A DNA stretch of 64,000 bases from contig OZ246001.1 in assembly GCA_965230295.1 (NCBI GenBank), positions 2,848,001-2,912,000 on the forward strand, given 5' to 3'. This document shows, piece after piece, positions 1-64,000 of the stretch (position 1 is the stretch's first letter; each line of letters opens with the position of its first letter). The notes beneath the pieces were generated by a model that searched no databases, had not been told where the DNA came from, and saw nothing but the letters and a program-made list of their open reading frames with translations. Source of the DNA: Marinicella sp. Its GTDB lineage: Bacteria; Pseudomonadota; Gammaproteobacteria; Xanthomonadales; Marinicellaceae. The translations under genes and the position numbers were made by a program.

Positions 1-1119
1 ATCCGCTTTTTCAACCGCTGAAATCCACTTGGCGGACGTCCCAAAGTGGGTGATACCATGACGATCAATCAAATCAAACAAACGATGACCATCCGGATAG
101 AATGGAGAACCATCGTACAAAACCAGACTGGCGCCCGTGCCCAAAGTTGAAACCATCCAGTTCCACATCATCCAGCCACAGGTGGTGAAATAAAACAGTC
201 GTTTCCCTTCGGCCACGTTGGCATGCAACATCAGTTCTTTTAAGTGTTGTAGCAAGATGCCGCCGGTGCGGTGCACAATACATTTGGGTTTACCAGTGGT
301 GCCTGATGAGTACAGAATATATAGCGGGTGATCAAATGGCACTGGGGTGAAAACCATGGGCTGTAATGGATCGGCATCTTGCAACCAGGCTTTATAATCC
401 ATAACACCAGCAATTGATGTTTGATCATGTTCAACAAAATCGATCACCACTGTTTGTTCTATGCTGTCAATCTGGGCCGTGATTTGTTCAACTTTTTCCA
501 AACACCCATGGGTCTTGCCGTTGTATTCATAGGCATTAACAGTGAACAAGACTTTGGGTTTAATTTGCCCAAAACGATCCACCACCCCATTGATACCAAA
601 ATCAGGAGAAGTGGATGACCACACGGCGCCTAAGGATGTGGTGGCTAACATCACCACAATGGTTTCGGGTATGTTGGGCAAAAAGCCTGCCACCCGATCA
701 CCCATGCCCACGCCACAAGAGCGCAGTTGCTGTTGTACTTGTGAGACTTGTTTGATCAGATCGTTGTAGCTTAAGGAGCTTATCTTTTGAGACTCAGATT
801 CAAACACCAGGGCTTTATCATCTCCTTGGTGTTTCAACAGGTTTTCGGCAAAATTCAAAGTCATGCCATCAAACCATTGGGCTTCGATCATGTGGCCATG
901 GTCCTGTAAATCAGATTCGGCCTCTTGGTGATAAATCACCCCACAAAAATCAAGCACAGCACGCCAGAATAGGGCCCTGTTTTTGATGGAAAAATCATGC
1001 AGTTGATCGTAGTTGTTGATGTTTAAATCTTCTTGGCGGTTGATCATTTCAGTGAATTGAGTCATTTGGCTGTTGGCCAAAAGGTCTGCAGATGGTTGCC
1101 ATAGCATGCGATCTGACAT
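1..1119 (-). CDS. Acetoacetate--CoA ligase (acetoacetyl-CoA synthetase), N-terminal part, runs off window start
   Basis: Manually translated (absent from track): MSDRMLWQPS..., WSSTSPDFG, AMP-binding motif YILYSSGTTGKPKCIVH, FYFTTCGWMMWNW. Confidence 0.9.
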   Translation of the reverse strand, partial: MSDRMLWQPSADLLANSQMTQFTEMINRQEDLNINNYDQLHDFSIKNRALFWRAVLDFCGVIYHQEAESDLQDHGHMIEAQWFDGMTLNFAENLLKHQGDDKALVFESESQKISSLSYNDLIKQVSQVQQQLRSCGVGMGDRVAGFLPNIPETIVVMLATTSLGAVWSSTSPDFGINGVVDRFGQIKPKVLFTVNAYEYNGKTHGCLEKVEQITAQIDSIEQTVVIDFVEHDQTSIAGVMDYKAWLQDADPLQPMVFTPVPFDHPLYILYSSGTTGKPKCIVHRTGGILLQHLKELMLHANVAEGKRLFYFTTCGWMMWNWMVSTLGTGASLVLYDGSPFYPDGHRLFDLIDRHGITHFGTSAKWISAVEKAD

Positions 1120-1393
1120 GGTGAGAATGTTTCCTGGAAAAGGCATTGATTTTAACAAGAAAGTAATTGGGATTTCATGGTAATTACATAACATTTTCTT
1201 ATCGGTTGTGGTTATGAAAGGAATGAACATGTTGTTTTTTGTTTTGTAATTATTTGTATGCAATAATGCAATAATATTTAATAAATATGACAAAAAATCA
1301 TTATTAACATGAAAAAAATCTTTAATTTGAAATAATTATTGCAAATTAAAAAGCTTAATGCTAAATTATAAGCAAGTTAGCAGAATACAAACC

Positions 1394-2227
1394 ATGAAAA
1401 ACGAATTAAAAAAAGTAGCCATTCAGATGTTGGTCCAGATTTTCAGGCCTTTGGTCAGAATACTGTTGAGGTTGAACATGCCGTTCAATGAAGTCAGCGA
1501 TGTTCTGAAATGGACTTATGTAGATGTGGCCAACCAACATTATGGTATCAAAGGGAAAGCCCCAACTAAATCGAGGATTTCTGTCATCACTGGATTATCA
1601 CGCACCCAAGTTGACTTACAAATGAAGTCTAATTTATTTGAAGATGAGACACACCAATATAAATGGAACCGTGCTGTGAGGGTTTTAACCGGTTGGGTGG
1701 AAGACAAAGCATACTTGGATCCACATGGGAAAGCCAAAATCATACCTTTAGATGCGCAGAATGAACCCAGTTTTAAACAATTGGTTGAACAGTATTCAGG
1801 AGGAGCTACTTACAGATCGATCCTTGATGACTTGCTGTTATCAGGCTCCATTAAAGTCAATAACGAACAGGTTGAATTGATCAAACCATACTATTTGACT
1901 GTCAACGACCCAGATGACATTCAAAAAATTAATTTTTTGGGTGTTTCAACCCAGTATCTATTAGAAACCATCGATCACAACATCGATCCAAACAGATCTG
2001 ATCCAAGGTTTCAAAGAATTGTATTTCATGAACATTTACCTAAATCTTTGGAAAATATCGCTGAATCCTTTGTGCGCGATAAAAGCCAACAGTTAGCCAA
2101 TGAAGTTGATGAATACCTCGAACATTTGATTCAGTATGCCAAAGACGATGGTGAAACCATCCCATTTTTAGGACTTGGTTTGTATTACTACCAAGCCGAT
2201 ACTGAATCTAATCCAAGCAAAAATTAA
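1394..2227 (+). CDS. DUF6502-like protein (putative DNA-binding regulator)
   Basis: RPLVRILLR...SRISVITGLSR...RVLTGW...SFKQLV...RFQRIV pattern; lies upstream of a DUF5666-like gene; ATG 1394 preferred over track start 1358. Confidence 0.7.
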   Translation: MKNELKKVAIQMLVQIFRPLVRILLRLNMPFNEVSDVLKWTYVDVANQHYGIKGKAPTKSRISVITGLSRTQVDLQMKSNLFEDETHQYKWNRAVRVLTGWVEDKAYLDPHGKAKIIPLDAQNEPSFKQLVEQYSGGATYRSILDDLLLSGSIKVNNEQVELIKPYYLTVNDPDDIQKINFLGVSTQYLLETIDHNIDPNRSDPRFQRIVFHEHLPKSLENIAESFVRDKSQQLANEVDEYLEHLIQYAKDDGETIPFLGLGLYYYQADTESNPSKN

Positions 2228-2249
2228 GCACTCTATTGTGGAGAACAAC

Positions 2250-3761
2250 ATGAAACAAATAACCAAACAGAGCAAGTCCATCTTCATTATCTTATTGATC
2301 GGTATCAGTTTTCAACTCATTGCCACTGAGTTAAACAAAGGGCAAGGTGGAACGGGATTGACGATCAACAACATCAGAAATTTTGATATAGATCAGAATA
2401 CTGTCATTAAAGAAGATGGGGTAGAGATCCCCGAAATCAGGGGACAAGGTGGTACAGGATTTAAAATTCGTTATCGCGTTGGCGGTGATGTGAATCCGGA
2501 TGTCACCAATGGCACTTTAGAAGAGATTGATTTGATCAATACACATAAAGGTCCAATCACATCGCTAGACCCATTCAGGATTTTTAATGTCGATGCATTG
2601 ATTACTTCGGATACGTTCTTTGACGATGATTTGGTGTTTGCAGACATTGTCATGGGCGATGAATTGAAGTTAAGTGGTTTTGTTGATAGTAACTCAACTT
2701 TAATAGTAAGTCGGGTAGAAGCCGATAACGACCCATTGGTTGAGTGGAAACTTTCTGGTTTTGTGTCTGCATTGAATGCATCACAATTCAATATACAAAA
2801 CCAAGTTGTGTTGATCGGTGGTGTCTTGCCAGACGACTGTGATTTGGGTCTGGCCGATGGTGATTTTGTAGAAATAAAAGCCACGCCTGATCCTATGTTT
2901 ACTAATGGTTCGCCATTGACAACAGTGACTCAAATTGAATGTAAACCTCAGGGCATCAATACCCTGCCTGGAGATGTCGTTCCTGTGGCATTAGAAGGTT
3001 TGGTTGATTTTGAAGACATTGACAACAGCAGTTCCTTCACCATCGCTGGCCAGACAGTCAACGTAACAGGTACAACCATTTATATCAATGGGGAAATTGA
3101 TGACATTGTTATCGGTGCCAAACTAGAAGTTGAAGGTTTGATGAACACCACCACTTCTGTTATTGAAGCCTTGAAAGTTAAATTCAAAGAAGTGCGATTC
3201 AGGTTTGAAGAACCTGTCCAGCCTGGTGATGTAAATGTCGGTGAATCAATCCAATTGTTTGGTCAAACCATTTTAACGACACCACAGCTTCGAGATGAAG
3301 ACGGGATCATAGGTTCTGGACTGGCAGTGGTAACTCAGGTTGAAGTTCGAGGGTACAGTGACAGCGATGGAAATTTGTATGCAACCAGGGTGAGAGAAAG
3401 GGGCAACCCTGATCCCAATGATGTTAGGGCAGACGGACAAATTACAGCCATCAACGATCCATTCATAGAAGTCAATGGCGTGGTTGTAGATTCATCTTTT
3501 AGCTTATTCTTTGACCTCAATGGTTTGCCAATCAATGCCACTGATTTTTTTAGTCAAGTTGCTGTTGGGACAGAGGTCGAAGTTCAAGATGCGATGGTGG
3601 ATGAGAACACCAACATCATTTCTGGAGGTGCGATCAGTATAGATGAAGCAGATGATTTCAACAGAGTCAATGGGCCAGAAAAAGCAGGTGTCACAGGTGG
3701 CCTGGGTATTGGGACTGTGACCAGTAAAAAAGACACCATCTTTGCCAATTCATTTGAATAA
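2250..3761 (+). CDS. Secreted DUF5666-like repeat protein with C-terminal DTIFANSFE tag
   Basis: GGAG RBS then ATG 2250; signal peptide; GQGGTG twice; repeated G-x-V/I...V-E-V-x-G beta modules. Confidence 0.7.
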   Translation: MKQITKQSKSIFIILLIGISFQLIATELNKGQGGTGLTINNIRNFDIDQNTVIKEDGVEIPEIRGQGGTGFKIRYRVGGDVNPDVTNGTLEEIDLINTHKGPITSLDPFRIFNVDALITSDTFFDDDLVFADIVMGDELKLSGFVDSNSTLIVSRVEADNDPLVEWKLSGFVSALNASQFNIQNQVVLIGGVLPDDCDLGLADGDFVEIKATPDPMFTNGSPLTTVTQIECKPQGINTLPGDVVPVALEGLVDFEDIDNSSSFTIAGQTVNVTGTTIYINGEIDDIVIGAKLEVEGLMNTTTSVIEALKVKFKEVRFRFEEPVQPGDVNVGESIQLFGQTILTTPQLRDEDGIIGSGLAVVTQVEVRGYSDSDGNLYATRVRERGNPDPNDVRADGQITAINDPFIEVNGVVVDSSFSLFFDLNGLPINATDFFSQVAVGTEVEVQDAMVDENTNIISGGAISIDEADDFNRVNGPEKAGVTGGLGIGTVTSKKDTIFANSFE

Positions 3762-3837
3762 TGGCCTGCCATTAGCCCCTGGGACAATTGGCTCAGGGGC
3801 CATAACCAAGTAAACCATAATCACGCTAATCCACCAC

Positions 3838-4131
3838 ATGAGTTATTCATCAACAATGGTACATCAAGTCGACTTTAGGCACCGGATCATTAAGGTTTCT
3901 ACCGACCGCATCATCAGTGCTTATTTAGATGAATATTTAATCAAAGGCAGGGGTGTTGGAGACGTTATCTGGATCCCTATAAAAGATGTTCAAAAACAAC
4001 ACAGGACCACCATTGTGCATATCGACAATGAGCGTTTATACCCCGTCGGACAATTATGTATTTCCAATTCGATCAGGTTGTTTATCAACCAATGCCATCA
4101 GATCAAAGGTCATAAAGTATGTTTTTACTGA
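3838..4131 (+). CDS. Hypothetical small protein (doubtful)
   Basis: Only ORF in a ~560-bp gap; no clear RBS or motif. Confidence 0.25.
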   Translation: MSYSSTMVHQVDFRHRIIKVSTDRIISAYLDEYLIKGRGVGDVIWIPIKDVQKQHRTTIVHIDNERLYPVGQLCISNSIRLFINQCHQIKGHKVCFY

Positions 4132-4337
4132 ATTTGATATCAGACACTCTTGAGCTAAATTATAGTCAAATGGTACCAGGTTGGAATCATTTGATTTTAA
4201 CTTAAGTAGTGGCTTTAATCACCTCGCTTAGAGGCTGCTTTACTTAGAGTAGCCATGTGTTAAGTTGTTAAATCTATACCCCTCTTTTGTCTGCACAGGT
4301 ATAATTCAGCCTTTATCTATTTATGGAAGTGAAGGCA

Positions 4338-6479
4338 ATGAATTCATCCAAGGGAGTTTTATTTTTGGCCGTCTTATTGGCGGTTTTTATCAGCGGTTGT
4401 GATAACAAAAGCAGCCATTCTGCTGCAGTTCTTACAGAACGGACATCTTACGAATTAGATGACAACAACACTGCGTGGTTACATCACTATTTACCAGATG
4501 GTGCTGTGGCTTATTTTAATATTCCGACTCCTTGGAACTATTTGTTCGATGCCAAGGCGGATGCCATGCATCCCGTTCAATCATTGGCTGCTCACCAAGA
4601 GCAAGTGGCAAAAATTAAACAAGGTGTTAAAGACAATTATTTTAAATTCATTCCTGTCGATTATCAGGGGTTGGTTTCGCTGTTGGTTGAACACACCAAA
4701 ACTTCTTTAGAGGTGGCTGTGATCAACAATGCACCAACTGCATTGTTGCCAACTTTTGCAGTCGGCACACGGTTGCAAAATATTTCTACCGCTGACTTGG
4801 TGGCCCATTTGACTGCAGTTTTGCAAAAGGTGGATCCCGTTGCCGAGCTACAGTTCCTGGACAAGCAAACCATGTACACGTTCAAAGCAGGCCAGTTTCC
4901 TGCGTTTTTAAAATTTGACGAATCAGATGGCCGAATGTTGGTCTATGGTGGTATGGGTGCCAGTCAGGACAAAATGAATGACTTGTGGAGCAACCCCAAA
5001 GCTGATCAATTAACACAAATAAAAAATTTCAATGTGGCATCTGACCCCAGTGGCTTGAATATGAAAATGTGGCTGGCTGCGGCCAAGTTGTATCAGATGG
5101 GCAAAGCTTTTGTTCCGCCTGCAGAACAAGCCATGATCACCCAGTTTGGATTGGATCAGATGGATTTTATTTGGTTGGGGACTGAATCGAATCAGGGTCA
5201 ATCTGCTTTGGCTTTACATGTGATGATGCCAGAAACCGGCTGGCGCTTGGCGTTACCCAGAGCTGGTGAATGGTTCGATGTGGAAGTGGCAGGTAAGCCA
5301 AGATCGGTGATGCAGTTTACATTGCCAACCTCTGGTCAAGTTAAACAAGCCATTGCCCATTTCAAGTTGGATGAAAAGTTGAGTGACTCTGTTCGAAAAG
5401 ACATGGAAAAGTGGCGTGAGATCAGTGCAGCGGTGGGGTTCGATTTTTATGATTTATTGGATGCTTATTATCAACAAATCATTTATGTGAATGATGAATC
5501 AGGGTCTTGGTTTGCGATGAAAATTAAAGACCAATCTTTGCACAAAAAAATGGAAAGTGGATTCAATGAATATTTCGGCATCAATCCTGAGGCCAAACAG
5601 CTGGAAGGTGTTGACATCATGCAAGCACACTTTTCCCTGTATGCAAAATTATTTGAGAAACAGACAGATAAGCCAGCAGATGCCGCTCAAATTCAACAGT
5701 TTTTAAGTGTGTTCAAAGACCACATGTATTGGTATCAAGATGGCGATGTTTTTTATATGAGCAAAGTGCCACAAATTTTAGCTGTGAAAAAACGACATGC
5801 CAACACCATACAGTTGTCAGATTGGTTGGCGAAAAACCAAGGCGACGATTGGCATTCGGCGATATTCGCTTACGGCAAAGACGTGAAACATTTACCTCAG
5901 GACCTGTATCATTATTACCTTCAGTTATTGCAAGGTTTGGGTGATTTGGTACAGACTGAGGTCGATTTGTTTGCTTTGCCAACAGCTTCTGCTTTGAATT
6001 TACCTGAGTCAGGCCGAATCAATTTGGTGCTCTCATCTGATGCTGAAAAAGTCAGTTTCAGGTTTGGTTATGAGTACTCTTTTCTGGAGCCCATCATGAC
6101 TGCAGAAGGCGGGTTTGCCGCTTTGGCAGTGGTTGGGATCATGGCTGCTTATGCCATTCCGGCTTATCATGATTATGTGATCAGGGCCAAAATTGGTGAA
6201 CAAATGGCTTTGGCCAGTGTCATCAAATACACAGTGGCAGAAGAATACATCACTCAGGGTAATTTTGTCGGCGTACCGGCGGCCGTTGAAATGCCTGCTG
6301 CAAACTTTGATTTTGATGTAGAAACAGGTGTGATCACGATCAACTTAGCAGGCGTTGATTCGAGGTTCAGTGCCGATGATGAAATCTATCTTGAGCCTGT
6401 CTTTGATGAAGAATACCTGGAGTGGTATTGTTACAGCAACATCAAGGAGGCCTATTTGCCAGCCAGTTGCCGCGATTGA
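4338..6479 (+). CDS. Large lipoprotein with C-terminal type IV pilin-like domain
   Basis: Lipobox FISG-C; C-terminal AVVGIMAAYAIPAYHDYVIRAKIGE...TGVITI...WYCYSN...LPASCRD resembles PilA helix, head and disulfide loop. Confidence 0.75.
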   Translation: MNSSKGVLFLAVLLAVFISGCDNKSSHSAAVLTERTSYELDDNNTAWLHHYLPDGAVAYFNIPTPWNYLFDAKADAMHPVQSLAAHQEQVAKIKQGVKDNYFKFIPVDYQGLVSLLVEHTKTSLEVAVINNAPTALLPTFAVGTRLQNISTADLVAHLTAVLQKVDPVAELQFLDKQTMYTFKAGQFPAFLKFDESDGRMLVYGGMGASQDKMNDLWSNPKADQLTQIKNFNVASDPSGLNMKMWLAAAKLYQMGKAFVPPAEQAMITQFGLDQMDFIWLGTESNQGQSALALHVMMPETGWRLALPRAGEWFDVEVAGKPRSVMQFTLPTSGQVKQAIAHFKLDEKLSDSVRKDMEKWREISAAVGFDFYDLLDAYYQQIIYVNDESGSWFAMKIKDQSLHKKMESGFNEYFGINPEAKQLEGVDIMQAHFSLYAKLFEKQTDKPADAAQIQQFLSVFKDHMYWYQDGDVFYMSKVPQILAVKKRHANTIQLSDWLAKNQGDDWHSAIFAYGKDVKHLPQDLYHYYLQLLQGLGDLVQTEVDLFALPTASALNLPESGRINLVLSSDAEKVSFRFGYEYSFLEPIMTAEGGFAALAVVGIMAAYAIPAYHDYVIRAKIGEQMALASVIKYTVAEEYITQGNFVGVPAAVEMPAANFDFDVETGVITINLAGVDSRFSADDEIYLEPVFDEEYLEWYCYSNIKEAYLPASCRD

Positions 6480-6491
6480 ATCACTCGAATC

Positions 6492-6521
6492 CACTGATGC
6501 TGATATCATTCAGCATCAGTG
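6492..6521. terminator. Inverted repeat between convergent genes
   Basis: cactgatgctga-tatcat-tcagcatcagtg. Confidence 0.55.
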
Positions 6522-6533
6522 AATGGGCTCACT

Positions 6534-7097
6534 TTATGGCGTTTTGATGCGCAGCAAAAAAGGTAAATCAAATCTGCTTTCCGTGTCTTCAAAAGGCACC
6601 CAACCTGGCGGGTTGGGTCTGGCATCAAAGAACCCGCCTCCAGCAGGATAGGAATCGCCTACTGGACTGCCAGAGATACCACAAGAACCCGTGGCATTTT
6701 CAAGCACAATGGCATATTGATCTCCGGCATTGACCAGCAAATTGCCAGGTATGCCAAAGTACCTGAATTGGGTGACCAAGTTACTGACCCTGCTGCCTCT
6801 GATTTTTTTGTTGGTAAAAGTCAAACTTCCTGGCTCGCCCAACACCACGTCATTGATTGAAATGTTGAGTCGACCGTCGGCACAACTGATTGGCAAATAA
6901 ACACCCTTCAAGATACCAGTGGTGCTGATGGTGACTGTTTGTGCCAGTTTTTGATCACTGCTGCCACCTATGGCTAAAATGGCACTGTTGTCAATATTGG
7001 GTTGCAATTGATCAATGATTTTTGCTGCTTGACCCGTACCTGAGAATCCAATAGCCAGCCCTCCGGCCATGACCAATGTGTTAACTATTTTTTTCAT
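6534..7097 (-). CDS. Hypothetical secreted beta-rich protein
   Basis: AGGAG RBS then ATG 7097 (MKKIVNTLVMAGGLAIGFSGTGQA signal peptide); track extension upstream runs into a repeat element. Confidence 0.7.
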   Translation of the reverse strand: MKKIVNTLVMAGGLAIGFSGTGQAAKIIDQLQPNIDNSAILAIGGSSDQKLAQTVTISTTGILKGVYLPISCADGRLNISINDVVLGEPGSLTFTNKKIRGSRVSNLVTQFRYFGIPGNLLVNAGDQYAIVLENATGSCGISGSPVGDSYPAGGGFFDARPNPPGWVPFEDTESRFDLPFLLRIKTP

Positions 7098-7175
7098 AAT
7101 GTGCTCCTGATTATTTTTCAGATGACAACCTGGTTGGGTTGTGTTGTACCTGGAGAACTGTCGGACAGTTCGACT

Positions 7176-7574
7176 GGCGCAGGTAATGAAAGCATGGTGG
7201 TTTACCTGAAAGGTAATAAGCCTTGCTTGAATACCGTAGCGCGTGCACTCGGTTAGGCAGATCATGTAAGAATGGCGATTTGACAAAGTCAAGAAGCCTT
7301 GATGGAATGATCGATAAGCCGTGAAGCCTTGCTGGTCGCTTCCGCATCCTGCTCACGCGACAGACCTACATCCCTGTAGGCCAGCCAGAGAGTGCAAGCC
7401 CGAAGTAGTAAGCCATGTCCGACGAGGCCGCTTTCACTTTTGTCAGGAATAGACATCCGAAGTGAGCAAACGCGAACTTGAGGTCAAATAAGAGTTAGAA
7501 GATGCTGGTTTTTTTGTGCAACAAAAAAGAAGGCATTTCTAACCATTCTCCAGAATGAAGTCCCAAGGACATTC
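7176..7574. repeat. Dispersed modular structured repeat, copy A
   Basis: Blockwise homology to the reverse complement of 26826-27424 and 48315-48378. Confidence 0.8.
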
Positions 7575-7689
7575 ATTATATAGTTCGCAATGTCGGTTAA
7601 ATTTGTGACATCGGTTGTGCCTGTTTGAATGTTCTTTGGGTACTGCAATCTGTTATTATCATGTCATTGATGACCAAGATAAGGATACT

Positions 7690-8163
7690 GTGAGCACATT
7701 CCTACTCAATGCCAAAGCCAAAGAAAACACACAAAAATGTCTGCTCCGTGGGCTGTATGCAGTGTTGATGTTGGTGATTGGTCTGAATTCTTCTTTCAGC
7801 AAAGATGAGGACCAGAACCAACTCAGTCCAGTGGTTACAGTGACCAAAAACGCCTATCAGGCCTATGCGGTCCGGAAGCTGGTCATTGATGCCATCATGG
7901 CTACCCATGATGTGAGAACTCAATTGGTAGATCAATGGCATGCAAAGGGTCATTATGATGACAAGGCCATCAAAGGATTGATGGCTGGTCAATCGATCGA
8001 CACGGTCACCGGTGTGGTGACGATTGATCTGACAACAGTTTCTGGTGCTTTTCAGGAGGGTGATGTGGTTGCCTTACACCCTGAAAATGAAGCCGGTTTT
8101 TTTACTTGGCAATGTCGCAGCAATGTCAGTTCAAATAAGGTTCCTGGTTCATGTCAAAAATGA
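7690..8163 (+). CDS. Signal-peptide-bearing pilin-head-like protein
   Basis: AAGGA RBS + GTG 7690; NAYQAYAVR...TGVVTIDL...WQCRSN...PGSCQK aligns with the pilin head of the 4338 protein. Confidence 0.65.
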   Translation: MSTFLLNAKAKENTQKCLLRGLYAVLMLVIGLNSSFSKDEDQNQLSPVVTVTKNAYQAYAVRKLVIDAIMATHDVRTQLVDQWHAKGHYDDKAIKGLMAGQSIDTVTGVVTIDLTTVSGAFQEGDVVALHPENEAGFFTWQCRSNVSSNKVPGSCQK

Positions 8164-8252
8164 CACACAAAAACACCCTTCTATGTGACTATCAACACTT
8201 ATTTTCATCCCAATACATTTGTTAAGATGATTAACTTTTTTTGAAGGGAGAA

Positions 8253-9884
8253 ATGATGAAAAAACTGTTGTTGTGCATGTTGGTTTTGGTTACGCAGGTT
8301 CAAGCCAGGAGTACCTCCAAACAAATTGATGAATTGTTGAATGGGTTGTTTGATAACAAGGGCCCTGGTGGTGTGGCACTGGTGGTCAAGGATGGCAAAA
8401 TCATTTATCGCAAGGCATTTGGGCTCGCCAATTTAGAACTGAATGTCAAGATGAAGCCAGACCACATCTTTCGCATCGGTTCTATCACCAAGCAATTCAC
8501 TGCTGTGGCCGTCATGCAATTGGTCGAAGCTGGTCAATTGGATTTGGATGCCGACATTACTGAGTACATCAAGGACTATCCCACCCATGGCCACAAAATA
8601 ACCATCAAACATTTATTGAATCACACCTCAGGCATCAAAAGTTATACAGGCATGTCCAAATGGGACAGTGAGGCGCGCAAGCGGGACTTCACCCCAACAG
8701 CGTTGATTGATTATTTCAAAGCTGAACCCATGGACTTCAGTCCAGGTGAACAATTTCGTTACAACAACTCAGGTTATGTTTTGTTGGGACACATCATCGA
8801 AGTGGTGTCTGGTGGAAGCTATGCAGAGTATATCAACAACAATATATTCAAGCCTTTGAAGATGGAGCGCTCATCCTATGGTTCCACTTCAAGAATCGTT
8901 AAAGACCGCGCTTATGGGTATGACCAAGTTGATGATACCTATAAAAATGCAGACTTCTTGAGCATGACACAGCCCTATGCCGCCGGATCATTGTTGTCCA
9001 CAGTGGATGATGTGCATACTTGGTATCAAGCCATCTTAAATGATGAACTGATCAGTGCAGAAAGTCGTGAACTGGCGCATGCCATGGGTGTACTTAATAA
9101 TGGAGAAAAAGTGGGGTATGGATTTGGTTGGAGCATTGGCAACATTCAAGGGACCCCTATGGTCGAACATGGCGGTGGTATCAATGGTTTTCTGACCGCT
9201 TCATTGGTGTTGCCAGAAGAAGATGTCTTCATTGCTGTATTCTCAAATTGTCTGTGTAATTATCCGGGTGATGTGGCCATGCAAATGGCCGGTATCGTGA
9301 TTGATAAACCTTTTGAATGGGAAAAGACCAGCCTGGAAGAATCCTTGATGGAATCTTATCAAGGGGTGTATGAAAAGACGGCTGATGATGTGCGGACATT
9401 GACTTATGTTGATGGGCAAATGTACTCATTGCGTTCTGGTGGCAGTAAGTATGCCATTCATCCTTTTGCCAAAGATCAGTTTTTCTTTGATGAAGGCACC
9501 ATGACTTTACAATTTAACCGTGATGATACCGGCCAAATCACTTCTGTGACATCAAAGAGTACAGGTCTGGATCAAACCTGGCTTTTGACTGACAAGCCAT
9601 TACCTACAGTGAATGCTGTTGCCATGGCTCCAGAGCTGTTCGCCACCTATGTGGGTAAGTATGAATTGGCGCCTGACTTTTACATCAACATATTTGCCGA
9701 AGATGAAGTCATGTATACCCGTGCCACCGGTCAGCAGAAAATTGAATTGATCGCTACATCAGACAATCAATTCACTTTGAAAGACACTGACATCAAACTC
9801 ACCCTGAACACCAATGAAAGTGGTGAAGTGTCCAGTTTGACCTTACACCAGAACGGCGATCATCAAGCCAAGAAGGTTGAGTAG
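8253..9884 (+). CDS. Serine hydrolase (beta-lactamase-related family) with C-terminal DUF3471-like domains
   Basis: FRIGSITK (SxxK), YNN (YxN), HGGG motifs, LLNHTSGI; signal peptide. Confidence 0.85.
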   Translation: MMKKLLLCMLVLVTQVQARSTSKQIDELLNGLFDNKGPGGVALVVKDGKIIYRKAFGLANLELNVKMKPDHIFRIGSITKQFTAVAVMQLVEAGQLDLDADITEYIKDYPTHGHKITIKHLLNHTSGIKSYTGMSKWDSEARKRDFTPTALIDYFKAEPMDFSPGEQFRYNNSGYVLLGHIIEVVSGGSYAEYINNNIFKPLKMERSSYGSTSRIVKDRAYGYDQVDDTYKNADFLSMTQPYAAGSLLSTVDDVHTWYQAILNDELISAESRELAHAMGVLNNGEKVGYGFGWSIGNIQGTPMVEHGGGINGFLTASLVLPEEDVFIAVFSNCLCNYPGDVAMQMAGIVIDKPFEWEKTSLEESLMESYQGVYEKTADDVRTLTYVDGQMYSLRSGGSKYAIHPFAKDQFFFDEGTMTLQFNRDDTGQITSVTSKSTGLDQTWLLTDKPLPTVNAVAMAPELFATYVGKYELAPDFYINIFAEDEVMYTRATGQQKIELIATSDNQFTLKDTDIKLTLNTNESGEVSSLTLHQNGDHQAKKVE

Positions 9885-9897
9885 TTAATTCGCTATT

Positions 9898-9986
9898 GTC
9901 ATCCCGGACCCTGATCCGGGATCCAGCGTCTTTTGGAATGTAGGCGATATTCAAAGACACTGGATACCGGCCTTCGCCGGTATGAC
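9898..9986. repeat. REP/RPE-like palindromic doublet (GTCAT...ATGAC type)
   Basis: gtcatcccggaccctgatccgggatcca ... tggataccggccttcgccggtatgac between convergent genes. Confidence 0.75.
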
Positions 9987-10050
9987 GACCTTGGTTTAAG
10001 TATCATGATCTGTTTGATGTCTTTCAAACGCAGTCTTGAAAGAATAGATC

Positions 10051-10515
10051 TTATACCTTGAACAGGTCTCCTGCTTCATGTTGCAATAACCACTGTTTCC
10101 TTTCCAGTCCGCCAGCATAACCGGTTAAAGTGCCATTGGCCCCAATCACCCGGTGACAAGGGATGATGATGGAAATCGGGTTTTTACCATTGGCCGCCCC
10201 CACAGCACGGACAGCTTTGGGGTTGTTGATGGACTGGGCCATGTCTGAATAAGAGGCCACTTGTCCATATGCGATGGTTAACAAGGCTTGCCAAACCTGT
10301 TGTTGGAAGTCAGTGCCTTGTGGATCTAGTGGCAAATCAAAGTCTTTCCTTTGGCCAGCAAAGTAATCTGTTAACTGTTCTTTGGCCAGATCAGTGATCT
10401 TATTGGAATCGATGGGTTGGCGTTGTTCCTCAACAAAATAGACGCTGCGGATGCCTCGGTCTGTGGCCGTGATTTCTACCCAGCCTATGTCAGAATTTAA
10501 ATAATCGGTATGCAT
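10051..10515 (-). CDS. ogt: Methylated-DNA--protein-cysteine methyltransferase
   Basis: GTDFQQQVW, RAVGAANGKNP, IPCHRV active site. Confidence 0.95.
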   Translation of the reverse strand: MHTDYLNSDIGWVEITATDRGIRSVYFVEEQRQPIDSNKITDLAKEQLTDYFAGQRKDFDLPLDPQGTDFQQQVWQALLTIAYGQVASYSDMAQSINNPKAVRAVGAANGKNPISIIIPCHRVIGANGTLTGYAGGLERKQWLLQHEAGDLFKV

Positions 10516-10516
10516 T

Positions 10517-11875
10517 TTATAATTGGCTCCAAAGTTGGAAGGTGAGGTAGCTGCGCCAAGGTGCAACTCGTTCTGGTTCTATGGCATGGCCTTTGATGGC
10601 TTTATCTACGCCCAAATCGCCTGCCAAAAAGATGTCGGGATCGCTCAATCCACGCAGTTTGGCATAGTTGATGGTCCAAGGCCCAATGCCTTTGATGTCG
10701 TGCCAGGTGTCTGGATCATTGGCATGTTCATGGTCAATAAAGTGGTGGGCCAAATCGCGAATCGTTTGTTTTCTGGCTCCTGGCATTTTTAAAAAATCCA
10801 GTTCACTGTTTGCAATGGCTGCTGGTGAGGGAAACCAATGTTGATCACCGCGTTGTTGCCCCAGATGTTCAACCACTTGAATGACCAGGTTTTTGGCGGC
10901 TGTTACTGAGATTTGTTGCCCCAAAATGGCCCGGATTCCAGCTTCAAAAACGGACCAGATTCCCGGGATTCTGAGACCACTGTGTAAAGTAAATCCGGAC
11001 GGTAATTGTTCTGCCAGATGGGTTTCGATGGTTTCGGTATCCGCGTCCAAGTCCAGCTGTCGCCGGATGTTGTTCAACACCCTGTGTAAATGCTTGAAAT
11101 CATGCAGTTGTAACTGAACTTCAAAAGCATTTTTCTCGGGTAAGTGTTTGGCCGTAAAGGCGCCTTGGGATTCAGCCAAAGCAAAAGTCCTGCCATAGTA
11201 ATCCGGGCCAATGGTTTCAAGTTGTGGTATCAAGCGCGCTTGCAAGAAGTTTTGTAAGCGTTGCCAGTCATAAGGTGGTCGATAAAACAATTTAATGCAG
11301 ATTTCATTGCTGGCTTGGTGACCGGTTTTACGGATTTCAGATGGCGTGAGTTTCATGGTTTTGATGAAACAATCATTGAACCGGCGCACACTGTTAAAAC
11401 CACTGGCAAATGCAATTTGATTGATGGGTAATTGGGTTTGATGTAACAACTGCTTTGCCATCAGACATTGTTGGTACAACACATAAGATTTGGGTGAAAT
11501 GCCCAGATGCTTGACGAACAGTTGCCTCAAGTACCGGTCGCTGACACCCAAATACTCAGCGAATTGATGCATCGATTGGTTTTCTAAACGGCCGGCATCA
11601 ATCAATTTGATGGCTCGTTGCAACAAGGCTTGACTGCCCATCCAAGCGGCTGATTGGGGAGCGCTGTCAGGACGGCAACGCAAACACGGTCTGAAACCTG
11701 CTGCAGCGGCTTGATAAGCCGAGGGGTAATAATCAACATTGGATTCTTTCGGTGGTGTGGCAGGGCAGATGCTGCGGCAATAAATGCCAGTGGTTTTTAC
11801 CGCAGTAAAAAAGCGGCCATCGAACCTGGCATCTCGTGATAATCTGGCTTTTCGACAAACTTCTTGACTGAGCAC
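10517..11875 (-). CDS. alkA: Ada metal-binding/AraC-AlkA fusion DNA-3-methyladenine glycosylase
   Basis: TTGIYCRSIC, GFRPCLRCRP, AraC HTH, RAILGQQIS, KGIGPWT HhH, PWRSY. Confidence 0.92.
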   Translation of the reverse strand: MLSQEVCRKARLSRDARFDGRFFTAVKTTGIYCRSICPATPPKESNVDYYPSAYQAAAAGFRPCLRCRPDSAPQSAAWMGSQALLQRAIKLIDAGRLENQSMHQFAEYLGVSDRYLRQLFVKHLGISPKSYVLYQQCLMAKQLLHQTQLPINQIAFASGFNSVRRFNDCFIKTMKLTPSEIRKTGHQASNEICIKLFYRPPYDWQRLQNFLQARLIPQLETIGPDYYGRTFALAESQGAFTAKHLPEKNAFEVQLQLHDFKHLHRVLNNIRRQLDLDADTETIETHLAEQLPSGFTLHSGLRIPGIWSVFEAGIRAILGQQISVTAAKNLVIQVVEHLGQQRGDQHWFPSPAAIANSELDFLKMPGARKQTIRDLAHHFIDHEHANDPDTWHDIKGIGPWTINYAKLRGLSDPDIFLAGDLGVDKAIKGHAIEPERVAPWRSYLTFQLWSQL

Positions 11876-11963
11876 TGCTATAAATAAAATGATTGACTGG
11901 TCTTAATTGTAAGCCAAGTAAACGAATAAACCAGCCATTTTCGGAACTGAATTCGGTGGCTCT

Positions 11964-13073
11964 CTATTCGACAGATTTTGGCTGGTAGTTGATTTCTTCA
12001 GTTGTGGTAAATAATTGCCATAAACCAGGATCGATGTCTTTGAATAAAGCTTGAAAACGCAAGTTATCTGCGCTTTCATTGGTTACATTTCGGATTAAAA
12101 TTTGTTCTATTTGTTGCGGGAATTGTTGTTGTATCTTGGCATAAATTTCAGGGTCATACTCGCCACTGTCACCAACCAGGATGAATGTTCTGTTGGGATA
12201 CCTTGTTAGAATTTGTTTGATTTGTGGTGGCTTGGTTTCGGTGCTTTTGACAAACAGGTTTAACAAGCTGCTGTCCCTGAAACGAAAAGCTTTCAATGCA
12301 TAGTCTGCCATTGGAAAACCTTCTTTTTCAATGGCTGCTGAAAGGGCAGGATACAATTGCCATGGGCTTGATGAGACAAAGTGTAAAGCACCATCAGCTC
12401 GTAACCAGTGCCGGTACTTTTCAGCCATGCCTGGCACCAAAGCAAAGTCTTTGTAGAATGTGTTGTACAGCAATTGCTTGCGATCAGTCACGCTGGAAAT
12501 CTTGATGGTGTCATCAATGTCACTGATGATTGATACGCCATGCGGGTCGATTAAACTGACATGACCGGTGAATACTCGGGTATCGCCATCAGCCAATACA
12601 GCTTCAAAGGTCAGTTGAGCGGTCTTGGTGGCTGTTTGCATGACATCGGCATCCACCGATAAAACCCGTGAGAAATGACCATTTTCTGCCGATTCAGGTA
12701 TGGCATAAGTCCTGTCAGCAAAGCGGATGACAACAGTTTTACCCCGTTCATTGTCTGCCAGTAAGGCATTGACTCGATGATCAAAGTTCCGTTGATTATC
12801 GGGAGAAACCTCCAATCCATACGTGGTTTCGAGGGCCGATTGAATCAAGGCTTTTCTGACTTTAGAGTCTTCTGCTTCAAAGACCCAACCATGAATGGGC
12901 ACCTGCCATTGATTGCTGTCCTGGTTGAACCAAGCACTGGTGTTGAAGAAGACCAAGGTTTCATCAGATTTTAATTCGCTCACTGGGCCCGCCAACAATG
13001 CCTGGGTTGCCAACATGAATAGTAATGTGCCTATGAGGTTCAGTCTTTGTTGCATGGGTTCAAAAGTTTCCAA
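11964..13073 (-). CDS. App1-family phosphatidate phosphatase-like protein (DUF2183)
   Basis: SIISDIDDTIK, FVSSSPWQLY, ILVGDSGEYDPEIY; signal peptide; exact start uncertain. Confidence 0.85.
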   Translation of the reverse strand: METFEPMQQRLNLIGTLLFMLATQALLAGPVSELKSDETLVFFNTSAWFNQDSNQWQVPIHGWVFEAEDSKVRKALIQSALETTYGLEVSPDNQRNFDHRVNALLADNERGKTVVIRFADRTYAIPESAENGHFSRVLSVDADVMQTATKTAQLTFEAVLADGDTRVFTGHVSLIDPHGVSIISDIDDTIKISSVTDRKQLLYNTFYKDFALVPGMAEKYRHWLRADGALHFVSSSPWQLYPALSAAIEKEGFPMADYALKAFRFRDSSLLNLFVKSTETKPPQIKQILTRYPNRTFILVGDSGEYDPEIYAKIQQQFPQQIEQILIRNVTNESADNLRFQALFKDIDPGLWQLFTTTEEINYQPKSVE

Positions 13074-13238
13074 GGTTAAATTCTGTGTTCATTATCGCAG
13101 CTTTGAGGCCAGGGTCAATCTCAGAATAGTTGAACCACTTTGCAAAATTGAGTGTAGCCATAAATTTGCCACAATAAAACATTTTATCAACACAATAATT
13201 AAATATACTGAAGACTGATTTATAACGATTGAACAGCA

Positions 13239-16200
13239 ATGAAAAAATTAGCATTAGGGTTGATATTTGGTTTCTTGATGGCTTGTGGCGGTGAAGATTC
13301 TAAGCAAGTGACACAGGAAGAAGGACAAACAAAAGGAGCGCAAGTTCAAAGCAAAGAAGGTGATTCTGACAGCCGTCAGACACAGACATTTGACTCCGCC
13401 GTCCAAGGGACCACAACTTTCAAACTGCTGAGCATCTCTGAAGGCATTTTTGAAAACACCAGTGCACTGCAAATCAATTTCAATTTGCCGGTCAAGCCAA
13501 ACCAGGACTTCGAGCAATTGATCAGAGTCACCAGTCAAGGCCAATTGGTCAAAACAGATTGGGTCTTCAGTGACAATCGGATGGCCATGTACTTTCCTTT
13601 CATTGATGCCAGTACTGAATATGAAATCAACGTCAGCCAATCTCTGAACAGTGCGGGAAACAAGATGTTGACCCAAGCTTCAAAAGTCAATTTAAAGACC
13701 CAACCTTTGAAAAAGTCCGCACGGTTTATTTCTACAGGAAACACCTTGTTGAGTACCGACGAAGACTTACCCATCGAAGCGGTTAACGTGGATGCTGTTG
13801 AACTCAAATTCTGGCGCATTAATAACCAGCACATGCATCGTTTTTTACAAAATCCCAACAAAAAAGACATATATAACCTACAAAAAATGACTGAAGTGGC
13901 TGAGCTGGTTTTCACCAATCATTACGAACTGGATGAGGTCAAGAATAAAATTGAAAGTCATAATTTACCGATAGACCAGATCCAGGCAATCAAACCTTCA
14001 GGCATTTATTTTGTCACCATGATGCCAGATGATGCTTCTTATGAATATCAATACGAATCGACCTGGTTTATCCAGACAGATCTGGGCTTACACACCCGCG
14101 TTTATCAAAGTTCGGTGGCTGTTTTCACCCACCAATTACCTGCAGCAAAAGTTTTTCCTGATGTGCAGATTCAATTGTTTGATAACAAAGGCAACGAGGT
14201 GGCCAATGCAACCACCGACCAACAAGGGTTTGCCTCCCTGGATTACAGTCAAAGCAAGCAATTGAATTTTGTGTTGGCCCAGGCTGGCGACTCGATCAAC
14301 TTGGTGAGACTGAAACAGCCCAAGTTGGACCTGTCTGAGTTTGGTTTGGCCAAACGCAGGTACCAACAACAGGAATTGTTTTTATATGCCCCAAGAGACT
14401 TGTACCGACCAGGAGAAACCGTTCATATCAACGGTTTGTTGCGTGATGAAGATGGTCAAATGGTCACCTCTACCCCGATACACGTTGACATCAGGCGGCC
14501 TGATAATCGCTTGTTTAAAACCTTCAAATGGCAAGGTGACGCATTGGCGTTTTATCAATCATCATTCACCATTCCGAGTGATGCCATGACGGGAACCTGG
14601 ACCTTCAATGCCGTGGTGGCCAACAACAACAGTTTCAACTACGAATTGCAAATCGAGGATTTCTTGCCTGAACGGTTAAAGCTGGCATTATCAACAGGCA
14701 ATGATTCAAAACAAGTGCCGGTAGAACAAGCACCCATCATCAACATCCAAAGTGATTATTTATATGGAGCTCCGGCGGCTGGTAATCGATACGATGCCAC
14801 GGTTACGGTCAGCGCTTCCACCAAACTTTTTGATACCTATGAAGACTACCACTTTGGTTCCAATCATTACACCAGTTATGACAACAACTTCACCACAGAT
14901 GCGAGTGAATTGAATGACTCCGGATTTGCCGCTTTGGCCTTGCCAATCAAATGGCAGAACACCCAATTTCCGCTGAAAATCAATACCCATGTGAATGTAT
15001 ATGAGGCGGGTGGCCGGCCTATTTCAAGAAGTGTACAACAAACCGTGTGGCCACAACCGATGGCTGTGGGTATCAAGCCCATGTGGGATGGTCGTTTTGC
15101 CAGTCCCAACAAAGCCAACGCAGTTTCATTACTGGCAGTTAACCAGGCCGGAGAACAGATCGCCCTGAAACGCGCAGAAATCATGCTGATCCAGGAAAAC
15201 CGTGAACGGTATTGGCATTGGGGCGATGATGGCTGGGGGTATCGAAACAACAGTCAGGAAGTGCCCGTATACAATGCCGTGGTCAACCTGGCACAAGACG
15301 CTGAGTCACTGGTTTCACTGCCCCTGGATTATGGCATGTACCGAGTGGAAGTTCGAACACAGGATCAGCAATTGATTTCCAGTTACCGTTTTTTCTCAGG
15401 ATGGCGTTGGTATGATCCCTACGCTTACCGGGGTGAAAAACCAGATCAAGTCAAACTGGCTTGGCAAGCCGATGATTGGGTGCCTGGTCAACAAGCTGAG
15501 CTACTGGTGACGGCACCTTATGCAGGTACCGCTTTGATCACCGTAGAAAGTGATGAACTGCTGTGGCACCAAAGCATCGAAATGTCTTCTGCAGAAGAGT
15601 TGATCAAGGTCCCAATTGACAGTCAATGGCGGCGTCATGACCTTCATGCCAGCGTCATGGTGATTCAATCCGGGTCAGGCAACAAAGACCGCAATCACCT
15701 GCCCAGGCGTTCGATGGGGGTCATTCACCTCCCACTGAATCGCAGTGACAGAAAACTGTCTATGGAATTGCAGCACCCTGAAAAAACGTTGCCTGATGAG
15801 CCGGTTCAAGTTACGGTCAAATTGACACAGTTTGATGCCAAGCAAAACACCTTTGTGACCTTGGCAGCGGTAGACACAGGGGTGTTGAATGTCAGTCAAT
15901 TCGAAACGCCTAAACCCTTTGAGTGGTTTTTTGCCAAACGCCAATACCTGCCAGCCTTACGCGATGTTTATGGTTCATTGATTGCGATGATTGAAGCCAA
16001 ACAAGCACAACAGAAATTTGGTGGTGATGCAGACATCAGCAGGGGGGGAGATGAAGCCAAGGCAGATGTTCAAATCGTCTCGATATTCACCGACAAAGTC
16101 GCCTTTGACCCAAATGGTGAAGCCAGCATCGAGCTACAGTTGCCGTATTTCAATGGTGAATTGCGTCTGATGGCAATGGCCTTCAATGAACAACAGTTTG

Positions 16201-18164
16201 CCGGTGCAGACAGCCGCATCAAAGTGGCTGCACCGATTGTGATTGAGACTTCTTTGCCCAGATTTTTAGCCAAGGGTGATCAATCAACAGCCACGATTGA
16301 ATTCCACAATACCGAAGATGAAAGTACCGAAATCAGCTATCAAATTCAGGCTGATGATGCTTTAGGTGGTGAAATCGAATCCGGGGTGAAGGCTTTAGCA
16401 GCTGATGAGAAACACATCATCCAATTACCCATATCAGGAGCGGTACACCAAGGTCAGGGCCGCATTCAAGTGGTGGCAGGTGCCCAATCTGGATTCAACA
16501 TGGATCGATCATGGTATCTGGCTTTGCGCCCAGCCATGCCAGCTGTGGTTGACCAATACAAAGCCCTTTTGAAGCCCAATGGTTCATACACCACTGATGT
16601 TGATGCATACAGTAAGTTTGATGATTTGAATCTTAAAGCTGTGATGACCATTTCAGATACGCCGGTGTTGAATCGAGAAGATCACATGTTGCAATTGTTG
16701 CAGTATCCCTATGGTTGTTTGGAGCAAACTTCGAGTCGAGCCTGGCCTTTGTTGTATGCGGAAGAAGCTGATTACCGCCTGTATGCACCAGCCAAACAAA
16801 ATGACCTTTATAACAACCGATTTAATGTGGTCAATGGTGCCATCAGTCGCTTACTGGGTATGCAATTGTACAGTGGTGGTTTTGGCTTGTGGTCTAATGA
16901 CAGCTATGAAGAAAACTGGTTGACTGTGTACGTGACTGACTTCTTGGTCCAGGCACGAAAATTAGGCTATGAAGTGCCTGAAGAACCCTTGAACAAAGCC
17001 ATCACAAGATTACAAAATTACGTCAGAAACTCAGGTCAGGTGAACTCAAATTTAGCACAATACCTCAGTCACCGAAACCACTTTGAAATTTCTTACAAAG
17101 CCTATGCCGCCTATGTATTGGCAACGATGAATCAAATCAGCTTACAAGACGTACGCCGACTGTTTGATCAATTCAGTGATCAAGCCCGCAGTCCGTTACC
17201 ACTGGCTCATTTGGCTTTGGGGCTGGAAAAATTGGGTGATGAGCGCCGAGCCACAGAAGCTTGGCAACAAACTGTGGATTTTAAATGGAACCGAAATAGA
17301 TACGAGTACTATGGCGATTATGGATCTAAAGTGAGGGACTATGCAGAGGTGGTTGCTTTGGGTACCAACAGTCAATTGCTGTCAAACTTACCACAGTCAA
17401 CATTGGATTTGATCGTCCCGTTACAAGCAGATATTGCCAACCGCAAATGGTTCTCAACCCAGGAAAGAAGCACTTTATTTAAAACTGCGAAACTGTTAAA
17501 GCTCGCATCTCCCCCCGATTCCGAGTGGTCTGTAACGGTTCAACAGGCTGATGAAGATAAAACCTACCAACAAAGTCAGGACTTGTTGAAAGTGTGGCGT
17601 GACCAACAAGCCCTCACCGGCATCAAGGTCAACAACCAAGGTGAGAAGCCGGTTTATTTGGATTTGAAATACCAAGGTTATTTGAAGCAGCATGTGGCTG
17701 AAAATAATGGCATAGTGGTCAAGAAAAAGTATTTCGATTTGAATGGCAATCATGTTGAATTGAGCGACATAAACTCAGGCGATTTTCTTTTGGTCCACTT
17801 AGAAATGTCTTTACAAGAGGAGTACAATTACTTACCTGATGCCATGGTGATTGACTTGCTACCAGCAGGTTTAGAGTTGGAAAATCAAAACCTCGATCAT
17901 GCTTTAAAACTGGATGACATCAAGGTGGATGGAAAGTATGTGCGGGATTGGGGAGGACAAACCTATCTCAAACACAGCGAATACCGCGATGATCGATTCG
18001 TGGCGGCGTTGACCTTATCCAGTTACCACAACGCCCATGTGTTTTATTTGGCCCGTGCAGTGACGCCAGGTGAATACGTCATTCCTCCTACTTTGGTAGA
18101 AGACATGTACAGACCGGAAATTCGCTCCACCAGCGATGATTTGGGCAAAATCAGCATTCAATAA
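13239..18164 (+). CDS. yfhM: Bacterial alpha-2-macroglobulin lipoprotein
   Basis: Lipobox LMA-C; RDLYRPGE; thioester YPYGCLEQ; LARAVTPG; followed by pbpC. Confidence 0.95.
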   Translation: MKKLALGLIFGFLMACGGEDSKQVTQEEGQTKGAQVQSKEGDSDSRQTQTFDSAVQGTTTFKLLSISEGIFENTSALQINFNLPVKPNQDFEQLIRVTSQGQLVKTDWVFSDNRMAMYFPFIDASTEYEINVSQSLNSAGNKMLTQASKVNLKTQPLKKSARFISTGNTLLSTDEDLPIEAVNVDAVELKFWRINNQHMHRFLQNPNKKDIYNLQKMTEVAELVFTNHYELDEVKNKIESHNLPIDQIQAIKPSGIYFVTMMPDDASYEYQYESTWFIQTDLGLHTRVYQSSVAVFTHQLPAAKVFPDVQIQLFDNKGNEVANATTDQQGFASLDYSQSKQLNFVLAQAGDSINLVRLKQPKLDLSEFGLAKRRYQQQELFLYAPRDLYRPGETVHINGLLRDEDGQMVTSTPIHVDIRRPDNRLFKTFKWQGDALAFYQSSFTIPSDAMTGTWTFNAVVANNNSFNYELQIEDFLPERLKLALSTGNDSKQVPVEQAPIINIQSDYLYGAPAAGNRYDATVTVSASTKLFDTYEDYHFGSNHYTSYDNNFTTDASELNDSGFAALALPIKWQNTQFPLKINTHVNVYEAGGRPISRSVQQTVWPQPMAVGIKPMWDGRFASPNKANAVSLLAVNQAGEQIALKRAEIMLIQENRERYWHWGDDGWGYRNNSQEVPVYNAVVNLAQDAESLVSLPLDYGMYRVEVRTQDQQLISSYRFFSGWRWYDPYAYRGEKPDQVKLAWQADDWVPGQQAELLVTAPYAGTALITVESDELLWHQSIEMSSAEELIKVPIDSQWRRHDLHASVMVIQSGSGNKDRNHLPRRSMGVIHLPLNRSDRKLSMELQHPEKTLPDEPVQVTVKLTQFDAKQNTFVTLAAVDTGVLNVSQFETPKPFEWFFAKRQYLPALRDVYGSLIAMIEAKQAQQKFGGDADISRGGDEAKADVQIVSIFTDKVAFDPNGEASIELQLPYFNGELRLMAMAFNEQQFAGADSRIKVAAPIVIETSLPRFLAKGDQSTATIEFHNTEDESTEISYQIQADDALGGEIESGVKALAADEKHIIQLPISGAVHQGQGRIQVVAGAQSGFNMDRSWYLALRPAMPAVVDQYKALLKPNGSYTTDVDAYSKFDDLNLKAVMTISDTPVLNREDHMLQLLQYPYGCLEQTSSRAWPLLYAEEADYRLYAPAKQNDLYNNRFNVVNGAISRLLGMQLYSGGFGLWSNDSYEENWLTVYVTDFLVQARKLGYEVPEEPLNKAITRLQNYVRNSGQVNSNLAQYLSHRNHFEISYKAYAAYVLATMNQISLQDVRRLFDQFSDQARSPLPLAHLALGLEKLGDERRATEAWQQTVDFKWNRNRYEYYGDYGSKVRDYAEVVALGTNSQLLSNLPQSTLDLIVPLQADIANRKWFSTQERSTLFKTAKLLKLASPPDSEWSVTVQQADEDKTYQQSQDLLKVWRDQQALTGIKVNNQGEKPVYLDLKYQGYLKQHVAENNGIVVKKKYFDLNGNHVELSDINSGDFLLVHLEMSLQEEYNYLPDAMVIDLLPAGLELENQNLDHALKLDDIKVDGKYVRDWGGQTYLKHSEYRDDRFVAALTLSSYHNAHVFYLARAVTPGEYVIPPTLVEDMYRPEIRSTSDDLGKISIQ

Positions 18165-18175
18165 GCAAGTTTGAA

Positions 18176-20542
18176 ATGAGCCATCCCAGCCCAACAACTC
18201 AAGCAAAAAGCATTTGGCAGCGTTCGGTCCGCTGTGCCAAGGGTTTGTTGTTGGCTTGGGTGATGGTGTTGTTGACATTTGTGACCATGGACTGGCTGAT
18301 GCCATTACCCATTGAAGCGTTTGAACAGAGGCATTTTGCACAAGTGGTGGTTGATCGGACAGGTCAGCCCTTAAGGTCTTTTGCTGATGCTGAGGGTGTT
18401 TGGCGTTATCCGGTGACATTGGATCAAGTATCTCCGCGTTACCTGGAGGCCTTGATCAACTATGAAGATCAATATTACTACCAGCATTTTGGCATCAACC
18501 CTTTGGCCGTCATGCGAGCAATCGGACAACGCATCACAGAAGGTCGTTTTGTATCAGGGGCTTCAACATTAACCATGCAAGTGGCGCGGATCCTGAAACC
18601 GCATGACAAGACCGTGGGTGGAAAACTGGGTCAGATGTTCAGGGCGCTGCAATTGGAATGGCATTTCAGTAAAGAAGAAATCCTGACATTTTATTTAAAC
18701 TACGCCCCTTTTGGTGGCCCCATTGAAGGGGTGCAGGCTGCCAGCTATGTCTACTTGGGTAAGCCCGCGGATCAGCTCAGCCACTCAGAGGCGGCGTTGT
18801 TGGCTGTGCTGCCACAAGCGCCCAGTCGCTATCGGCCGGATCGACACAAACAAAAGGCCAGAATTGCTCGAGATAAAGTGCTGGATCGTTTGTTAACCCA
18901 TCATGTATGGTCTGAACAAGTGGTCAAAGAAGCCAAACAGGAGCCGGTGTGGGCCAACTACAATGCCAGGCCAATGATTGCACCGCTGTTGGCGCGGCGT
19001 TTGAGTCAACAGCAACCCAAGCAGGCAGTGATTGAGACCACGGTGGACATCAATATCCAGGCCAACCTGGAGCAGATGTTAAAGCACCACATGGCACAAC
19101 AAGCTGATCAAGTTTCTGCTGCCATATTGGTGGTGGACAATGCAGACATGTCGACACTGGCTTATTTGGGTAGTGCAGATTACACCGATGAAGACCGGCA
19201 TGGCTACGTCGACATGATCACAGCCACTCGATCCCCAGGCTCCACACTGAAACCTTTCATCTATGGGATGGCGATAGACCAAGGTTTGATTCACAGCCAG
19301 TCCTTGTTGTTTGATGTTCCCCAATCATTTGCTGGGTACCGACCGAAGAATTTCACCGATGAATTTTCGGGGCCGGTCAGTGTCAGCCAGGCATTGGTGC
19401 GCTCTTTGAATATGCCAGCCGTTCAGGTTCTGGACCAACTGACTCCAGAAACCTTTTATACCAACCTCAGAAATGCAGGGCTGGATGTTCAGTTGCCTGA
19501 TCGCGCCAAACCCAATTTATCCTTGGCCTTGGGTGGTGGCGGTGTCAATATGGAACAGTTGGTTGGCACTTTTGCCAGTTTGGGCCATCAGGGCCAAGCA
19601 GGTTCAGTCAGATTCACACCCGCCGATGTCATCAAAAGATACCCATTGCTCAGTGAAGGTGCTGCCTGGATCGTCCAAAATGCACTGTCTCAAGCCTCGT
19701 TGAAGCAAAACTTGAATCGTCGGCTGTTGAGGCAAACTCCTGGCATCGCCTTTAAGACAGGTACCAGTTATGGTTTCAGAGATGCATGGGTGTTGGCCAG
19801 CAATGCCCGAATCACCATCGGTGTTTGGGTCGGACAACCCGATGGTTCATTTTTGGCCGAAAACAGCGGTAGACAAGCGGCCGTACCGTTGTTGAATCAA
19901 GTGTTGGCAATCTTACCAGAGACCTACCACCAAACTGTGGAACAGCCAGTTACGGTCAGTGAAGCTGTGGTTTGCTGGCCATTGGGCTTGCAAGCCAAGT
20001 CCCAAGCGCCTGAGGCATGCCAACAGAGGAAATCGGCCTATCTGTTAAGCGGCATGGCACCACAAACATTCAGTGACCCCATGAATCATTTGTTTGCCAC
20101 TGAACAATTGAATTTGTTGCTGGATGCAGAATCGGGTTTAAGAGTCACGCCAGCCTGTGCGGCTGGTGCGACGAAAATCAAGCAACAGGTGGTATGGCCT
20201 TTGGTGTTGGATCACTGGTTACCCAAACATCAACAGCGTCAACAAGCACTGCCCAAATTTCACCCCGATTGTCAGCTGACCCAATCGGATCATCAGTTGT
20301 TAATCACAGGCATTCATGATCAGGCCATCATTTATCCGGAAGTGACGGCTGCAAGTGTGCCAGCCATAGAGTTGGAGTTGTTGGGTTCAACGGGGGTTAA
20401 TTATTGGTTCTTGAATGGAGAATTGCTGGACCAATTCAGCAGCGAACTGGTGTTGAACGAACTGCCACCTGGTAACTACCAACTACAAGTCATCGATTCC
20501 AGTGCCCAAACAGCCGCACTGAGTTTTGCTGTACGCATGTAG
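18176..20542 (+). CDS. pbpC: Penicillin-binding protein 1C
   Basis: Transglycosylase EDQYYYQH/GASTLTMQ; transpeptidase STLK, SLN, KTGT; canonical yfhM-pbpC pairing. Confidence 0.95.
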   Translation: MSHPSPTTQAKSIWQRSVRCAKGLLLAWVMVLLTFVTMDWLMPLPIEAFEQRHFAQVVVDRTGQPLRSFADAEGVWRYPVTLDQVSPRYLEALINYEDQYYYQHFGINPLAVMRAIGQRITEGRFVSGASTLTMQVARILKPHDKTVGGKLGQMFRALQLEWHFSKEEILTFYLNYAPFGGPIEGVQAASYVYLGKPADQLSHSEAALLAVLPQAPSRYRPDRHKQKARIARDKVLDRLLTHHVWSEQVVKEAKQEPVWANYNARPMIAPLLARRLSQQQPKQAVIETTVDINIQANLEQMLKHHMAQQADQVSAAILVVDNADMSTLAYLGSADYTDEDRHGYVDMITATRSPGSTLKPFIYGMAIDQGLIHSQSLLFDVPQSFAGYRPKNFTDEFSGPVSVSQALVRSLNMPAVQVLDQLTPETFYTNLRNAGLDVQLPDRAKPNLSLALGGGGVNMEQLVGTFASLGHQGQAGSVRFTPADVIKRYPLLSEGAAWIVQNALSQASLKQNLNRRLLRQTPGIAFKTGTSYGFRDAWVLASNARITIGVWVGQPDGSFLAENSGRQAAVPLLNQVLAILPETYHQTVEQPVTVSEAVVCWPLGLQAKSQAPEACQQRKSAYLLSGMAPQTFSDPMNHLFATEQLNLLLDAESGLRVTPACAAGATKIKQQVVWPLVLDHWLPKHQQRQQALPKFHPDCQLTQSDHQLLITGIHDQAIIYPEVTAASVPAIELELLGSTGVNYWFLNGELLDQFSSELVLNELPPGNYQLQVIDSSAQTAALSFAVRM

Positions 20543-20697
20543 TTTCGTACGGCTTTTTATACACTTCACAATTAATTTGATCTAATTTTCTCTTTTTGCG
20601 TTACTTTTATTGGTAACCACGGTTTCCGCCAATAAGATAGATTGATACAACATTCATTACTGACGGGAGACCACTTATTTTTTCTGATAACCACATC

Positions 20698-21237
20698 ATG
20701 CTACAGGTCAAAGCAGGCGAAGTGCAAAAGCTGGGTTTGTTGTATGAACGGCACAAAAAAGCATTGTATGGTTTCTTTTATAAGATGAGTCGATCGAACA
20801 CAATCAGTGAGGATTTGGTGCAAACGGTTTTCATCAAGATTCTGAAATCGAAACACACCTTTGTTGGTAATGGCAAATTCGTTACTTGGATGTTTCACAT
20901 CGCCCGCAACGTGTTGCATGATCATTACCGAAAAAACAAACATGCCCATTTAAATGTGGTTGAAGATCAGGCCAATGAGTTGGCATCTGCTGAAACCGTT
21001 GAAGGGCAGTTTGACTCGGAACAAACCATTGATCGGCTGTTTAAAGCCATCGATTTGCTCAGTATAGAAAAGAAAGAATTATTGATCATGAGCCGCTTTG
21101 AAAATTTGAAGTATCAACAAATCGGTGAAATCATCGGCTGTTCAGAAGGGGCCGTAAAAATGAAAATCCGCAGAACATTGATTGAATTGAGAGATTTGTT
21201 CAATCGACTAGAATCAGGAGCTGAAGATGTCGCATAA
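20698..21237 (+). CDS. ECF sigma-70 factor
   Basis: SEDLVQTVF, FVTWMFHIARN, region 4 YQQIGEIIGCSEGAVK; true start may be a few codons upstream. Confidence 0.9.
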   Translation: MLQVKAGEVQKLGLLYERHKKALYGFFYKMSRSNTISEDLVQTVFIKILKSKHTFVGNGKFVTWMFHIARNVLHDHYRKNKHAHLNVVEDQANELASAETVEGQFDSEQTIDRLFKAIDLLSIEKKELLIMSRFENLKYQQIGEIIGCSEGAVKMKIRRTLIELRDLFNRLESGAEDVA

Positions 21238-22066
21238 AGACACCCATAAATCACCCAGTTCACATCAAGAGCTGGAGTTACTCATGATGGACTACCTGTC
21301 TGGAAGGATGAGTCAGGAAGAAGCCGACAATTTTGAACTGATCATTGCTGACAATCCCCAGTACAGTCAGGAATTGGTTGAACTGCAACAAATGATGTCC
21401 TTGATTGACCAACACAACCAAACAGAAATCCCTGAACCATCGGCGCAAATGGATGAAAATTTCTATGCCATGTTGCATGAAGCGGTGCGCGAAGAATCGC
21501 AAAACTCAAGTGGCTGGTGGCAGTCAATCACCGCATGGTTTCAGTTACCACAGGTGCGAAAGGTTTCTTATGCCTTCAGCTTTTTGGTGGTGGGCGTGTT
21601 TATGGGGCATTACATGCACCTCCTGAACAACCAATCAGATATAGAAGCTGAACGCCTGGCGATTAAAGACCAACAAATCCAAGCCTTAACGGTGTTGTCA
21701 TTATTGGACATGCCATCTGCCAACAAGAGATTGATGGCGGTCAATCTGGCATCCATGACCGAGCAGCCCAATGAGGCCATATTTGAGGCTTTGTTAACTA
21801 CATTGAAACAAGACAGCAACACCAACGTGCGGCTTGAAGCACTTGATGCGCTGGCTCAACACACGAACATTCAAGCAGTGAGAACCGGTTTGGTGGCCGC
21901 CATCAACCAACAAACTTCACCCATGGTACAAATTGCCATGGCCAATTTAATGCTTAACCTGAATGAAACTGAAGCCGTAGGACCCATCAGGGAACTGCTG
22001 CAACAACCCGACTTGATCGAGCCAGTGAGGAGTGAATTGAATGAAGCACTCATTGAGCTGATTTAA
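21227..22066 (+). CDS. Membrane anti-sigma factor with HEAT-like repeats
   Basis: Overlaps sigma stop; N-terminal LMMDYLSG anti-sigma-like helix, one TM segment, DSNTNVRLEALDAL HEAT motif. Confidence 0.75.
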   Translation: MSHKDTHKSPSSHQELELLMMDYLSGRMSQEEADNFELIIADNPQYSQELVELQQMMSLIDQHNQTEIPEPSAQMDENFYAMLHEAVREESQNSSGWWQSITAWFQLPQVRKVSYAFSFLVVGVFMGHYMHLLNNQSDIEAERLAIKDQQIQALTVLSLLDMPSANKRLMAVNLASMTEQPNEAIFEALLTTLKQDSNTNVRLEALDALAQHTNIQAVRTGLVAAINQQTSPMVQIAMANLMLNLNETEAVGPIRELLQQPDLIEPVRSELNEALIELI

Positions 22067-22080
22067 TCCAGGAGAACATA

Positions 22081-22995
22081 ATGAGAAATTTAACCAAAGC
22101 CACAATTCTAATCAGCGCAGCCCTGTTGATGAGCACATCTGCTCAAGGGGTCAAAAAAATAATGGGCCAGATCAAACAATCTGAACAAATCTATGAAACC
22201 ATGCGATTTACAAATCAGCACGAAGACAATCAAGTCACCATTTTCAATGTTTATGGTTCGATTGATGTGGAAGGGTATGCTGGTGATGAAATTGAAGTTG
22301 AAGCCGTGAATCAGGTGTATGGCAAGTCGCAATCGGTGGTTGATCAGGGCTTGAAAGAGATTGGCCTTAATTTTGAACAGCACGGCAAAAGAATTTATAT
22401 TTACCTGGATTCACCTTTCACATATTTTGTTCCGGAAAGTGGTGAATTGTGGCACAGTGATACATGCTGGCGTCGGGATGATTGCAGCCGTAAACATGAG
22501 AAGAAGGCCTATAAATATCGCCTGGATATCAAGGTAAAGTTACCAAAAGAACTGAGCATAAAAGTATCAGCCATCAACAATGGTGACATCACTATATCAG
22601 GTGTTCATGGCAAAAATCTGAACATCAGTAACATCAACGGCGCCATCGATATGGTAGATGTTTCCGGACAAACATTTGTCAATGCAATCAATAAAGACAT
22701 CAACATCGCATACAGCGAAAACCCGACTGCAGATTCAGAATTTGAATCTATCAACGGTGATTTAAACATCACCTTTGCTGGTCAGCCCAATGCCGAGGTG
22801 GTTTATAAAACCATGCACGGTGATTTTTACACCGTTTATGACGTCAGTATGATGGCGCCTGTGGTGAAGCGAACCAGCAAGCAAAACAAACATGGCATTC
22901 ATTATAAATTAGACGCCGAAAGCCGACTGCAAGTGGGCAATGGTGGTCCTGAATACAGATTCAGAACCCTCAACGGTGACATCAAAATCAAATAA
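22081..22995 (+). CDS. DUF4097-like beta-strand repeat protein
   Basis: Signal peptide; repeated xNG-D/A-I motifs; ends RTLNGDIKIK. Confidence 0.75.
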   Translation: MRNLTKATILISAALLMSTSAQGVKKIMGQIKQSEQIYETMRFTNQHEDNQVTIFNVYGSIDVEGYAGDEIEVEAVNQVYGKSQSVVDQGLKEIGLNFEQHGKRIYIYLDSPFTYFVPESGELWHSDTCWRRDDCSRKHEKKAYKYRLDIKVKLPKELSIKVSAINNGDITISGVHGKNLNISNINGAIDMVDVSGQTFVNAINKDINIAYSENPTADSEFESINGDLNITFAGQPNAEVVYKTMHGDFYTVYDVSMMAPVVKRTSKQNKHGIHYKLDAESRLQVGNGGPEYRFRTLNGDIKIK

Positions 22996-23008
22996 CATCA
23001 GGAGTAAC

Positions 23009-23842
23009 ATGATGAAAAGAAAAACAACAACGAACACTGCATGGGCTGTTGCCATGAGTTTAATCGCCACGGTCTCGCTGGCTCAGAATAACGATGAGTT
23101 GAGAGAAGAAATCGTGATTCCACTGAGCAACCCCGATGAAGTGGGGACATTGGAAGTGAATCAAATCTATGGTGGCATGAAAGTCGTTGGTTACGATGGT
23201 AAAGAAGTTATCGTGGTGGCCAAACAAAAGAAAATGCAATCAACTGTGAAGATGAAAAACGGCTTGCGCAGAATTAACAACAATTCAATGGCACTTGAAG
23301 CAGAAGAATCTGACAACTTTGTTGAAGTGAGCGCACAAACCTACAGTGGTGGCAAAGACACCATGAACCTGGAAATCAGGGTCCCAAAAAATTTCAACTT
23401 GCACCTGAGTAGCATCAATGACGGTGACATTTTAGTAGAAAACATCAATGGCGAACTGGAAATCAGTAATGTGAATGACAACATCACCCTCAACCAGGTT
23501 TCAGGTTCTGCAGTAGTGGATTCAGTCAACGGTTTGATCAAGGCCAATTTCAATGCAGTGACCCCGGGTTCAAAATTGGTGTTCACCAGTTTTAATGACG
23601 ATGTGGATCTGACCTTGCCTGGTAGCGTCAAAGCTGATTTCAAATTACAAACAGCCTATGGTGAAATATATACTGGGTTTGACATTGAGTTTGATACCTC
23701 GGAACCTGTGATTGAAAAGGATAACCGAGAAAAGTCGTACAAAGTCAAGATAGAAAAGTGGGTATCCGGGACTGCCAATGGGGGTGGAACAGAAGTGGTA
23801 TTGAAATCACACTCGGGAGATTTAATCGTCAGATCCAAATAA
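23009..23842 (+). CDS. DUF4097-like beta-strand repeat protein
   Basis: AGGAG RBS; signal peptide; INDGDI/SVNG repeats; ends KSHSGDLIVR. Confidence 0.75.
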   Translation: MMKRKTTTNTAWAVAMSLIATVSLAQNNDELREEIVIPLSNPDEVGTLEVNQIYGGMKVVGYDGKEVIVVAKQKKMQSTVKMKNGLRRINNNSMALEAEESDNFVEVSAQTYSGGKDTMNLEIRVPKNFNLHLSSINDGDILVENINGELEISNVNDNITLNQVSGSAVVDSVNGLIKANFNAVTPGSKLVFTSFNDDVDLTLPGSVKADFKLQTAYGEIYTGFDIEFDTSEPVIEKDNREKSYKVKIEKWVSGTANGGGTEVVLKSHSGDLIVRSK

Positions 23843-23860
23843 ACCTCCCAAGTTCGCATG

Positions 23861-23890
23861 AAGCTGCTGGCATGTACCAGCAGCTTTTTT
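23861..23890 (+). terminator. Rho-independent terminator
   Basis: aagctgctgg-catgta-ccagcagctt + T tract. Confidence 0.75.
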
Positions 23891-24212
23891 ATGTGGTCAC
23901 TTTAACTGCTGTGCCACTGACACTGACCATCATCATAGAGCCGGTATCACCGATCACCTCATAATCGATGTCGATACCGACGATGGCGTTGGCACCCAAT
24001 TGACTGGCTTTATCTTGCATTTCCTGGAATGCGACTTCACGGGCCTGGCCCATTTCCTTTTCATAGGCACCTGATCGTCCGCCAACAATGTCGCGAATTT
24101 TACCGAATAAGTCGCGAAAAATATTGGCGCCTAAAATGGCTTCTCCGACAACAATGCCTTTGTAATCTGTGATTTGATGTCCTTGTAAATCTGGGGTGGT
24201 ACTGATAATCAA
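23889..24212 (-). CDS. ybjQ: YbjQ/UPF0145 heavy-metal-binding family protein
   Basis: [42 protein letters not shown]. Confidence 0.9.
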
Positions 24213-24320
24213 TGTTAACTCCTGTTGCTTAAATAATCAGCATACAGGAATAACCTTCAATTCGAAAATGTCAGAAGTCACAGATTGTTTGGTCAGTGAT
24301 GTGGCGATGAGGGTGGTGAG

Positions 24321-24353
24321 AAAAAAGGCCGCCAGTTAAACTGTGCGGCCTTT
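24321..24353 (-). terminator. Rho-independent terminator after small ORF
   Basis: aaaaaaggccgc-cagttaaactgt-gcggccttt; T tract on minus strand. Confidence 0.7.
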
Positions 24354-24360
24354 AGGGAGG

Positions 24361-24507
24361 TCAGTGTTTGGTATGTATCAGTTCTTTGAAGAATTTCAGC
24401 CAGCTTTTTTTGTATGCCCGCTTATTATCTCGGTAAGCAGGAAAGGGGCTGAAAACTTCTAAACTGTCATCCACACTGTTGTGGGGGTTGACGTTTTTTA
24501 TATTCAT
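24361..24507 (-). CDS. Putative 48-aa small protein
   Basis: MNIKNVNPHNSVDDSLEVFSPFPAYRDNKRAYKKSWLKFFKELIHTKH; CAGGTGA SD upstream; terminator directly downstream. Confidence 0.55.
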   Translation of the reverse strand: MNIKNVNPHNSVDDSLEVFSPFPAYRDNKRAYKKSWLKFFKELIHTKH

Positions 24508-24597
24508 AAATCACCTGTTTGGTTACTTATGACGCTCATTTTAAGCAAATAAATAGAGTAAACCACCCAATCTGATGTTGCCGCTGATGTAACAATT

Positions 24598-24613
24598 TTT
24601 GACACATGTCACA
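24598..24613. promoter_or_regulatory. CRP/Clp-like binding site
   Basis: TTTGA-cacatg-TCACA, 9/10 match to TGTGA-N6-TCACA, between divergent genes. Confidence 0.4.
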
Positions 24614-24753
24614 CTTTACTGACTCTGATGACCGTTTTTTACTTAAATTTTGATGTATTTACATAAAAGTACATTCCAAATCATTGTCTAGGACTGATCA
24701 GATGATTATGCTGAAGCCATCAACTATGTTCAATGTATGCCGGAGATAAGTAA

Positions 24754-25155
24754 ATGTTTGAGTACCATGGGTGGATCGCCATTAAATTTAAATCAGAGAA
24801 AGGTGATAAAAAAGATGACGAGTCATTGGAGCAGATCAGAAAAATTAAAGCTTTGATTGATAAGTATTCAGAAAAAGTGGCCAAATTTGAAATTTTCTAT
24901 CAAATGGGCAAACCCTTTGTCAGATTAGATGGGTGTTTGTCTCACTATCAAGGATGGGTGCTTAAGTTATTTTTCGCCATTGCTAAACTGGCCAATAACA
25001 GTGAAGGCATCTTGTTTATTCAGGATGAAGACAATCCGTTCTTAAACAGCCGATTCCGTATATGGCAAATGATGGAAGGTGAGGTTTTATCAGGTGACAT
25101 GACCTTTTTCCCGGACATATGTAATCCAGTTCATAATGGACAACATGCTGCATGA
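24754..25155 (+). CDS. Imm7-like immunity protein
   Basis: MFEYHGWIAI start, G-x-L-S-H, SEGILFIQDED, FRIWQMMEGE pattern recalled for the Imm7 family. Confidence 0.65.
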   Translation: MFEYHGWIAIKFKSEKGDKKDDESLEQIRKIKALIDKYSEKVAKFEIFYQMGKPFVRLDGCLSHYQGWVLKLFFAIAKLANNSEGILFIQDEDNPFLNSRFRIWQMMEGEVLSGDMTFFPDICNPVHNGQHAA

Positions 25156-25200
25156 ATGGTTTAAGTATTCTTTGATCAATTAAGGCGGCTGGCTCATCAA

Positions 25201-25407
25201 ATGCAAAAAGGACAAACATTATTACAACAAGTGATTGATGAGAATCATGCATCAAGCAACAGTGAACGCATTTTGTTGAGAGATAAGATGAAGCAAATAC
25301 AAACTGAAATGGTTAAATTGACTTTTGAAGCTGAAATGGACAAACGGTTGTTTTCATTTTTCTCAAAACAATTGAAGAAGGTCAAAAAACAGCTGTCATT
25401 GTTGTGA
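25201..25407 (+). CDS. Hypothetical 68-aa helical protein
   Basis: ORF track; charged coiled-coil-like sequence. Confidence 0.4.
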   Translation: MQKGQTLLQQVIDENHASSNSERILLRDKMKQIQTEMVKLTFEAEMDKRLFSFFSKQLKKVKKQLSLL

Positions 25408-25521
25408 CTGATGGAGTGATTAATCAGTCCATCTTCCTTATACAATCAAATAACGCATAACAACGTGGTTTTGCTGCCGTTGGGTGGTTTGAAACTATGA
25501 GGGGGACTTGGTAAAGAGAAA

Positions 25522-25606
25522 TGGTGCCGAGGGCGAGAATCGAACTCGCACTTCCGAAGAAACCGGATTTTGAATCCGGCGCGTCTACCAATTCCGCCAC
25601 CCCGGC
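25522..25606 (-). tRNA. tRNA-Leu (CAA)
   Basis: GCCGGGGTGGCGGAATTGGTAGACGCG-CCGGA-TTCAAAA-TCCGG-long variable arm-GTTCGA-...CGGCACCA, 85 nt with encoded CCA. Confidence 0.97.
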
Positions 25607-25820
25607 ACAAGGTTGACAAGTATATAAGATTTTTCCTTGATGGCAAGTGATTTTTGTAAATATCTGATAATGTTTCCAGGTCATTGGTTAAATTTTCATT
25701 CATCCATTTCACCAGTGACCATTTTTCGAATATTTAGCGCTTGAAATCGATTGAATAATTAAGATTCGTCCTTAGTTTAACTGTGGAAAATAATAACCAT
25801 AACAGCTTTAGGAGTATGCC

Positions 25821-26135
25821 ATGCAAGTACAAGTCAATACCGATCACCATGTCAAAGGTGGTGATTTATTGCAGAAACATGTAGAAAATTTATTGAATGA
25901 TGTTTTACACAGTTTTAAAGATCAGGTAACCCGTGTTGAGGTCTATATAGCTGATGAGAACAGTCACAAAGGAGGTGATGATGACTTGCGCTGTACCATG
26001 GAAGCCAGAATTCGTGGTTTGAAACCCATTGCCGTAACCCACCATGCTGACAACATCAATGTCGCCATTGATGGTGCTGCTGATCGAATCACTCGTTCAA
26101 TCAGAAAGACTGTGGAGAAAAGAAGGGAAGCCTGA
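25821..26135 (+). CDS. HPF/RaiA-family ribosome-associated protein
   Basis: MQVQVNTD, VTRVEVYIADENSHKGG, RCTMEARIRG; AGGAG RBS. Confidence 0.85.
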   Translation: MQVQVNTDHHVKGGDLLQKHVENLLNDVLHSFKDQVTRVEVYIADENSHKGGDDDLRCTMEARIRGLKPIAVTHHADNINVAIDGAADRITRSIRKTVEKRREA

Positions 26136-26138
26136 GCT

Positions 26139-26174
26139 AAAAAAAAAAGAAACCAGCTGATTCAGCTGGTTTCT
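26139..26174. terminator. Terminator hairpin between convergent genes
   Basis: A tract + gaaaccagctga-t-tcagctggtttc. Confidence 0.75.
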
Positions 26175-26199
26175 CAAACTCATCAAAGGGTTGCGCCAT

Positions 26200-26667
26200 T
26201 CAGCCCAATAAAGAGCGCAACATCCAGGCATTTTTCTCATGGAAGTCCATTCTTTGGGTTAACAAATCGCCGCTGACTTCATCAGTTTCTATGGCTTCGG
26301 TTTGTAACAACTCCCTGGCGTGACGGATGATGATTTCATGTGAATCCAGCAAATTTTTCAGCATCTCTTCTGCTGCGGGCACAGCAGATTCTTCTTTGAT
26401 GGCAGTTAATTCCGCGAAAGCCTGGTATGAACCTGGTGCAAATTCACCCAAAGCCCTGATGCGTTCTGCGATCACGTCCACAGCCAAGGCCAGTTCGGTG
26501 TACTGTTCTTCGAATAAAGTGTGCAATGATGTGAACATGGGGCCAGTCACATTCCAATGGTAATTGTGGGTTTTCAAATACAAAGTGTATGTATCTGCCA
26601 GCAATCGGCTTAAGCCAGCCACAATCACGCCTCGATTTTCTGTGTTGATTCCAATATTTATACTCAT
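26200..26667 (-). CDS. dps: Dps DNA-protecting ferritin-like protein
   Basis: KTHNYHWNVTG, LHTLFEEQY, DVIAERIRALG, AWMLRS. Confidence 0.95.
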   Translation of the reverse strand: MSINIGINTENRGVIVAGLSRLLADTYTLYLKTHNYHWNVTGPMFTSLHTLFEEQYTELALAVDVIAERIRALGEFAPGSYQAFAELTAIKEESAVPAAEEMLKNLLDSHEIIIRHARELLQTEAIETDEVSGDLLTQRMDFHEKNAWMLRSLLG

Positions 26668-26825
26668 TTTAAGCTCTTGATGTTTTAGATTGACAACCAT
26701 TTTAAGGGTCAACTAGGAACTTGTAAATTTGAGTTATTTGATTGATACAATCTATTAAATAGAATGATGATCTGCTTGTGATAACAAAACAAGAATGCTG
26801 GTCTTTGATAAGCGTCTATAGTCAA

Positions 26826-27424
26826 GGAATGTTCTTGGGGCTCCATTCTGGTTCATGGTCTGACAGGTCTTCATATTTGCTGCGCAAATAAACCGACCTT
26901 TACAGACTATTGTTTGAGCAGTTGCTTCGCACTGCATGTCTGTTCCAAACAAAAGTGAAAACGACTGCTTACATGGATGTAAGTATGCAGCGATAGCAGG
27001 CAGGAATTGTTCCCAACAGTTCTCTGCATTCACCCCGTCCTGGGGATCGATGCGGTAGCTGCCGAGGCGAACATGACTTGCTACCTCGCACGCACTACGG
27101 CATTCAAATCGGGCTTCTTTATCTTCGATAAAACCGCCCAACTTTCATTACCTGTGCTATAACGCCATTCACATAAGGTTTCTTGACTTCGTCAAATCAC
27201 CATATGTTCATTGGCTATTCTCTTCGCCTCTGATTGGCTTACATGGAAGTAAGTCCTCTGAGGAGGCAGGATGCCGGTATCAGAGGTGACTACATGGATG
27301 TAGGTCTGCCGCGATAGCAAGGAGCGATAGCGGCCGCAACATCAATAGCTCACGGCTAATCAATCATTACATCAAGGCTTATTGACTCCGTCAAACCGCC
27401 ATGATTGCATGATTTGCCTAACCG
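26826..27424. repeat. Dispersed modular structured repeat, copy B
   Basis: Inverted homology to 7176-7574; internal duplicated hairpin modules; GGA palindromes. Confidence 0.8.
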
Positions 27425-27463
27425 GCTCGGCGGGTCAAGCTGCTCAGCAGCTTTCCTTTCTGA

Positions 27464-29350
27464 CTAAAAGTTGAAGGTTTTGGCCACTCTGAAGCCCAAG
27501 CGTGGATCAGTGAAGTCATTTTCTGCTTTCAGCCGATGATGGATGCGATATTCCTCAATGGCACTGCCCCAATTTCCGCCGCGAATGACCCTGCTTTCAC
27601 AACCGCGATTGACCCAGGCAGAGCCATCATTGGGTGCCCTCGTGTAGGAGTCATGCCAACAGTCATCAACCCATTCCATCACATTGCCACTGAGGTCATG
27701 TAAACCCAATAATGTTTTGATAAAAGTACCGGCAGGAGCAGGGCCCCAGAAGCCATCTTCGTAATTGCTGAAACCTTCACGCCATCTGATGCGGCTTTTT
27801 TTGAACTTGTCTTTGGCACCTGAGAAGTTGCCCCAAACTTGTGTGGGTTCTTCATTGCCCCAAGGGTACAAGGTGTTGTTGTCAGCACTGAGCAGGAATT
27901 CAAATTCGCTTTCTGACACCAAGCGATAATCTTCACCCGTTGCGGTACTGAGCCAGGCCGCATAGGCTTGGGCATCATTCCATGAAACATGGATCACTGG
28001 TAAATCCGGGCTGGCATTCTTGCCTAAATAGTCATGACGCCAGTTGACGTTGAATTTATTTTTGAATCGACCGGTCCTTTCATCATATATTTTTGCTCGA
28101 TTCGATTTTTCAGCCGTGGTTTTGTATTGTGAGGCATTGATGAATTTTTCAAAGTCTCCTACCGTGATTTCAAATTTACTGACGGCAAAGCCATAATCTA
28201 TGTTGACCAAATGACTTGGGCGTTGGTGCTTGGGTCCCGTTTGGCTGCCCATGAAGAAATCTCCCATCGGCATCACCACCATGGTAGGGCCTGTTTGGTT
28301 ACCAATGTTCAATAAATCATTGAATTCATCGCTGACATCAAATGGCCCATAATTTTCAGTTTTGTTGTATAAGGTTTGGTATCCAGTTAACTGACCGGCT
28401 GCTATTTCTAATTCACCCAATGCATCAATCATGTTGGCTGCCCGTGACATGTCTAAATTATTGATGGCGGCATAAAACTGTTGATCTAAATACGCGAATC
28501 GATTCTGTTTTTGGGTCTGGATGTCATTGATGGTTTTTACAGTGATGTTGTGATTGCCATCCAACTCATTCATGCGATCAACTTGCTGGTCAGCGATGCT
28601 GAAATCCAGTTCTTGTGCTGCCCTGAGTGCCGATTCACTTAACTGTTCCAGAACTTGGGTTTTTAGCGCATTCAAAGGTTGGTAGTTGGCGTCCATATTT
28701 TCTGCCACAATCAAAGTGTGCACAGCATCTTTTTGATCATCTTCATACAATCGGTTGTTGTTGATGTGGGTTGAGATTTCATCGCTCAGCCTTTCTAAGG
28801 TCACAATGACGCTGATGCGATCGGTGTAAGTTTGTATGCGGCTGTCATTGGCATCAATTGACTTCAATCTGGCTGTCAGGGCAGTCAGGGTTCTGGCATC
28901 ATAATCCCTGATGGCTTGTTCAGCTTGAGCATACAAAGAAGCATGTACTGTGGTTAACAATTCGTCCACTTCAGCAGATTCAACCCCCAGCTCTTTGGCC
29001 TTAAGGAGGTAAACCAAGGTGTTTTGGTTTTCTGGGAAAAAATCATGATCTTGTTCATGAGACAATCTGGCTAATTTCAGTAAATCATCAAGTGTCAGGT
29101 TGCTCAAGTCAAAGTCTTCTTTATTGGTTAACCAATCTGGAATTTCAACTTGTTCTAATACAGCTGTGGGTAATATTTTGGGCGCATCTACGGTATTGGG
29201 CGCGTTGGATTCAATCGCTGTCAGATTGGTGACAGGTTGGGTGGTGGAAGCGGCAAATACCTGGTCATGTGTTCTGAGGTAGTACAGACAGTAGACCAAG
29301 CCGAAACCCAGGAGCAACATACTGAGTTCTTTGAAGCTGATTACCTGCAT
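27464..29350 (-). CDS. Membrane-anchored FGE-sulfatase (SUMF1-like) domain protein
   Basis: FMGS, EITVGDF, PVIHVSWNDA, RLVSESEFE, DLSGNVMEW, RVIRGG, GFRV; N-terminal TM; lacks the catalytic FGE cysteines. Confidence 0.85.
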   Translation of the reverse strand: MQVISFKELSMLLLGFGLVYCLYYLRTHDQVFAASTTQPVTNLTAIESNAPNTVDAPKILPTAVLEQVEIPDWLTNKEDFDLSNLTLDDLLKLARLSHEQDHDFFPENQNTLVYLLKAKELGVESAEVDELLTTVHASLYAQAEQAIRDYDARTLTALTARLKSIDANDSRIQTYTDRISVIVTLERLSDEISTHINNNRLYEDDQKDAVHTLIVAENMDANYQPLNALKTQVLEQLSESALRAAQELDFSIADQQVDRMNELDGNHNITVKTINDIQTQKQNRFAYLDQQFYAAINNLDMSRAANMIDALGELEIAAGQLTGYQTLYNKTENYGPFDVSDEFNDLLNIGNQTGPTMVVMPMGDFFMGSQTGPKHQRPSHLVNIDYGFAVSKFEITVGDFEKFINASQYKTTAEKSNRAKIYDERTGRFKNKFNVNWRHDYLGKNASPDLPVIHVSWNDAQAYAAWLSTATGEDYRLVSESEFEFLLSADNNTLYPWGNEEPTQVWGNFSGAKDKFKKSRIRWREGFSNYEDGFWGPAPAGTFIKTLLGLHDLSGNVMEWVDDCWHDSYTRAPNDGSAWVNRGCESRVIRGGNWGSAIEEYRIHHRLKAENDFTDPRLGFRVAKTFNF

Positions 29351-30969
29351 GAGTCCCTGATGGTGTTACAAATCCTGAAGTCCCTGCTAGCATTCAGTCC
29401 ATTGGGTGCCTGTTTTAAAAGGTCAGTAAACAATGCTTTGACATGTGCACCATTAACAGCACAGTCAACTTGCATGCTTTCATTGATCATGGTGTATCCA
29501 TCATGATCGGTGTCTTTTGAAATCAGGTAATAGGGGACCACTGCACGTAATTTTTCTGATTGATTGGATTCAAGTTCCGGATCTGGTTGGTTCTTCAGGT
29601 GAATGTGTTCAGCTGTACCTTGTTCGGGATCGTGGATGTAAGCAAATCCGGCAATTTGCAACCAATGGCCATTGGCCGTCCAGCTGGATATGCTGTGAGC
29701 CAGGATGTCGCTCAACAAGCTGCTATCAAATTCAATCAGGCGCAGATCACTGGGGTATGGAAACATTTCTTCCAAATGCTTGATGGTGATGTCAGAACCA
29801 GCAGGGATGTTCTGATTAAGCCGAATTGAGCCTGAGTTCAATAACACCACATCGGCTTCACAAACCTTGAAATGATCCAGAACCATATCTGCCAAGGTGT
29901 TGCCTAGATTGGTTTCAAACCGTCTGATTTCAGTTTCTTCGGCAATTAACCTGTTATGGGTGACATTCAGGACAGCCGTCAAACAATCATCAGGTAAGTT
30001 TTTCTTTTGACAATATCGGCTGTCATTGGCATGACTGAGTGATTCAGTCAGCTGTAAAACAGCAACATCTTCAGGAAATTCTTGATCCAATTGGATCACT
30101 TGAGGTATGACCTGAATCTGATCACCCACGTTGATTTCAGCCACAATGGCTGATGCAGCATCTGCATCGGCTTTTAAAATCCAACGGCCGTTTACTTGCT
30201 CAGTCTGTACATAATGTTCATGACCACCAAAAATGATGTCTGGACGAATCTCAACAGGCAGTTGCATCATGGCCTTGTCGTCTGGCAGCCATTGATGCGT
30301 TAAAGCCATGACCAGTTCAGCACCTTGTGCTTTCAGTAAAGGAACGTAATGCGCTGCAGTTGATCTGAAATCACCAAAATGTTCGATGTATTCCGGATGC
30401 GCAATGTCAGTTGAGTGAGAAAACAAACCCACTTTCAGTTCACCAAATTGCATGATTTGACTGCGAGTCATATACTCTGATTCGATGCTGTTGGGTTGCC
30501 ACTGGATGTTACTGCCCAGCCAATTAAATTCTGAGTGGGCCAGTAAGTCATTCATCATTGGCACATGTCTCATGCCACCCTTATCGAATTCATGGTTACC
30601 CCAGGTGACCAACATGCGTTCATCAAAATGATTGGCCTGGCCGTCCATCATGTTCAATGTTTGGATCATGGCTGCGCCGTTGTCTTGTTTGCTGATGAAA
30701 GAAGGGTGAAGAAAATCACCGGCATGCAAAAACAACACATGTTCGTAGTTGGCTTCAACTTGTTTGCGCAAAGCCCTGACCCTGGCCAAACCGCCTGTTT
30801 GACCATTATCGATGCCAGCGATGCGGTACACATCGTTGATGGATATAACGGCCAGTTGCTTTGGAGTTGCCGTTTCATTATTCTGTTCAGCGGTTGGTTT
30901 TTTAGTTGCATGTTGGCAGGCAGAACATACAATGATGATCAGTATATAAAGTATGGAACGGTTTTTCAT
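29341..30969 (-). CDS. 5'-nucleotidase / metallophosphatase lipoprotein
   Basis: Lipobox CSA-C; INDVY, AGDF, GNHEFD, LTH, GGHEH; C-terminal NSGSIR domain. Confidence 0.88.
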   Translation of the reverse strand: MKNRSILYILIIIVCSACQHATKKPTAEQNNETATPKQLAVISINDVYRIAGIDNGQTGGLARVRALRKQVEANYEHVLFLHAGDFLHPSFISKQDNGAAMIQTLNMMDGQANHFDERMLVTWGNHEFDKGGMRHVPMMNDLLAHSEFNWLGSNIQWQPNSIESEYMTRSQIMQFGELKVGLFSHSTDIAHPEYIEHFGDFRSTAAHYVPLLKAQGAELVMALTHQWLPDDKAMMQLPVEIRPDIIFGGHEHYVQTEQVNGRWILKADADAASAIVAEINVGDQIQVIPQVIQLDQEFPEDVAVLQLTESLSHANDSRYCQKKNLPDDCLTAVLNVTHNRLIAEETEIRRFETNLGNTLADMVLDHFKVCEADVVLLNSGSIRLNQNIPAGSDITIKHLEEMFPYPSDLRLIEFDSSLLSDILAHSISSWTANGHWLQIAGFAYIHDPEQGTAEHIHLKNQPDPELESNQSEKLRAVVPYYLISKDTDHDGYTMINESMQVDCAVNGAHVKALFTDLLKQAPNGLNASRDFRICNTIRDSCR

Positions 30970-32023
30970 GACGAAGATTTTATCAAATTTTATCTGGGTA
31001 GATGACACCGATGGTGCATTAAATTTAGCGGCCAAAATAAACAGTGGTGCAGACTATGCGGTTGACACCGAGTTTGAACGCAGCCGCACTTATTATTTAA
31101 ACCCTGCATTGTTACAAATCAGTTGTGAAGGCACGATATATTTAGTTGATATTGCCATTCCAGATGTGGCCAAAACAGTTTTGCCAGCCATCAGAGGGTT
31201 GGTGTTACATGCCGGTTCAGAAGATTTGGAACTGTGGTTCCAAGTGACCCAAGAAAAACCAGTACGGGTTTTTGATACCCAAGTGGCCGCAGCCTTGTCT
31301 GGATATTCGCTCCACACTTCCTATTTGAACTTGGTACAAGAGTTGATGGGAATTGAGCTGGACAAAGCCATGAGTCGATCAGATTGGTTGGTCAGGCCCC
31401 TCAGTGATGCACAATTGCAGTATGCGGTTGAAGACATCATTTACTTGGAAGAATTCAGACACATCCTTACAAAGAAAATGGCAGAACGAGATTTTTCGGA
31501 ACTGTTTGCAGTGCTGATGGGACAAATGATTGCCAACATTGATCATGATGGCCACAATGAGAAAATGTTTCAAAAATTGGTCAAATCAGAGCGCCTCAAA
31601 CACCCTGAAGCCAGAAGGTTATGGGTGTTGCTCCATTGGCGTGATGATTTGGCAAAGTCAAGGAACAAGCCCAAAAACTGGATTTTAAACCCCAAGCAAC
31701 TGATGGCAGTGGTGAAGAAAGTCAGAACTTTCAGTGATTTGTTTCATCTGGGATTGCACCCTAAATTTGTGAAAATGAATGGAAAGAACCTGGTTAATAC
31801 ACTCACCAATGATTCACACCCTTGTTTGCAGAAGATACCTGCACAAATTAAACTGAATAGTCAGCAAGGGAGTCATTTGAATGCAATGAAACAACGGTTG
31901 AGTCAGGTGGCTGAACGCAGAGGAATAGAGCCCTCCATCATCATCAACACCCAATCATTAAAAAAACTGGCCTTTGAAGGGAAAGAACTGTCTGACTTAC
32001 CGACTTGGCAAGCCATTTTATGA
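30968..32023 (+). CDS. rnd: Ribonuclease D
   Basis: AVDTEFERSRTYY, FDTQVAA, SRSDWLVRPLS, YAVED, HRDC-like WRDDLAKSRNKP. Confidence 0.9.
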   Translation: MTKILSNFIWVDDTDGALNLAAKINSGADYAVDTEFERSRTYYLNPALLQISCEGTIYLVDIAIPDVAKTVLPAIRGLVLHAGSEDLELWFQVTQEKPVRVFDTQVAAALSGYSLHTSYLNLVQELMGIELDKAMSRSDWLVRPLSDAQLQYAVEDIIYLEEFRHILTKKMAERDFSELFAVLMGQMIANIDHDGHNEKMFQKLVKSERLKHPEARRLWVLLHWRDDLAKSRNKPKNWILNPKQLMAVVKKVRTFSDLFHLGLHPKFVKMNGKNLVNTLTNDSHPCLQKIPAQIKLNSQQGSHLNAMKQRLSQVAERRGIEPSIIINTQSLKKLAFEGKELSDLPTWQAIL

Positions 32024-32028
32024 CATAA

Positions 32029-32073
32029 AATCACGTCAGGTTTGAGGTTATTTGCCTTAAACCTGACGTGATT
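32029..32073. terminator. Long inverted repeat between convergent genes
   Basis: aatcacgtcaggtttgagg ... ccttaaacctgacgtgatt. Confidence 0.6.
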
Positions 32074-32086
32074 GAGCGAGTTAAAT

Positions 32087-33676
32087 TCATCCTTTAGATA
32101 CAGCAAAGTCAAAACCATCTTTGTAAATAATATCCGGGTTGAGGTAAAACACCTCAAGTGCTGCTCCAGAGTCGATTTCATTATCAGCGGATTCATCACC
32201 CGGTATGCCAATCAGTAAGGTGGGTCCAAGGTATCCATCACCATTGGTAAAGGAAAAACCAAAATTATCATCGGCTTGTTCGCCACTCAAAGAGCTGCTT
32301 TCATTGAAATCCAGACCGGTTGCTATGCCAGGGATGATATAAACGATACCTGATTGGTTACCATTGAATGACTCGAATGGCACACCCACAATCACTTCTG
32401 CCATTTGATTGACATCCAAGTCTGCTGTACTGACACTGAAACCAAACCAGTCATTAGTTTCTACAGAACCGGAAATGCCTGAAGTTTGTTGGCTGAAAGT
32501 CAGACTACCTGTGCTTGTCAGCCCGGTCATTGAACCAGGCAGTAAATGTGCTGCGCCGGCGTCAACGATGTTGCCTATGTCTTCTAATGGGGTACCGATG
32601 ATGAGGTCATCATGACCGTCACCATTGACATCACCTGTTGCCAAAGCATACCCAAAAACATCCAATGGTTCAGTGACTGCTCCGGTTATGTCGCTTTGTT
32701 CCCAGATTTGATCATCGTTGATTAAACCCAACGAGTTGCCATAAATTACTTGGACTAAACCGGCAAATGTATCTCCACCAATGGTTTCATAAGGCACACC
32801 AATGGCCAAATCATCATAGCCATTGTTGTTGAAATCACCTGCAGCTAAAGAAAATCCAAAAAAGTCATTGGTTTCACTGGTGCCAATGATGTTTGGGCTC
32901 GATTGGCTTAGGCTGTCTCTGATGATGTGGCTCAGTCCCATGTTGGGTGTATTGACTTGTCCGCCGTAATAAATAAACACTGAACCTCCATTGTCCACGC
33001 CAGGAAAATTTTGACCAGGAGCACCGACCACCAAATCTGCAAACCCATCTTGGTTGAAATCTCCTGTGGTGAGTGATAAACCGAAGTTGGCAAATGCTTG
33101 TCTGTCAGTCCCCACTTGTGCATCGGCATCGGCATCAATGAATTGTCCTGTGACTGATATACCGTTGGCTGAGCCATAGTGAACATAAACGGCACCTGTG
33201 TCTTCAAATTCAACCATGGCTTGATTGATGAAGTTTTTAAAAGGGGCGCCGACTGCCAAATCATCAAAGCCATCGTTGTTATAGTCTCCAGTGGTTAAAC
33301 TGGTGCCAAATTCTTCACCTTCTTCTACAGCGCCACTGAGCAACAACATGCTGTCTGTATTGGTGATGCCATATTGTGCTCCATACATCACTATGATGGC
33401 ACCCGCGTCAGATAAAAAGAAGTTTCTTTTGGGGGCGCCAAAAACCACATCCATCAACCCATCTCCATTGAAATCGCCACTGGCCATTGTGTGACCAAAT
33501 CGATCACCCGGTTGTGTTTCATTGGCTCCTGCATTGGCTTGATCTATGTCCCATAAGGCACCAAAAAATGGATCAATGGTTTTTGTTGCCAATTCACCTG
33601 GAATGGATTGTGCAGTGGATTGTTCGCCAGATAAACACATGGCTGCAAAAAATGCTCCCGCAATAAATTTATTCAT
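32087..33676 (-). CDS. Secreted FG-GAP (integrin-alpha-like beta-propeller) protein with DIIYKDGFD C-terminal tag
   Basis: AGGAG RBS; signal peptide; ~7 FG...GDFNxDGxxDLxxGAP repeats. Confidence 0.88.
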   Translation of the reverse strand: MNKFIAGAFFAAMCLSGEQSTAQSIPGELATKTIDPFFGALWDIDQANAGANETQPGDRFGHTMASGDFNGDGLMDVVFGAPKRNFFLSDAGAIIVMYGAQYGITNTDSMLLLSGAVEEGEEFGTSLTTGDYNNDGFDDLAVGAPFKNFINQAMVEFEDTGAVYVHYGSANGISVTGQFIDADADAQVGTDRQAFANFGLSLTTGDFNQDGFADLVVGAPGQNFPGVDNGGSVFIYYGGQVNTPNMGLSHIIRDSLSQSSPNIIGTSETNDFFGFSLAAGDFNNNGYDDLAIGVPYETIGGDTFAGLVQVIYGNSLGLINDDQIWEQSDITGAVTEPLDVFGYALATGDVNGDGHDDLIIGTPLEDIGNIVDAGAAHLLPGSMTGLTSTGSLTFSQQTSGISGSVETNDWFGFSVSTADLDVNQMAEVIVGVPFESFNGNQSGIVYIIPGIATGLDFNESSSLSGEQADDNFGFSFTNGDGYLGPTLLIGIPGDESADNEIDSGAALEVFYLNPDIIYKDGFDFAVSKG

Positions 33677-33904
33677 ATAAGACTCCTGTTTTAGTGTGAA
33701 TAACTTAGAAGATGCATGTTTGTTGCTAATCGCACATGAGAAGTGGCAATTAATCATGCACAGGTGTCACGTTGAAAAAATTTCAGTGGGCTGTTCAAAG
33801 CATCATTGAAGTATCAGTCTGGATACATACACTGGGTATATAGCGAATCATGAGGGTGATGGATCAGTAAGGGCACAGTTTTCTGAAGCAAAGAAGCGTG
33901 TGAA

Positions 33905-36292
33905 TTAATGCTTCATGGCTGCCAGGTGCTTACCAGCACTCAATGTGGATGGGTCATCAGCACCAAGCACTGTTGTTTTGGTTTGAACCAACCGATCCAT
34001 CCGGTCTACAGCGTCAGGTTGTCCTTGCAAATGCTGCGACCAAATGAGGTGCTCTTCAATGTCTAGAGTCAAACGGTGCTGAACAGGTAATTGGCTGCCG
34101 GCTATTTGTAATAAATTTTGGGCAAGTGATACAGCTGCAGTTAATTTTTTTGATTCAGTATAGAAAATAACCAAATTAAGTCGGGCCTCTATGTGTTGTT
34201 GGCTGTCATCACCGTGCTTTAGTTTTTCGCTGGCAATGATTTCCTGGATGGTTTGTTCAGCCAAGACCCAATCACCATTTTTTTGATAATACCCAGCGAT
34301 CATGTTTTTAAATGTTAACGTCATACCACCATCCGGCCCGTATACTTGATATACATAAGGCATAAACGGCACGATGGTATCAATGGCTTGAAGGTGGTTA
34401 CCTGTTTGTGAATAAGCATCCGCCAGATTGATTCGGGCGATCAATGTGCTGGAATGTTCTTCACCCAAAAAACCAGTCATTTTTTTGACCACAGATTCCA
34501 GCTCTGTGATGCCTTTGTTGATTGTGTTTGTATCATAAGTCAACACAGTCGCTGCTGCGCCCATGGCAATCAGCGTGTCGAGATTTTTTTCACCATAATA
34601 AGTTGTGAAATTCTGAATCGACAGTTGATAAAAGTCATAAGCCTTGGCAAACTGCTCTTTGATTTCGTAATGATTTCCTTCCACCAAATAAATGTTGGCT
34701 AACGCAGCTTCTTTTTTTGCACTGCGTTGCCATAAGGTCTTGGCTTGTGCGATCAATGGTGGTACTTTGTCTAACTGGTAGCTTTCATTGTAAGTATATA
34801 TCAAAGTGATTAATGCACTGAGTTGAGCAGTTGCATCTTGGTCAGAGACGGGTTTGATTTTTATGGCCTCTAACAACAACGCTTCAGATTCTTGGTAATT
34901 TTTATTTTCATTCAAACCTGCACTTTTTTGCATCAACAAGTCTAAACGGTGTGACGAAGATAAATCTTTGTCGGCCAACAGTTGGGTTGCCAGATCAATG
35001 GCCATCTGATGTTTACCCTGGTGTCGGTAGGTTCTGACCAGTTGTAACAGGCTTTCAGAGCGTTGTTTTTTCGATATTTCATGGTTGTTGATCAGTAACG
35101 TTTCTGCTTCAGCCAAAACATCTACCAGCAAGACATCTTTACCTGATTCAATGGGTGATGATTTCATCAGTATGTTGCTTAAGATGGTGTTCATCGCTTG
35201 CGTTTCTTTTTGTGCCTGGGTTGTCTTGTAATTGCTGTACAGTGAGATCAAAGTAATGCCAGCTGCCAAGCTGAGTAGAGATGTGATGGCGATTCGTTTC
35301 GCTTTTCTGGCTGGGCTGCTAATGATCTTATTGATGGTTCGAGCTACTGAGTGTATGTGCGGCCTGTCAGATGGATTTGTTTGTACCATGGATAAAATCA
35401 ACTGACGCCAAGCTTTTGGCCCACGGATTTTGTGTTGCAGGGATGACAATGAGCCAATGTTTTGCTTGATGTCATTTAAAGCCATGTCGGCCAAAGGATG
35501 TGCTTCGGCAGACATGTGCCAAAACACCAGGCCAAGGGTAAAGACATCGGTGGCTTGTGATGCCATTTCTCCCAGAAATTGCTCTGGTGCCATTGCCATG
35601 GGGCTGGCTTGTTGAATGTATGCTTCTGTCGATTTTGTATCGTTTTTACGGCTCGATCCAAAGTCCAACAAAATGGCACCCCTTTCAGGTTGCAACATCA
35701 CATTCAGTGACTTGATGTCGCCGTGAACCAATTGGTTATTGTGAATGGCCGTGACAGCCTGAGTTAATTGATTGGCAAACTTCAATATTTGTGGCCAGTT
35801 CAGTGGTGTATTGGCCAGTTGTTCACTGAGCAACGTTCCATCCAGATAGTCACTCCAATATCCGGCAATATTTTGGTCGATTGTGGCTCCATGTATCGCC
35901 AGAACGTGTGGATGCCTGACCGTAGCCATATAACGGGCTTCGTCCAAAAACTGTTGCTGGCTGATATACAATTGACTTTTCTTACTTAAGAATTTAACCG
36001 CTACTTGGCTGTCTAGAATGGGGTCGTAGGCACAGTACACTTCGCCAATACCTCCATGACCAATTTTTTCGGTGATTTGCAGGTGAGCCCAATGGTCGCC
36101 AGATTTCATTTGTAAAGTTGCAAATTTCCCGTGCTTCCTGATATTTCTGGTGATGCGGTCAATTTTTTGCAATGCAGCCAAGATGTCATGATTTGAATTG
36201 GTCGAGGTTTTGTCTGCGAGATGATGGGTTTGTTCACCATCATTGATTTTTCCGGCAGCTTTCAAAATCTCTTCATCAGATGAGCCTGTCAT
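33905..36292 (-). CDS. Hanks-type Ser/Thr protein kinase with TM segment and TPR-like repeats
   Basis: GHGGIGEVY, VAVK, HGDIKSLN, DFG, MAPE, DVFTLG; TM; repeated LGxxHxxTL helices. Confidence 0.9.
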   Translation of the reverse strand: MTGSSDEEILKAAGKINDGEQTHHLADKTSTNSNHDILAALQKIDRITRNIRKHGKFATLQMKSGDHWAHLQITEKIGHGGIGEVYCAYDPILDSQVAVKFLSKKSQLYISQQQFLDEARYMATVRHPHVLAIHGATIDQNIAGYWSDYLDGTLLSEQLANTPLNWPQILKFANQLTQAVTAIHNNQLVHGDIKSLNVMLQPERGAILLDFGSSRKNDTKSTEAYIQQASPMAMAPEQFLGEMASQATDVFTLGLVFWHMSAEAHPLADMALNDIKQNIGSLSSLQHKIRGPKAWRQLILSMVQTNPSDRPHIHSVARTINKIISSPARKAKRIAITSLLSLAAGITLISLYSNYKTTQAQKETQAMNTILSNILMKSSPIESGKDVLLVDVLAEAETLLINNHEISKKQRSESLLQLVRTYRHQGKHQMAIDLATQLLADKDLSSSHRLDLLMQKSAGLNENKNYQESEALLLEAIKIKPVSDQDATAQLSALITLIYTYNESYQLDKVPPLIAQAKTLWQRSAKKEAALANIYLVEGNHYEIKEQFAKAYDFYQLSIQNFTTYYGEKNLDTLIAMGAAATVLTYDTNTINKGITELESVVKKMTGFLGEEHSSTLIARINLADAYSQTGNHLQAIDTIVPFMPYVYQVYGPDGGMTLTFKNMIAGYYQKNGDWVLAEQTIQEIIASEKLKHGDDSQQHIEARLNLVIFYTESKKLTAAVSLAQNLLQIAGSQLPVQHRLTLDIEEHLIWSQHLQGQPDAVDRMDRLVQTKTTVLGADDPSTLSAGKHLAAMKH

Positions 36293-36831
36293 GCCATGAC
36301 CTCTGCGAGTTTTACCAGAGCCCTGCTGATGAACATGCGAGTGGCGTTGGCCGAAGGCCGTTCCATCATGTCGCAGATTTCTTGATGTGAAAATCCAAAC
36401 TCCATGCGTAAAATGACTGCTTCGTTCTCATCAGTTGTGAGCTTGTTTAAGGCTTCATCATAAGCAATCAAGGTATTGAGGTCATTATCATAAGCCAGTT
36501 TTTGGTCATGACTGAATTGAGTGATGGATTGTTGGAATGGTTTGTTTTTGCGCAATTCTTGTTTGATTTGATTGATGAATATGGTGCGCAAGTAGGTGAA
36601 AAATGCACCTGGACGGTTGGCTTTGATGTTGTTGATGTTTTTGAAAGCCAGCATCATGGTGTCCTGGACGACATCTTCTGTCTCCATGAACCCCCTGGCT
36701 TGTGCAGGGATGCGACCATGGGCCCAGCGCAACAGAGCGGGTTGAAAGATGGCAAACAGCTGCTCACAAGACGCTTCATCCCCTTGTTTAAATTTTTTTA
36801 ACAGAATGGCGGTGGTTGAAAAGTCTTGCAA
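36289..36831 (-). CDS. ECF sigma-70 factor coupled to the kinase
   Basis: ETEDVVQD, YLRTIFINQI, region 4 SHQEI...SANATRM; ATGA overlap with kinase start. Confidence 0.85.
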   Translation of the reverse strand: MQDFSTTAILLKKFKQGDEASCEQLFAIFQPALLRWAHGRIPAQARGFMETEDVVQDTMMLAFKNINNIKANRPGAFFTYLRTIFINQIKQELRKNKPFQQSITQFSHDQKLAYDNDLNTLIAYDEALNKLTTDENEAVILRMEFGFSHQEICDMMERPSANATRMFISRALVKLAEVMA

Positions 36832-36907
36832 AATTAATGTCTGCTATTGAACAGACAATCATTATACACGTTAGCGTTGTCAGCTGCAGTGATCAGGAAT
36901 ACAAAGG

Positions 36908-37504
36908 TCAGTCCGTTGACCAGGAAGCAGTTTGTTCGGTGTTCTTGCCTTGCTTACATGGTTTGAAGGCGCAACTGTTGAGCGGGTCTCTGGTAACAAA
37001 AGTGCCATCAGCGCATTTTTTCACATCATCTGTACAAATCATGGGCTTGGCAGGTTTTGTTTCATTCGCACCAAGGCAAGGCTTGAAGGCACAATTGTTA
37101 TTGGAATCCCTGCCAACATAGCTGCCGTCAGGACATTGTTTTACTTCTTGGGTACACATCATCGGTACTTTAGGGAAGGATTCTTTGGGGTCAGGAGTTG
37201 AATCGACCTGATCAGGACATGCCTTAAACTCACAATGGTTGTTTTGGTCCCTGAAGACGAAAGTACCATCAGGACATTGCTTCATGTCTTCTGGGCATGC
37301 CGTGACTTCGCGAGGTGCCGGGCAATCAAAAAATTCGCATTGATTGTTGGGGTCACGGCCGACAGTTTGGCCGTCGTCACACACCTTCAAGTCTTTGGTG
37401 CACGCTTTGAATGCAATGGCTTCTTCTGTGGTTTCTGATTGTTTGCTTTGTTGTTGACACGCAGACAGGGCCACCCATAGGGTGACAAGTATGATATTTT
37501 TCAC
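36908..37504 (-). CDS. Lipoprotein with four Cys-rich repeats
   Basis: Lipobox LSA-C; 4x C-x6-C-x13-C-x4-C (e.g. CTQEVKQCPDGSYVGRDSNNNCAFKPC). Confidence 0.8.
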   Translation of the reverse strand: MKNIILVTLWVALSACQQQSKQSETTEEAIAFKACTKDLKVCDDGQTVGRDPNNQCEFFDCPAPREVTACPEDMKQCPDGTFVFRDQNNHCEFKACPDQVDSTPDPKESFPKVPMMCTQEVKQCPDGSYVGRDSNNNCAFKPCLGANETKPAKPMICTDDVKKCADGTFVTRDPLNSCAFKPCKQGKNTEQTASWSTD

Positions 37505-37983
37505 AGGCCTTTTTCCCAGAACATGGCGGCACCATTGCTGTCATCCAGCTTGTATTGGTTGAAACCATATTTTTCATAAGCGGATTGAGCGATGGAGTTG
37601 CCTTCCAAGACCTCAAGGGTCAGTTTGCAACAGCCTTTGTCTTTGGCGAGCTGTTCCACCTCATCAAACATTTTTCGACTGATGCCCATACGGCGGTACT
37701 CACTGGCCACCACCACATCATGGATGTTCACCAATGGTTTGCAGGCAAATGTAGAAAACCCTTCAAAGCAATTGGTGAGGCCAGCTGGTTGGCCATCCAC
37801 ATAAGCAATTAAGCTGAATGCATCGGTACGCTTGGCCAACTCCGGGACCAAGTTTTGTGCAGTGAAATCACTCAAGGCCACACCACCGCCCATCGGGTCG
37901 GTGGCATAGCAATCTAACAACTCAATCATGTGTAAAGCATGTTGTGGGTTGTCGTAATCAACTTGAACGATTTCAATACCCAT
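37501..37983 (-). CDS. GNAT-family N-acetyltransferase
   Basis: NIHDVVV, YRRMGIS, KLTLEVLEGN, YEKYGF. Confidence 0.9.
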   Translation of the reverse strand: MGIEIVQVDYDNPQHALHMIELLDCYATDPMGGGVALSDFTAQNLVPELAKRTDAFSLIAYVDGQPAGLTNCFEGFSTFACKPLVNIHDVVVASEYRRMGISRKMFDEVEQLAKDKGCCKLTLEVLEGNSIAQSAYEKYGFNQYKLDDSNGAAMFWEKGL

Positions 37984-37986
37984 TGA

Positions 37987-38763
37987 TCAGTCGTTTTGGA
38001 ACCTGGCCAACAAACGCAACAGCTCGATATACAACCAAACGATGGTAACCATCAAGCCGAAAGCACCATACCATTCCATAAATTTAGGTGTGTTTTGCTC
38101 TGAAGCCCGTTCAATGAAGTCAAAATCTAAAACCAAACTCAACGCAGCAACACCAACAATCACCAGGTTTAAACCGATGTTGAACAGGCTGTTGTTGCCG
38201 ATTTCAAAATAACTTGGGGCGGCGCCAAAGAAATGAGCAATGAAGCTCACCAAGTAAAACAAGCCGATGCCCATAATGGCAAAAGCCATGATTTTTTTGA
38301 ATGTGCCGGTCACTTTGATGATGCCAGTGCGGTAGCAAAATAACATGGAAAACATCACAGCTGCTGTCAATCCCAAAGCTTGTATGACTAAACCTGGGTA
38401 AACAGATTCAAATACAGCTGAAATGGCACCAACAAATAATCCTTCGAAGACTGCTACAATGGGTGCTCCAATGGGTGCTGTGGTGGGTTTAAAAGAAACC
38501 ACCAGACTGGCAACCAAGGCACCAATAATTCCTGTTATAACCAGCCCATAGCCCAAACCTGGGTTGGTCAGGATGGTGTTCCAGGAAAAGGCACCCACTG
38601 CCACCACGATCATCAGCAAAATACCGGTTTTATTAACCGTGCCATTGATCGTCATGCGTTGGTTGTCGTCGACTATCAGTTCATCCACTGGTCCAAGACT
38701 CAGGGATTGTTGTTCCATTTTAGCCATCGCCGGGTTCGATGATTTCATTCCATTTAAGTTCAT
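37987..38763 (-). CDS. Bax inhibitor-1/YccA-family membrane protein
   Basis: SSNP, MTINGTVNKT, ~7 TM, LDFDFIE, EWYGAFGLMVTIVWLYIELLRLL. Confidence 0.88.
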   Translation of the reverse strand: MNLNGMKSSNPAMAKMEQQSLSLGPVDELIVDDNQRMTINGTVNKTGILLMIVVAVGAFSWNTILTNPGLGYGLVITGIIGALVASLVVSFKPTTAPIGAPIVAVFEGLFVGAISAVFESVYPGLVIQALGLTAAVMFSMLFCYRTGIIKVTGTFKKIMAFAIMGIGLFYLVSFIAHFFGAAPSYFEIGNNSLFNIGLNLVIVGVAALSLVLDFDFIERASEQNTPKFMEWYGAFGLMVTIVWLYIELLRLLARFQND

Positions 38764-38941
38764 AGGTCATACCTCATTAATTAATTTTAGGGTTAAATCA
38801 TTATAGCAATGATTCATTCATGCGCTCAAGTCATTATATGGGTGCCATTCGTCACGAATCAATCATTACTGGCTGCATTTTCTTGCTTCATCTGTAACTC
38901 TTTGGCCTTTCTTGCGTTTATCGGGTAACAGCTTTGTTACA

Positions 38942-40039
38942 TCACGACCTTTGATTCATATATGACTTGGCTTGGGTCATGATGTTAACAAAAGCAGCTT
39001 GGTTGTCCTGATGAATCATCTGTATGATTCTTTGCACCGCATCTGACAGGGCATTGAGTGTGGTTGGACTGTAGTGATTGAGTTTTTGAATCTCGTAATA
39101 CAGGTTTGGATTCTCATTGGAGACACTGCTGGCAATACCCAACTGGGCATCGAATGTGGTGCTGGAAAGTTTGGACAGTGCATCAGCAGCTTCACCAGAT
39201 TCAGACAGCACTGTCATAAAGGCGATGTTGATCACGTGTGATAAACCAAGTACATAAGCAATGAGGCGGTCATGATCTTCGAATTTCATGTCGATCCGTT
39301 CTGCCATGGTCGGTTGAAACAGTTGTTTGACCTGATTGACCGCTTCTTCATTGCCCATATCGATAAAAATCACATGTTTACCTGACATCAACTGAATGTC
39401 TGGGCCAAACATGGGGTGAATCGACACCACTTTACAGCCAGAGTCAGCCAATTGCCGCAAAGGTAAGCGCAACGGGCTTTTGATGGAACTGATGTCCAAA
39501 ACAATGCCAGATGGTTTTAAATGGCATAATTGTTGAATGATCTCTGCACTTTTTTGAATCGGGGTGGCAATGATGACATAGTCATGGTCCAAATCTATTG
39601 AGGTGTAATCAGCAACAAAATTTTGTTGGTTACTCAACGGTTCCAGGTCGCTGATATAAACATCAAAGTTTTGTGAGGTCAGAAAGTGGGCAAACCATTG
39701 TCCCATTTTGCCATTACCACCAATGATCAATGCTGATTTGTTGGAGCCATAATTGGATTCTTTCACTTTCTGAATTTCTTGTTTACTCAGTGATGTTTCT
39801 ATCACCAGCTCAAAGATACGTTGTGCGATTTCAGGATCCAAGCCTTGGTCCCTGGCATGATTTTTAATCTTATTAATGACCTGTTTTTCCCGTTGATAGT
39901 CCCTGGTGGGTGAATTTGTGCTCAACTTCACGTTTCCGATTTGTTCAACATTAAACTGACGTTCAGCTATCAACGATATAATTTGTCCATCGATTTCATC
40001 TAATTTTCTGCGTAATTGGTCAAGTTTTTTATTATCCAT
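38942..40039 (-). CDS. tyrA: Bifunctional chorismate mutase / prephenate dehydrogenase
   Basis: AroQ LRRKLDEID...RDYQRE; GGNGKMG; DISSIK; HPMFGP; HDRLIAYVLGLSH. Confidence 0.88.
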   Translation of the reverse strand: MDNKKLDQLRRKLDEIDGQIISLIAERQFNVEQIGNVKLSTNSPTRDYQREKQVINKIKNHARDQGLDPEIAQRIFELVIETSLSKQEIQKVKESNYGSNKSALIIGGNGKMGQWFAHFLTSQNFDVYISDLEPLSNQQNFVADYTSIDLDHDYVIIATPIQKSAEIIQQLCHLKPSGIVLDISSIKSPLRLPLRQLADSGCKVVSIHPMFGPDIQLMSGKHVIFIDMGNEEAVNQVKQLFQPTMAERIDMKFEDHDRLIAYVLGLSHVINIAFMTVLSESGEAADALSKLSSTTFDAQLGIASSVSNENPNLYYEIQKLNHYSPTTLNALSDAVQRIIQMIHQDNQAAFVNIMTQAKSYMNQRS

Positions 40040-40119
40040 GATTGATTGTCAGCAAAAATAGGAGTAGATTGTTACAGTATATGAATTATTTATCAAATGT
40101 TTTATCTGGGAGAAGAGAT

Positions 40120-40821
40120 ATGAAAAAATTATTATTAATTATTGCGGCCGTGATGGTGTCAGGCTCTGGAATAGCCAAAGACCGTGCTGTTGTTGCAGTG
40201 TTGGATTTCACCAACGAAACCCGTGCCCATTGGTGGCAGACCGATGTGGGTCGTGAGCTCGGTGGCATGTTGGCCAATGAATTGGTTTCAACTGGTGCTT
40301 TCAAAGTGGTCGAAAGACAAAAATTAAACAGTGTGTTGAGCGAACAAGATCTGGGAGCCTCAGGGCGGGTATCAAAGTCTTCAGCTGCCAAAATGGGTAA
40401 GGTTACCGGTGCACAGTACTTGATCACTGGTAATGTGGCAGCCTATGAAGAAAACACTTCTGGTGGCGGTGGTGGTATCAGCATCAAAGGTATTTCATTG
40501 GGCGGCAAGCGCAACAAGGCTTATTTGGCCATTGATTTACGCGTCGTTAACGCAACCACTGGTGAAGTTGAGTATGTCAGAACCGTTGAAGGCCATTCAA
40601 AAGGTGGTGGTATGAGCGTGGGATTCCACCGTGGTGGTTTTGGTGGTTCTTTAGGCGGCCATAAAAAGACCCCTGCGGGTAAAGCCATTCGTGCCGCTTT
40701 GATTGAAGCCACAGATTACCTGGCTTGTGTGATGTATGACCAAGACAGTTGTATGAAAGAGTACCGTGACAAAGAAAGAAATCGTCGCAAGAAATCTAAA
40801 TCTTCGTTGTCACTTGATTGA
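40120..40821 (+). CDS. CsgG/HfaB-family protein
   Basis: VAVLDF, FKVVERQKL, GAQYLITG, IDLRVVNATTGEV; Sec signal peptide. Confidence 0.8.
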   Translation: MKKLLLIIAAVMVSGSGIAKDRAVVAVLDFTNETRAHWWQTDVGRELGGMLANELVSTGAFKVVERQKLNSVLSEQDLGASGRVSKSSAAKMGKVTGAQYLITGNVAAYEENTSGGGGGISIKGISLGGKRNKAYLAIDLRVVNATTGEVEYVRTVEGHSKGGGMSVGFHRGGFGGSLGGHKKTPAGKAIRAALIEATDYLACVMYDQDSCMKEYRDKERNRRKKSKSSLSLD

Positions 40822-40840
40822 TCAGCTGATTGAGTCAAAT

Positions 40841-40871
40841 AAAAAAGACCGATTGAATCGGTCTTTTTTTT
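40841..40871. terminator. Bidirectional terminator
   Basis: aaaaaagaccgatt-g-aatcggtctttttt. Confidence 0.8.
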
Positions 40872-40888
40872 GGTCAAAATTTTATTAT

Positions 40889-41407
40889 TTAGGGAGTCGT
40901 TGGCGGCAAGATCACAGTATCAATCACGTGAATGACACCATTTGAAGTGCCAATGTCAGTGGTCACAACATTGCTGTTACCATTCAATACCACACCACCG
41001 TCTTTGACCATGATGTCTACGTTGGAACCTTGAACCGTTGTGGCTTCAGTTAAATTGACCACATCTTTGGCTTTCACTTTGCCTGATACCACGTGATAAG
41101 TCAGGATGGCAGCCAATTGATCTTTGTTCTCAGGTTTCAATAAGTTTTCGATGGTGCCAGCTGGTAACTTGGCGAAAGCCTCATCAGTTGGGGCGAAAAC
41201 AGTGAACGGGCCATCACCCTTTAATGTATCAACCAAACCAGCGGCTTTTACAGCTGCCACCAAGGTATTGAATGAGCCGGCAGATACCGCGGTATCAACA
41301 ATGTCTTTGCTCTTTTTCTTGTAGCTACCACCGGCGATGGCACTCATGGTGAAAATGGCCATCATGGCGATGGTTAATAGTTTTGAAGTTTTGGTCATAA
41401 TATTCAT
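40889..41407 (-). CDS. Fasciclin (FAS1) domain protein
   Basis: [30 protein letters not shown]. Confidence 0.95.
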
Positions 41408-41580
41408 TTTTATTTCTCTTATAGTTAGGTAAAAAGTCTTTACATCCGATTTTAATTAAATCGTGCTGTACATATTAAAACCGCGTTTGTCGATGATCTG
41501 TGAGGAATGGAGTGGAATCAGTTCACGCTGAATTCACAGGAAGCAGATAGATTAAATACCCTTGTTAAATTCAGGCTGTA

Positions 41581-42129
41581 TTGCTTATGATTGGATTATT
41601 ACTGACTGTTTTCATCAGCAGTCACCATGACAACATGAATACTTTTAACTTCAACCAGCTTAAACAGGATCAGTACATGATTCTCAATGATGGGGTGATG
41701 GGCGGTCGATCTCAAAGCCAATTGATCAAAGACGAAGGGGCAGCTAACTTCAGCGGTACCGTTTCATTGGAAAACAATGGTGGATTCGCCTCAGTCAGAA
41801 TGATTTGGCCATTTATTTCTGATGATCAAGCAACATCAGCAACAGTGTTGAGCTTAAAAGTCAAAGGTGATGGCTTGCGCTATCAGTTCAGGCTGCGCAC
41901 CAACCGTGGTTTTGACGGTGCCGCCTACAGTTATGCTTTTGATACCGTCAAAGACCAAGAGCAAACGGTCTATATTCCAGTGGATCAATTTGTGCCCACT
42001 TTCAGAGGGCGGGTTCTGAGAGACATGCCTCAATTACGTTTTGCTGATGTTCAGCAAATGGGGGTTTTGATTTCAGACAAGCAAGTGGGTGGGTTTTCTA
42101 TAGAGTTGTACCAAGTCTCATTGGATTGA
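41581..42129 (+). CDS. CIA30-family protein
   Basis: NDGVMGGRS, SLENNGGFASVR, GDG, PTFRGR, ISDKQ. Confidence 0.9.
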   Translation: MLMIGLLLTVFISSHHDNMNTFNFNQLKQDQYMILNDGVMGGRSQSQLIKDEGAANFSGTVSLENNGGFASVRMIWPFISDDQATSATVLSLKVKGDGLRYQFRLRTNRGFDGAAYSYAFDTVKDQEQTVYIPVDQFVPTFRGRVLRDMPQLRFADVQQMGVLISDKQVGGFSIELYQVSLD

Positions 42130-42150
42130 GGTTGTCACCAAGTCCCCATT

Positions 42151-42179
42151 AAAAAAGGCCACAACATGTGGCCTTTTTT
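42151..42179. terminator. Bidirectional terminator
   Basis: aaaaaaggccaca-aca-tgtggcctttttt. Confidence 0.8.
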
Positions 42180-42194
42180 ACGAGATTATATAGT

Positions 42195-42836
42195 CAAGTA
42201 CGATTCCTTAATGGCTTTCGGTTGGTCGCACAGCGATCAGAGAAAACTCATTTAAGCCATCACGTGCAGCCGGTTTTGTTGTGTAGCAACAAAGAAGTCA
42301 AGTACGATTCCTTAATGGCTTTCGGTTGGTCGCACAGCGATCAGAGAAAACTCATTTAAGCCATCACGTGCAGCCGGTTTTGTTGTGTAGCAACAAAGAA
42401 GGCAAGTACGATTCCTCAATGGCTTTCGGTTGGTCGCACAGCGATCAGAGAAAACTCATTTAAGCCATCACGTGCAGCCGGTTTTGTTGTGTAGCAACAA
42501 AGAAGGCAAGTACGATTCCTTAATGGCTTTCGGTTGGTCGCACAGCGATCAGAGAAAACTCATTTAAGCCATCACGTGCAGCCGGTTTTGTTGTGTAGCA
42601 ACAAAGAAGGCAAGTACGATTCCTTAATGGCTTTCGGTTGGTCGCACAGCGATCAGAGAAAACTTATTTAAGCCATCACGTGCAGCCGGTTTTGTTGTGT
42701 AGCAACAAAGAAGGCAAGTACGATTCCTTAATGGCTTTCGGTTGGTCGCACAGCGATCAGAGAAAACTTATTTAAGCCATCACGTGCAGCCGGTTTTGTT
42801 GTGTAGCAACAAAGAAGGCAAGTACGATTCCTTAAT
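42195..42836. repeat. Tandem array of six 104-bp units plus an 18-bp partial unit
   Basis: Units start at 42195, 42299, 42403, 42507, 42611, 42715, 42819; only single-base variants; last partial unit overlaps the lpdA stop. Confidence 0.97.
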
Positions 42837-44253
42837 TGGCTTTATGGATCGCCCGTTTGTCGACATTCATGGCGGCTTCAAACACGGCTTCAGACAAGGT
42901 TGGGTGCGCATGCACAATGCGTGCCAAGTCTTCGGCACAGCCTTTGAACTCCATGGCAACCACACACTCTGACAACAGATCAGCCGCATTGGCCGCATAA
43001 ATGTGTGCGCCCAAAAGCTCATCAGTTTCCTTATCTGCGATTAATTTGACCATTCCTGTGGGTTCATTCATGGCCAAGGCACGGCCATTGGCCGCAAACG
43101 GGAATGTGCCTACTTTGTATTCAACGCCGGCTTCTTTCAACTGCTCTTCGGTTTTACCCACCCAAGCAATTTCCGGTTCGGTATAAATCACCCAAGGGAT
43201 GGTGTTGAAGTCAATGTGTCCATGTTGGCCAGCAATGGTCTCAACCACAGCTGATGCCTCTTCAGAACCTTTGTGTGCCAGCATGGGACCACGAACGGCA
43301 TCACCCACTGCCCATACATTGGGCACCGAGGTGCGGCAATCGTCATCGACATCAATTTGTCCACGCTCAGTCAGTTGCACACCACAGTCTTCACTGAGTA
43401 GGCCAGAGGTTTCGGCTTTTCTGCCCACAGCAACCAATAATTTATCGTAAACAGCGGCGGTTTGTTCGCCTTTCTTTTCATACACCACTTCCACTTTGCC
43501 GTCTTTAACAGTGGCCGATTTAACAAAGGTCGATAAGTGGATATCCAAACCTTGTTTTTTGAATTCACGGGCGGCCATCTTTGCAATGGTCTGGTCACAA
43601 GCCGCCAGGAAGGTATCCATGGCTTCAAACACGGTCACTTCAGAACCCAAACGATTCCAAACACTGCCCAATTCCAAGCCGATCACTCCGGCGCCGATAA
43701 CGCCCAGTTTGGCTGGCACTTGATCCACATCCAAGCCACCTGCATTATCTAAAATGTACTCGTTGTCCACTTCAACATTCGGTATGTTGATGGGTACCGA
43801 GCCACTGGCCAGGATGATGTGTTCGCCTTGAACGATTTCCGTTCCATCTTCGTTGGTGATTTCAACATGACGGTCTTTCAACAATTTGCCGCTGCCGGCT
43901 TTGTAGTTGACTTTATTGGCTTTGAACAACTGAGCGATACCACCGGTCAGTTGTTTAACAATTTTGTCTTTGCGACCAATCATGGTGGGAACGTCAATGG
44001 CGGCATTTTCAAATGAAATACCATGAACGTCATAATGTTTGGTCATTTGCTCGTAATGCTTTGAAGAATCAAGCAAAGCTTTGGATGGGATACAGCCTAC
44101 ATTCAGGCAAGTACCACCCAAAGAGTATTTACCGTCTTTGCCTTTGAACCGGTCAATACACAAAGTGTTGAAACCCATTTGTGCTGCACGAATGGCTGCC
44201 ACGTAGCCCGCTGGGCCGCCGCCAATCACTACCACATCATATTTTTCTGTCAT
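42832..44253 (-). CDS. lpdA: Dihydrolipoamide dehydrogenase
   Basis: GGGPAG, GGTCLNVGCIPSK, HAHPTLSE. Confidence 0.97.
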   Translation of the reverse strand: MTEKYDVVVIGGGPAGYVAAIRAAQMGFNTLCIDRFKGKDGKYSLGGTCLNVGCIPSKALLDSSKHYEQMTKHYDVHGISFENAAIDVPTMIGRKDKIVKQLTGGIAQLFKANKVNYKAGSGKLLKDRHVEITNEDGTEIVQGEHIILASGSVPINIPNVEVDNEYILDNAGGLDVDQVPAKLGVIGAGVIGLELGSVWNRLGSEVTVFEAMDTFLAACDQTIAKMAAREFKKQGLDIHLSTFVKSATVKDGKVEVVYEKKGEQTAAVYDKLLVAVGRKAETSGLLSEDCGVQLTERGQIDVDDDCRTSVPNVWAVGDAVRGPMLAHKGSEEASAVVETIAGQHGHIDFNTIPWVIYTEPEIAWVGKTEEQLKEAGVEYKVGTFPFAANGRALAMNEPTGMVKLIADKETDELLGAHIYAANAADLLSECVVAMEFKGCAEDLARIVHAHPTLSEAVFEAAMNVDKRAIHKAN

Positions 44254-44264
44254 TTCATGTCTCC

Positions 44265-45434
44265 TTACAGGTTCAACAGCATGCGAGCTGGGTCTTCTAA
44301 CATTTCTTTGACTGCCACCAAGAACAACACAGCGTCTTTACCATCAATGATTCTGTGGTCATACGTCAAAGCCAGGTACATCATCGGTCGCACCACAATT
44401 TCACCATTAACCACCACGGGTCTTTCCTTGATGGTGTGCATGCCCAAAATGGCACTTTGTGGCATGTTCAAAATGGGTGTAGACATCAATGAACCGAAGG
44501 TGCCACCGTTGGTGATGGTGAAGGTGCCGCCGGTTAAATCATCCATGGTCAGTTTGCCAGCATTACCAGCCACTGCAAAGTCGCGGATGGTGGCATCAAT
44601 GTCAGCCAAGCCCATGGCATTGGTGTTTTTCAACACAGGGACCACCAAGCCACGTTCTGTGGCCACAGCAATACCGATGTTTTGTTGTTTGTGGTAAACC
44701 ACATCAGTGCCTTCAACGGAAGCATTGATGACAGGGAATTGTTTCAAAGCTTCAGTGGCTGCCTTGACGAAGAAGCTCATCAAGCCCAATTTGATGCCGT
44801 GCTTTTGAATGAATTCTTCTTTGTATTTGCGGCGGATGTCCATCACCGCTTTCAAATCAACTTCGTTGAATGAAGTCAACATGGCTGCAGTTGATTGGGC
44901 TTCGACCATGCGGTCTGCAATTTTCTGGCGCAAACGGCTCATGGGCACACGTTCTTCCATTGGTGTGTTGGCCACGGTTTGTACATCTGGTTTGGTGATT
45001 CGACCACCGCGACCAGAGCCACTGACTTGTGAGGCATCGATGTTATTCTCATGCATCATTTTGCGTGCTGCAGGACCGGCCGAACCGGTGTCAATCGCTG
45101 GTGCTGGATCGTTGGATGGCGCAGCAGCTGCAGGAGCAGCCGGTGCAGAACTGGCTTTCGGTGCCACAGATTCTTCCACTTTCTCAGCTGGAATTTCTCC
45201 TTCCTTAACCACGCCCAAGACTTGGTTGGCCTCAACCACATCGCCCGATTCAACGGCGATTGATTCCAACACGCCATCGGCTGGAGCTGGCACTTCAAGC
45301 ACCACTTTATCGGTTTCTAAATCAACCAGATTTTCATCGCGTTTGACGAAATCACCCGGTTTTTTATACCATGTGGCGACTGTCGCATCGGTGACTGATT
45401 CTGGTAAAACGGGCACTTTTACATCAATGCTCAT
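44265..45434 (-). CDS. sucB: 2-oxoglutarate dehydrogenase E2 (dihydrolipoyl succinyltransferase)
   Basis: Lipoyl [23 protein letters not shown]. Confidence 0.97.
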
Positions 45435-45441
45435 ACTTATA

Positions 45442-48273
45442 TTACTCCGCGTCTATGGCCGATCCATGTTCCCCATGAATGGCATCTTTAACTAATAGTT
45501 GTTGTTCTCTGTTGTGTACTTTCAATGCGCCCACTGCAGGAGAGGGTGATCCTTTTCTGCCCGCGTAATACAGCGGAAAGCGATCGGCAATACAATGTTG
45601 TAAGTGGTGTCTGATTTGGAACCAGGCCCCTTGGTTGATGGGCTCTTCCTGACACCAAATCACTTCTTTGGCATTGGGATAGCTGTCTAATTGTTTGGTT
45701 AACTCCTTTCTTGGGAACGGGTACAGTTGTTCAACCCGTGCCAAAGCGATGGTCTTGTTGTCTTCATCGGTCAATTGTTCCAACAAGTCATAATAGACTT
45801 TGCCTGAGCAAAAAATAATGCGTTTAACATCTTTGGCTTTCACTCTGCGGTCTGGAATAACGGTCTGGAACTGGCCTTCGGTCAATTGTTCTTTGGTCGA
45901 AGTGGCCAATTTATGTCGCAATAAACTTTTGGGTGTCATCACAATCAATGGCTTGCGCGCTTTGCGCAACATCTGACGCCTGATCATGTGGAAGGTTTGA
46001 GCAGGTGTGGATGGCATACACACTTGCATATTGTTCACTGCACACAACTGTAAGAACCGTTCCAATCTGGCTGATGAATGTTCGGGGCCTTGGCCTTCAA
46101 AGCCATGTGGTAAGAACATCACCAGACCACTCAACCGACCCCATTTGGCTTCTCCGGATGAGATGAACTGATCTATCACCACTTGGGCACCATTGACGAA
46201 ATCGCCAAATTGACCTTCCCATATCACCAAAGCGGTTGGTTCGGTGGTGGCATAGCCATATTCAAATCCCAGGACGGCTTCTTCTGAAAGCACTGAGTTG
46301 ATGATGTCAATTTTGTTTTTATCTGATTCCAGTTGACTCAATGGCGTGTAGTTTTCGTTCATGTCCACATTGTGAATCACCGCATGACGATGGAAAAAAG
46401 TACCGCGCTGTGAGTCTTGGCCATCCAACCGGATCTGGAACCCTTCATCCAAGATGCTGGCATATGCCATGGTTTCAGCCATGCCCCAGTCCATTGGAAT
46501 TTCTCCATTGAGCATTTTGATGCGATCTTGGTTGATTTTATTGACCCTGGGGTGTGGTTTTAAGTCGCCGGGCAGGGTGGTGATCACTTCGCCATATTTT
46601 TTAAAATTTTCCGCGGTGATGGTGGTATCCACCTGTTCAGTCAATTCGCCCTTGATGTAAGGTGACCAATCAACCGCAAATTTATCGTTGTTGTGAGTGG
46701 GGCCAAATTCGACGATGTCCTCTTTGTTGTCCAGGCGATCGCGGTAACGATCAACCATGTCACGAATTTGATTGGTATCAACCAGACCGGCTCTTTGTAA
46801 TTTGTCGGCATAAATTTCACGCGGAGATTGATGTGCCTTGATCAATTTATACATGTGTGGTTGGGTTGCCGAAGGTTCATCGGCTTCATTGTGCCCGTGT
46901 TTGCGGTAACAAACCAAGTCGATCACCACATCCATTCCAAAGGTTTGGCGGTAATCTGCAGCCACTTGCGTGGCGAACACCACCGCTTCCGGGTCATCGC
47001 CATTGACGTGGAAAATGGGTGCTTGCACCATTTTGGCGATCTCGGTGCAGTAAAGGCCCGCTTTTTTGTCCAAAGCATGGGTGGTGGTGAAACCAATCTG
47101 GTTGTTAACCACAACATGAATGGTACCACCCACATCGTAGCCTTCAACCATAGACATGTTGAACAATTCCATGTTCACACCTTGTCCTTCGAAGGCCGCG
47201 TCACCATGAATCAAAACCGGAACAACCACATTCTTGCCTTCGTCTTTGCGTCGCACTTGACGGGCGCGTACCGAGCCTAAGACCACTGGGTTGATGATTT
47301 CCAAATGAGATGGGTTGAATGCCATGGCCAAATGCACATCACCACCGGGTGTGGGCACATCTGAGGAATAACCTTTGTGGTACTTGACATCACCTGAATT
47401 GACATTGTCTAACTCGTCGGCTTTGACCCCATCAAACTCATCAAACAATTCAGCGGGTGATTTACCCAAGATGTTGACCAACATGTTGAGCCGGCCTCGG
47501 TGGGCCATACCAATCACCAACTCTTTGGTTTTTTGAGCGCCCAAATGCTGGATCAAAAAGGCCATTTGTGGAATCAAGGCATCGCCGCCTTCCAAAGAGA
47601 AACGTTTCTGGCCAACATATTTGGTGTGTAAATAGCGCTCCATGCCTTCTGCTTTGGTCAGGCATGACAACATGTGTAATTTATCTTCCTCGTTGAAAGG
47701 GAAGGCGCCCCCTTGTTTTTCCAGGCGTTGTTGTAACCATTCACGTTTGTTGATGTCCGTGATGTGCATGTACTCGGCACCAATGTGCTGACAGTAAATG
47801 TTTTCTAACAGATCAATGATGTCCTTCAGCTTCATTTGCTCAGGGGCCACCAGTGATCCGGTGTTGAATTCTGTGTTTAAATCGGCTTCATGTAAATCAT
47901 GAAATGCCAGGGTCAAATCCGGGGTGTCTGGACGTTTTGAATATTTGATCGGATCCAGGTCGGCTTTTTGATGACCACGCAAGCGGTAAGAATTGATTAA
48001 GCGCAACACATCTGCTTGTTTTTGGGCATGGGCCGCATCTCCTGATACCATGCCAGCACCTGCGGGCAGTCGACCGGCCTGTTCGAACCTTTCGATGATT
48101 GGCAAGTGACGCACATCGGGTTCAGCCTGGTCGAACTGTTTGAACAAGGCTTGAAGTTCAGGCGTGACTGAGTTTGGGTCCTCTAAGTAGAGGTCGTAAT
48201 ATTGTTCCAACCAGCTCGAATTGCTGCCAAAAAAAGCAGCCGATTGTTGTTTTTCTTTAATCCAGCTTCCCAA
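45442..48273 (-). CDS. sucA: 2-oxoglutarate dehydrogenase E1
   Basis: [43 protein letters not shown]; TTG start. Confidence 0.97.
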
Positions 48274-48314
48274 GGGGTGTCTCTGTGTCAGTCAATGAAA
48301 ACGCGTATTATAAA

Positions 48315-48378
48315 GGAATGTTCTTGGGACTTCATTCACTTTTGGTACACAAAAGTGAAAGCGGCCGCTTCGAACATG
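48315..48378. repeat. Short fragment (copy C) of the dispersed modular repeat in the sucA promoter region
   Basis: ggaatgttcttgggacttcattc and acaaaagtgaaagcggcc shared with copies A and B. Confidence 0.7.
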
Positions 48379-48668
48379 TTTTTTGACCGCACACAACCCT
48401 TCTGACAAGCAATAGCTCGCCAATCAGGGCTGTGATTCGAGCTGAAATCAGCCCTCAATTCACCATTGCAGGGTAAAAGACCAACGGGGGGATTAAGTGT
48501 AAAAAAATGCAAAGTTTTTCTGGATCTGGAAAGCAGAGAGTAAGTATGGATTTTAACCTTGAATGGATGGGTATTCTCTTGTTTACTGAGGGATGAGTCA
48601 CAGAATCTGTTCACCACTCGATCACAAGTAAATCGGTCATGTATAATTGAGTGGTAGTGAGTTAATCT

Positions 48669-50405
48669 GTGGGCATGAATCAAGCGGTGGGTAAAAGAAC
48701 TTTCAAAGCGATCCATATCTATGTGGCAGGCATTTTGTTGTTGGCAATTGCTTATGGTTTTTTGCGCATTGGTGATGATTTCAGTTTGCCGGATTTGACC
48801 ACTTGGGTGTTGGGTACGACCAGCATGCTACTGGTTTGGCAGTGCGGTGTACGGATGCCTTATTTGGGCATGATTTCGATGGAGCGCCTGGTGCAATTTC
48901 ATTTGCTGTTAACCATGCCCATTTCCGAGACCCTGGCCATCACCACTGTGGCCAGTTTGATCATGCCATTCATCAATAAATCCTATCGGATGAATTCATA
49001 TCGGATTGCTGCGATCCGTGCCATCAACAACCTTTCCATGAATATAATCATGTTGCTGACTGGTTCATGGATTTTAAGCCACTGGCTATCCATACCATTG
49101 ACTGTGTTAGATGCTGAAGCCATTTATGTCATAGCTGGTGCCGCATTGGTAATGCAGGTGATCAACATTGGTATGATCTTTATTTATTTTTCTTTTGATA
49201 AAAAGAAAATCTCTAAATTGTTCACTCCGGCCTATATATTTGCGGATCTGGTTTTTGTCCCGGCGGGTGTGTTATCGGCTTTGTTGTGGATGACTGTTCC
49301 CATGGAAATGTTTATTCTGTTTGCCTTGTTTATGGTTGTATTGTTGGTCAGTTTTCATGGATTCAATCAAAAAACTGAAGACAGCGGTCCCATCACTTTA
49401 CACAAAGGCACCGAATACCCCACCAGTTTCCTGGACATCAATCATGTGGCCTCAGCCATCCATTCTCGCTGTGATCATTTATTTAACTGTCAGGCCATCT
49501 TTTTGATTGAAAAAGATGGCAAAGAAGGCAACACGCATTTCCTATTGAATGTTAATAACACCAACATCCCTGATTTAGATGAATTCGCAGAACAATTAGA
49601 CACCTTGCAAGATGCCGAGTTGGGTCAACAGTTTGTGGGGGAGTATCCGATTGATTTCATGGTGGCACAGTTTGTGGATCATGATGGGGTGTTTGCCCGG
49701 ATGGTGTTGATCAGGGACAACCAAGTACCTTACACCAATCCTGATTTGAATTTATTGCGATTATTTGTGCAGCGATATAGGCCCGGTTTGTCCTATGCGT
49801 TGACCTTTGCCAAACTGTCTGAATACAAGAGCAATCTGGAAGAGAAAGTTGCTGAGCGGACCCAGCAATTGGAAAACGCCAACCGTGAAAAGAGTGACTT
49901 GGTCAATAAACTGAAAATGATATCCAATTCGGATGCACTGACTCAGTTGTATAACCGCCGCTTTTTTGATTCGATGATCAAACATTTTTCAGCCCAACCG
50001 CCACCCTATTTATCACTGGCCATTTTGGATATTGACCACTTCAAGCGGATCAATGACAGTTTTGGTCATGAGGTTGGTGATCAAGTACTGAAAACCATTG
50101 CCCATGTCATCAAATCTTGGTCAAGTGAGGGGGTCACATTGGTGCGGTATGGTGGTGAAGAATTTGTCATCGTCTTGAAAAATTGCCAGCTTGAACAAGC
50201 CACAGCGATGTTGCATCAATTGTTGTTGGATGTATCAAGTTTTGATTGGTCAACGTTGGCTTTGAATCAGACAGTAACAGTCAGTATTGGCTTAGCGGGT
50301 TACCCTGGAACGGCGGTGACTGATTTGTTCGAACAGGCCGATGCGGCCTTGTATCGCGCCAAGGCCAATGGTCGCAATCAAGTTCAAGTGCACAGTAACA
50401 AATAA
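48669..50405 (+). CDS. Membrane-bound diguanylate cyclase (GGDEF)
   Basis: Multi-TM N-terminus; DALTQLYNRR, DIDHFKRIND, RYGGEEF, ADAALYRAK. Confidence 0.9.
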   Translation: MGMNQAVGKRTFKAIHIYVAGILLLAIAYGFLRIGDDFSLPDLTTWVLGTTSMLLVWQCGVRMPYLGMISMERLVQFHLLLTMPISETLAITTVASLIMPFINKSYRMNSYRIAAIRAINNLSMNIIMLLTGSWILSHWLSIPLTVLDAEAIYVIAGAALVMQVINIGMIFIYFSFDKKKISKLFTPAYIFADLVFVPAGVLSALLWMTVPMEMFILFALFMVVLLVSFHGFNQKTEDSGPITLHKGTEYPTSFLDINHVASAIHSRCDHLFNCQAIFLIEKDGKEGNTHFLLNVNNTNIPDLDEFAEQLDTLQDAELGQQFVGEYPIDFMVAQFVDHDGVFARMVLIRDNQVPYTNPDLNLLRLFVQRYRPGLSYALTFAKLSEYKSNLEEKVAERTQQLENANREKSDLVNKLKMISNSDALTQLYNRRFFDSMIKHFSAQPPPYLSLAILDIDHFKRINDSFGHEVGDQVLKTIAHVIKSWSSEGVTLVRYGGEEFVIVLKNCQLEQATAMLHQLLLDVSSFDWSTLALNQTVTVSIGLAGYPGTAVTDLFEQADAALYRAKANGRNQVQVHSNK

Positions 50406-50497
50406 ACTTTTATGTGTTGCAGGCTTCGACTCCTGCCAGTCTTGAGTCTGCCGAAGGGCTCAGCCAACGGAAAGTATGGTTTTGACTCAGAAGAATA

Positions 50498-50589
50498 TGT
50501 CATTGCGAGGGAGGGACGACCGCGGCAATCTCATGAATCTGGCTAACTTGTAAGGAGATTGCCACGTCGCTACGCTCCTCGCAATGACA
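50498..50589. repeat. REP/RPE-like palindromic doublet
   Basis: tgtcattgcgaggag...ggcaatctc ... gagattgcc...ctcctcgcaatgaca between convergent genes. Confidence 0.8.
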
Positions 50590-50590
50590 A

Positions 50591-51457
50591 TCAATTCAAA
50601 GCAATCATCGCCTTGGCGGTAGCCGCTGTGCGGTTATTGACTTCGAGTTTGCGGTAAATTTGTTCCAAATGTTTGTTCACAGTGCGTTCGCTGATGTTGA
50701 GAATCTGGGCGATTTCCCAATCGGTTTTGCCTTTCGCTACCCAGAACAACACTTCCGCTTCGCGGCGGGTGATTTTGAGTTTGTTCTTCAGGGTTTGGGT
50801 TTCCAACTTTAAATTGTGGGCTTTGAATTTGAGCAGGTGTGAGCCATCGGTCTGTGGTGATACATAACTGATGATCAGGGTGGTTGACCCTTGTTGTACT
50901 TCCATGGTGTCGTCAACTTCAGCCTGTCTGAGCCAATCCAATAACTGTGTATGCTCTTTGCTGCTGAAAGAATCGATAAAGGTTTGTGCCTGATCGGTGG
51001 TCCAAATTTGCTGGCCCTTCGAGTTAACGGCAGCCATATGCTGGCCGGTTGAATCCAGGGCCAGTTTGGTACTGTTGGTCAGTTTGGCGTTGTTGATGTG
51101 TACTTCAACCCGTGCCAATAATTCTGAGTGATCCAATGGTTTAACCAGATAGTCAACGGCACCCGAAGACAAGCCTTTGACAATGTGCTCGGTTTCGCTC
51201 AAACCCGTCATGAATATGATCGGTAAATCCGGATGCGATTGCTTCATCAATTCACAGGTGGCAAAACCATCCATTTCCGGCATGATGGCATCCAGTAACA
51301 CCAGGTGTGGCGTGGCCTTTTCCAGTATATTCAATGCAGTGGCTCCGCTGTTGGCCACCAATACGGTGTAGGATTGTTCGCTCAGGGTTTGGTACAGCAA
51401 GCTCAGATTATCGGTGTTGTCATCAACGGCTAATATGATTTGGTTAAGCGGTTTCAT
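50591..51457 (-). CDS. Response regulator, REC + LuxR-type HTH
   Basis: AVDD, LLDAIMPEMDG, KP; C-terminal TRREAEVLFWVAKGKTDWEIA...TVNKHLEQIY. Confidence 0.92.
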   Translation of the reverse strand: MKPLNQIILAVDDNTDNLSLLYQTLSEQSYTVLVANSGATALNILEKATPHLVLLDAIMPEMDGFATCELMKQSHPDLPIIFMTGLSETEHIVKGLSSGAVDYLVKPLDHSELLARVEVHINNAKLTNSTKLALDSTGQHMAAVNSKGQQIWTTDQAQTFIDSFSSKEHTQLLDWLRQAEVDDTMEVQQGSTTLIISYVSPQTDGSHLLKFKAHNLKLETQTLKNKLKITRREAEVLFWVAKGKTDWEIAQILNISERTVNKHLEQIYRKLEVNNRTAATAKAMIALN

Positions 51458-52985
51458 GCTGAATCAGTTGCTTGAATATGTTGAGGTTGGCATGTTTGAC
51501 GGGTTTAAGTAAATGTAAGTAGTCAGCTTCTATCAGGTGTTCGTCAGCATACAATTGTTGTAGGTAATTTTCAATGCCATTGATGTGACCAATTTCGACC
51601 ATGTTGAGCAAGGCGGTGATGTGTTCATTGGTCAAAGTCAGTTGTAATTCATTGGTTTCATGTTTGGGTGTAAGTGAAGCTTGTTGCCAGCCGAGGTTTA
51701 ACAGCTCATTCAATTGGTTCAAAAGCTGGTTGATTTTGATGGGCTTGGTGAGGTAGGCATCATGTGGCTGGTGTTGGTTAGATTCCATGTCTCTGGGGTT
51801 GGCAGACAACATCATGATTTGGGTGGTTGGTGATTGTTGCTTAAGCCACTTCGCCAGTTGCCACCCGGACATGCCTGGCATGGATACGTCGAGGATGGCC
51901 AGGTCAACCACTTCTTCATCAGTCAGCTTGTTGATGATGTGTTGCGCAGCTTTTCCTTGGTCTGCATGCAGTACATTGAATTCATAAGGCGAAAGAATAT
52001 TGGCGATCAGATCACGGTGTGACTGTTCATCATCAACCAATAGTAAGGTGTGTTGAGCACAGGATTCTATGGTTTGACTGTTTTGCTCTGAAGCGATGGA
52101 TGCGTTGCCCATGGCTTGGGTTGAGAGCATGATTTTGAAAATGAATTCGCTGCCATGGCCTGGTATGCTTTTGACCTGGATGTCACCGCCTAACAGATCA
52201 ACCAACAGTTGCGTGATGGACAAACCCAGACCTGTACCGGTGATGTGTTTTTGACCTTGTTCAATGCGCTCAAATGGTTTGAAGATGCGAGACAAGTCTT
52301 CGGTTTTGATGCCACATCCGCTGTCTTTGATAGTAAAAGAAGCCACTTGGTTGCGGTAGGAGGTGTTGAACTCAATCAACCCTTGATCGGTGAATTTAAT
52401 CGCGTTTGACAGTAAGTTAATCAGTATTTGTTGTAATCGTTTTTGATCCGTCTTTACCCGCTTGGGCATGTTTTCAGTAAGCTGGGTCACGAATTTAAGG
52501 CCCTTTTGCTCAGCTTGTGTTTTGAACATCAGGCTGAGGTTGTCTAATAATTCGTGCAAGTTGAAATCATCATATTGAACCTTCAGTTTGCCAGACTCAA
52601 TGGCTGAAAATTCCAGGATGCCTTCAATCAAATGAGCCAGGTGTTCACAATTGTGCCGCATCAAGCTGAATTTTTCTTTGTTGGGGTCGCTTTCACCGGC
52701 TTGGTTTTCCAGTAATTGGGCATAACCCATGATGACATTCAACGGGGTGCGCAATTCATGTGAAATGCCTGAAAGGTAACGGTTTTTGGCTTGGTTGGCT
52801 GCTTCGGCATCGGCTTTGGCAGTATCCAGCTGTTGCTGTTTGGTGGTCAGTTGTTGCAATTGATCTTGGGTGTTGATGATGACTTGATTGGCAGTTTTCA
52901 GTTTATGGTAAAGCCACCAAACAACGCCCATCAAAATAAAGGCAGTTAGCAACAAAGCAACAATGCTGAAGGGACTGGTCATCAT
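51444..52985 (-). CDS. Hybrid sensor histidine kinase (HisKA-HATPase-REC)
   Basis: SHELRTPL, NLLSNAIKFT, DSGCGI, GTGLGL, C-terminal REC; single N-terminal TM. Confidence 0.92.
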   Translation of the reverse strand: MMTSPFSIVALLLTAFILMGVVWWLYHKLKTANQVIINTQDQLQQLTTKQQQLDTAKADAEAANQAKNRYLSGISHELRTPLNVIMGYAQLLENQAGESDPNKEKFSLMRHNCEHLAHLIEGILEFSAIESGKLKVQYDDFNLHELLDNLSLMFKTQAEQKGLKFVTQLTENMPKRVKTDQKRLQQILINLLSNAIKFTDQGLIEFNTSYRNQVASFTIKDSGCGIKTEDLSRIFKPFERIEQGQKHITGTGLGLSITQLLVDLLGGDIQVKSIPGHGSEFIFKIMLSTQAMGNASIASEQNSQTIESCAQHTLLLVDDEQSHRDLIANILSPYEFNVLHADQGKAAQHIINKLTDEEVVDLAILDVSMPGMSGWQLAKWLKQQSPTTQIMMLSANPRDMESNQHQPHDAYLTKPIKINQLLNQLNELLNLGWQQASLTPKHETNELQLTLTNEHITALLNMVEIGHINGIENYLQQLYADEHLIEADYLHLLKPVKHANLNIFKQLIQHETA

Positions 52986-53207
52986 GCTGGTATATTAACA
53001 CCATCCCCACAACAGCTGCAGATAAAGTCATAAAAACCGACCTTCTGTGGGTGTTTAATTTTGCATGGCATAATTGATCATAATGAAGTCATAATTTAGT
53101 CATTTTTAACAGGCAAGATGAATTGTAAAACAGTATGGCGGAACATATAAAATGCATTGCTTATGTTATAATTTCCGCATAAATTCAATTTTGTTAGGAG
53201 AGAAACA

Positions 53208-54332
53208 ATGAAGAAAAAACTACTGGCTATATCCCTGTCTTGTTTGGCAGGTGCAGCCTTGGCCAATGACCATGATGACCGTTGGATGCTGTCACCCAGC
53301 TTGATTTTTACAGCTGCAGATGGTGCTAAGAATGTTGAAGATGACTTTGGTTTTGGTTTGGGGCTGGGTAAATTCCTGAATGAAAAATGGTCACTTGACT
53401 TCGAATTGGACTCTACAAATTTTGATGACAAGAACAGCAGCGGATCGATAGACCAGACTGGTTTGGGTTTGATGGCCAGGTATCATTTCAATACCGATGA
53501 CAGCATGCGTCCATTTCTGGGAGTGGGGGCAGGTTATTTGGATCACAATGGCAGTGGCGCTGCCCGGGGAGTTGATTCATCTGACTTCATGTTGAACTTG
53601 AGTGCAGGTTTGCGCAAAAACATCAACGAGCGTGTGGGCTTCATCACTGAAATTAAATACCGCTTGGATACCGATGATTACGTTGGTACCAACAGCAGTT
53701 ATGACGACTACTTGTTCAGTATGGGGTTGAACATCGCATTGGGTGCCGCCAAATCTGCACCTGAAGCGGCGGCTCCACTGGTTGAACCAGCACCTCAGTT
53801 AGATTCTGATGGTGATGGTGTCAGTGACCAAAACGATCGTTGTCCTGATACACCTGCTGGTTTGAAGGTAAATGCCCAAGGTTGTCATGACCATGATCAC
53901 GACAAAGATGGGGTGATGAACGTTAAAGACAAATGTCCTGATTCCAGCCCTGGAGCTGTGGTCAATGCAGATGGTTGTGAAGAAGCGGCACAAGTGGTGA
54001 TTGAACTACAAGGTGTGTACTTTGATTTAGACAAAGCGACTTTGAAACCTGAATCCATTGCGATCTTAGATGCGGCTGTTAAAACCATGGGTGCACACGG
54101 TACTTTGGTGGTTGAAGTGGCTGGTCATACCGACTCAAGTGCCTCAGAAGCTTACAACCAAAATTTATCTGAACGTCGTGCCAAAGTGGTATATGACTAC
54201 TTGGTTGATCAAGGCGTTGCCGCTGATCGCATGACTTGGAAAGGTTATGGTGAGTTGAATCCGATTGCCCCGAATGACACGGAAGAGGGTCGAGCGAAAA
54301 ACAGAAGAACTGAATTGGTCATTCAAGACTGA
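53208..54332 (+). CDS. OmpA/OprF-family outer membrane protein
   Basis: Signal peptide, beta-barrel, DSDGDGV..DRCP TSP3-like repeats, GHTD, NLSERRA, NRRTE. Confidence 0.93.
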   Translation: MKKKLLAISLSCLAGAALANDHDDRWMLSPSLIFTAADGAKNVEDDFGFGLGLGKFLNEKWSLDFELDSTNFDDKNSSGSIDQTGLGLMARYHFNTDDSMRPFLGVGAGYLDHNGSGAARGVDSSDFMLNLSAGLRKNINERVGFITEIKYRLDTDDYVGTNSSYDDYLFSMGLNIALGAAKSAPEAAAPLVEPAPQLDSDGDGVSDQNDRCPDTPAGLKVNAQGCHDHDHDKDGVMNVKDKCPDSSPGAVVNADGCEEAAQVVIELQGVYFDLDKATLKPESIAILDAAVKTMGAHGTLVVEVAGHTDSSASEAYNQNLSERRAKVVYDYLVDQGVAADRMTWKGYGELNPIAPNDTEEGRAKNRRTELVIQD

Positions 54333-54348
54333 TCAGTTCCTTTCAATC

Positions 54349-54380
54349 AAAAAAAGCCCGAGTTATTCGGGCTTTTTTTT
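54349..54380. terminator. Bidirectional terminator overlapping the comEC stop
   Basis: aaaaaaagcccga-gttat-tcgggcttttttt. Confidence 0.8.
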
Positions 54381-56624
54381 GCGCCAAATTCGAGGTTGGT
54401 CCTTGCGCAAGCTGTTGATTTTCAGTGCTGGAAAAGTCTGCAATGTGATTAAACCACTGGTTTGGGTATCGGTGATGGGCAGGCCTAACTGATGGTACCT
54501 TTCAACAACTGTTGCAGCAGGGTGGTTGAATGGATTGAATTGGCCAGAAGAATTGATCACCTGTTTTGGACTCACTGCAACAATAAAATCTTCAGTTGAT
54601 GATGTTTTGCTGCCATGGTGTGGCATCAACAGCACATCAGCGGTCAGTTCATCGTGTTGCATCTGTGACAGCCGATATTCTACCGGGGCTTCAATGTCGC
54701 CTGTCAGCAGTAAGCCAAGATTACTGGCCCTGATTTTCAACACACAGGAACTGTTGTTGTGCAAATACGGCGTTAAATTCAAAGGACTCAAAAAGCTGAA
54801 TTCAACCCCGTCCCAAGTCCATTTTTCACCAGCATAACAAGGTTGGTGTTGATTTTCTGTACCCCAGGTTTTAACCACTGGCATGGCTTTTTGGAACCGC
54901 TGTGCAGCACCAGAATGATCGTTGTCCTGATGAGAGAGGATCAAGGCATCTATCTGTTTGATGTGATGGTTTTGCAAAAATGGCAGCACAACGGCATCTG
55001 CCATATTAAAGCCACTGTCATAAGTCGCACCCACATCATAGACCATGGTGTGATTTTGGGTTTCAATCACCACTGAAAGCCCTTGCCCAACATCGAGGAA
55101 AGAGGCCTTGAAATGACCCTCGGGTGGTTTGTCTGTGGGAGAGAGTAGTCCAAGTAACACCAGTAACACCCCCCAATACCGTTGTGGTATTGCTTTGGGC
55201 AAGGTCAGTAACAAGGCGCCCATGATCAAAACCAAATACTGCCACCAATGATTGATGGCCAGTTGCAAGGTAACCTGGTCAAATTGGTTGAACCAGCTGA
55301 GCAGTGATAACAGGTGGCTACTGCAAATGTTGAGCAGTTTGACCAAAACTGCCGGAAATTCTTGCCACAAGCTGCCAGTCAATAACAACAACATCAACAA
55401 TGGGATCAATACAAAGGACATCAATGGAATCATGATTAAATTGACCATGGGTGACAACAAGTTGATTCTGGAAAAGAATGCCAAGCTTAGCGGCAGCATC
55501 CCAACCAACAAGGACAGTTGCATTTGCAGAAAAGTTTGGCTCTTGGCTTGCTTCATGGGACTGCCATTGAATGCCAGAATCAAGACAGCAACTGCAGTGA
55601 AAGAGAGCCAGAAACCACCATCAAGTACATTCAAAGGATCGATCAACATAACCAACAACAAACTCATTGACCAAACATCCCAGGCATAACTGGTTCGCCG
55701 ACTCATTTTAAAAAAGCCATAAACACCTAACATGATCAAAGCCCTTTGTGTGGCCACGGTGAATCCAGCCAACCCGGCATAAAAAGTAGCAAACAATAAA
55801 CCAAAAATGACTTGAATCACTGGTCTCGTGTGATTTTGTCGTGGCCACATAAAAAACACCAATCCACCAACTAACCACCCAAACATGGCCACCATACCAA
55901 TGTGTAATCCGGAGATGGCAATCAAATGTGCTGTGCCCGTGTTTTGGAACATCAGTCGACTCTGTTGATCAAAATGTGATTTATCACCAATTGATAAGGC
56001 ATGAATCAATGCATTGACCGGAGGATCGGTGAAATGCTGGTTGATTTCATTTGAGAACCAGGAGCGCCAAGGGTCAATCGATAAACCGTGGTTGGGTTTT
56101 TGTTTGTCTATCTGAACGGCAGTGATACTTCCGATGCCATCGATTCCATGCCGGAATAACCATTTTTCACGGTCAAAGCCGACACCATTGGCCATCCCAT
56201 GGGGTGGTTTTAGGTTGGCTGTGATGTTATATATCGCATTGGTTTGATAGTTAATGATTGGTCGAGAGCTGGTCAAATAATGATTCAGCAAATACCTGTG
56301 ACCAGTCACTGTGTCGGTACCGATGAAGCTGACTTTATTGGATGTGAATTTAGGTAAACCATCGATCCGAACATGGATGTCTTTGGTGGTCGGTGAAGGT
56401 AATTGTTGCTGTAGTTGAATATGACAAAACAGCAGGGCATACAACAAACCCGCTGATAGCCAAATCAGAGGCTTGACTGATTTGAATTTAAGGTGAATGG
56501 CTGTCAGTAAGACCAGGGCTGATGTCAGTGTGAGCAAACCAGGCACAGAAATTTCTTCAGGCAGCCACAAGATTTGTGCGGCGCCCAGCAAAAACAACAA
56601 GGCGTAAACAGGTTTAAAAATCAA
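54363..56624 (-). CDS. comEC: DNA internalization competence protein ComEC/Rec2
   Basis: HLIAISGLHIG, GFWLSF, LDVGQG, SHQDNDHSG, LLTGDIE, PHHGSKTSS. Confidence 0.93.
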   Translation of the reverse strand: MIFKPVYALLFLLGAAQILWLPEEISVPGLLTLTSALVLLTAIHLKFKSVKPLIWLSAGLLYALLFCHIQLQQQLPSPTTKDIHVRIDGLPKFTSNKVSFIGTDTVTGHRYLLNHYLTSSRPIINYQTNAIYNITANLKPPHGMANGVGFDREKWLFRHGIDGIGSITAVQIDKQKPNHGLSIDPWRSWFSNEINQHFTDPPVNALIHALSIGDKSHFDQQSRLMFQNTGTAHLIAISGLHIGMVAMFGWLVGGLVFFMWPRQNHTRPVIQVIFGLLFATFYAGLAGFTVATQRALIMLGVYGFFKMSRRTSYAWDVWSMSLLLVMLIDPLNVLDGGFWLSFTAVAVLILAFNGSPMKQAKSQTFLQMQLSLLVGMLPLSLAFFSRINLLSPMVNLIMIPLMSFVLIPLLMLLLLTGSLWQEFPAVLVKLLNICSSHLLSLLSWFNQFDQVTLQLAINHWWQYLVLIMGALLLTLPKAIPQRYWGVLLVLLGLLSPTDKPPEGHFKASFLDVGQGLSVVIETQNHTMVYDVGATYDSGFNMADAVVLPFLQNHHIKQIDALILSHQDNDHSGAAQRFQKAMPVVKTWGTENQHQPCYAGEKWTWDGVEFSFLSPLNLTPYLHNNSSCVLKIRASNLGLLLTGDIEAPVEYRLSQMQHDELTADVLLMPHHGSKTSSTEDFIVAVSPKQVINSSGQFNPFNHPAATVVERYHQLGLPITDTQTSGLITLQTFPALKINSLRKDQPRIWRKKKPE

Positions 56625-56634
56625 TTTTTACTTT

Positions 56635-57321
56635 TTAAAGGACGTGTTCCAGGGTCCCATGGTTTAACAAATATTTTTTATGCATCTGGCTGGCAACTTT
56701 TTGGTCATGAGTTACCAACACCAATGCCGTGTTGTACTGTTCTTTTAAGTCAATGAATAACTGCATCACGGACGCAGCGGTGTCTTCATCCAGGTTGCCA
56801 GTGGGTTCATCGGCCAAGATGCAGGCTGGTTGGGTGACCATGGCACGAGCAATGGCTGCTCTTTGTCTTTCTCCACCAGACAATTGAGCGGGGCGATGAG
56901 TCAGCCGATCTGACAGGCCCACTTGATCCAGTAATTCTTTGGCCTTGATTTTGGCTTCGGTTTTGGCTGTCTTACCGATCAACAAAGGCATCATGACGTT
57001 TTCCAATGCTGAAAATTCAGGCAACAGGTGATGGAATTGATACACAAAGCCCAGATGCCGGTTCCTTAATACGCCACGCTGTTTGTTGTTTAATGTGGAA
57101 AGTGCTTTGCCATTGATATGAATGTCGCCTTTGCTGGGCGAATCCAAACCACCCAGCAGGTGTAATAAAGTACTTTTACCGGTTCCGGATGCACCCATGA
57201 TGGCCACGGTTTCACCTGCTTCAATAGAAAAATTCAAATTTTCAAATATCTCAATGGTTTTTTCGCCATCTGTGAAGTGCTTGGCCAGATGCTCACAACT
57301 CAATACGATTGGATTACTCAT
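56635..57321 (-). CDS. lolD: Lipoprotein-releasing ABC transporter ATPase
   Basis: GASGTGKST, GFVYQFHHLL LolD motif, LSGGE, DEPTGNLD. Confidence 0.95.
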   Translation of the reverse strand: MSNPIVLSCEHLAKHFTDGEKTIEIFENLNFSIEAGETVAIMGASGTGKSTLLHLLGGLDSPSKGDIHINGKALSTLNNKQRGVLRNRHLGFVYQFHHLLPEFSALENVMMPLLIGKTAKTEAKIKAKELLDQVGLSDRLTHRPAQLSGGERQRAAIARAMVTQPACILADEPTGNLDEDTAASVMQLFIDLKEQYNTALVLVTHDQKVASQMHKKYLLNHGTLEHVL

Positions 57322-58558
57322 ACCTCAATGCCTCCGCTGGTTCTACCCGCGATGCACGCCATGCTGGGTATAAAGTTGCCAAGATTGAAAGGCCAAATGC
57401 AATACCAACTATGGTCACCACATCATAAGTTTGTAAATCGGCAGAAATCTCAGTGATGTAATAAACATCTTTGGATAAAAACTCAGTATTGAACCACCCT
57501 TCAAGTGTTTGAATGATGCTGTTGATATTGATGGCAAACAAGATGCCCAAAACTGTTCCAATGGTGGTGCCGATCAAACCAATTAAGGTGCCAGATACCA
57601 TAAATATGCCCATGATTTGGCTGCCTGACATGCCTAATGTGCGCAAAATGGCCACATCAGATTGCTTCTCTGTCACCAGCATCACCAATGTAGATAAAAT
57701 ATTGAATGCTGCCACTGCCACGATCATCGATAAAATGATGAACATCACCATGCGTTCGGTGCGGGTGGCCTTGAAAAAATTGACATGTTCTTGGGTCCAG
57801 TCACGGATGCGGTAAAACCCTTCCAAGTCTGGTGCCAATTCTCGAGCAATTTGTGGCGCTTGCATCAAGTCATCCACTTTGATCCTGACCCCTTCAGCTG
57901 AACCTTCAGGAATGCGCATGAGTTTTCTGGCATCTTCAAGGTGAATCAAAGCCATTTTGAAATCATATTCATACATACCCACTTCAAAGATCCCGCTAAC
58001 GGTAAACCGCTTAAGCCTGGGTGTCACTCCAACAGCAGTGGTTCTGAACTCAGGTACATACAATGTAACGGTGTCTCCAGGGATGACGCCCAAGTGGGCC
58101 GCCAGATCAATTCCTAAAATGATGTTGAATTCACCACTTTTGAGGTCATCTAAGACGCCATTTCGCATGGCATCTTGAAACTCAGTCACTTGAGTTTCTA
58201 ATTCTGGCAACACGCCTTGAATCAAAGCACCCTCTGTTCTGAATCCTTGAAGCATACCTTCTGTCTGGATATAAGGGGCTGCTCCAACGACTTTAGGGTT
58301 GTTCTTTACCTGATCAATGGCGTTTTTCCAGTCATCTAAATGTTCACCCTTAAAGGCTGAAATGGTGGCATGAGATACGGTACTGAGCATCCTTTGTTGG
58401 AATTCTTTGTTGAATCCATTCATCACCGAAATGACCACAATCACGGTCATGACCCCCAATGCAATGCCAGCCATTGAGATCAACGAAATAAACGAAATGA
58501 AATGGTTTTTTCGTTTGGCTTTGGTGTATCTGAGTCCAATAAATAAGGGTAAGTTCAT
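57314..58558 (-). CDS. lolE: Lipoprotein-releasing ABC transporter permease (LolC/E family; only copy at this locus)
   Basis: FISFISLIS, SVMNGF, AILRTLG, YPAWRASRVEPAEALRYE. Confidence 0.9.
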   Translation of the reverse strand: MNLPLFIGLRYTKAKRKNHFISFISLISMAGIALGVMTVIVVISVMNGFNKEFQQRMLSTVSHATISAFKGEHLDDWKNAIDQVKNNPKVVGAAPYIQTEGMLQGFRTEGALIQGVLPELETQVTEFQDAMRNGVLDDLKSGEFNIILGIDLAAHLGVIPGDTVTLYVPEFRTTAVGVTPRLKRFTVSGIFEVGMYEYDFKMALIHLEDARKLMRIPEGSAEGVRIKVDDLMQAPQIARELAPDLEGFYRIRDWTQEHVNFFKATRTERMVMFIILSMIVAVAAFNILSTLVMLVTEKQSDVAILRTLGMSGSQIMGIFMVSGTLIGLIGTTIGTVLGILFAININSIIQTLEGWFNTEFLSKDVYYITEISADLQTYDVVTIVGIAFGLSILATLYPAWRASRVEPAEALRYE

Positions 58559-58662
58559 AAACAGTTCCACTGAATCAGCTGTATTGTGGCCTAAACAGCC
58601 TATAGACTCAATGTATTAATAAAAGTTTTGTTGGCAGGTTCCATTTGTAAATCAATGGGCAT

Positions 58663-58697
58663 AAAAAAAGCCGTTCACTGTTATGAGTGACGGCTTT
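58663..58697 (-). terminator. Rho-independent terminator
   Basis: aaaaaaagccgt...acggcttt downstream of the lipoprotein gene. Confidence 0.65.
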
Positions 58698-58719
58698 AAT
58701 TTTTGGTGAGAAGATGAGG

Positions 58720-59145
58720 TCAGTTATCTGTATCGTCATCTTCAACCAAATCTTCGGCTTTGTCCTGGGCGGCATCGACCATATCTTCGGCCTTGTCCTG
58801 TGCCGCATCAACCAATTCATCTGCTTTTTCCGAGGCGGCATCAACCACATCTTCAGCTTGGTTCTTGACAGCATCTACCACGTCCGCTGTTTTATCGACC
58901 CCATCCTCGTACAATTCATCGACTTGATCTGCCATAGCTTTCCCGGCTTCAGCGGCGTCTTGAACACCAGACTCAACGGCATCGCTGATCGCATCTACTT
59001 GCTGTTCTGTCTTGTCAGCTACTTTTTGCATTTCTGTTTTGGTTTTTTCCATGGCTGTGTCATTAGACTTGGCAGCCTCTTCACCACAGGCTGATAAGCC
59101 CAAAATCACCACACTACTGATCATTAAATATTTTATTAATTGCAT
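58720..59145 (-). CDS. Acidic lipoprotein with 11-aa LEA-like repeats
   Basis: GAGGAG RBS; lipobox LSA-C; VDAAQDKAED-type 11-mers. Confidence 0.8.
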   Translation of the reverse strand: MQLIKYLMISSVVILGLSACGEEAAKSNDTAMEKTKTEMQKVADKTEQQVDAISDAVESGVQDAAEAGKAMADQVDELYEDGVDKTADVVDAVKNQAEDVVDAASEKADELVDAAQDKAEDMVDAAQDKAEDLVEDDDTDN

Positions 59146-59307
59146 ACTCTTTTACTCCTCAACAATGATTCAATTTCATAGTCATTCAACAGTTGTTCAT
59201 GACTAAGCGCCATACACTATATCAAATCATTTTGGATAAAAAGTAGAACCGGTCACAATTAACAGTGGTTTACATTCATTTGGCACAACTGGTGCTAGAC
59301 TACTCGG

Positions 59308-59412
59308 ATAAATTGGAAAGTGCGCGAGCACTGTTTGATTTATGTTTATTTTTCATGGATCTTAGGATCCAAATTCCCCCTTTAACCCAGGATCCTTTCC
59401 TGGGTTTTTTTT
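59308..59412 (+). ncRNA. Candidate small RNA
   Basis: Extended -10 TGcTAGACT at 59293-59301; terminator aacccagga-tcct-ttcctgggtt + T tract; no track ORF in this interval. Confidence 0.45.
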
Positions 59413-59467
59413 GACTCAAAACAGACGGCCTCATGCTATCATGTGATTTTGCCAATTGACCCCCATT

Positions 59468-61303
59468 ATGAGCCAGAAGAAACCCACCCCAATTAAGGTA
59501 TCATTGTTGTTGATTTTATCGATGATCGGCATGAACACTGTGCAGGCTGGTAATATATGTGACCAACAAACCACAGCCATTCAAGACATTCAGGGAGATC
59601 AGAAAGCCAGCACCATGCCAGGACAAAGTGTTTGGGTCAAAGGGGTCATGACCGGTGATTTTCGTGGGCCTGATTCCTTGGGTGGGTTTTTCCTGCAGAA
59701 CCCAAGTCACCACCCAAACCTGAAAAAATCATCGGGGTTGTTCATCAGTCATTCACTGACGGATACTCCGGTTAAAGCTGGAGATATGGTGTTGGTGCAG
59801 GGCGTGGTTTCTGAAGAATTTGATGTTACCCACCTCACGGAAGTTAAAGTCATCAGGGTTTGTCAGTCTGGTTTGGCTTTGCCTGAACCGGTAGCATTGC
59901 AACTTCCGATGAATCTACCACAGTTGGAAGCCACAGAAGGCATGCGTGTAACCCTGGCTCAACCCCATGTTGTGACTGATGTGTATAACTACCTCAGATT
60001 TGGTGAACTGGTCGTATCTCAAGATTTGATGTTGAGTCCTACAGCACAGTATCGGCCTGGTAGTCAGGTCAAGAAACACGCTAAATTGATCAAAAAAAGC
60101 CAATTGATCATTGATGATGGGTTACTAAGCAAATACCCTTTGAGCTCCATCAAAGGAGCCGATGGTCAGTCTGCCATCACTGCCTCCAACCCAATTCGAA
60201 TCGGACATACCATTCAGGCAACCGGCATCATGCACTATGCCTTTGGTCGTTTTAAACTGCAAGCCACCGAAGCCCTTAAACTGGGTGATGCGTTAGCCAG
60301 TAGTGCAGCCCAGCCTGACATGCCCCAAGGTGCATTGCGTGTGGGTACTTTCAACGTTGAAAATTTTTTTAACTCTTTGGATCTTAATGAAAACAAGTGT
60401 GGACCACTGAAGGATTTTGGCTGTCGCGGGGCAGACAGTAGCCAAGAATTTAAACGCCAACTGGCCAAACTGGTGGCAGTGATCAACAGCACAGATGCAT
60501 CGGTTTTGGGAATCCAGGAGTTGGAAAACAACGATGACCAATCGATCAAAGCCTTGGTGGAGGGTTTGAATGCGGCAGCTGGAGAAGCCAGGTGGGCGTA
60601 CATTGACACCGGTGCATTGGGCGAAGATGTCATTAAGGTTGGACTGATTTATCAACCCAAAATGTTGCAACCAAAAGGATCGTTCGCGTTGTTGAATCAA
60701 GCAGCAGATCCCGAATTTTTGGAACACAGAAATCGCATTGTTGTGACTCAAACCTTCGAGCATGCATCCGGACATGCGGTCAATGTGGCAACCGTACATT
60801 TCAAATCGAAAAGTTGTCGGGATGCGGTTGACCTGGATCTGGACCAAAAAGATGGTCAAAGTTGTTTCAACCCAACCCGCATTCAGGTGGCCAATCAAGT
60901 GGCCAGGTGGTTGGCCAAAGACCCAACAGGTCAAGGTGCCCAAGCGACATTTCTGGTGGGTGATTTTAATTCGTACCAAAAAGAAGATCCCATGCAGGCG
61001 CTTTGGGAACATGGCTACGTCAATACAGCAGCCCACTACCTGGGTGAAAAGAACTGGACAGCCAGTTACCGCGGTATGCTTGGTTCATTGGATTATGTAC
61101 TGGCCAATCAAGCAGCCATGAAATTGACCAAAGGCGCCAGCCAATGGCACATCAACTCAGTTTCTTCACGCGATTTTGGTTACAACCTGGAACCACTGGA
61201 TGAAGGCGTATTCAGGCCAGTCACGTATTATCAAGCAGACCCATACAGTTCATCCGATCATGATGTTGTGTTGACAGGTTTTGATTTTCCAACCAAGCAA
61301 TGA
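59468..61303 (+). CDS. ExeM/NucH-family extracellular endonuclease
   Basis: IQDIQG, GFFLQ OB region, EGMRV, FNVENFFN, QELEN, HFKSK, GDFNSY, SLDYV, SSDHD. Confidence 0.9.
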   Translation: MSQKKPTPIKVSLLLILSMIGMNTVQAGNICDQQTTAIQDIQGDQKASTMPGQSVWVKGVMTGDFRGPDSLGGFFLQNPSHHPNLKKSSGLFISHSLTDTPVKAGDMVLVQGVVSEEFDVTHLTEVKVIRVCQSGLALPEPVALQLPMNLPQLEATEGMRVTLAQPHVVTDVYNYLRFGELVVSQDLMLSPTAQYRPGSQVKKHAKLIKKSQLIIDDGLLSKYPLSSIKGADGQSAITASNPIRIGHTIQATGIMHYAFGRFKLQATEALKLGDALASSAAQPDMPQGALRVGTFNVENFFNSLDLNENKCGPLKDFGCRGADSSQEFKRQLAKLVAVINSTDASVLGIQELENNDDQSIKALVEGLNAAAGEARWAYIDTGALGEDVIKVGLIYQPKMLQPKGSFALLNQAADPEFLEHRNRIVVTQTFEHASGHAVNVATVHFKSKSCRDAVDLDLDQKDGQSCFNPTRIQVANQVARWLAKDPTGQGAQATFLVGDFNSYQKEDPMQALWEHGYVNTAAHYLGEKNWTASYRGMLGSLDYVLANQAAMKLTKGASQWHINSVSSRDFGYNLEPLDEGVFRPVTYYQADPYSSSDHDVVLTGFDFPTKQ

Positions 61304-61392
61304 TCGGACACAGTCATGACTTTTGCATGATGTAAGCAGCCGGCATGAGCATTAACATAAACACACAATCGATTGTCCACTGGAGGACTCAC

Positions 61393-64000
61393 ATGAAAAA
61401 ACTAATCACTCCTTTCATCTTGTTGGCTTTGACAGGCTGTCAAACCAAGCAACATACTCAAATTCAACCGTCATCTGATGCCCAATCTGCGAACCAATTG
61501 GTTCAGATTGCGCATGAAACCATGGTCTTGGATAATGGTTTGACGGTTATTTTGCATCAAGACACCTCAGATCCCATCGTGGCATTTTCGACCATTGTGC
61601 ATGTGGGGTCCAGCCGGGAAAAGAAAGGTCGAACTGGTTTTGCGCACTTCTTTGAACACATGTCTTTCAACGATTCAGAAAATGTACCCATGGGAGCCAA
61701 CAGAAAAATGATTCCAGAACTGGGTGGAACCAGAAATGGCGGAACTTGGAGTGATGGCACCATTTATTATGAAGTGGTACCCAAAGATGCCTTTGAAAAA
61801 TTGATGTGGATTGATTCTGATCGTTTTGGTTACATGATCAATACCGTGAAAGAAGCCACTTTAGAACGTGAAAAGCAAGTGGTTAAGAATGAGAAGCGCC
61901 AACGTGTAGACAACCGTGCCTATGGACACACTTCACACGTCATAAAAAAAGCGTTATACCCAGAATCACACCCTTATAATTGGACCGTGATTGGTGATTT
62001 GGAAGACCTGCAAAATGCCACTTTGGCTGATGTCAGAGAATTTTATGATAAATACTACACACCAGCCAATGCCACTTTAGTGATTGCTGGTGATATTGAC
62101 ATCGAAGCCACCAAAGCATCGGTTCAACGCTGGTTTGGAGAAATCAAAGCAGGACCAGCCGTGCCAGATATGGCTCCCATGCCAGTGACTTTAACTGAGA
62201 CAAAGAAGTTGTATCATTTGGATAACTTTGCTCAATTACCTGAAATCAGATTGACATTTCCCACTGTTGAACAATATCACCCAGATGCATACGCTTTGGA
62301 TGCGTTGGGAGAAATTTTGTCTTTCGGTAAACAAGCGCCGATGTTCACCACTTTGGTTGAAGAACAGAAGTTGTCATCAAGTGTTTCGGCATACAATGAT
62401 TCGGAAGAATTAACAGGTACTTTCACCCTGCGTGTCAGGGCCAATGCAGGGATTGACTTGGACGATGTCAACCAGGCCATCAATGCCTCATTAGAAAAAT
62501 TTGAAACAGAAGGTATCAGAGACAATGCCCTGACCAAGATCAAAGCCAGGCAAGAAACCAGTTTTTACAACGGAATTTCAAGTGTTTTGAATAAAGCCTA
62601 CCAATTGGGCCTGTATCAAGAGTTTACCGGTGACCCAGATTATTACTTGAAAGACATCGCCAACATCAAAGCAGTCACCAAGGGTGATGTGTTGCGTGTG
62701 TATAACAAATACATCAAAAATCAGCCTTACATCATGACCAGTTTTGTTCCCAAGGATCGGCCAGATTTAACTGTCGAAGGGTCAACTCAAGCAGCTGTTG
62801 TTGAAGAGCAAATAGTACAAGGCAAAGAAAAAGAATTTGTTGAAGATCCCAATGCAACCTTTGAAAAAACGGTGACCAAACATGACCGCTCAGAACCTCC
62901 ATTGAGTGAATTACCAGTCATGTCATCCCCTGAAATTTGGCAGGCTTCTACGAAACATGGGATTCCTATTTATGGCATTGAGCATTCAGAAGTTCCTTTG
63001 GTGCGGTTTTCATTGCGCATTCAAGGTGGGCAAGCACTGGATCAAGCCGACAAACAAGGAACAGCCTCCTTGCTGGCAGCCATGATGACTGAAGGCACTG
63101 CCAACAAAACGCCAGCTGAACTTGAAGACGCCATTGGTTTGTTGGGTTCAAGCATTTCAATCTCAGCATCCGCTACGGGTATCAATGTCACTGGTTCATC
63201 ATTGACAAGGAATTTCCCGGCAACCATAGATTTGGTGACTGAGATGTTAACCCAACCGAGGTTTGATGAGGCCGATTTTGATCGCATAAAGACACGTCGT
63301 TTGGCCACCATTAAATCTGGCTTGGGTAACCCAAATACCATTGCCAATCAAGTGTTTGCCAAGTTGTTATATGGTGAACAACATGTGGCGGGCCAAATCA
63401 TTGGTGGTAATGAAGCTCAAGTTAACAACATCACCTTAGACGATTTAAAAGCCTGGTATCAAAGTAACCTCAGCGCCAGCATGGCCACCTTTAATGTGGT
63501 GGGAGCAGTTGATGCCTCAAACGTCACAACCGCTTTGGTTGAGCTTGATAAAAAGTGGCCCCGGTTTGACGTCGATTTTCCATCATTTGAAGCGCCTGCA
63601 GCCAATGAAAAACAACAGGTGTATTTCATCGATTTTCCCGATGCCAAACAATCCGTTTTGATGGTAGGTAAAACATCAGTCACTTCTACAGATGAAGATT
63701 ACAACCGGATCAGAATTGTGAACAACAGGTTGGGAACTGGGTCCAGTGCACGATTGACCCAAACATTGCGTATCAACAAAGGGTATACCTATGGTGCTTT
63801 CTCTTATTTACAGCCCAGAAGGTATTATCCAGGTGCTTATGTAGCCACCACTCAAGTGCGCAGCAATGTGACTTTAGAATCTTTACAAATCTTACAGGAC
63901 TTGATTGGTAATTATGCCGATACATTTGAGCAAGCCGATCTGGACACCACCAAAAACTTATTGAGAAAAGGCAACACCAGAAGGTTTGAGACTTTGAATC
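61393..64000 (+). CDS. M16-family zinc protease lipoprotein, runs off window end
   Basis: Manually translated (absent from track): GGAGG RBS, MKKLITPFILLALTG-C lipobox, LDNGLTV, GRTGFAHFFEH (HxxEH), HPYNW, KGYTYG. Confidence 0.92.
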   Translation, partial: MKKLITPFILLALTGCQTKQHTQIQPSSDAQSANQLVQIAHETMVLDNGLTVILHQDTSDPIVAFSTIVHVGSSREKKGRTGFAHFFEHMSFNDSENVPMGANRKMIPELGGTRNGGTWSDGTIYYEVVPKDAFEKLMWIDSDRFGYMINTVKEATLEREKQVVKNEKRQRVDNRAYGHTSHVIKKALYPESHPYNWTVIGDLEDLQNATLADVREFYDKYYTPANATLVIAGDIDIEATKASVQRWFGEIKAGPAVPDMAPMPVTLTETKKLYHLDNFAQLPEIRLTFPTVEQYHPDAYALDALGEILSFGKQAPMFTTLVEEQKLSSSVSAYNDSEELTGTFTLRVRANAGIDLDDVNQAINASLEKFETEGIRDNALTKIKARQETSFYNGISSVLNKAYQLGLYQEFTGDPDYYLKDIANIKAVTKGDVLRVYNKYIKNQPYIMTSFVPKDRPDLTVEGSTQAAVVEEQIVQGKEKEFVEDPNATFEKTVTKHDRSEPPLSELPVMSSPEIWQASTKHGIPIYGIEHSEVPLVRFSLRIQGGQALDQADKQGTASLLAAMMTEGTANKTPAELEDAIGLLGSSISISASATGINVTGSSLTRNFPATIDLVTEMLTQPRFDEADFDRIKTRRLATIKSGLGNPNTIANQVFAKLLYGEQHVAGQIIGGNEAQVNNITLDDLKAWYQSNLSASMATFNVVGAVDASNVTTALVELDKKWPRFDVDFPSFEAPAANEKQQVYFIDFPDAKQSVLMVGKTSVTSTDEDYNRIRIVNNRLGTGSSARLTQTLRINKGYTYGAFSYLQPRRYYPGAYVATTQVRSNVTLESLQILQDLIGNYADTFEQADLDTTKNLLRKGNTRRFETLN

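Follow-up and report, generated by a model that had tools for sequence, protein, structure and literature searches.

A family of intergenic repeats in Marinicella and related bacteria built on a hairpin with a conserved asymmetric loop

Hairpins at three loci of the window

In a 64,000-nt stretch of a Marinicella genome, called the window here, a first-pass annotation had noted hairpins of different sequence in three separate non-coding loci, all combining variable stems with a fixed internal loop, GGT or GAT facing GAA or TAA. This raises the question whether these hairpins belong to a repeat system of their own, and on which strand and in what kind of molecule they would act. A strict scan of the window asked for G[GA]T and [GT]AA between an outer stem of 3 bp or more and an inner stem of 5-10 bp in which G.T was accepted, with 3-7 nt in the loop. 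In addition, 26 hairpins from other species of Marinicella and two from the window were used to build a covariance model, R1. With filters off, R1 gave 14 matches at E <= 1 in the window, three in a composite element termed copy A, four in copy B, five full and one partial in a tandem array, and one extra weak match outside these loci (33414-33456, minus strand, E = 0.044); none of the 14 falls on the opposite strand of the repeats. Each hairpin coordinate listed in the annotation was found in the sequence as described, and the model from other species recovered these hairpins, all on the strand given there. The hairpin, designated H1, has the consensus yGC-G(G/A)T-TTnnn-loop-nnnAA-GAA-GCr.

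Copy A, delimited by blastn and from the sequence, is located on the plus strand at 7152..7577 (genome 2855152-2855575), with a 187-aa ORF without Pfam match on the minus strand and a pilin-like gene on the plus strand as neighbours. Its three hairpin modules are enclosed by a 5' arm hairpin (GGAGAACTGTCGGACAGTTC...) and a 3' arm (...GAATGAAGTCCCAAGGACATTCA). Its H1 hairpins, all on the plus strand, are ggt-GGT-ttacct-GAA-aggtaa-TAA-gcc at 7187..7231 (core 7196-7222; 49.7 bits, E = 1.2e-11) and ggc-GAT-ttgac-AAA-gtcaa-GAA-gcc at 7265..7307 (core 7274-7298; 27 bits, E = 4.9e-5), both also detected by the strict scan, and agatgct-GGT-ttttttgt-GCA-acaaaaaa-GAA-ggcattt at 7495..7543 (strict scan 7500-7538; 24.7 bits, E = 2.4e-4).

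Copy B, defined in the same way, comprises 631 nt on the minus strand (26826..27456) between two minus-strand genes, one ferritin-like and one with an FGE-sulfatase domain. It contains a 5' arm (GGAAAGCTGCTGAGCAGCTTGAC...), four H1 modules together with other modules, and a 3' arm (...GAATGGAGCCCCAAGAACATTCC); a 128-aa ORF within it has no Pfam match. Three of its minus-strand hairpins were found by R1 and by the strict scan: ggc-GGT-ttgac-GGA-gtcaa-TAA-gcc at 27367..27409 (core 27376-27400; 38 bits), ggt-GAT-ttgac-GAA-gtcaa-GAA-acc at 27168..27210 (core 27177-27201; 34.6 bits), and aagttgggc-GGT-tttatc-GAA-gataaa-GAA-gcccgattt at 27103..27147 (strict scan 27112-27138; 58.4 bits). The fourth, at 26858..26906 (core 26866-26898; 15.4 bits, E = 0.12), is a degenerate variant with T.T as first inner pair. 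Among the blastn matches listed, copy B has eight further relatives over ~620-645 nt with 94-96% identity, and the 58.4-bit hairpin occurs identically at 23 genome places among the matches listed.

The tandem array (42195..42843, plus strand; TRF and sequence) is composed of 6.2 copies of a 104-nt unit with 99% identity and is flanked by a CIA30-like gene and lpd, its last partial unit overlapping the lpd stop codon (42832-42834, minus strand). Each unit combines the variant hairpin H2 (GGT/GA) and CTCAT with a canonical H1 and (T)TAATG, and aligns with ~110-nt units from other species. R1 matches of 19.4 bits each were obtained on the plus strand at 42364, 42468, 42572, 42676 and 42780, along with a partial match at 42271-42297, and the strict scan detected 42373-42403 and four further copies on the same strand. 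H2, read from the sequence as tttc-GGT-tggtcgc-aca-gcgatca-GA-gaaa at 42216..42245 and every 104 nt (plus strand), gave no R1 score at E <= 1 in the 64-kb window. Finally, blastn revealed a short relative of the composite family with only 3'-arm material (CACTTTTGT..ACAAAAGTGAATGAAGTCCCAAGAACATTCC) at 48307..48382 on the minus strand.

Copy number and architecture in the genome

R1 yielded at least 123 matches in the complete 4.0-Mb genome, and blastn searches with copies A and B and the short relative as queries produced 133 merged intervals covering 31,715 bp in total. While the motif is indeed present at all three loci proposed initially, these are neither special nor isolated; they are three of well over a hundred. 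H1 is the apex of a rod-like hairpin module of 66-85 nt, which is found singly, in tandem arrays with units of 104-122 nt, or stacked inside ~116 composite elements. For the latter, 116 3' ends were counted, 78 of them paired with a 5' end. The elements are built from a 5' arm, n modules and a 3' arm, in size classes of 147, 234, 267, 354, 418, 451, 483, 550 and 631 nt; the basic element aligns end to end and the longer forms add modules of ~70 nt. Terminal inverted repeats (TIR) and target site duplications (TSD) were sought in the composite elements and neither was found. The elements show no bias in orientation to flanking genes (22, 21, 21 and 14 in the four classes), and single units and arrays are mostly situated just beyond the stop codon of an opposite-strand gene.

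Comparison with shuffled DNA, proposed earlier as a check, placed the real counts far above the controls. In the window, GGTTTN{5,21}AAGAAG occurs eight times with 0.70 expected, six of the eight being copies within one array, and none of 100 shuffles reached eight. In the genome, CGGTTTTN{5,19}AAAGAAG was detected 64 times and in three shuffles 0, 0 and 1 times. Among 18,201 genomic hairpins with a 3x3 internal loop, the top two of all triplet pairs are the reverse-complement forms TTC/ACC (63) and TTC/ATC (54), the mean being 4.4.

Distribution and conserved features

The scan of related genomes revealed a family that is order-wide as well as genome-wide. Apart from the genome studied here, 22 of 23 Marinicella genomes had R1 matches, as did 32 of 151 genomes of the order, with 12/17, 8/17, 7/17 and 4/15 positive genomes in families f1, f7, f8 and f9, respectively; the search in 84 genomes of eight other families of the order gave none (0/84). 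Within one genus, copy number varies among species from 0 to at least 132 matches. Outgroup modules share the flanks CAGCGCAGGCAA...TGCCGT..GCGCGTG, and H1 recurs 3' of 5S rRNA and beside tRNA genes in other families. The hairpin is the common building block of a large, previously undescribed family of non-coding repeats in Marinicella and three related families. A comparison with Rfam gave no family match at gathering or E-value thresholds.

About 16 bases of H1 are kept across the four families while the stems vary. They include the C-G closing pair and the asymmetric loop of G(G/A)T over GAA, in which the oppositions would be G.A, R.A and T.G, as well as two or three T-A pairs and a C(GNA)G triloop; the third outer pair is often U.G (33/47 outgroup matches). 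The triloop is present in 37/47 outgroup, 28/44 Marinicella-relative and 11/42 unique hairpins of the genome studied here.

Covariation and the folding strand

Two alignments were evaluated, both picked or aligned by structure, which inflates their pairing percentages in the inner stem and in outer pairs 1-3: A1 (28 sequences) had 86.1% of cells paired versus 61.5% when shuffled, and A2 (47 distinct matches from other genera and families) 94.9% versus 71.3%. The covariation score of A1 was 0.676 versus 0.199 shuffled (slid controls 0.11-0.14) and that of A2 0.553 versus 0.123 (slid controls <= 0.128); in neither case did any of 500 shuffles reach the observed value. Outer pairs 5-8, although not demanded by the scan, are 86-96% paired with many double changes.

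Among 60 unique hairpins, 52 G.T but only six A.C mismatches were counted (p = 3e-10), which identifies the GGT strand as the folding strand, as the annotation had suspected. The GGT strand is also predicted to be more stable than its complement in 129/132 hairpins with RNA parameters and in 127/132 with DNA parameters. Covariance model, shuffles and mismatch counts together establish that the structure covaries, is specific to one strand and keeps a fixed, asymmetric purine loop, and by these sequence patterns selection for folding appears to act on one strand only, the GGT strand.

Mere chance likeness, or descent of one repeat without structural constraint, would fit the many near-identical matches, such as the hairpin with 23 listed places or the six window hits in one array. 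It is contradicted by the covariation controls, the shuffles and the triplet-pair ranking, by the variety of stems in this genome alone (over 25 distinct inner ones and many distinct outer ones), and by further stems in 23 other species and three other families, in all of which pairing and loop are retained. We consider it extremely improbable.

Copies linked to tRNA genes

Next to an intact tRNA-Ser gene, a pseudo-copy is found in which a 67-nt H1 hairpin separates tRNA position 26 from position 27; the junction is exact, no more than 1 nt being duplicated. The same arrangement is present in genome G024 and four other Marinicella species; in the basal 6-bp helix nearly every base differs and pairing is kept. 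In G030, H1 follows a 5' part of tRNA-Thr; G474 has three such units in tandem. The tRNA-linked copies are always antisense to the tRNA, and on the GGT strand the sequence directly 5' of the insertion reads ..CAG in both targets.

Possible nature of the module

Taken as a whole, the results are explained best, and by a modest measure probably correctly, by a module with H1 at its apex that forms the unit of a REP/BIME/BOX-like intergenic family, with a GGT strand that folds more likely as single-stranded DNA than as RNA and is read by a protein. Single-stranded DNA is favoured because of the C(GNA)G triloops, GCGNAGC being described as an extraordinarily stable DNA mini-hairpin (PMC13037366; PMC3201870), because of the missing orientation bias to flanking genes, and because 80 of the 116 elements of this genome have the GGT strand as lagging-strand sequence (p = 5e-5). 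Since ~16 bases are invariant in four families and the stems change, protein recognition is the most economical reading of the sequences; the invariant part would be the recognition surface, and the reader is probably a trans-acting protein. The module would behave as a discrete insertion, possibly mobile in trans; local amplification would generate tandem arrays and carry along the end of the neighbouring gene, and in Marinicella stacking in one orientation between conserved 5' and 3' arms would generate the composites of 147-631 nt. Several observations count against this explanation. The search for a partner protein found none, and the replication-strand bias did not recur in G474 and G512 (counts below). 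Copy B as a whole folds well on both strands (z = -4.2 and -4.75), the genes enclosed by elements are ordinary housekeeping genes, and the conserved orthologous copies beside tRNA-Ser could point to a host function instead of mobility.

If the modules worked as RNA instead, as structured ncRNA or UTR element in the manner of a CsrB/RsmZ-like sponge or a REP-like mRNA stabiliser, the covarying stems with G.U pairs on one strand only and the co-oriented, multivalent modules would be accounted for. RNA parameters also give the GGT strand a far larger advantage (mean -4 to -7 kcal/mol) than DNA parameters do (-0.9 to -2.7 kcal/mol). RNA accommodates purine loops and G.U pairs equally well, and the 5' arm of copy B has a weak promoter-like site (9/12 matches) pointing along the GGT strand, so that a role as RNA retains some plausibility. 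Yet no such site was found in the array region, promoter-like and terminator-like sites do not exceed shuffles in number, and Rfam has no matching family. Composite elements are unbiased towards flanking genes, and units and arrays mostly follow opposite-strand stop codons with tRNA-linked copies antisense, so that read-through RNA would carry the weaker strand. C-G-closed GNA triloops are presented as a DNA hallmark (PMC3201870), and the replication-strand bias is hard to explain for RNA. Altogether, a function as RNA appears unlikely. Slightly less probable still is a DNA site serving the host, either an initiation or priming signal in single-stranded DNA or a dock for nucleoid, gyrase or repair proteins, which is kept by selection and copied only through local duplication. 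The orthologous copies beside tRNA-Ser, kept with compensatory changes in six or more genomes from two genera, are in line with it, as are the recurrence near 5S rRNA and tRNA genes, the strand bias, the mini-hairpin motifs described for the phage G4 origin, RSF1010 ssiA and N4 promoters (PMC13037366), and the several host proteins reported to bind BIMEs (PMC2817692). A host site is difficult to reconcile with copy numbers of 0 to at least 132 in one genus and with no match in any of the 84 genomes sampled in eight other families; insertion into tRNA pseudo-copies and mosaic stacking resemble selfish spread, and two complete genomes from another family, G474 (11 lagging, 7 leading) and G512 (10 lagging, 11 leading, 3 ambiguous matches dropped), did not show the strand bias again.

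The annotation had also suggested mobilisation by an HUH-type enzyme, which would place the modules among REP/REPIN-type or IS200/IS605-derived hairpins moved in trans by a Y1 transposase (RAYT or TnpA) that recognises an imperfect hairpin in single-stranded DNA at the replication fork (for the biology, as outlined there, see PMC6006769). An imperfect hairpin folding on one strand only, composites without TIR and TSD, ..CAG before both tRNA insertions, inverted module pairs together with Y1 genes in some genomes of genus g8, and one RAYT-like gene (187 aa, HVH motif) in the genome studied here agree with this idea. This RAYT, however, is flanked by different palindromes of the GTTGAC-TTCA-GTCAAC type in only tens of copies, only 4 of 24 Marinicella genomes yielded an orthologue (>= 50% identity), and one of these, G003, has no R1 match. 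No R1 match was detected in the three Marinicella RAYT loci, and of nine Y1 loci only one had a match at E <= 1e-3, a GAC variant, and one further locus a marginal one (E = 0.056). The idea is not supported because Y1_Tnp was not found in several rich carriers (G021, G019, G015, G016, G459, G535 and G528), among them G021 (99% complete, at least 132 matches) and G459 (97% complete, best-scoring matches). Moreover, most elements of this genome have their folding strand on the leading-strand template, opposite to the rule given for IS608 (PMC6006769). HUH mobilisation is accordingly judged quite improbable. The search for a co-occurring partner gene, also proposed there, found none; in the genome studied here, only one rve and one Y1 match were obtained, and IS110, TnpB, RT and DDE_Tnp_1 gave no match.

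Comparison with known systems

The modules constitute a REP/BIME/BOX-like family of repeats that is new and whose asymmetric loop, the presumed recognition site, is unusually well conserved. Many tandem copies of one small hairpin in a non-coding stretch are reminiscent of CsrB/RsmZ-type sponge RNAs, but there the conserved element is a GGA loop and here an internal loop, and the present copies, known from DNA, are dispersed in both orientations without Rfam match. IS200/IS605 elements and their transposase-less derivatives (PATEs) also have subterminal hairpins but neither TIR nor TSD, and are likewise strand-specific and tied to replication, as outlined in PMC6006769; they differ in that this genome contains no Y1 TnpA or TnpB apart from the RAYT-like gene, that its strand bias is opposite to the lagging-strand-template rule, and that a target tetranucleotide is not established. 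The exact GCGNAGC apex of the mini-hairpin sites (G4 origin, RSF1010 ssiA, N4 promoters) is present in 22/47 outgroup matches, and function would likewise lie in single-stranded or extruded DNA, as described in PMC13037366. Those are single functional sites of phages or plasmids and not a dispersed chromosomal family, and have no counterpart of the GGT/GAA loop and the rod architecture.

REP, BIME and REPIN sequences of Enterobacteria and Pseudomonas are, by the descriptions in PMC2817692 and PMC6006769, also short imperfect extragenic palindromes in more than 100 copies (~0.8% of the genome), which stand alone, in clusters or mixed with other conserved motifs in mosaics, are oriented by a conserved asymmetry and have a fold relevant as single-stranded DNA. 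In contrast to REP-RAYT systems, there is no cognate RAYT here, Y1 being absent from many carriers and associated with other REPs in this genome. The Marinicella modules are co-oriented, neither alternating nor in inverted doublets, and their rod of 66-85 nt is much longer and includes three small loops rich in purines. GTAG 5' of the stem, the defining mark of REPs, is absent.

By description of its architecture, and in a different phylum, the BOX element of Streptococcus pneumoniae, boxA-(boxB)n-boxC, is similar as well. TIR and TSD are reported for BOX (PMC3049150) and were not found in the composites, and the internal modules here are heterogeneous in sequence, sharing only the structural motif. 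Both are intergenic, amount to ~100 copies, have no known dedicated transposase and combine fixed 5' and 3' modules with a variable number of internal ones that fold independently of the arms, and their size ranges are nearly equal, 67-637 bp as given for BOX (PMC3049150) and 147-631 nt here.

The H1 hairpin is frequent, covarying and predicted to fold on one strand

The first-pass annotation had described a hairpin, here termed H1, that carries G(G/A)T opposite GAA in an internal loop and recurs in three loci of the window. These hairpins were recovered at their places by a strict scan. A covariance model, R1, built from 26 hairpins of other Marinicella species and two of the window, yielded 14 matches in the window, all of them instances noted earlier except for one weak extra. 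Applied to the whole genome (4,008,074 bp), the strict scan revealed 181 instances, with the loop forms GGT/GAA (90), GAT/GAA (65), GGT/TAA (18), and GAT/TAA (8). The inner stem starts with TT and ends with AA in 142 of the 181, and 69 distinct versions are obtained when flanks are counted. The consensus reads yGC-G(G/A)T-TT(T)nnn-loop-nnn(A)AA-GAA-GCr. R1 detected at least 123 matches in this genome, which is a lower bound, since 150 of 2,058 candidates were scored.

The frequency of the motif exceeded chance. The pattern CGGTTTTN{5,19}AAAGAAG is present 64 times in the genome versus 0-1 times in shuffled controls, and the pattern GGTTTN{5,21}AAGAAG eight times in the window versus 0.70 expected. 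A 3x3 internal loop is found in 18,201 hairpins of the genome. When the loop forms are ranked by number, the two main H1 forms, as read on the complementary strand, take the first (63) and second (54) places, the mean being 4.4. At the gathering threshold of Rfam, tRNA-Leu alone was detected in the window and no family corresponded to the hairpin; E-value runs on the array, copy B and nine outgroup loci returned nothing relevant.

The stems had been proposed to change in sequence while keeping their pairing, and this was borne out above shuffled and slid controls in two alignments. In an ungapped alignment of 28 hairpins, 26 of them from other Marinicella species, 86.1% of the cells are paired versus 61.5% after shuffling, and the covariation score is 0.676 versus 0.199, a value reached by none of 500 shuffles; slid controls scored 0.11-0.14. 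The inner stem and three outer pairs are paired by construction, because the scan had demanded them. Outer pairs 5 to 8, which lie outside the scan requirement, are paired in 86-96% with many double changes. For 48 matches from other genera and families (47 distinct), the values are 94.9% versus 71.3% paired and a score of 0.553 versus 0.123, again reached in 0 of 500 shuffles; this alignment was fitted to R1, which favours the structure.

The suspicion that the strand carrying G(G/A)T, the GGT strand, is the folded one could also be substantiated. In 60 unique hairpins, 52 G.T but six A.C mismatches are found on this strand, both having been allowed in the scan (p = 3e-10). Predicted stability favours it over the complementary strand in 129 of 132 hairpins with RNA parameters and in 127 of 132 with DNA parameters.

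Composite elements, modules and arrays

Copy A (7152-7577, + strand) and copy B (26826-27456, - strand) of the window are composite elements with a 5' arm, modules and a 3' arm, and are related to each other via the inverted-repeat pairs I1, I2, and I6. A short fragment (48307-48382, - strand) is kin to both via pairs I3 and I9. The third locus is a tandem array (42195-42843) of 6.2 copies of 104 nt with 99% identity. All neighbouring genes are ordinary: a 187-aa ORF without Pfam match and a pilin-like gene at copy A, a ferritin-like gene and a gene with an FGE-sulfatase domain at copy B, and a CIA30-like gene and lpd at the array. ORFs overlapping copies A and B gave no Pfam match. The array unit resembles the final bases of lpd, and the stop codon of this gene is overrun by the last partial unit.

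With copy A, copy B and the short fragment as queries, blastn produced 133 merged intervals, 31,715 bp in total. They contain 116 3' ends (GAATGAAGCCCCAAGAACATTCC, then TT), 78 of which are paired with a 5' end (GGAAAGCTGCTGAGCAGCTTGAC). Composite elements fall into size classes from 147 to 631 nt. The form of 147-152 nt is a pair of arms only, and longer ones contain modules of about 70 nt, all in the same orientation. Every module is a longer hairpin with H1 as its apex, a rod with ATGAA facing TGAAT as a second purine loop. In a second context, H1 is part of a unit of about 105-112 nt with the order H2 (a GGT/GA variant hairpin), CTCAT, H1 (here with a long outer stem), and (A)ATG. Single as well as arrayed units are found at several genome sites and are conserved across species, the window array being one case. 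According to crude gene and ORF calls, the elements sit between genes, and most single units follow, at a distance of 7-13 nt, the stop codon of an oppositely oriented gene.

Contigs from two public sequencing runs break at the repeats. Where public contigs show joints inside copy B, these match members of the family that have a different set of modules. In a contig collection from which the own genome, the one holding the window, may be missing, a 44-nt 3'-arm consensus had no match. For annotation, these elements are relevant in that they break short-read assemblies and produce spurious ORFs; they also seem to reach into the 3' ends of genes, lpd for example.

Several other repeats were encountered on the way. 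Solo perfect palindromes, GGAAAGCTGCTGAGCAGCTTTCC, are present at own genome positions 902117, 1199636, and 2341473, two of the three with complementary flanks (tacaaa...tttgta); each looks like a free-standing 5'-arm hairpin of the composite element. Composite 3'-arm material (GAATGAAGACCCAAGACCATTCC) forms a 122-nt tandem array of four to five units at 1313014-1313524 of the own genome, in which the scan found no H1 hairpin. In the window, the space between the array and the CIA30-like gene contains a GC hairpin (aaaaaaggccacaacatgtggcctttttt, 42151-42179) bordered by an A run and, on its other side, by a T run; it resembles a bidirectional terminator and was unlisted by a simple terminator scan. 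Another inverted repeat, with 35-nt arms separated by 22 nt (TGTCATTGCGAGGGAGGGACGACCGCGGCAATCTC and its partner, 50498-50589) and unrelated to H1 in sequence, is located between two ORFs. Two tandem repeats that look in-frame, at 58742-58880 and 32581-33299, lie within long ORFs, one with 33/66-nt units and one with 65-nt stretches at a spacing of 204-225 nt; these are probably repeated protein domains.

Probable insertions at tRNA pseudo-copies

An intact tRNA-Ser(tga) gene (own genome 25052-25142) is followed by a broken pseudo-copy, the region extending to 25640. In the pseudo-copy, the 26/27 junction of the tRNA is the precise site of a 67-nt H1 hairpin, where no more than 1 nt is duplicated, and further modules of about 70 nt are found in the anticodon loop and the T-loop. 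That H1 interrupts this pseudo-copy beside an intact tRNA-Ser is evidence for the module as a discrete insertion. The arrangement of D-arm, H1 and anticodon arm is also present in one further genome (G024) and in four other Marinicella species; nearly every base of the basal helix is changed among these species with pairing kept. A 5' part of tRNA-Thr with H1 behind it is found in genome G030, and this combination is repeated three times in tandem in G474. H1 is antisense to the tRNA in all tRNA-linked cases. Elements derived from IS200/IS605 insert 3' of a fixed tetra- or pentanucleotide. Here, ..CAG comes before the insertion in both tRNA targets (only n = 2 target types); no conserved flank was seen at the insertion sites of composite elements.

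A separate T-arm/3'-end fragment, split by a fourth module, was also noted in the region 25052-25640. Near other RNA genes, a 5S rRNA gene detected by Rfam (locus L176, genome G482) has an H1 module about 110 nt downstream, and a near-identical left flank is found at L180 in G505. At L149 (G030) and L145 (G024), 50-80 nt separate the module from an intact tRNA gene, and it abuts a duplicated tRNA 5' part. In the cases checked, H1 is on the opposite strand to the RNA gene.

Distribution in the order

With copy B as DNA query, 20 of the 23 other Marinicella genomes gave matches, versus none of 17 genomes outside the genus. R1 matched 22 of the 23, with at least 132 matches in G021, at least 70 in G019, 36 in G023, 26 in G015, and none in G003. 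A few R1 matches were also detected outside the genus, both within the family (in one other genus) and beyond it; they are genuine H1 modules in a GC-rich form with the same flanks. A motif restricted to the genus was rejected, as GC-rich relatives, which carry TT..AA only, were found later by the covariance model. In a survey of 151 genomes of the order, with 41 candidates scored per genome, 32 had matches at E <= 1e-4. Carriers were 12 of 17 genomes in family f1, eight of 17 in f7, seven of 17 in f8, and four of 15 in f9; in the eight remaining families, none of 84 sampled genomes had an R1 match at this threshold. These figures rest on samples, in which not found does not mean absent. The strict pattern searched in 400 sampled Gammaproteobacteria gave 0-5 matches per genome, similar to the reversed-pattern control; G180, flagged as unpublished, and G286, flagged as limited, were part of this sample and carry no claim made here.

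Search for a partner gene

A trans-acting mobiliser of the HUH type had been suggested for H1. The sole Y1_Tnp gene of the own genome (1669261-1669824; positions 1300-1863 of locus L001) encodes a protein of 187 aa with an HVH motif and is RAYT-like, RAYTs being the Y1 HUH transposases of REP systems. It is flanked by its own small palindrome family, different from H1 and of the type GTTGAC-TTCA-GTCAAC / GTCGAC-TGAA-GTCGAC; the core of these palindromes, GACTTCAGTC, occurs 41 times over both strands. Four of 24 Marinicella genomes were found to have an orthologue of the gene. No Y1_Tnp was detected in G021, G019, G015, G016, G459, G535, and G528. One of nine Y1 loci had an R1 match at E <= 1e-3 nearby, a variant, and the RAYT loci L096-L098 had none. 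Since the palindromes at the RAYT gene differ, Y1_Tnp was not found in several carriers, and a variant match was seen at one of nine Y1 loci, a Y1 HUH partner is not supported.

Other routes to a mobilising gene gave little. Composite elements have no terminal inverted repeats (TIR) beyond GGAA/TTCC at their ends, and the best candidate for a target site duplication (TSD) was a 2-mer in 13 of 78 versus 7.0 after permutation. No autonomous master copy was found; a distant 3' end was seen for just two 5' ends, and the 4.1-kb interval contains ordinary genes. Genes enclosed by elements are DoxX, MsrB, GST, GAF, MscL, Slp, or lack a Pfam match. Searches of the own genome for IS110, TnpB, RT, and DDE_Tnp_1 returned nothing; one rve match and eight tyrosine-recombinase matches were obtained. 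The contig ends of G021 belong to the same composite family, and no transposase was seen there. On present searches the partner of H1 is missing.

Nature and possible significance of the hairpin

Whether the GGT strand folds as single-stranded DNA or as RNA was weighed, and DNA is slightly favoured. C(GNA)G triloops, present in 37/47, 28/44, and 11/42 hairpins of three sets, correspond to a very stable mini-hairpin DNA motif according to PMC13037366 and PMC3201870. Also counted for DNA are the lack of an orientation bias of composite elements relative to flanking genes, the antisense position of single and tRNA-linked copies to local transcription, and the replication strand, the GGT strand being the lagging-strand sequence in 80 of 116 elements of the own genome (p = 5e-5). 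This last bias was not seen in G474 (11 to 7) or in G512 (10 to 11, with three matches dropped). Counted against DNA, or as neutral, are the wider stability gap between the strands with RNA than with DNA parameters and a weak promoter-like site in the 5' arm of copy B.

A far-reaching reading, offered tentatively and on balance improbable, is that H1 represents an order-wide ssDNA hairpin element independent of Y1 HUH enzymes, which is recognised by a protein and enters structured targets without target duplication. The rod hairpin of 66-85 nt would enter such targets, for example the 26/27 junction of tRNA genes, and a putative protein would recognise H1 via the asymmetric G.A/R.A/T.G loop. 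Such a protein might act as a novel type of hairpin-specific recombinase or nuclease, or it might be a replication factor of the host that is exploited by the element.

Dispersed hairpin repeats such as REP, BIME, BOX, ERIC, and Correia are common, and to our knowledge the partner protein and mode of spread are not known for most of them. Present evidence does not make the H1 family a categorically new system, but the family offers a well-defined target in the search for a new hairpin-binding activity. It stands out by its conserved asymmetric purine loop, order-wide spread, precise tRNA insertion site and missing partner. Sharp handles are provided by a non-canonical loop with about 16 invariant bases, stems covarying across four families, a clear folding strand, an intact versus a filled tRNA site that fixes the unit ends, and a range from 0 to at least 132 R1 matches within one genus. 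Therefore, the partner should be findable by pull-down or phylogenetic profiling.

Comparison with known repeat systems

Inspection of the consensus set aside integron attC, XerCD/dif-like sites, uptake sequences, K-turn, loop E, and UAA/GAN; an intrinsic terminator was rejected, the hairpin being without a following T tract. In titles and abstracts, no literature on repeats in Marinicella was found, and two 11-nt core motifs led to unrelated texts only.

With REP/REPIN-RAYT systems, H1 shares the short imperfect extragenic palindrome in high copy number. A cognate single-copy RAYT flanked by the same REPs was not found, nor was the inverted pair of REPINs or BIMEs, since copy A, copy B and the array each contain co-oriented modules throughout; some inverted module pairs exist in genus g8 only. 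REP hairpins have a conserved GTAG 5' of the hairpin; CCGTAG is found 3' of many H1 modules, not 5' of the stem. Like MITEs, the elements are small, non-coding, structured and present in many copies; the TIR and TSD of MITEs are absent. For PATEs, which are transposase-less IS200/IS605 derivatives, a Y1 transposase was not found in several carriers and TnpB not in the own genome, and the folding strand, expected on the lagging-strand template in PATEs, is there in only 36 of 116 elements of the own genome, G474 and G512 being without bias. As the family did not pass the defining tests of REP-RAYT, MITE, and PATE, it is regarded as a new variant among dispersed hairpin repeats. The single-strand logic of REP and IS200/IS605 is alike (PMC6006769), and BIMEs are also near in architecture (PMC2817692). 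The nearest architecture to the composite elements is that of BOX, which, according to PMC3049150, consists of boxA, a variable number of boxB, and boxC and spans 67-637 bp; fixed 5' and 3' modules around variable internal modules are likewise present in the H1 composites.
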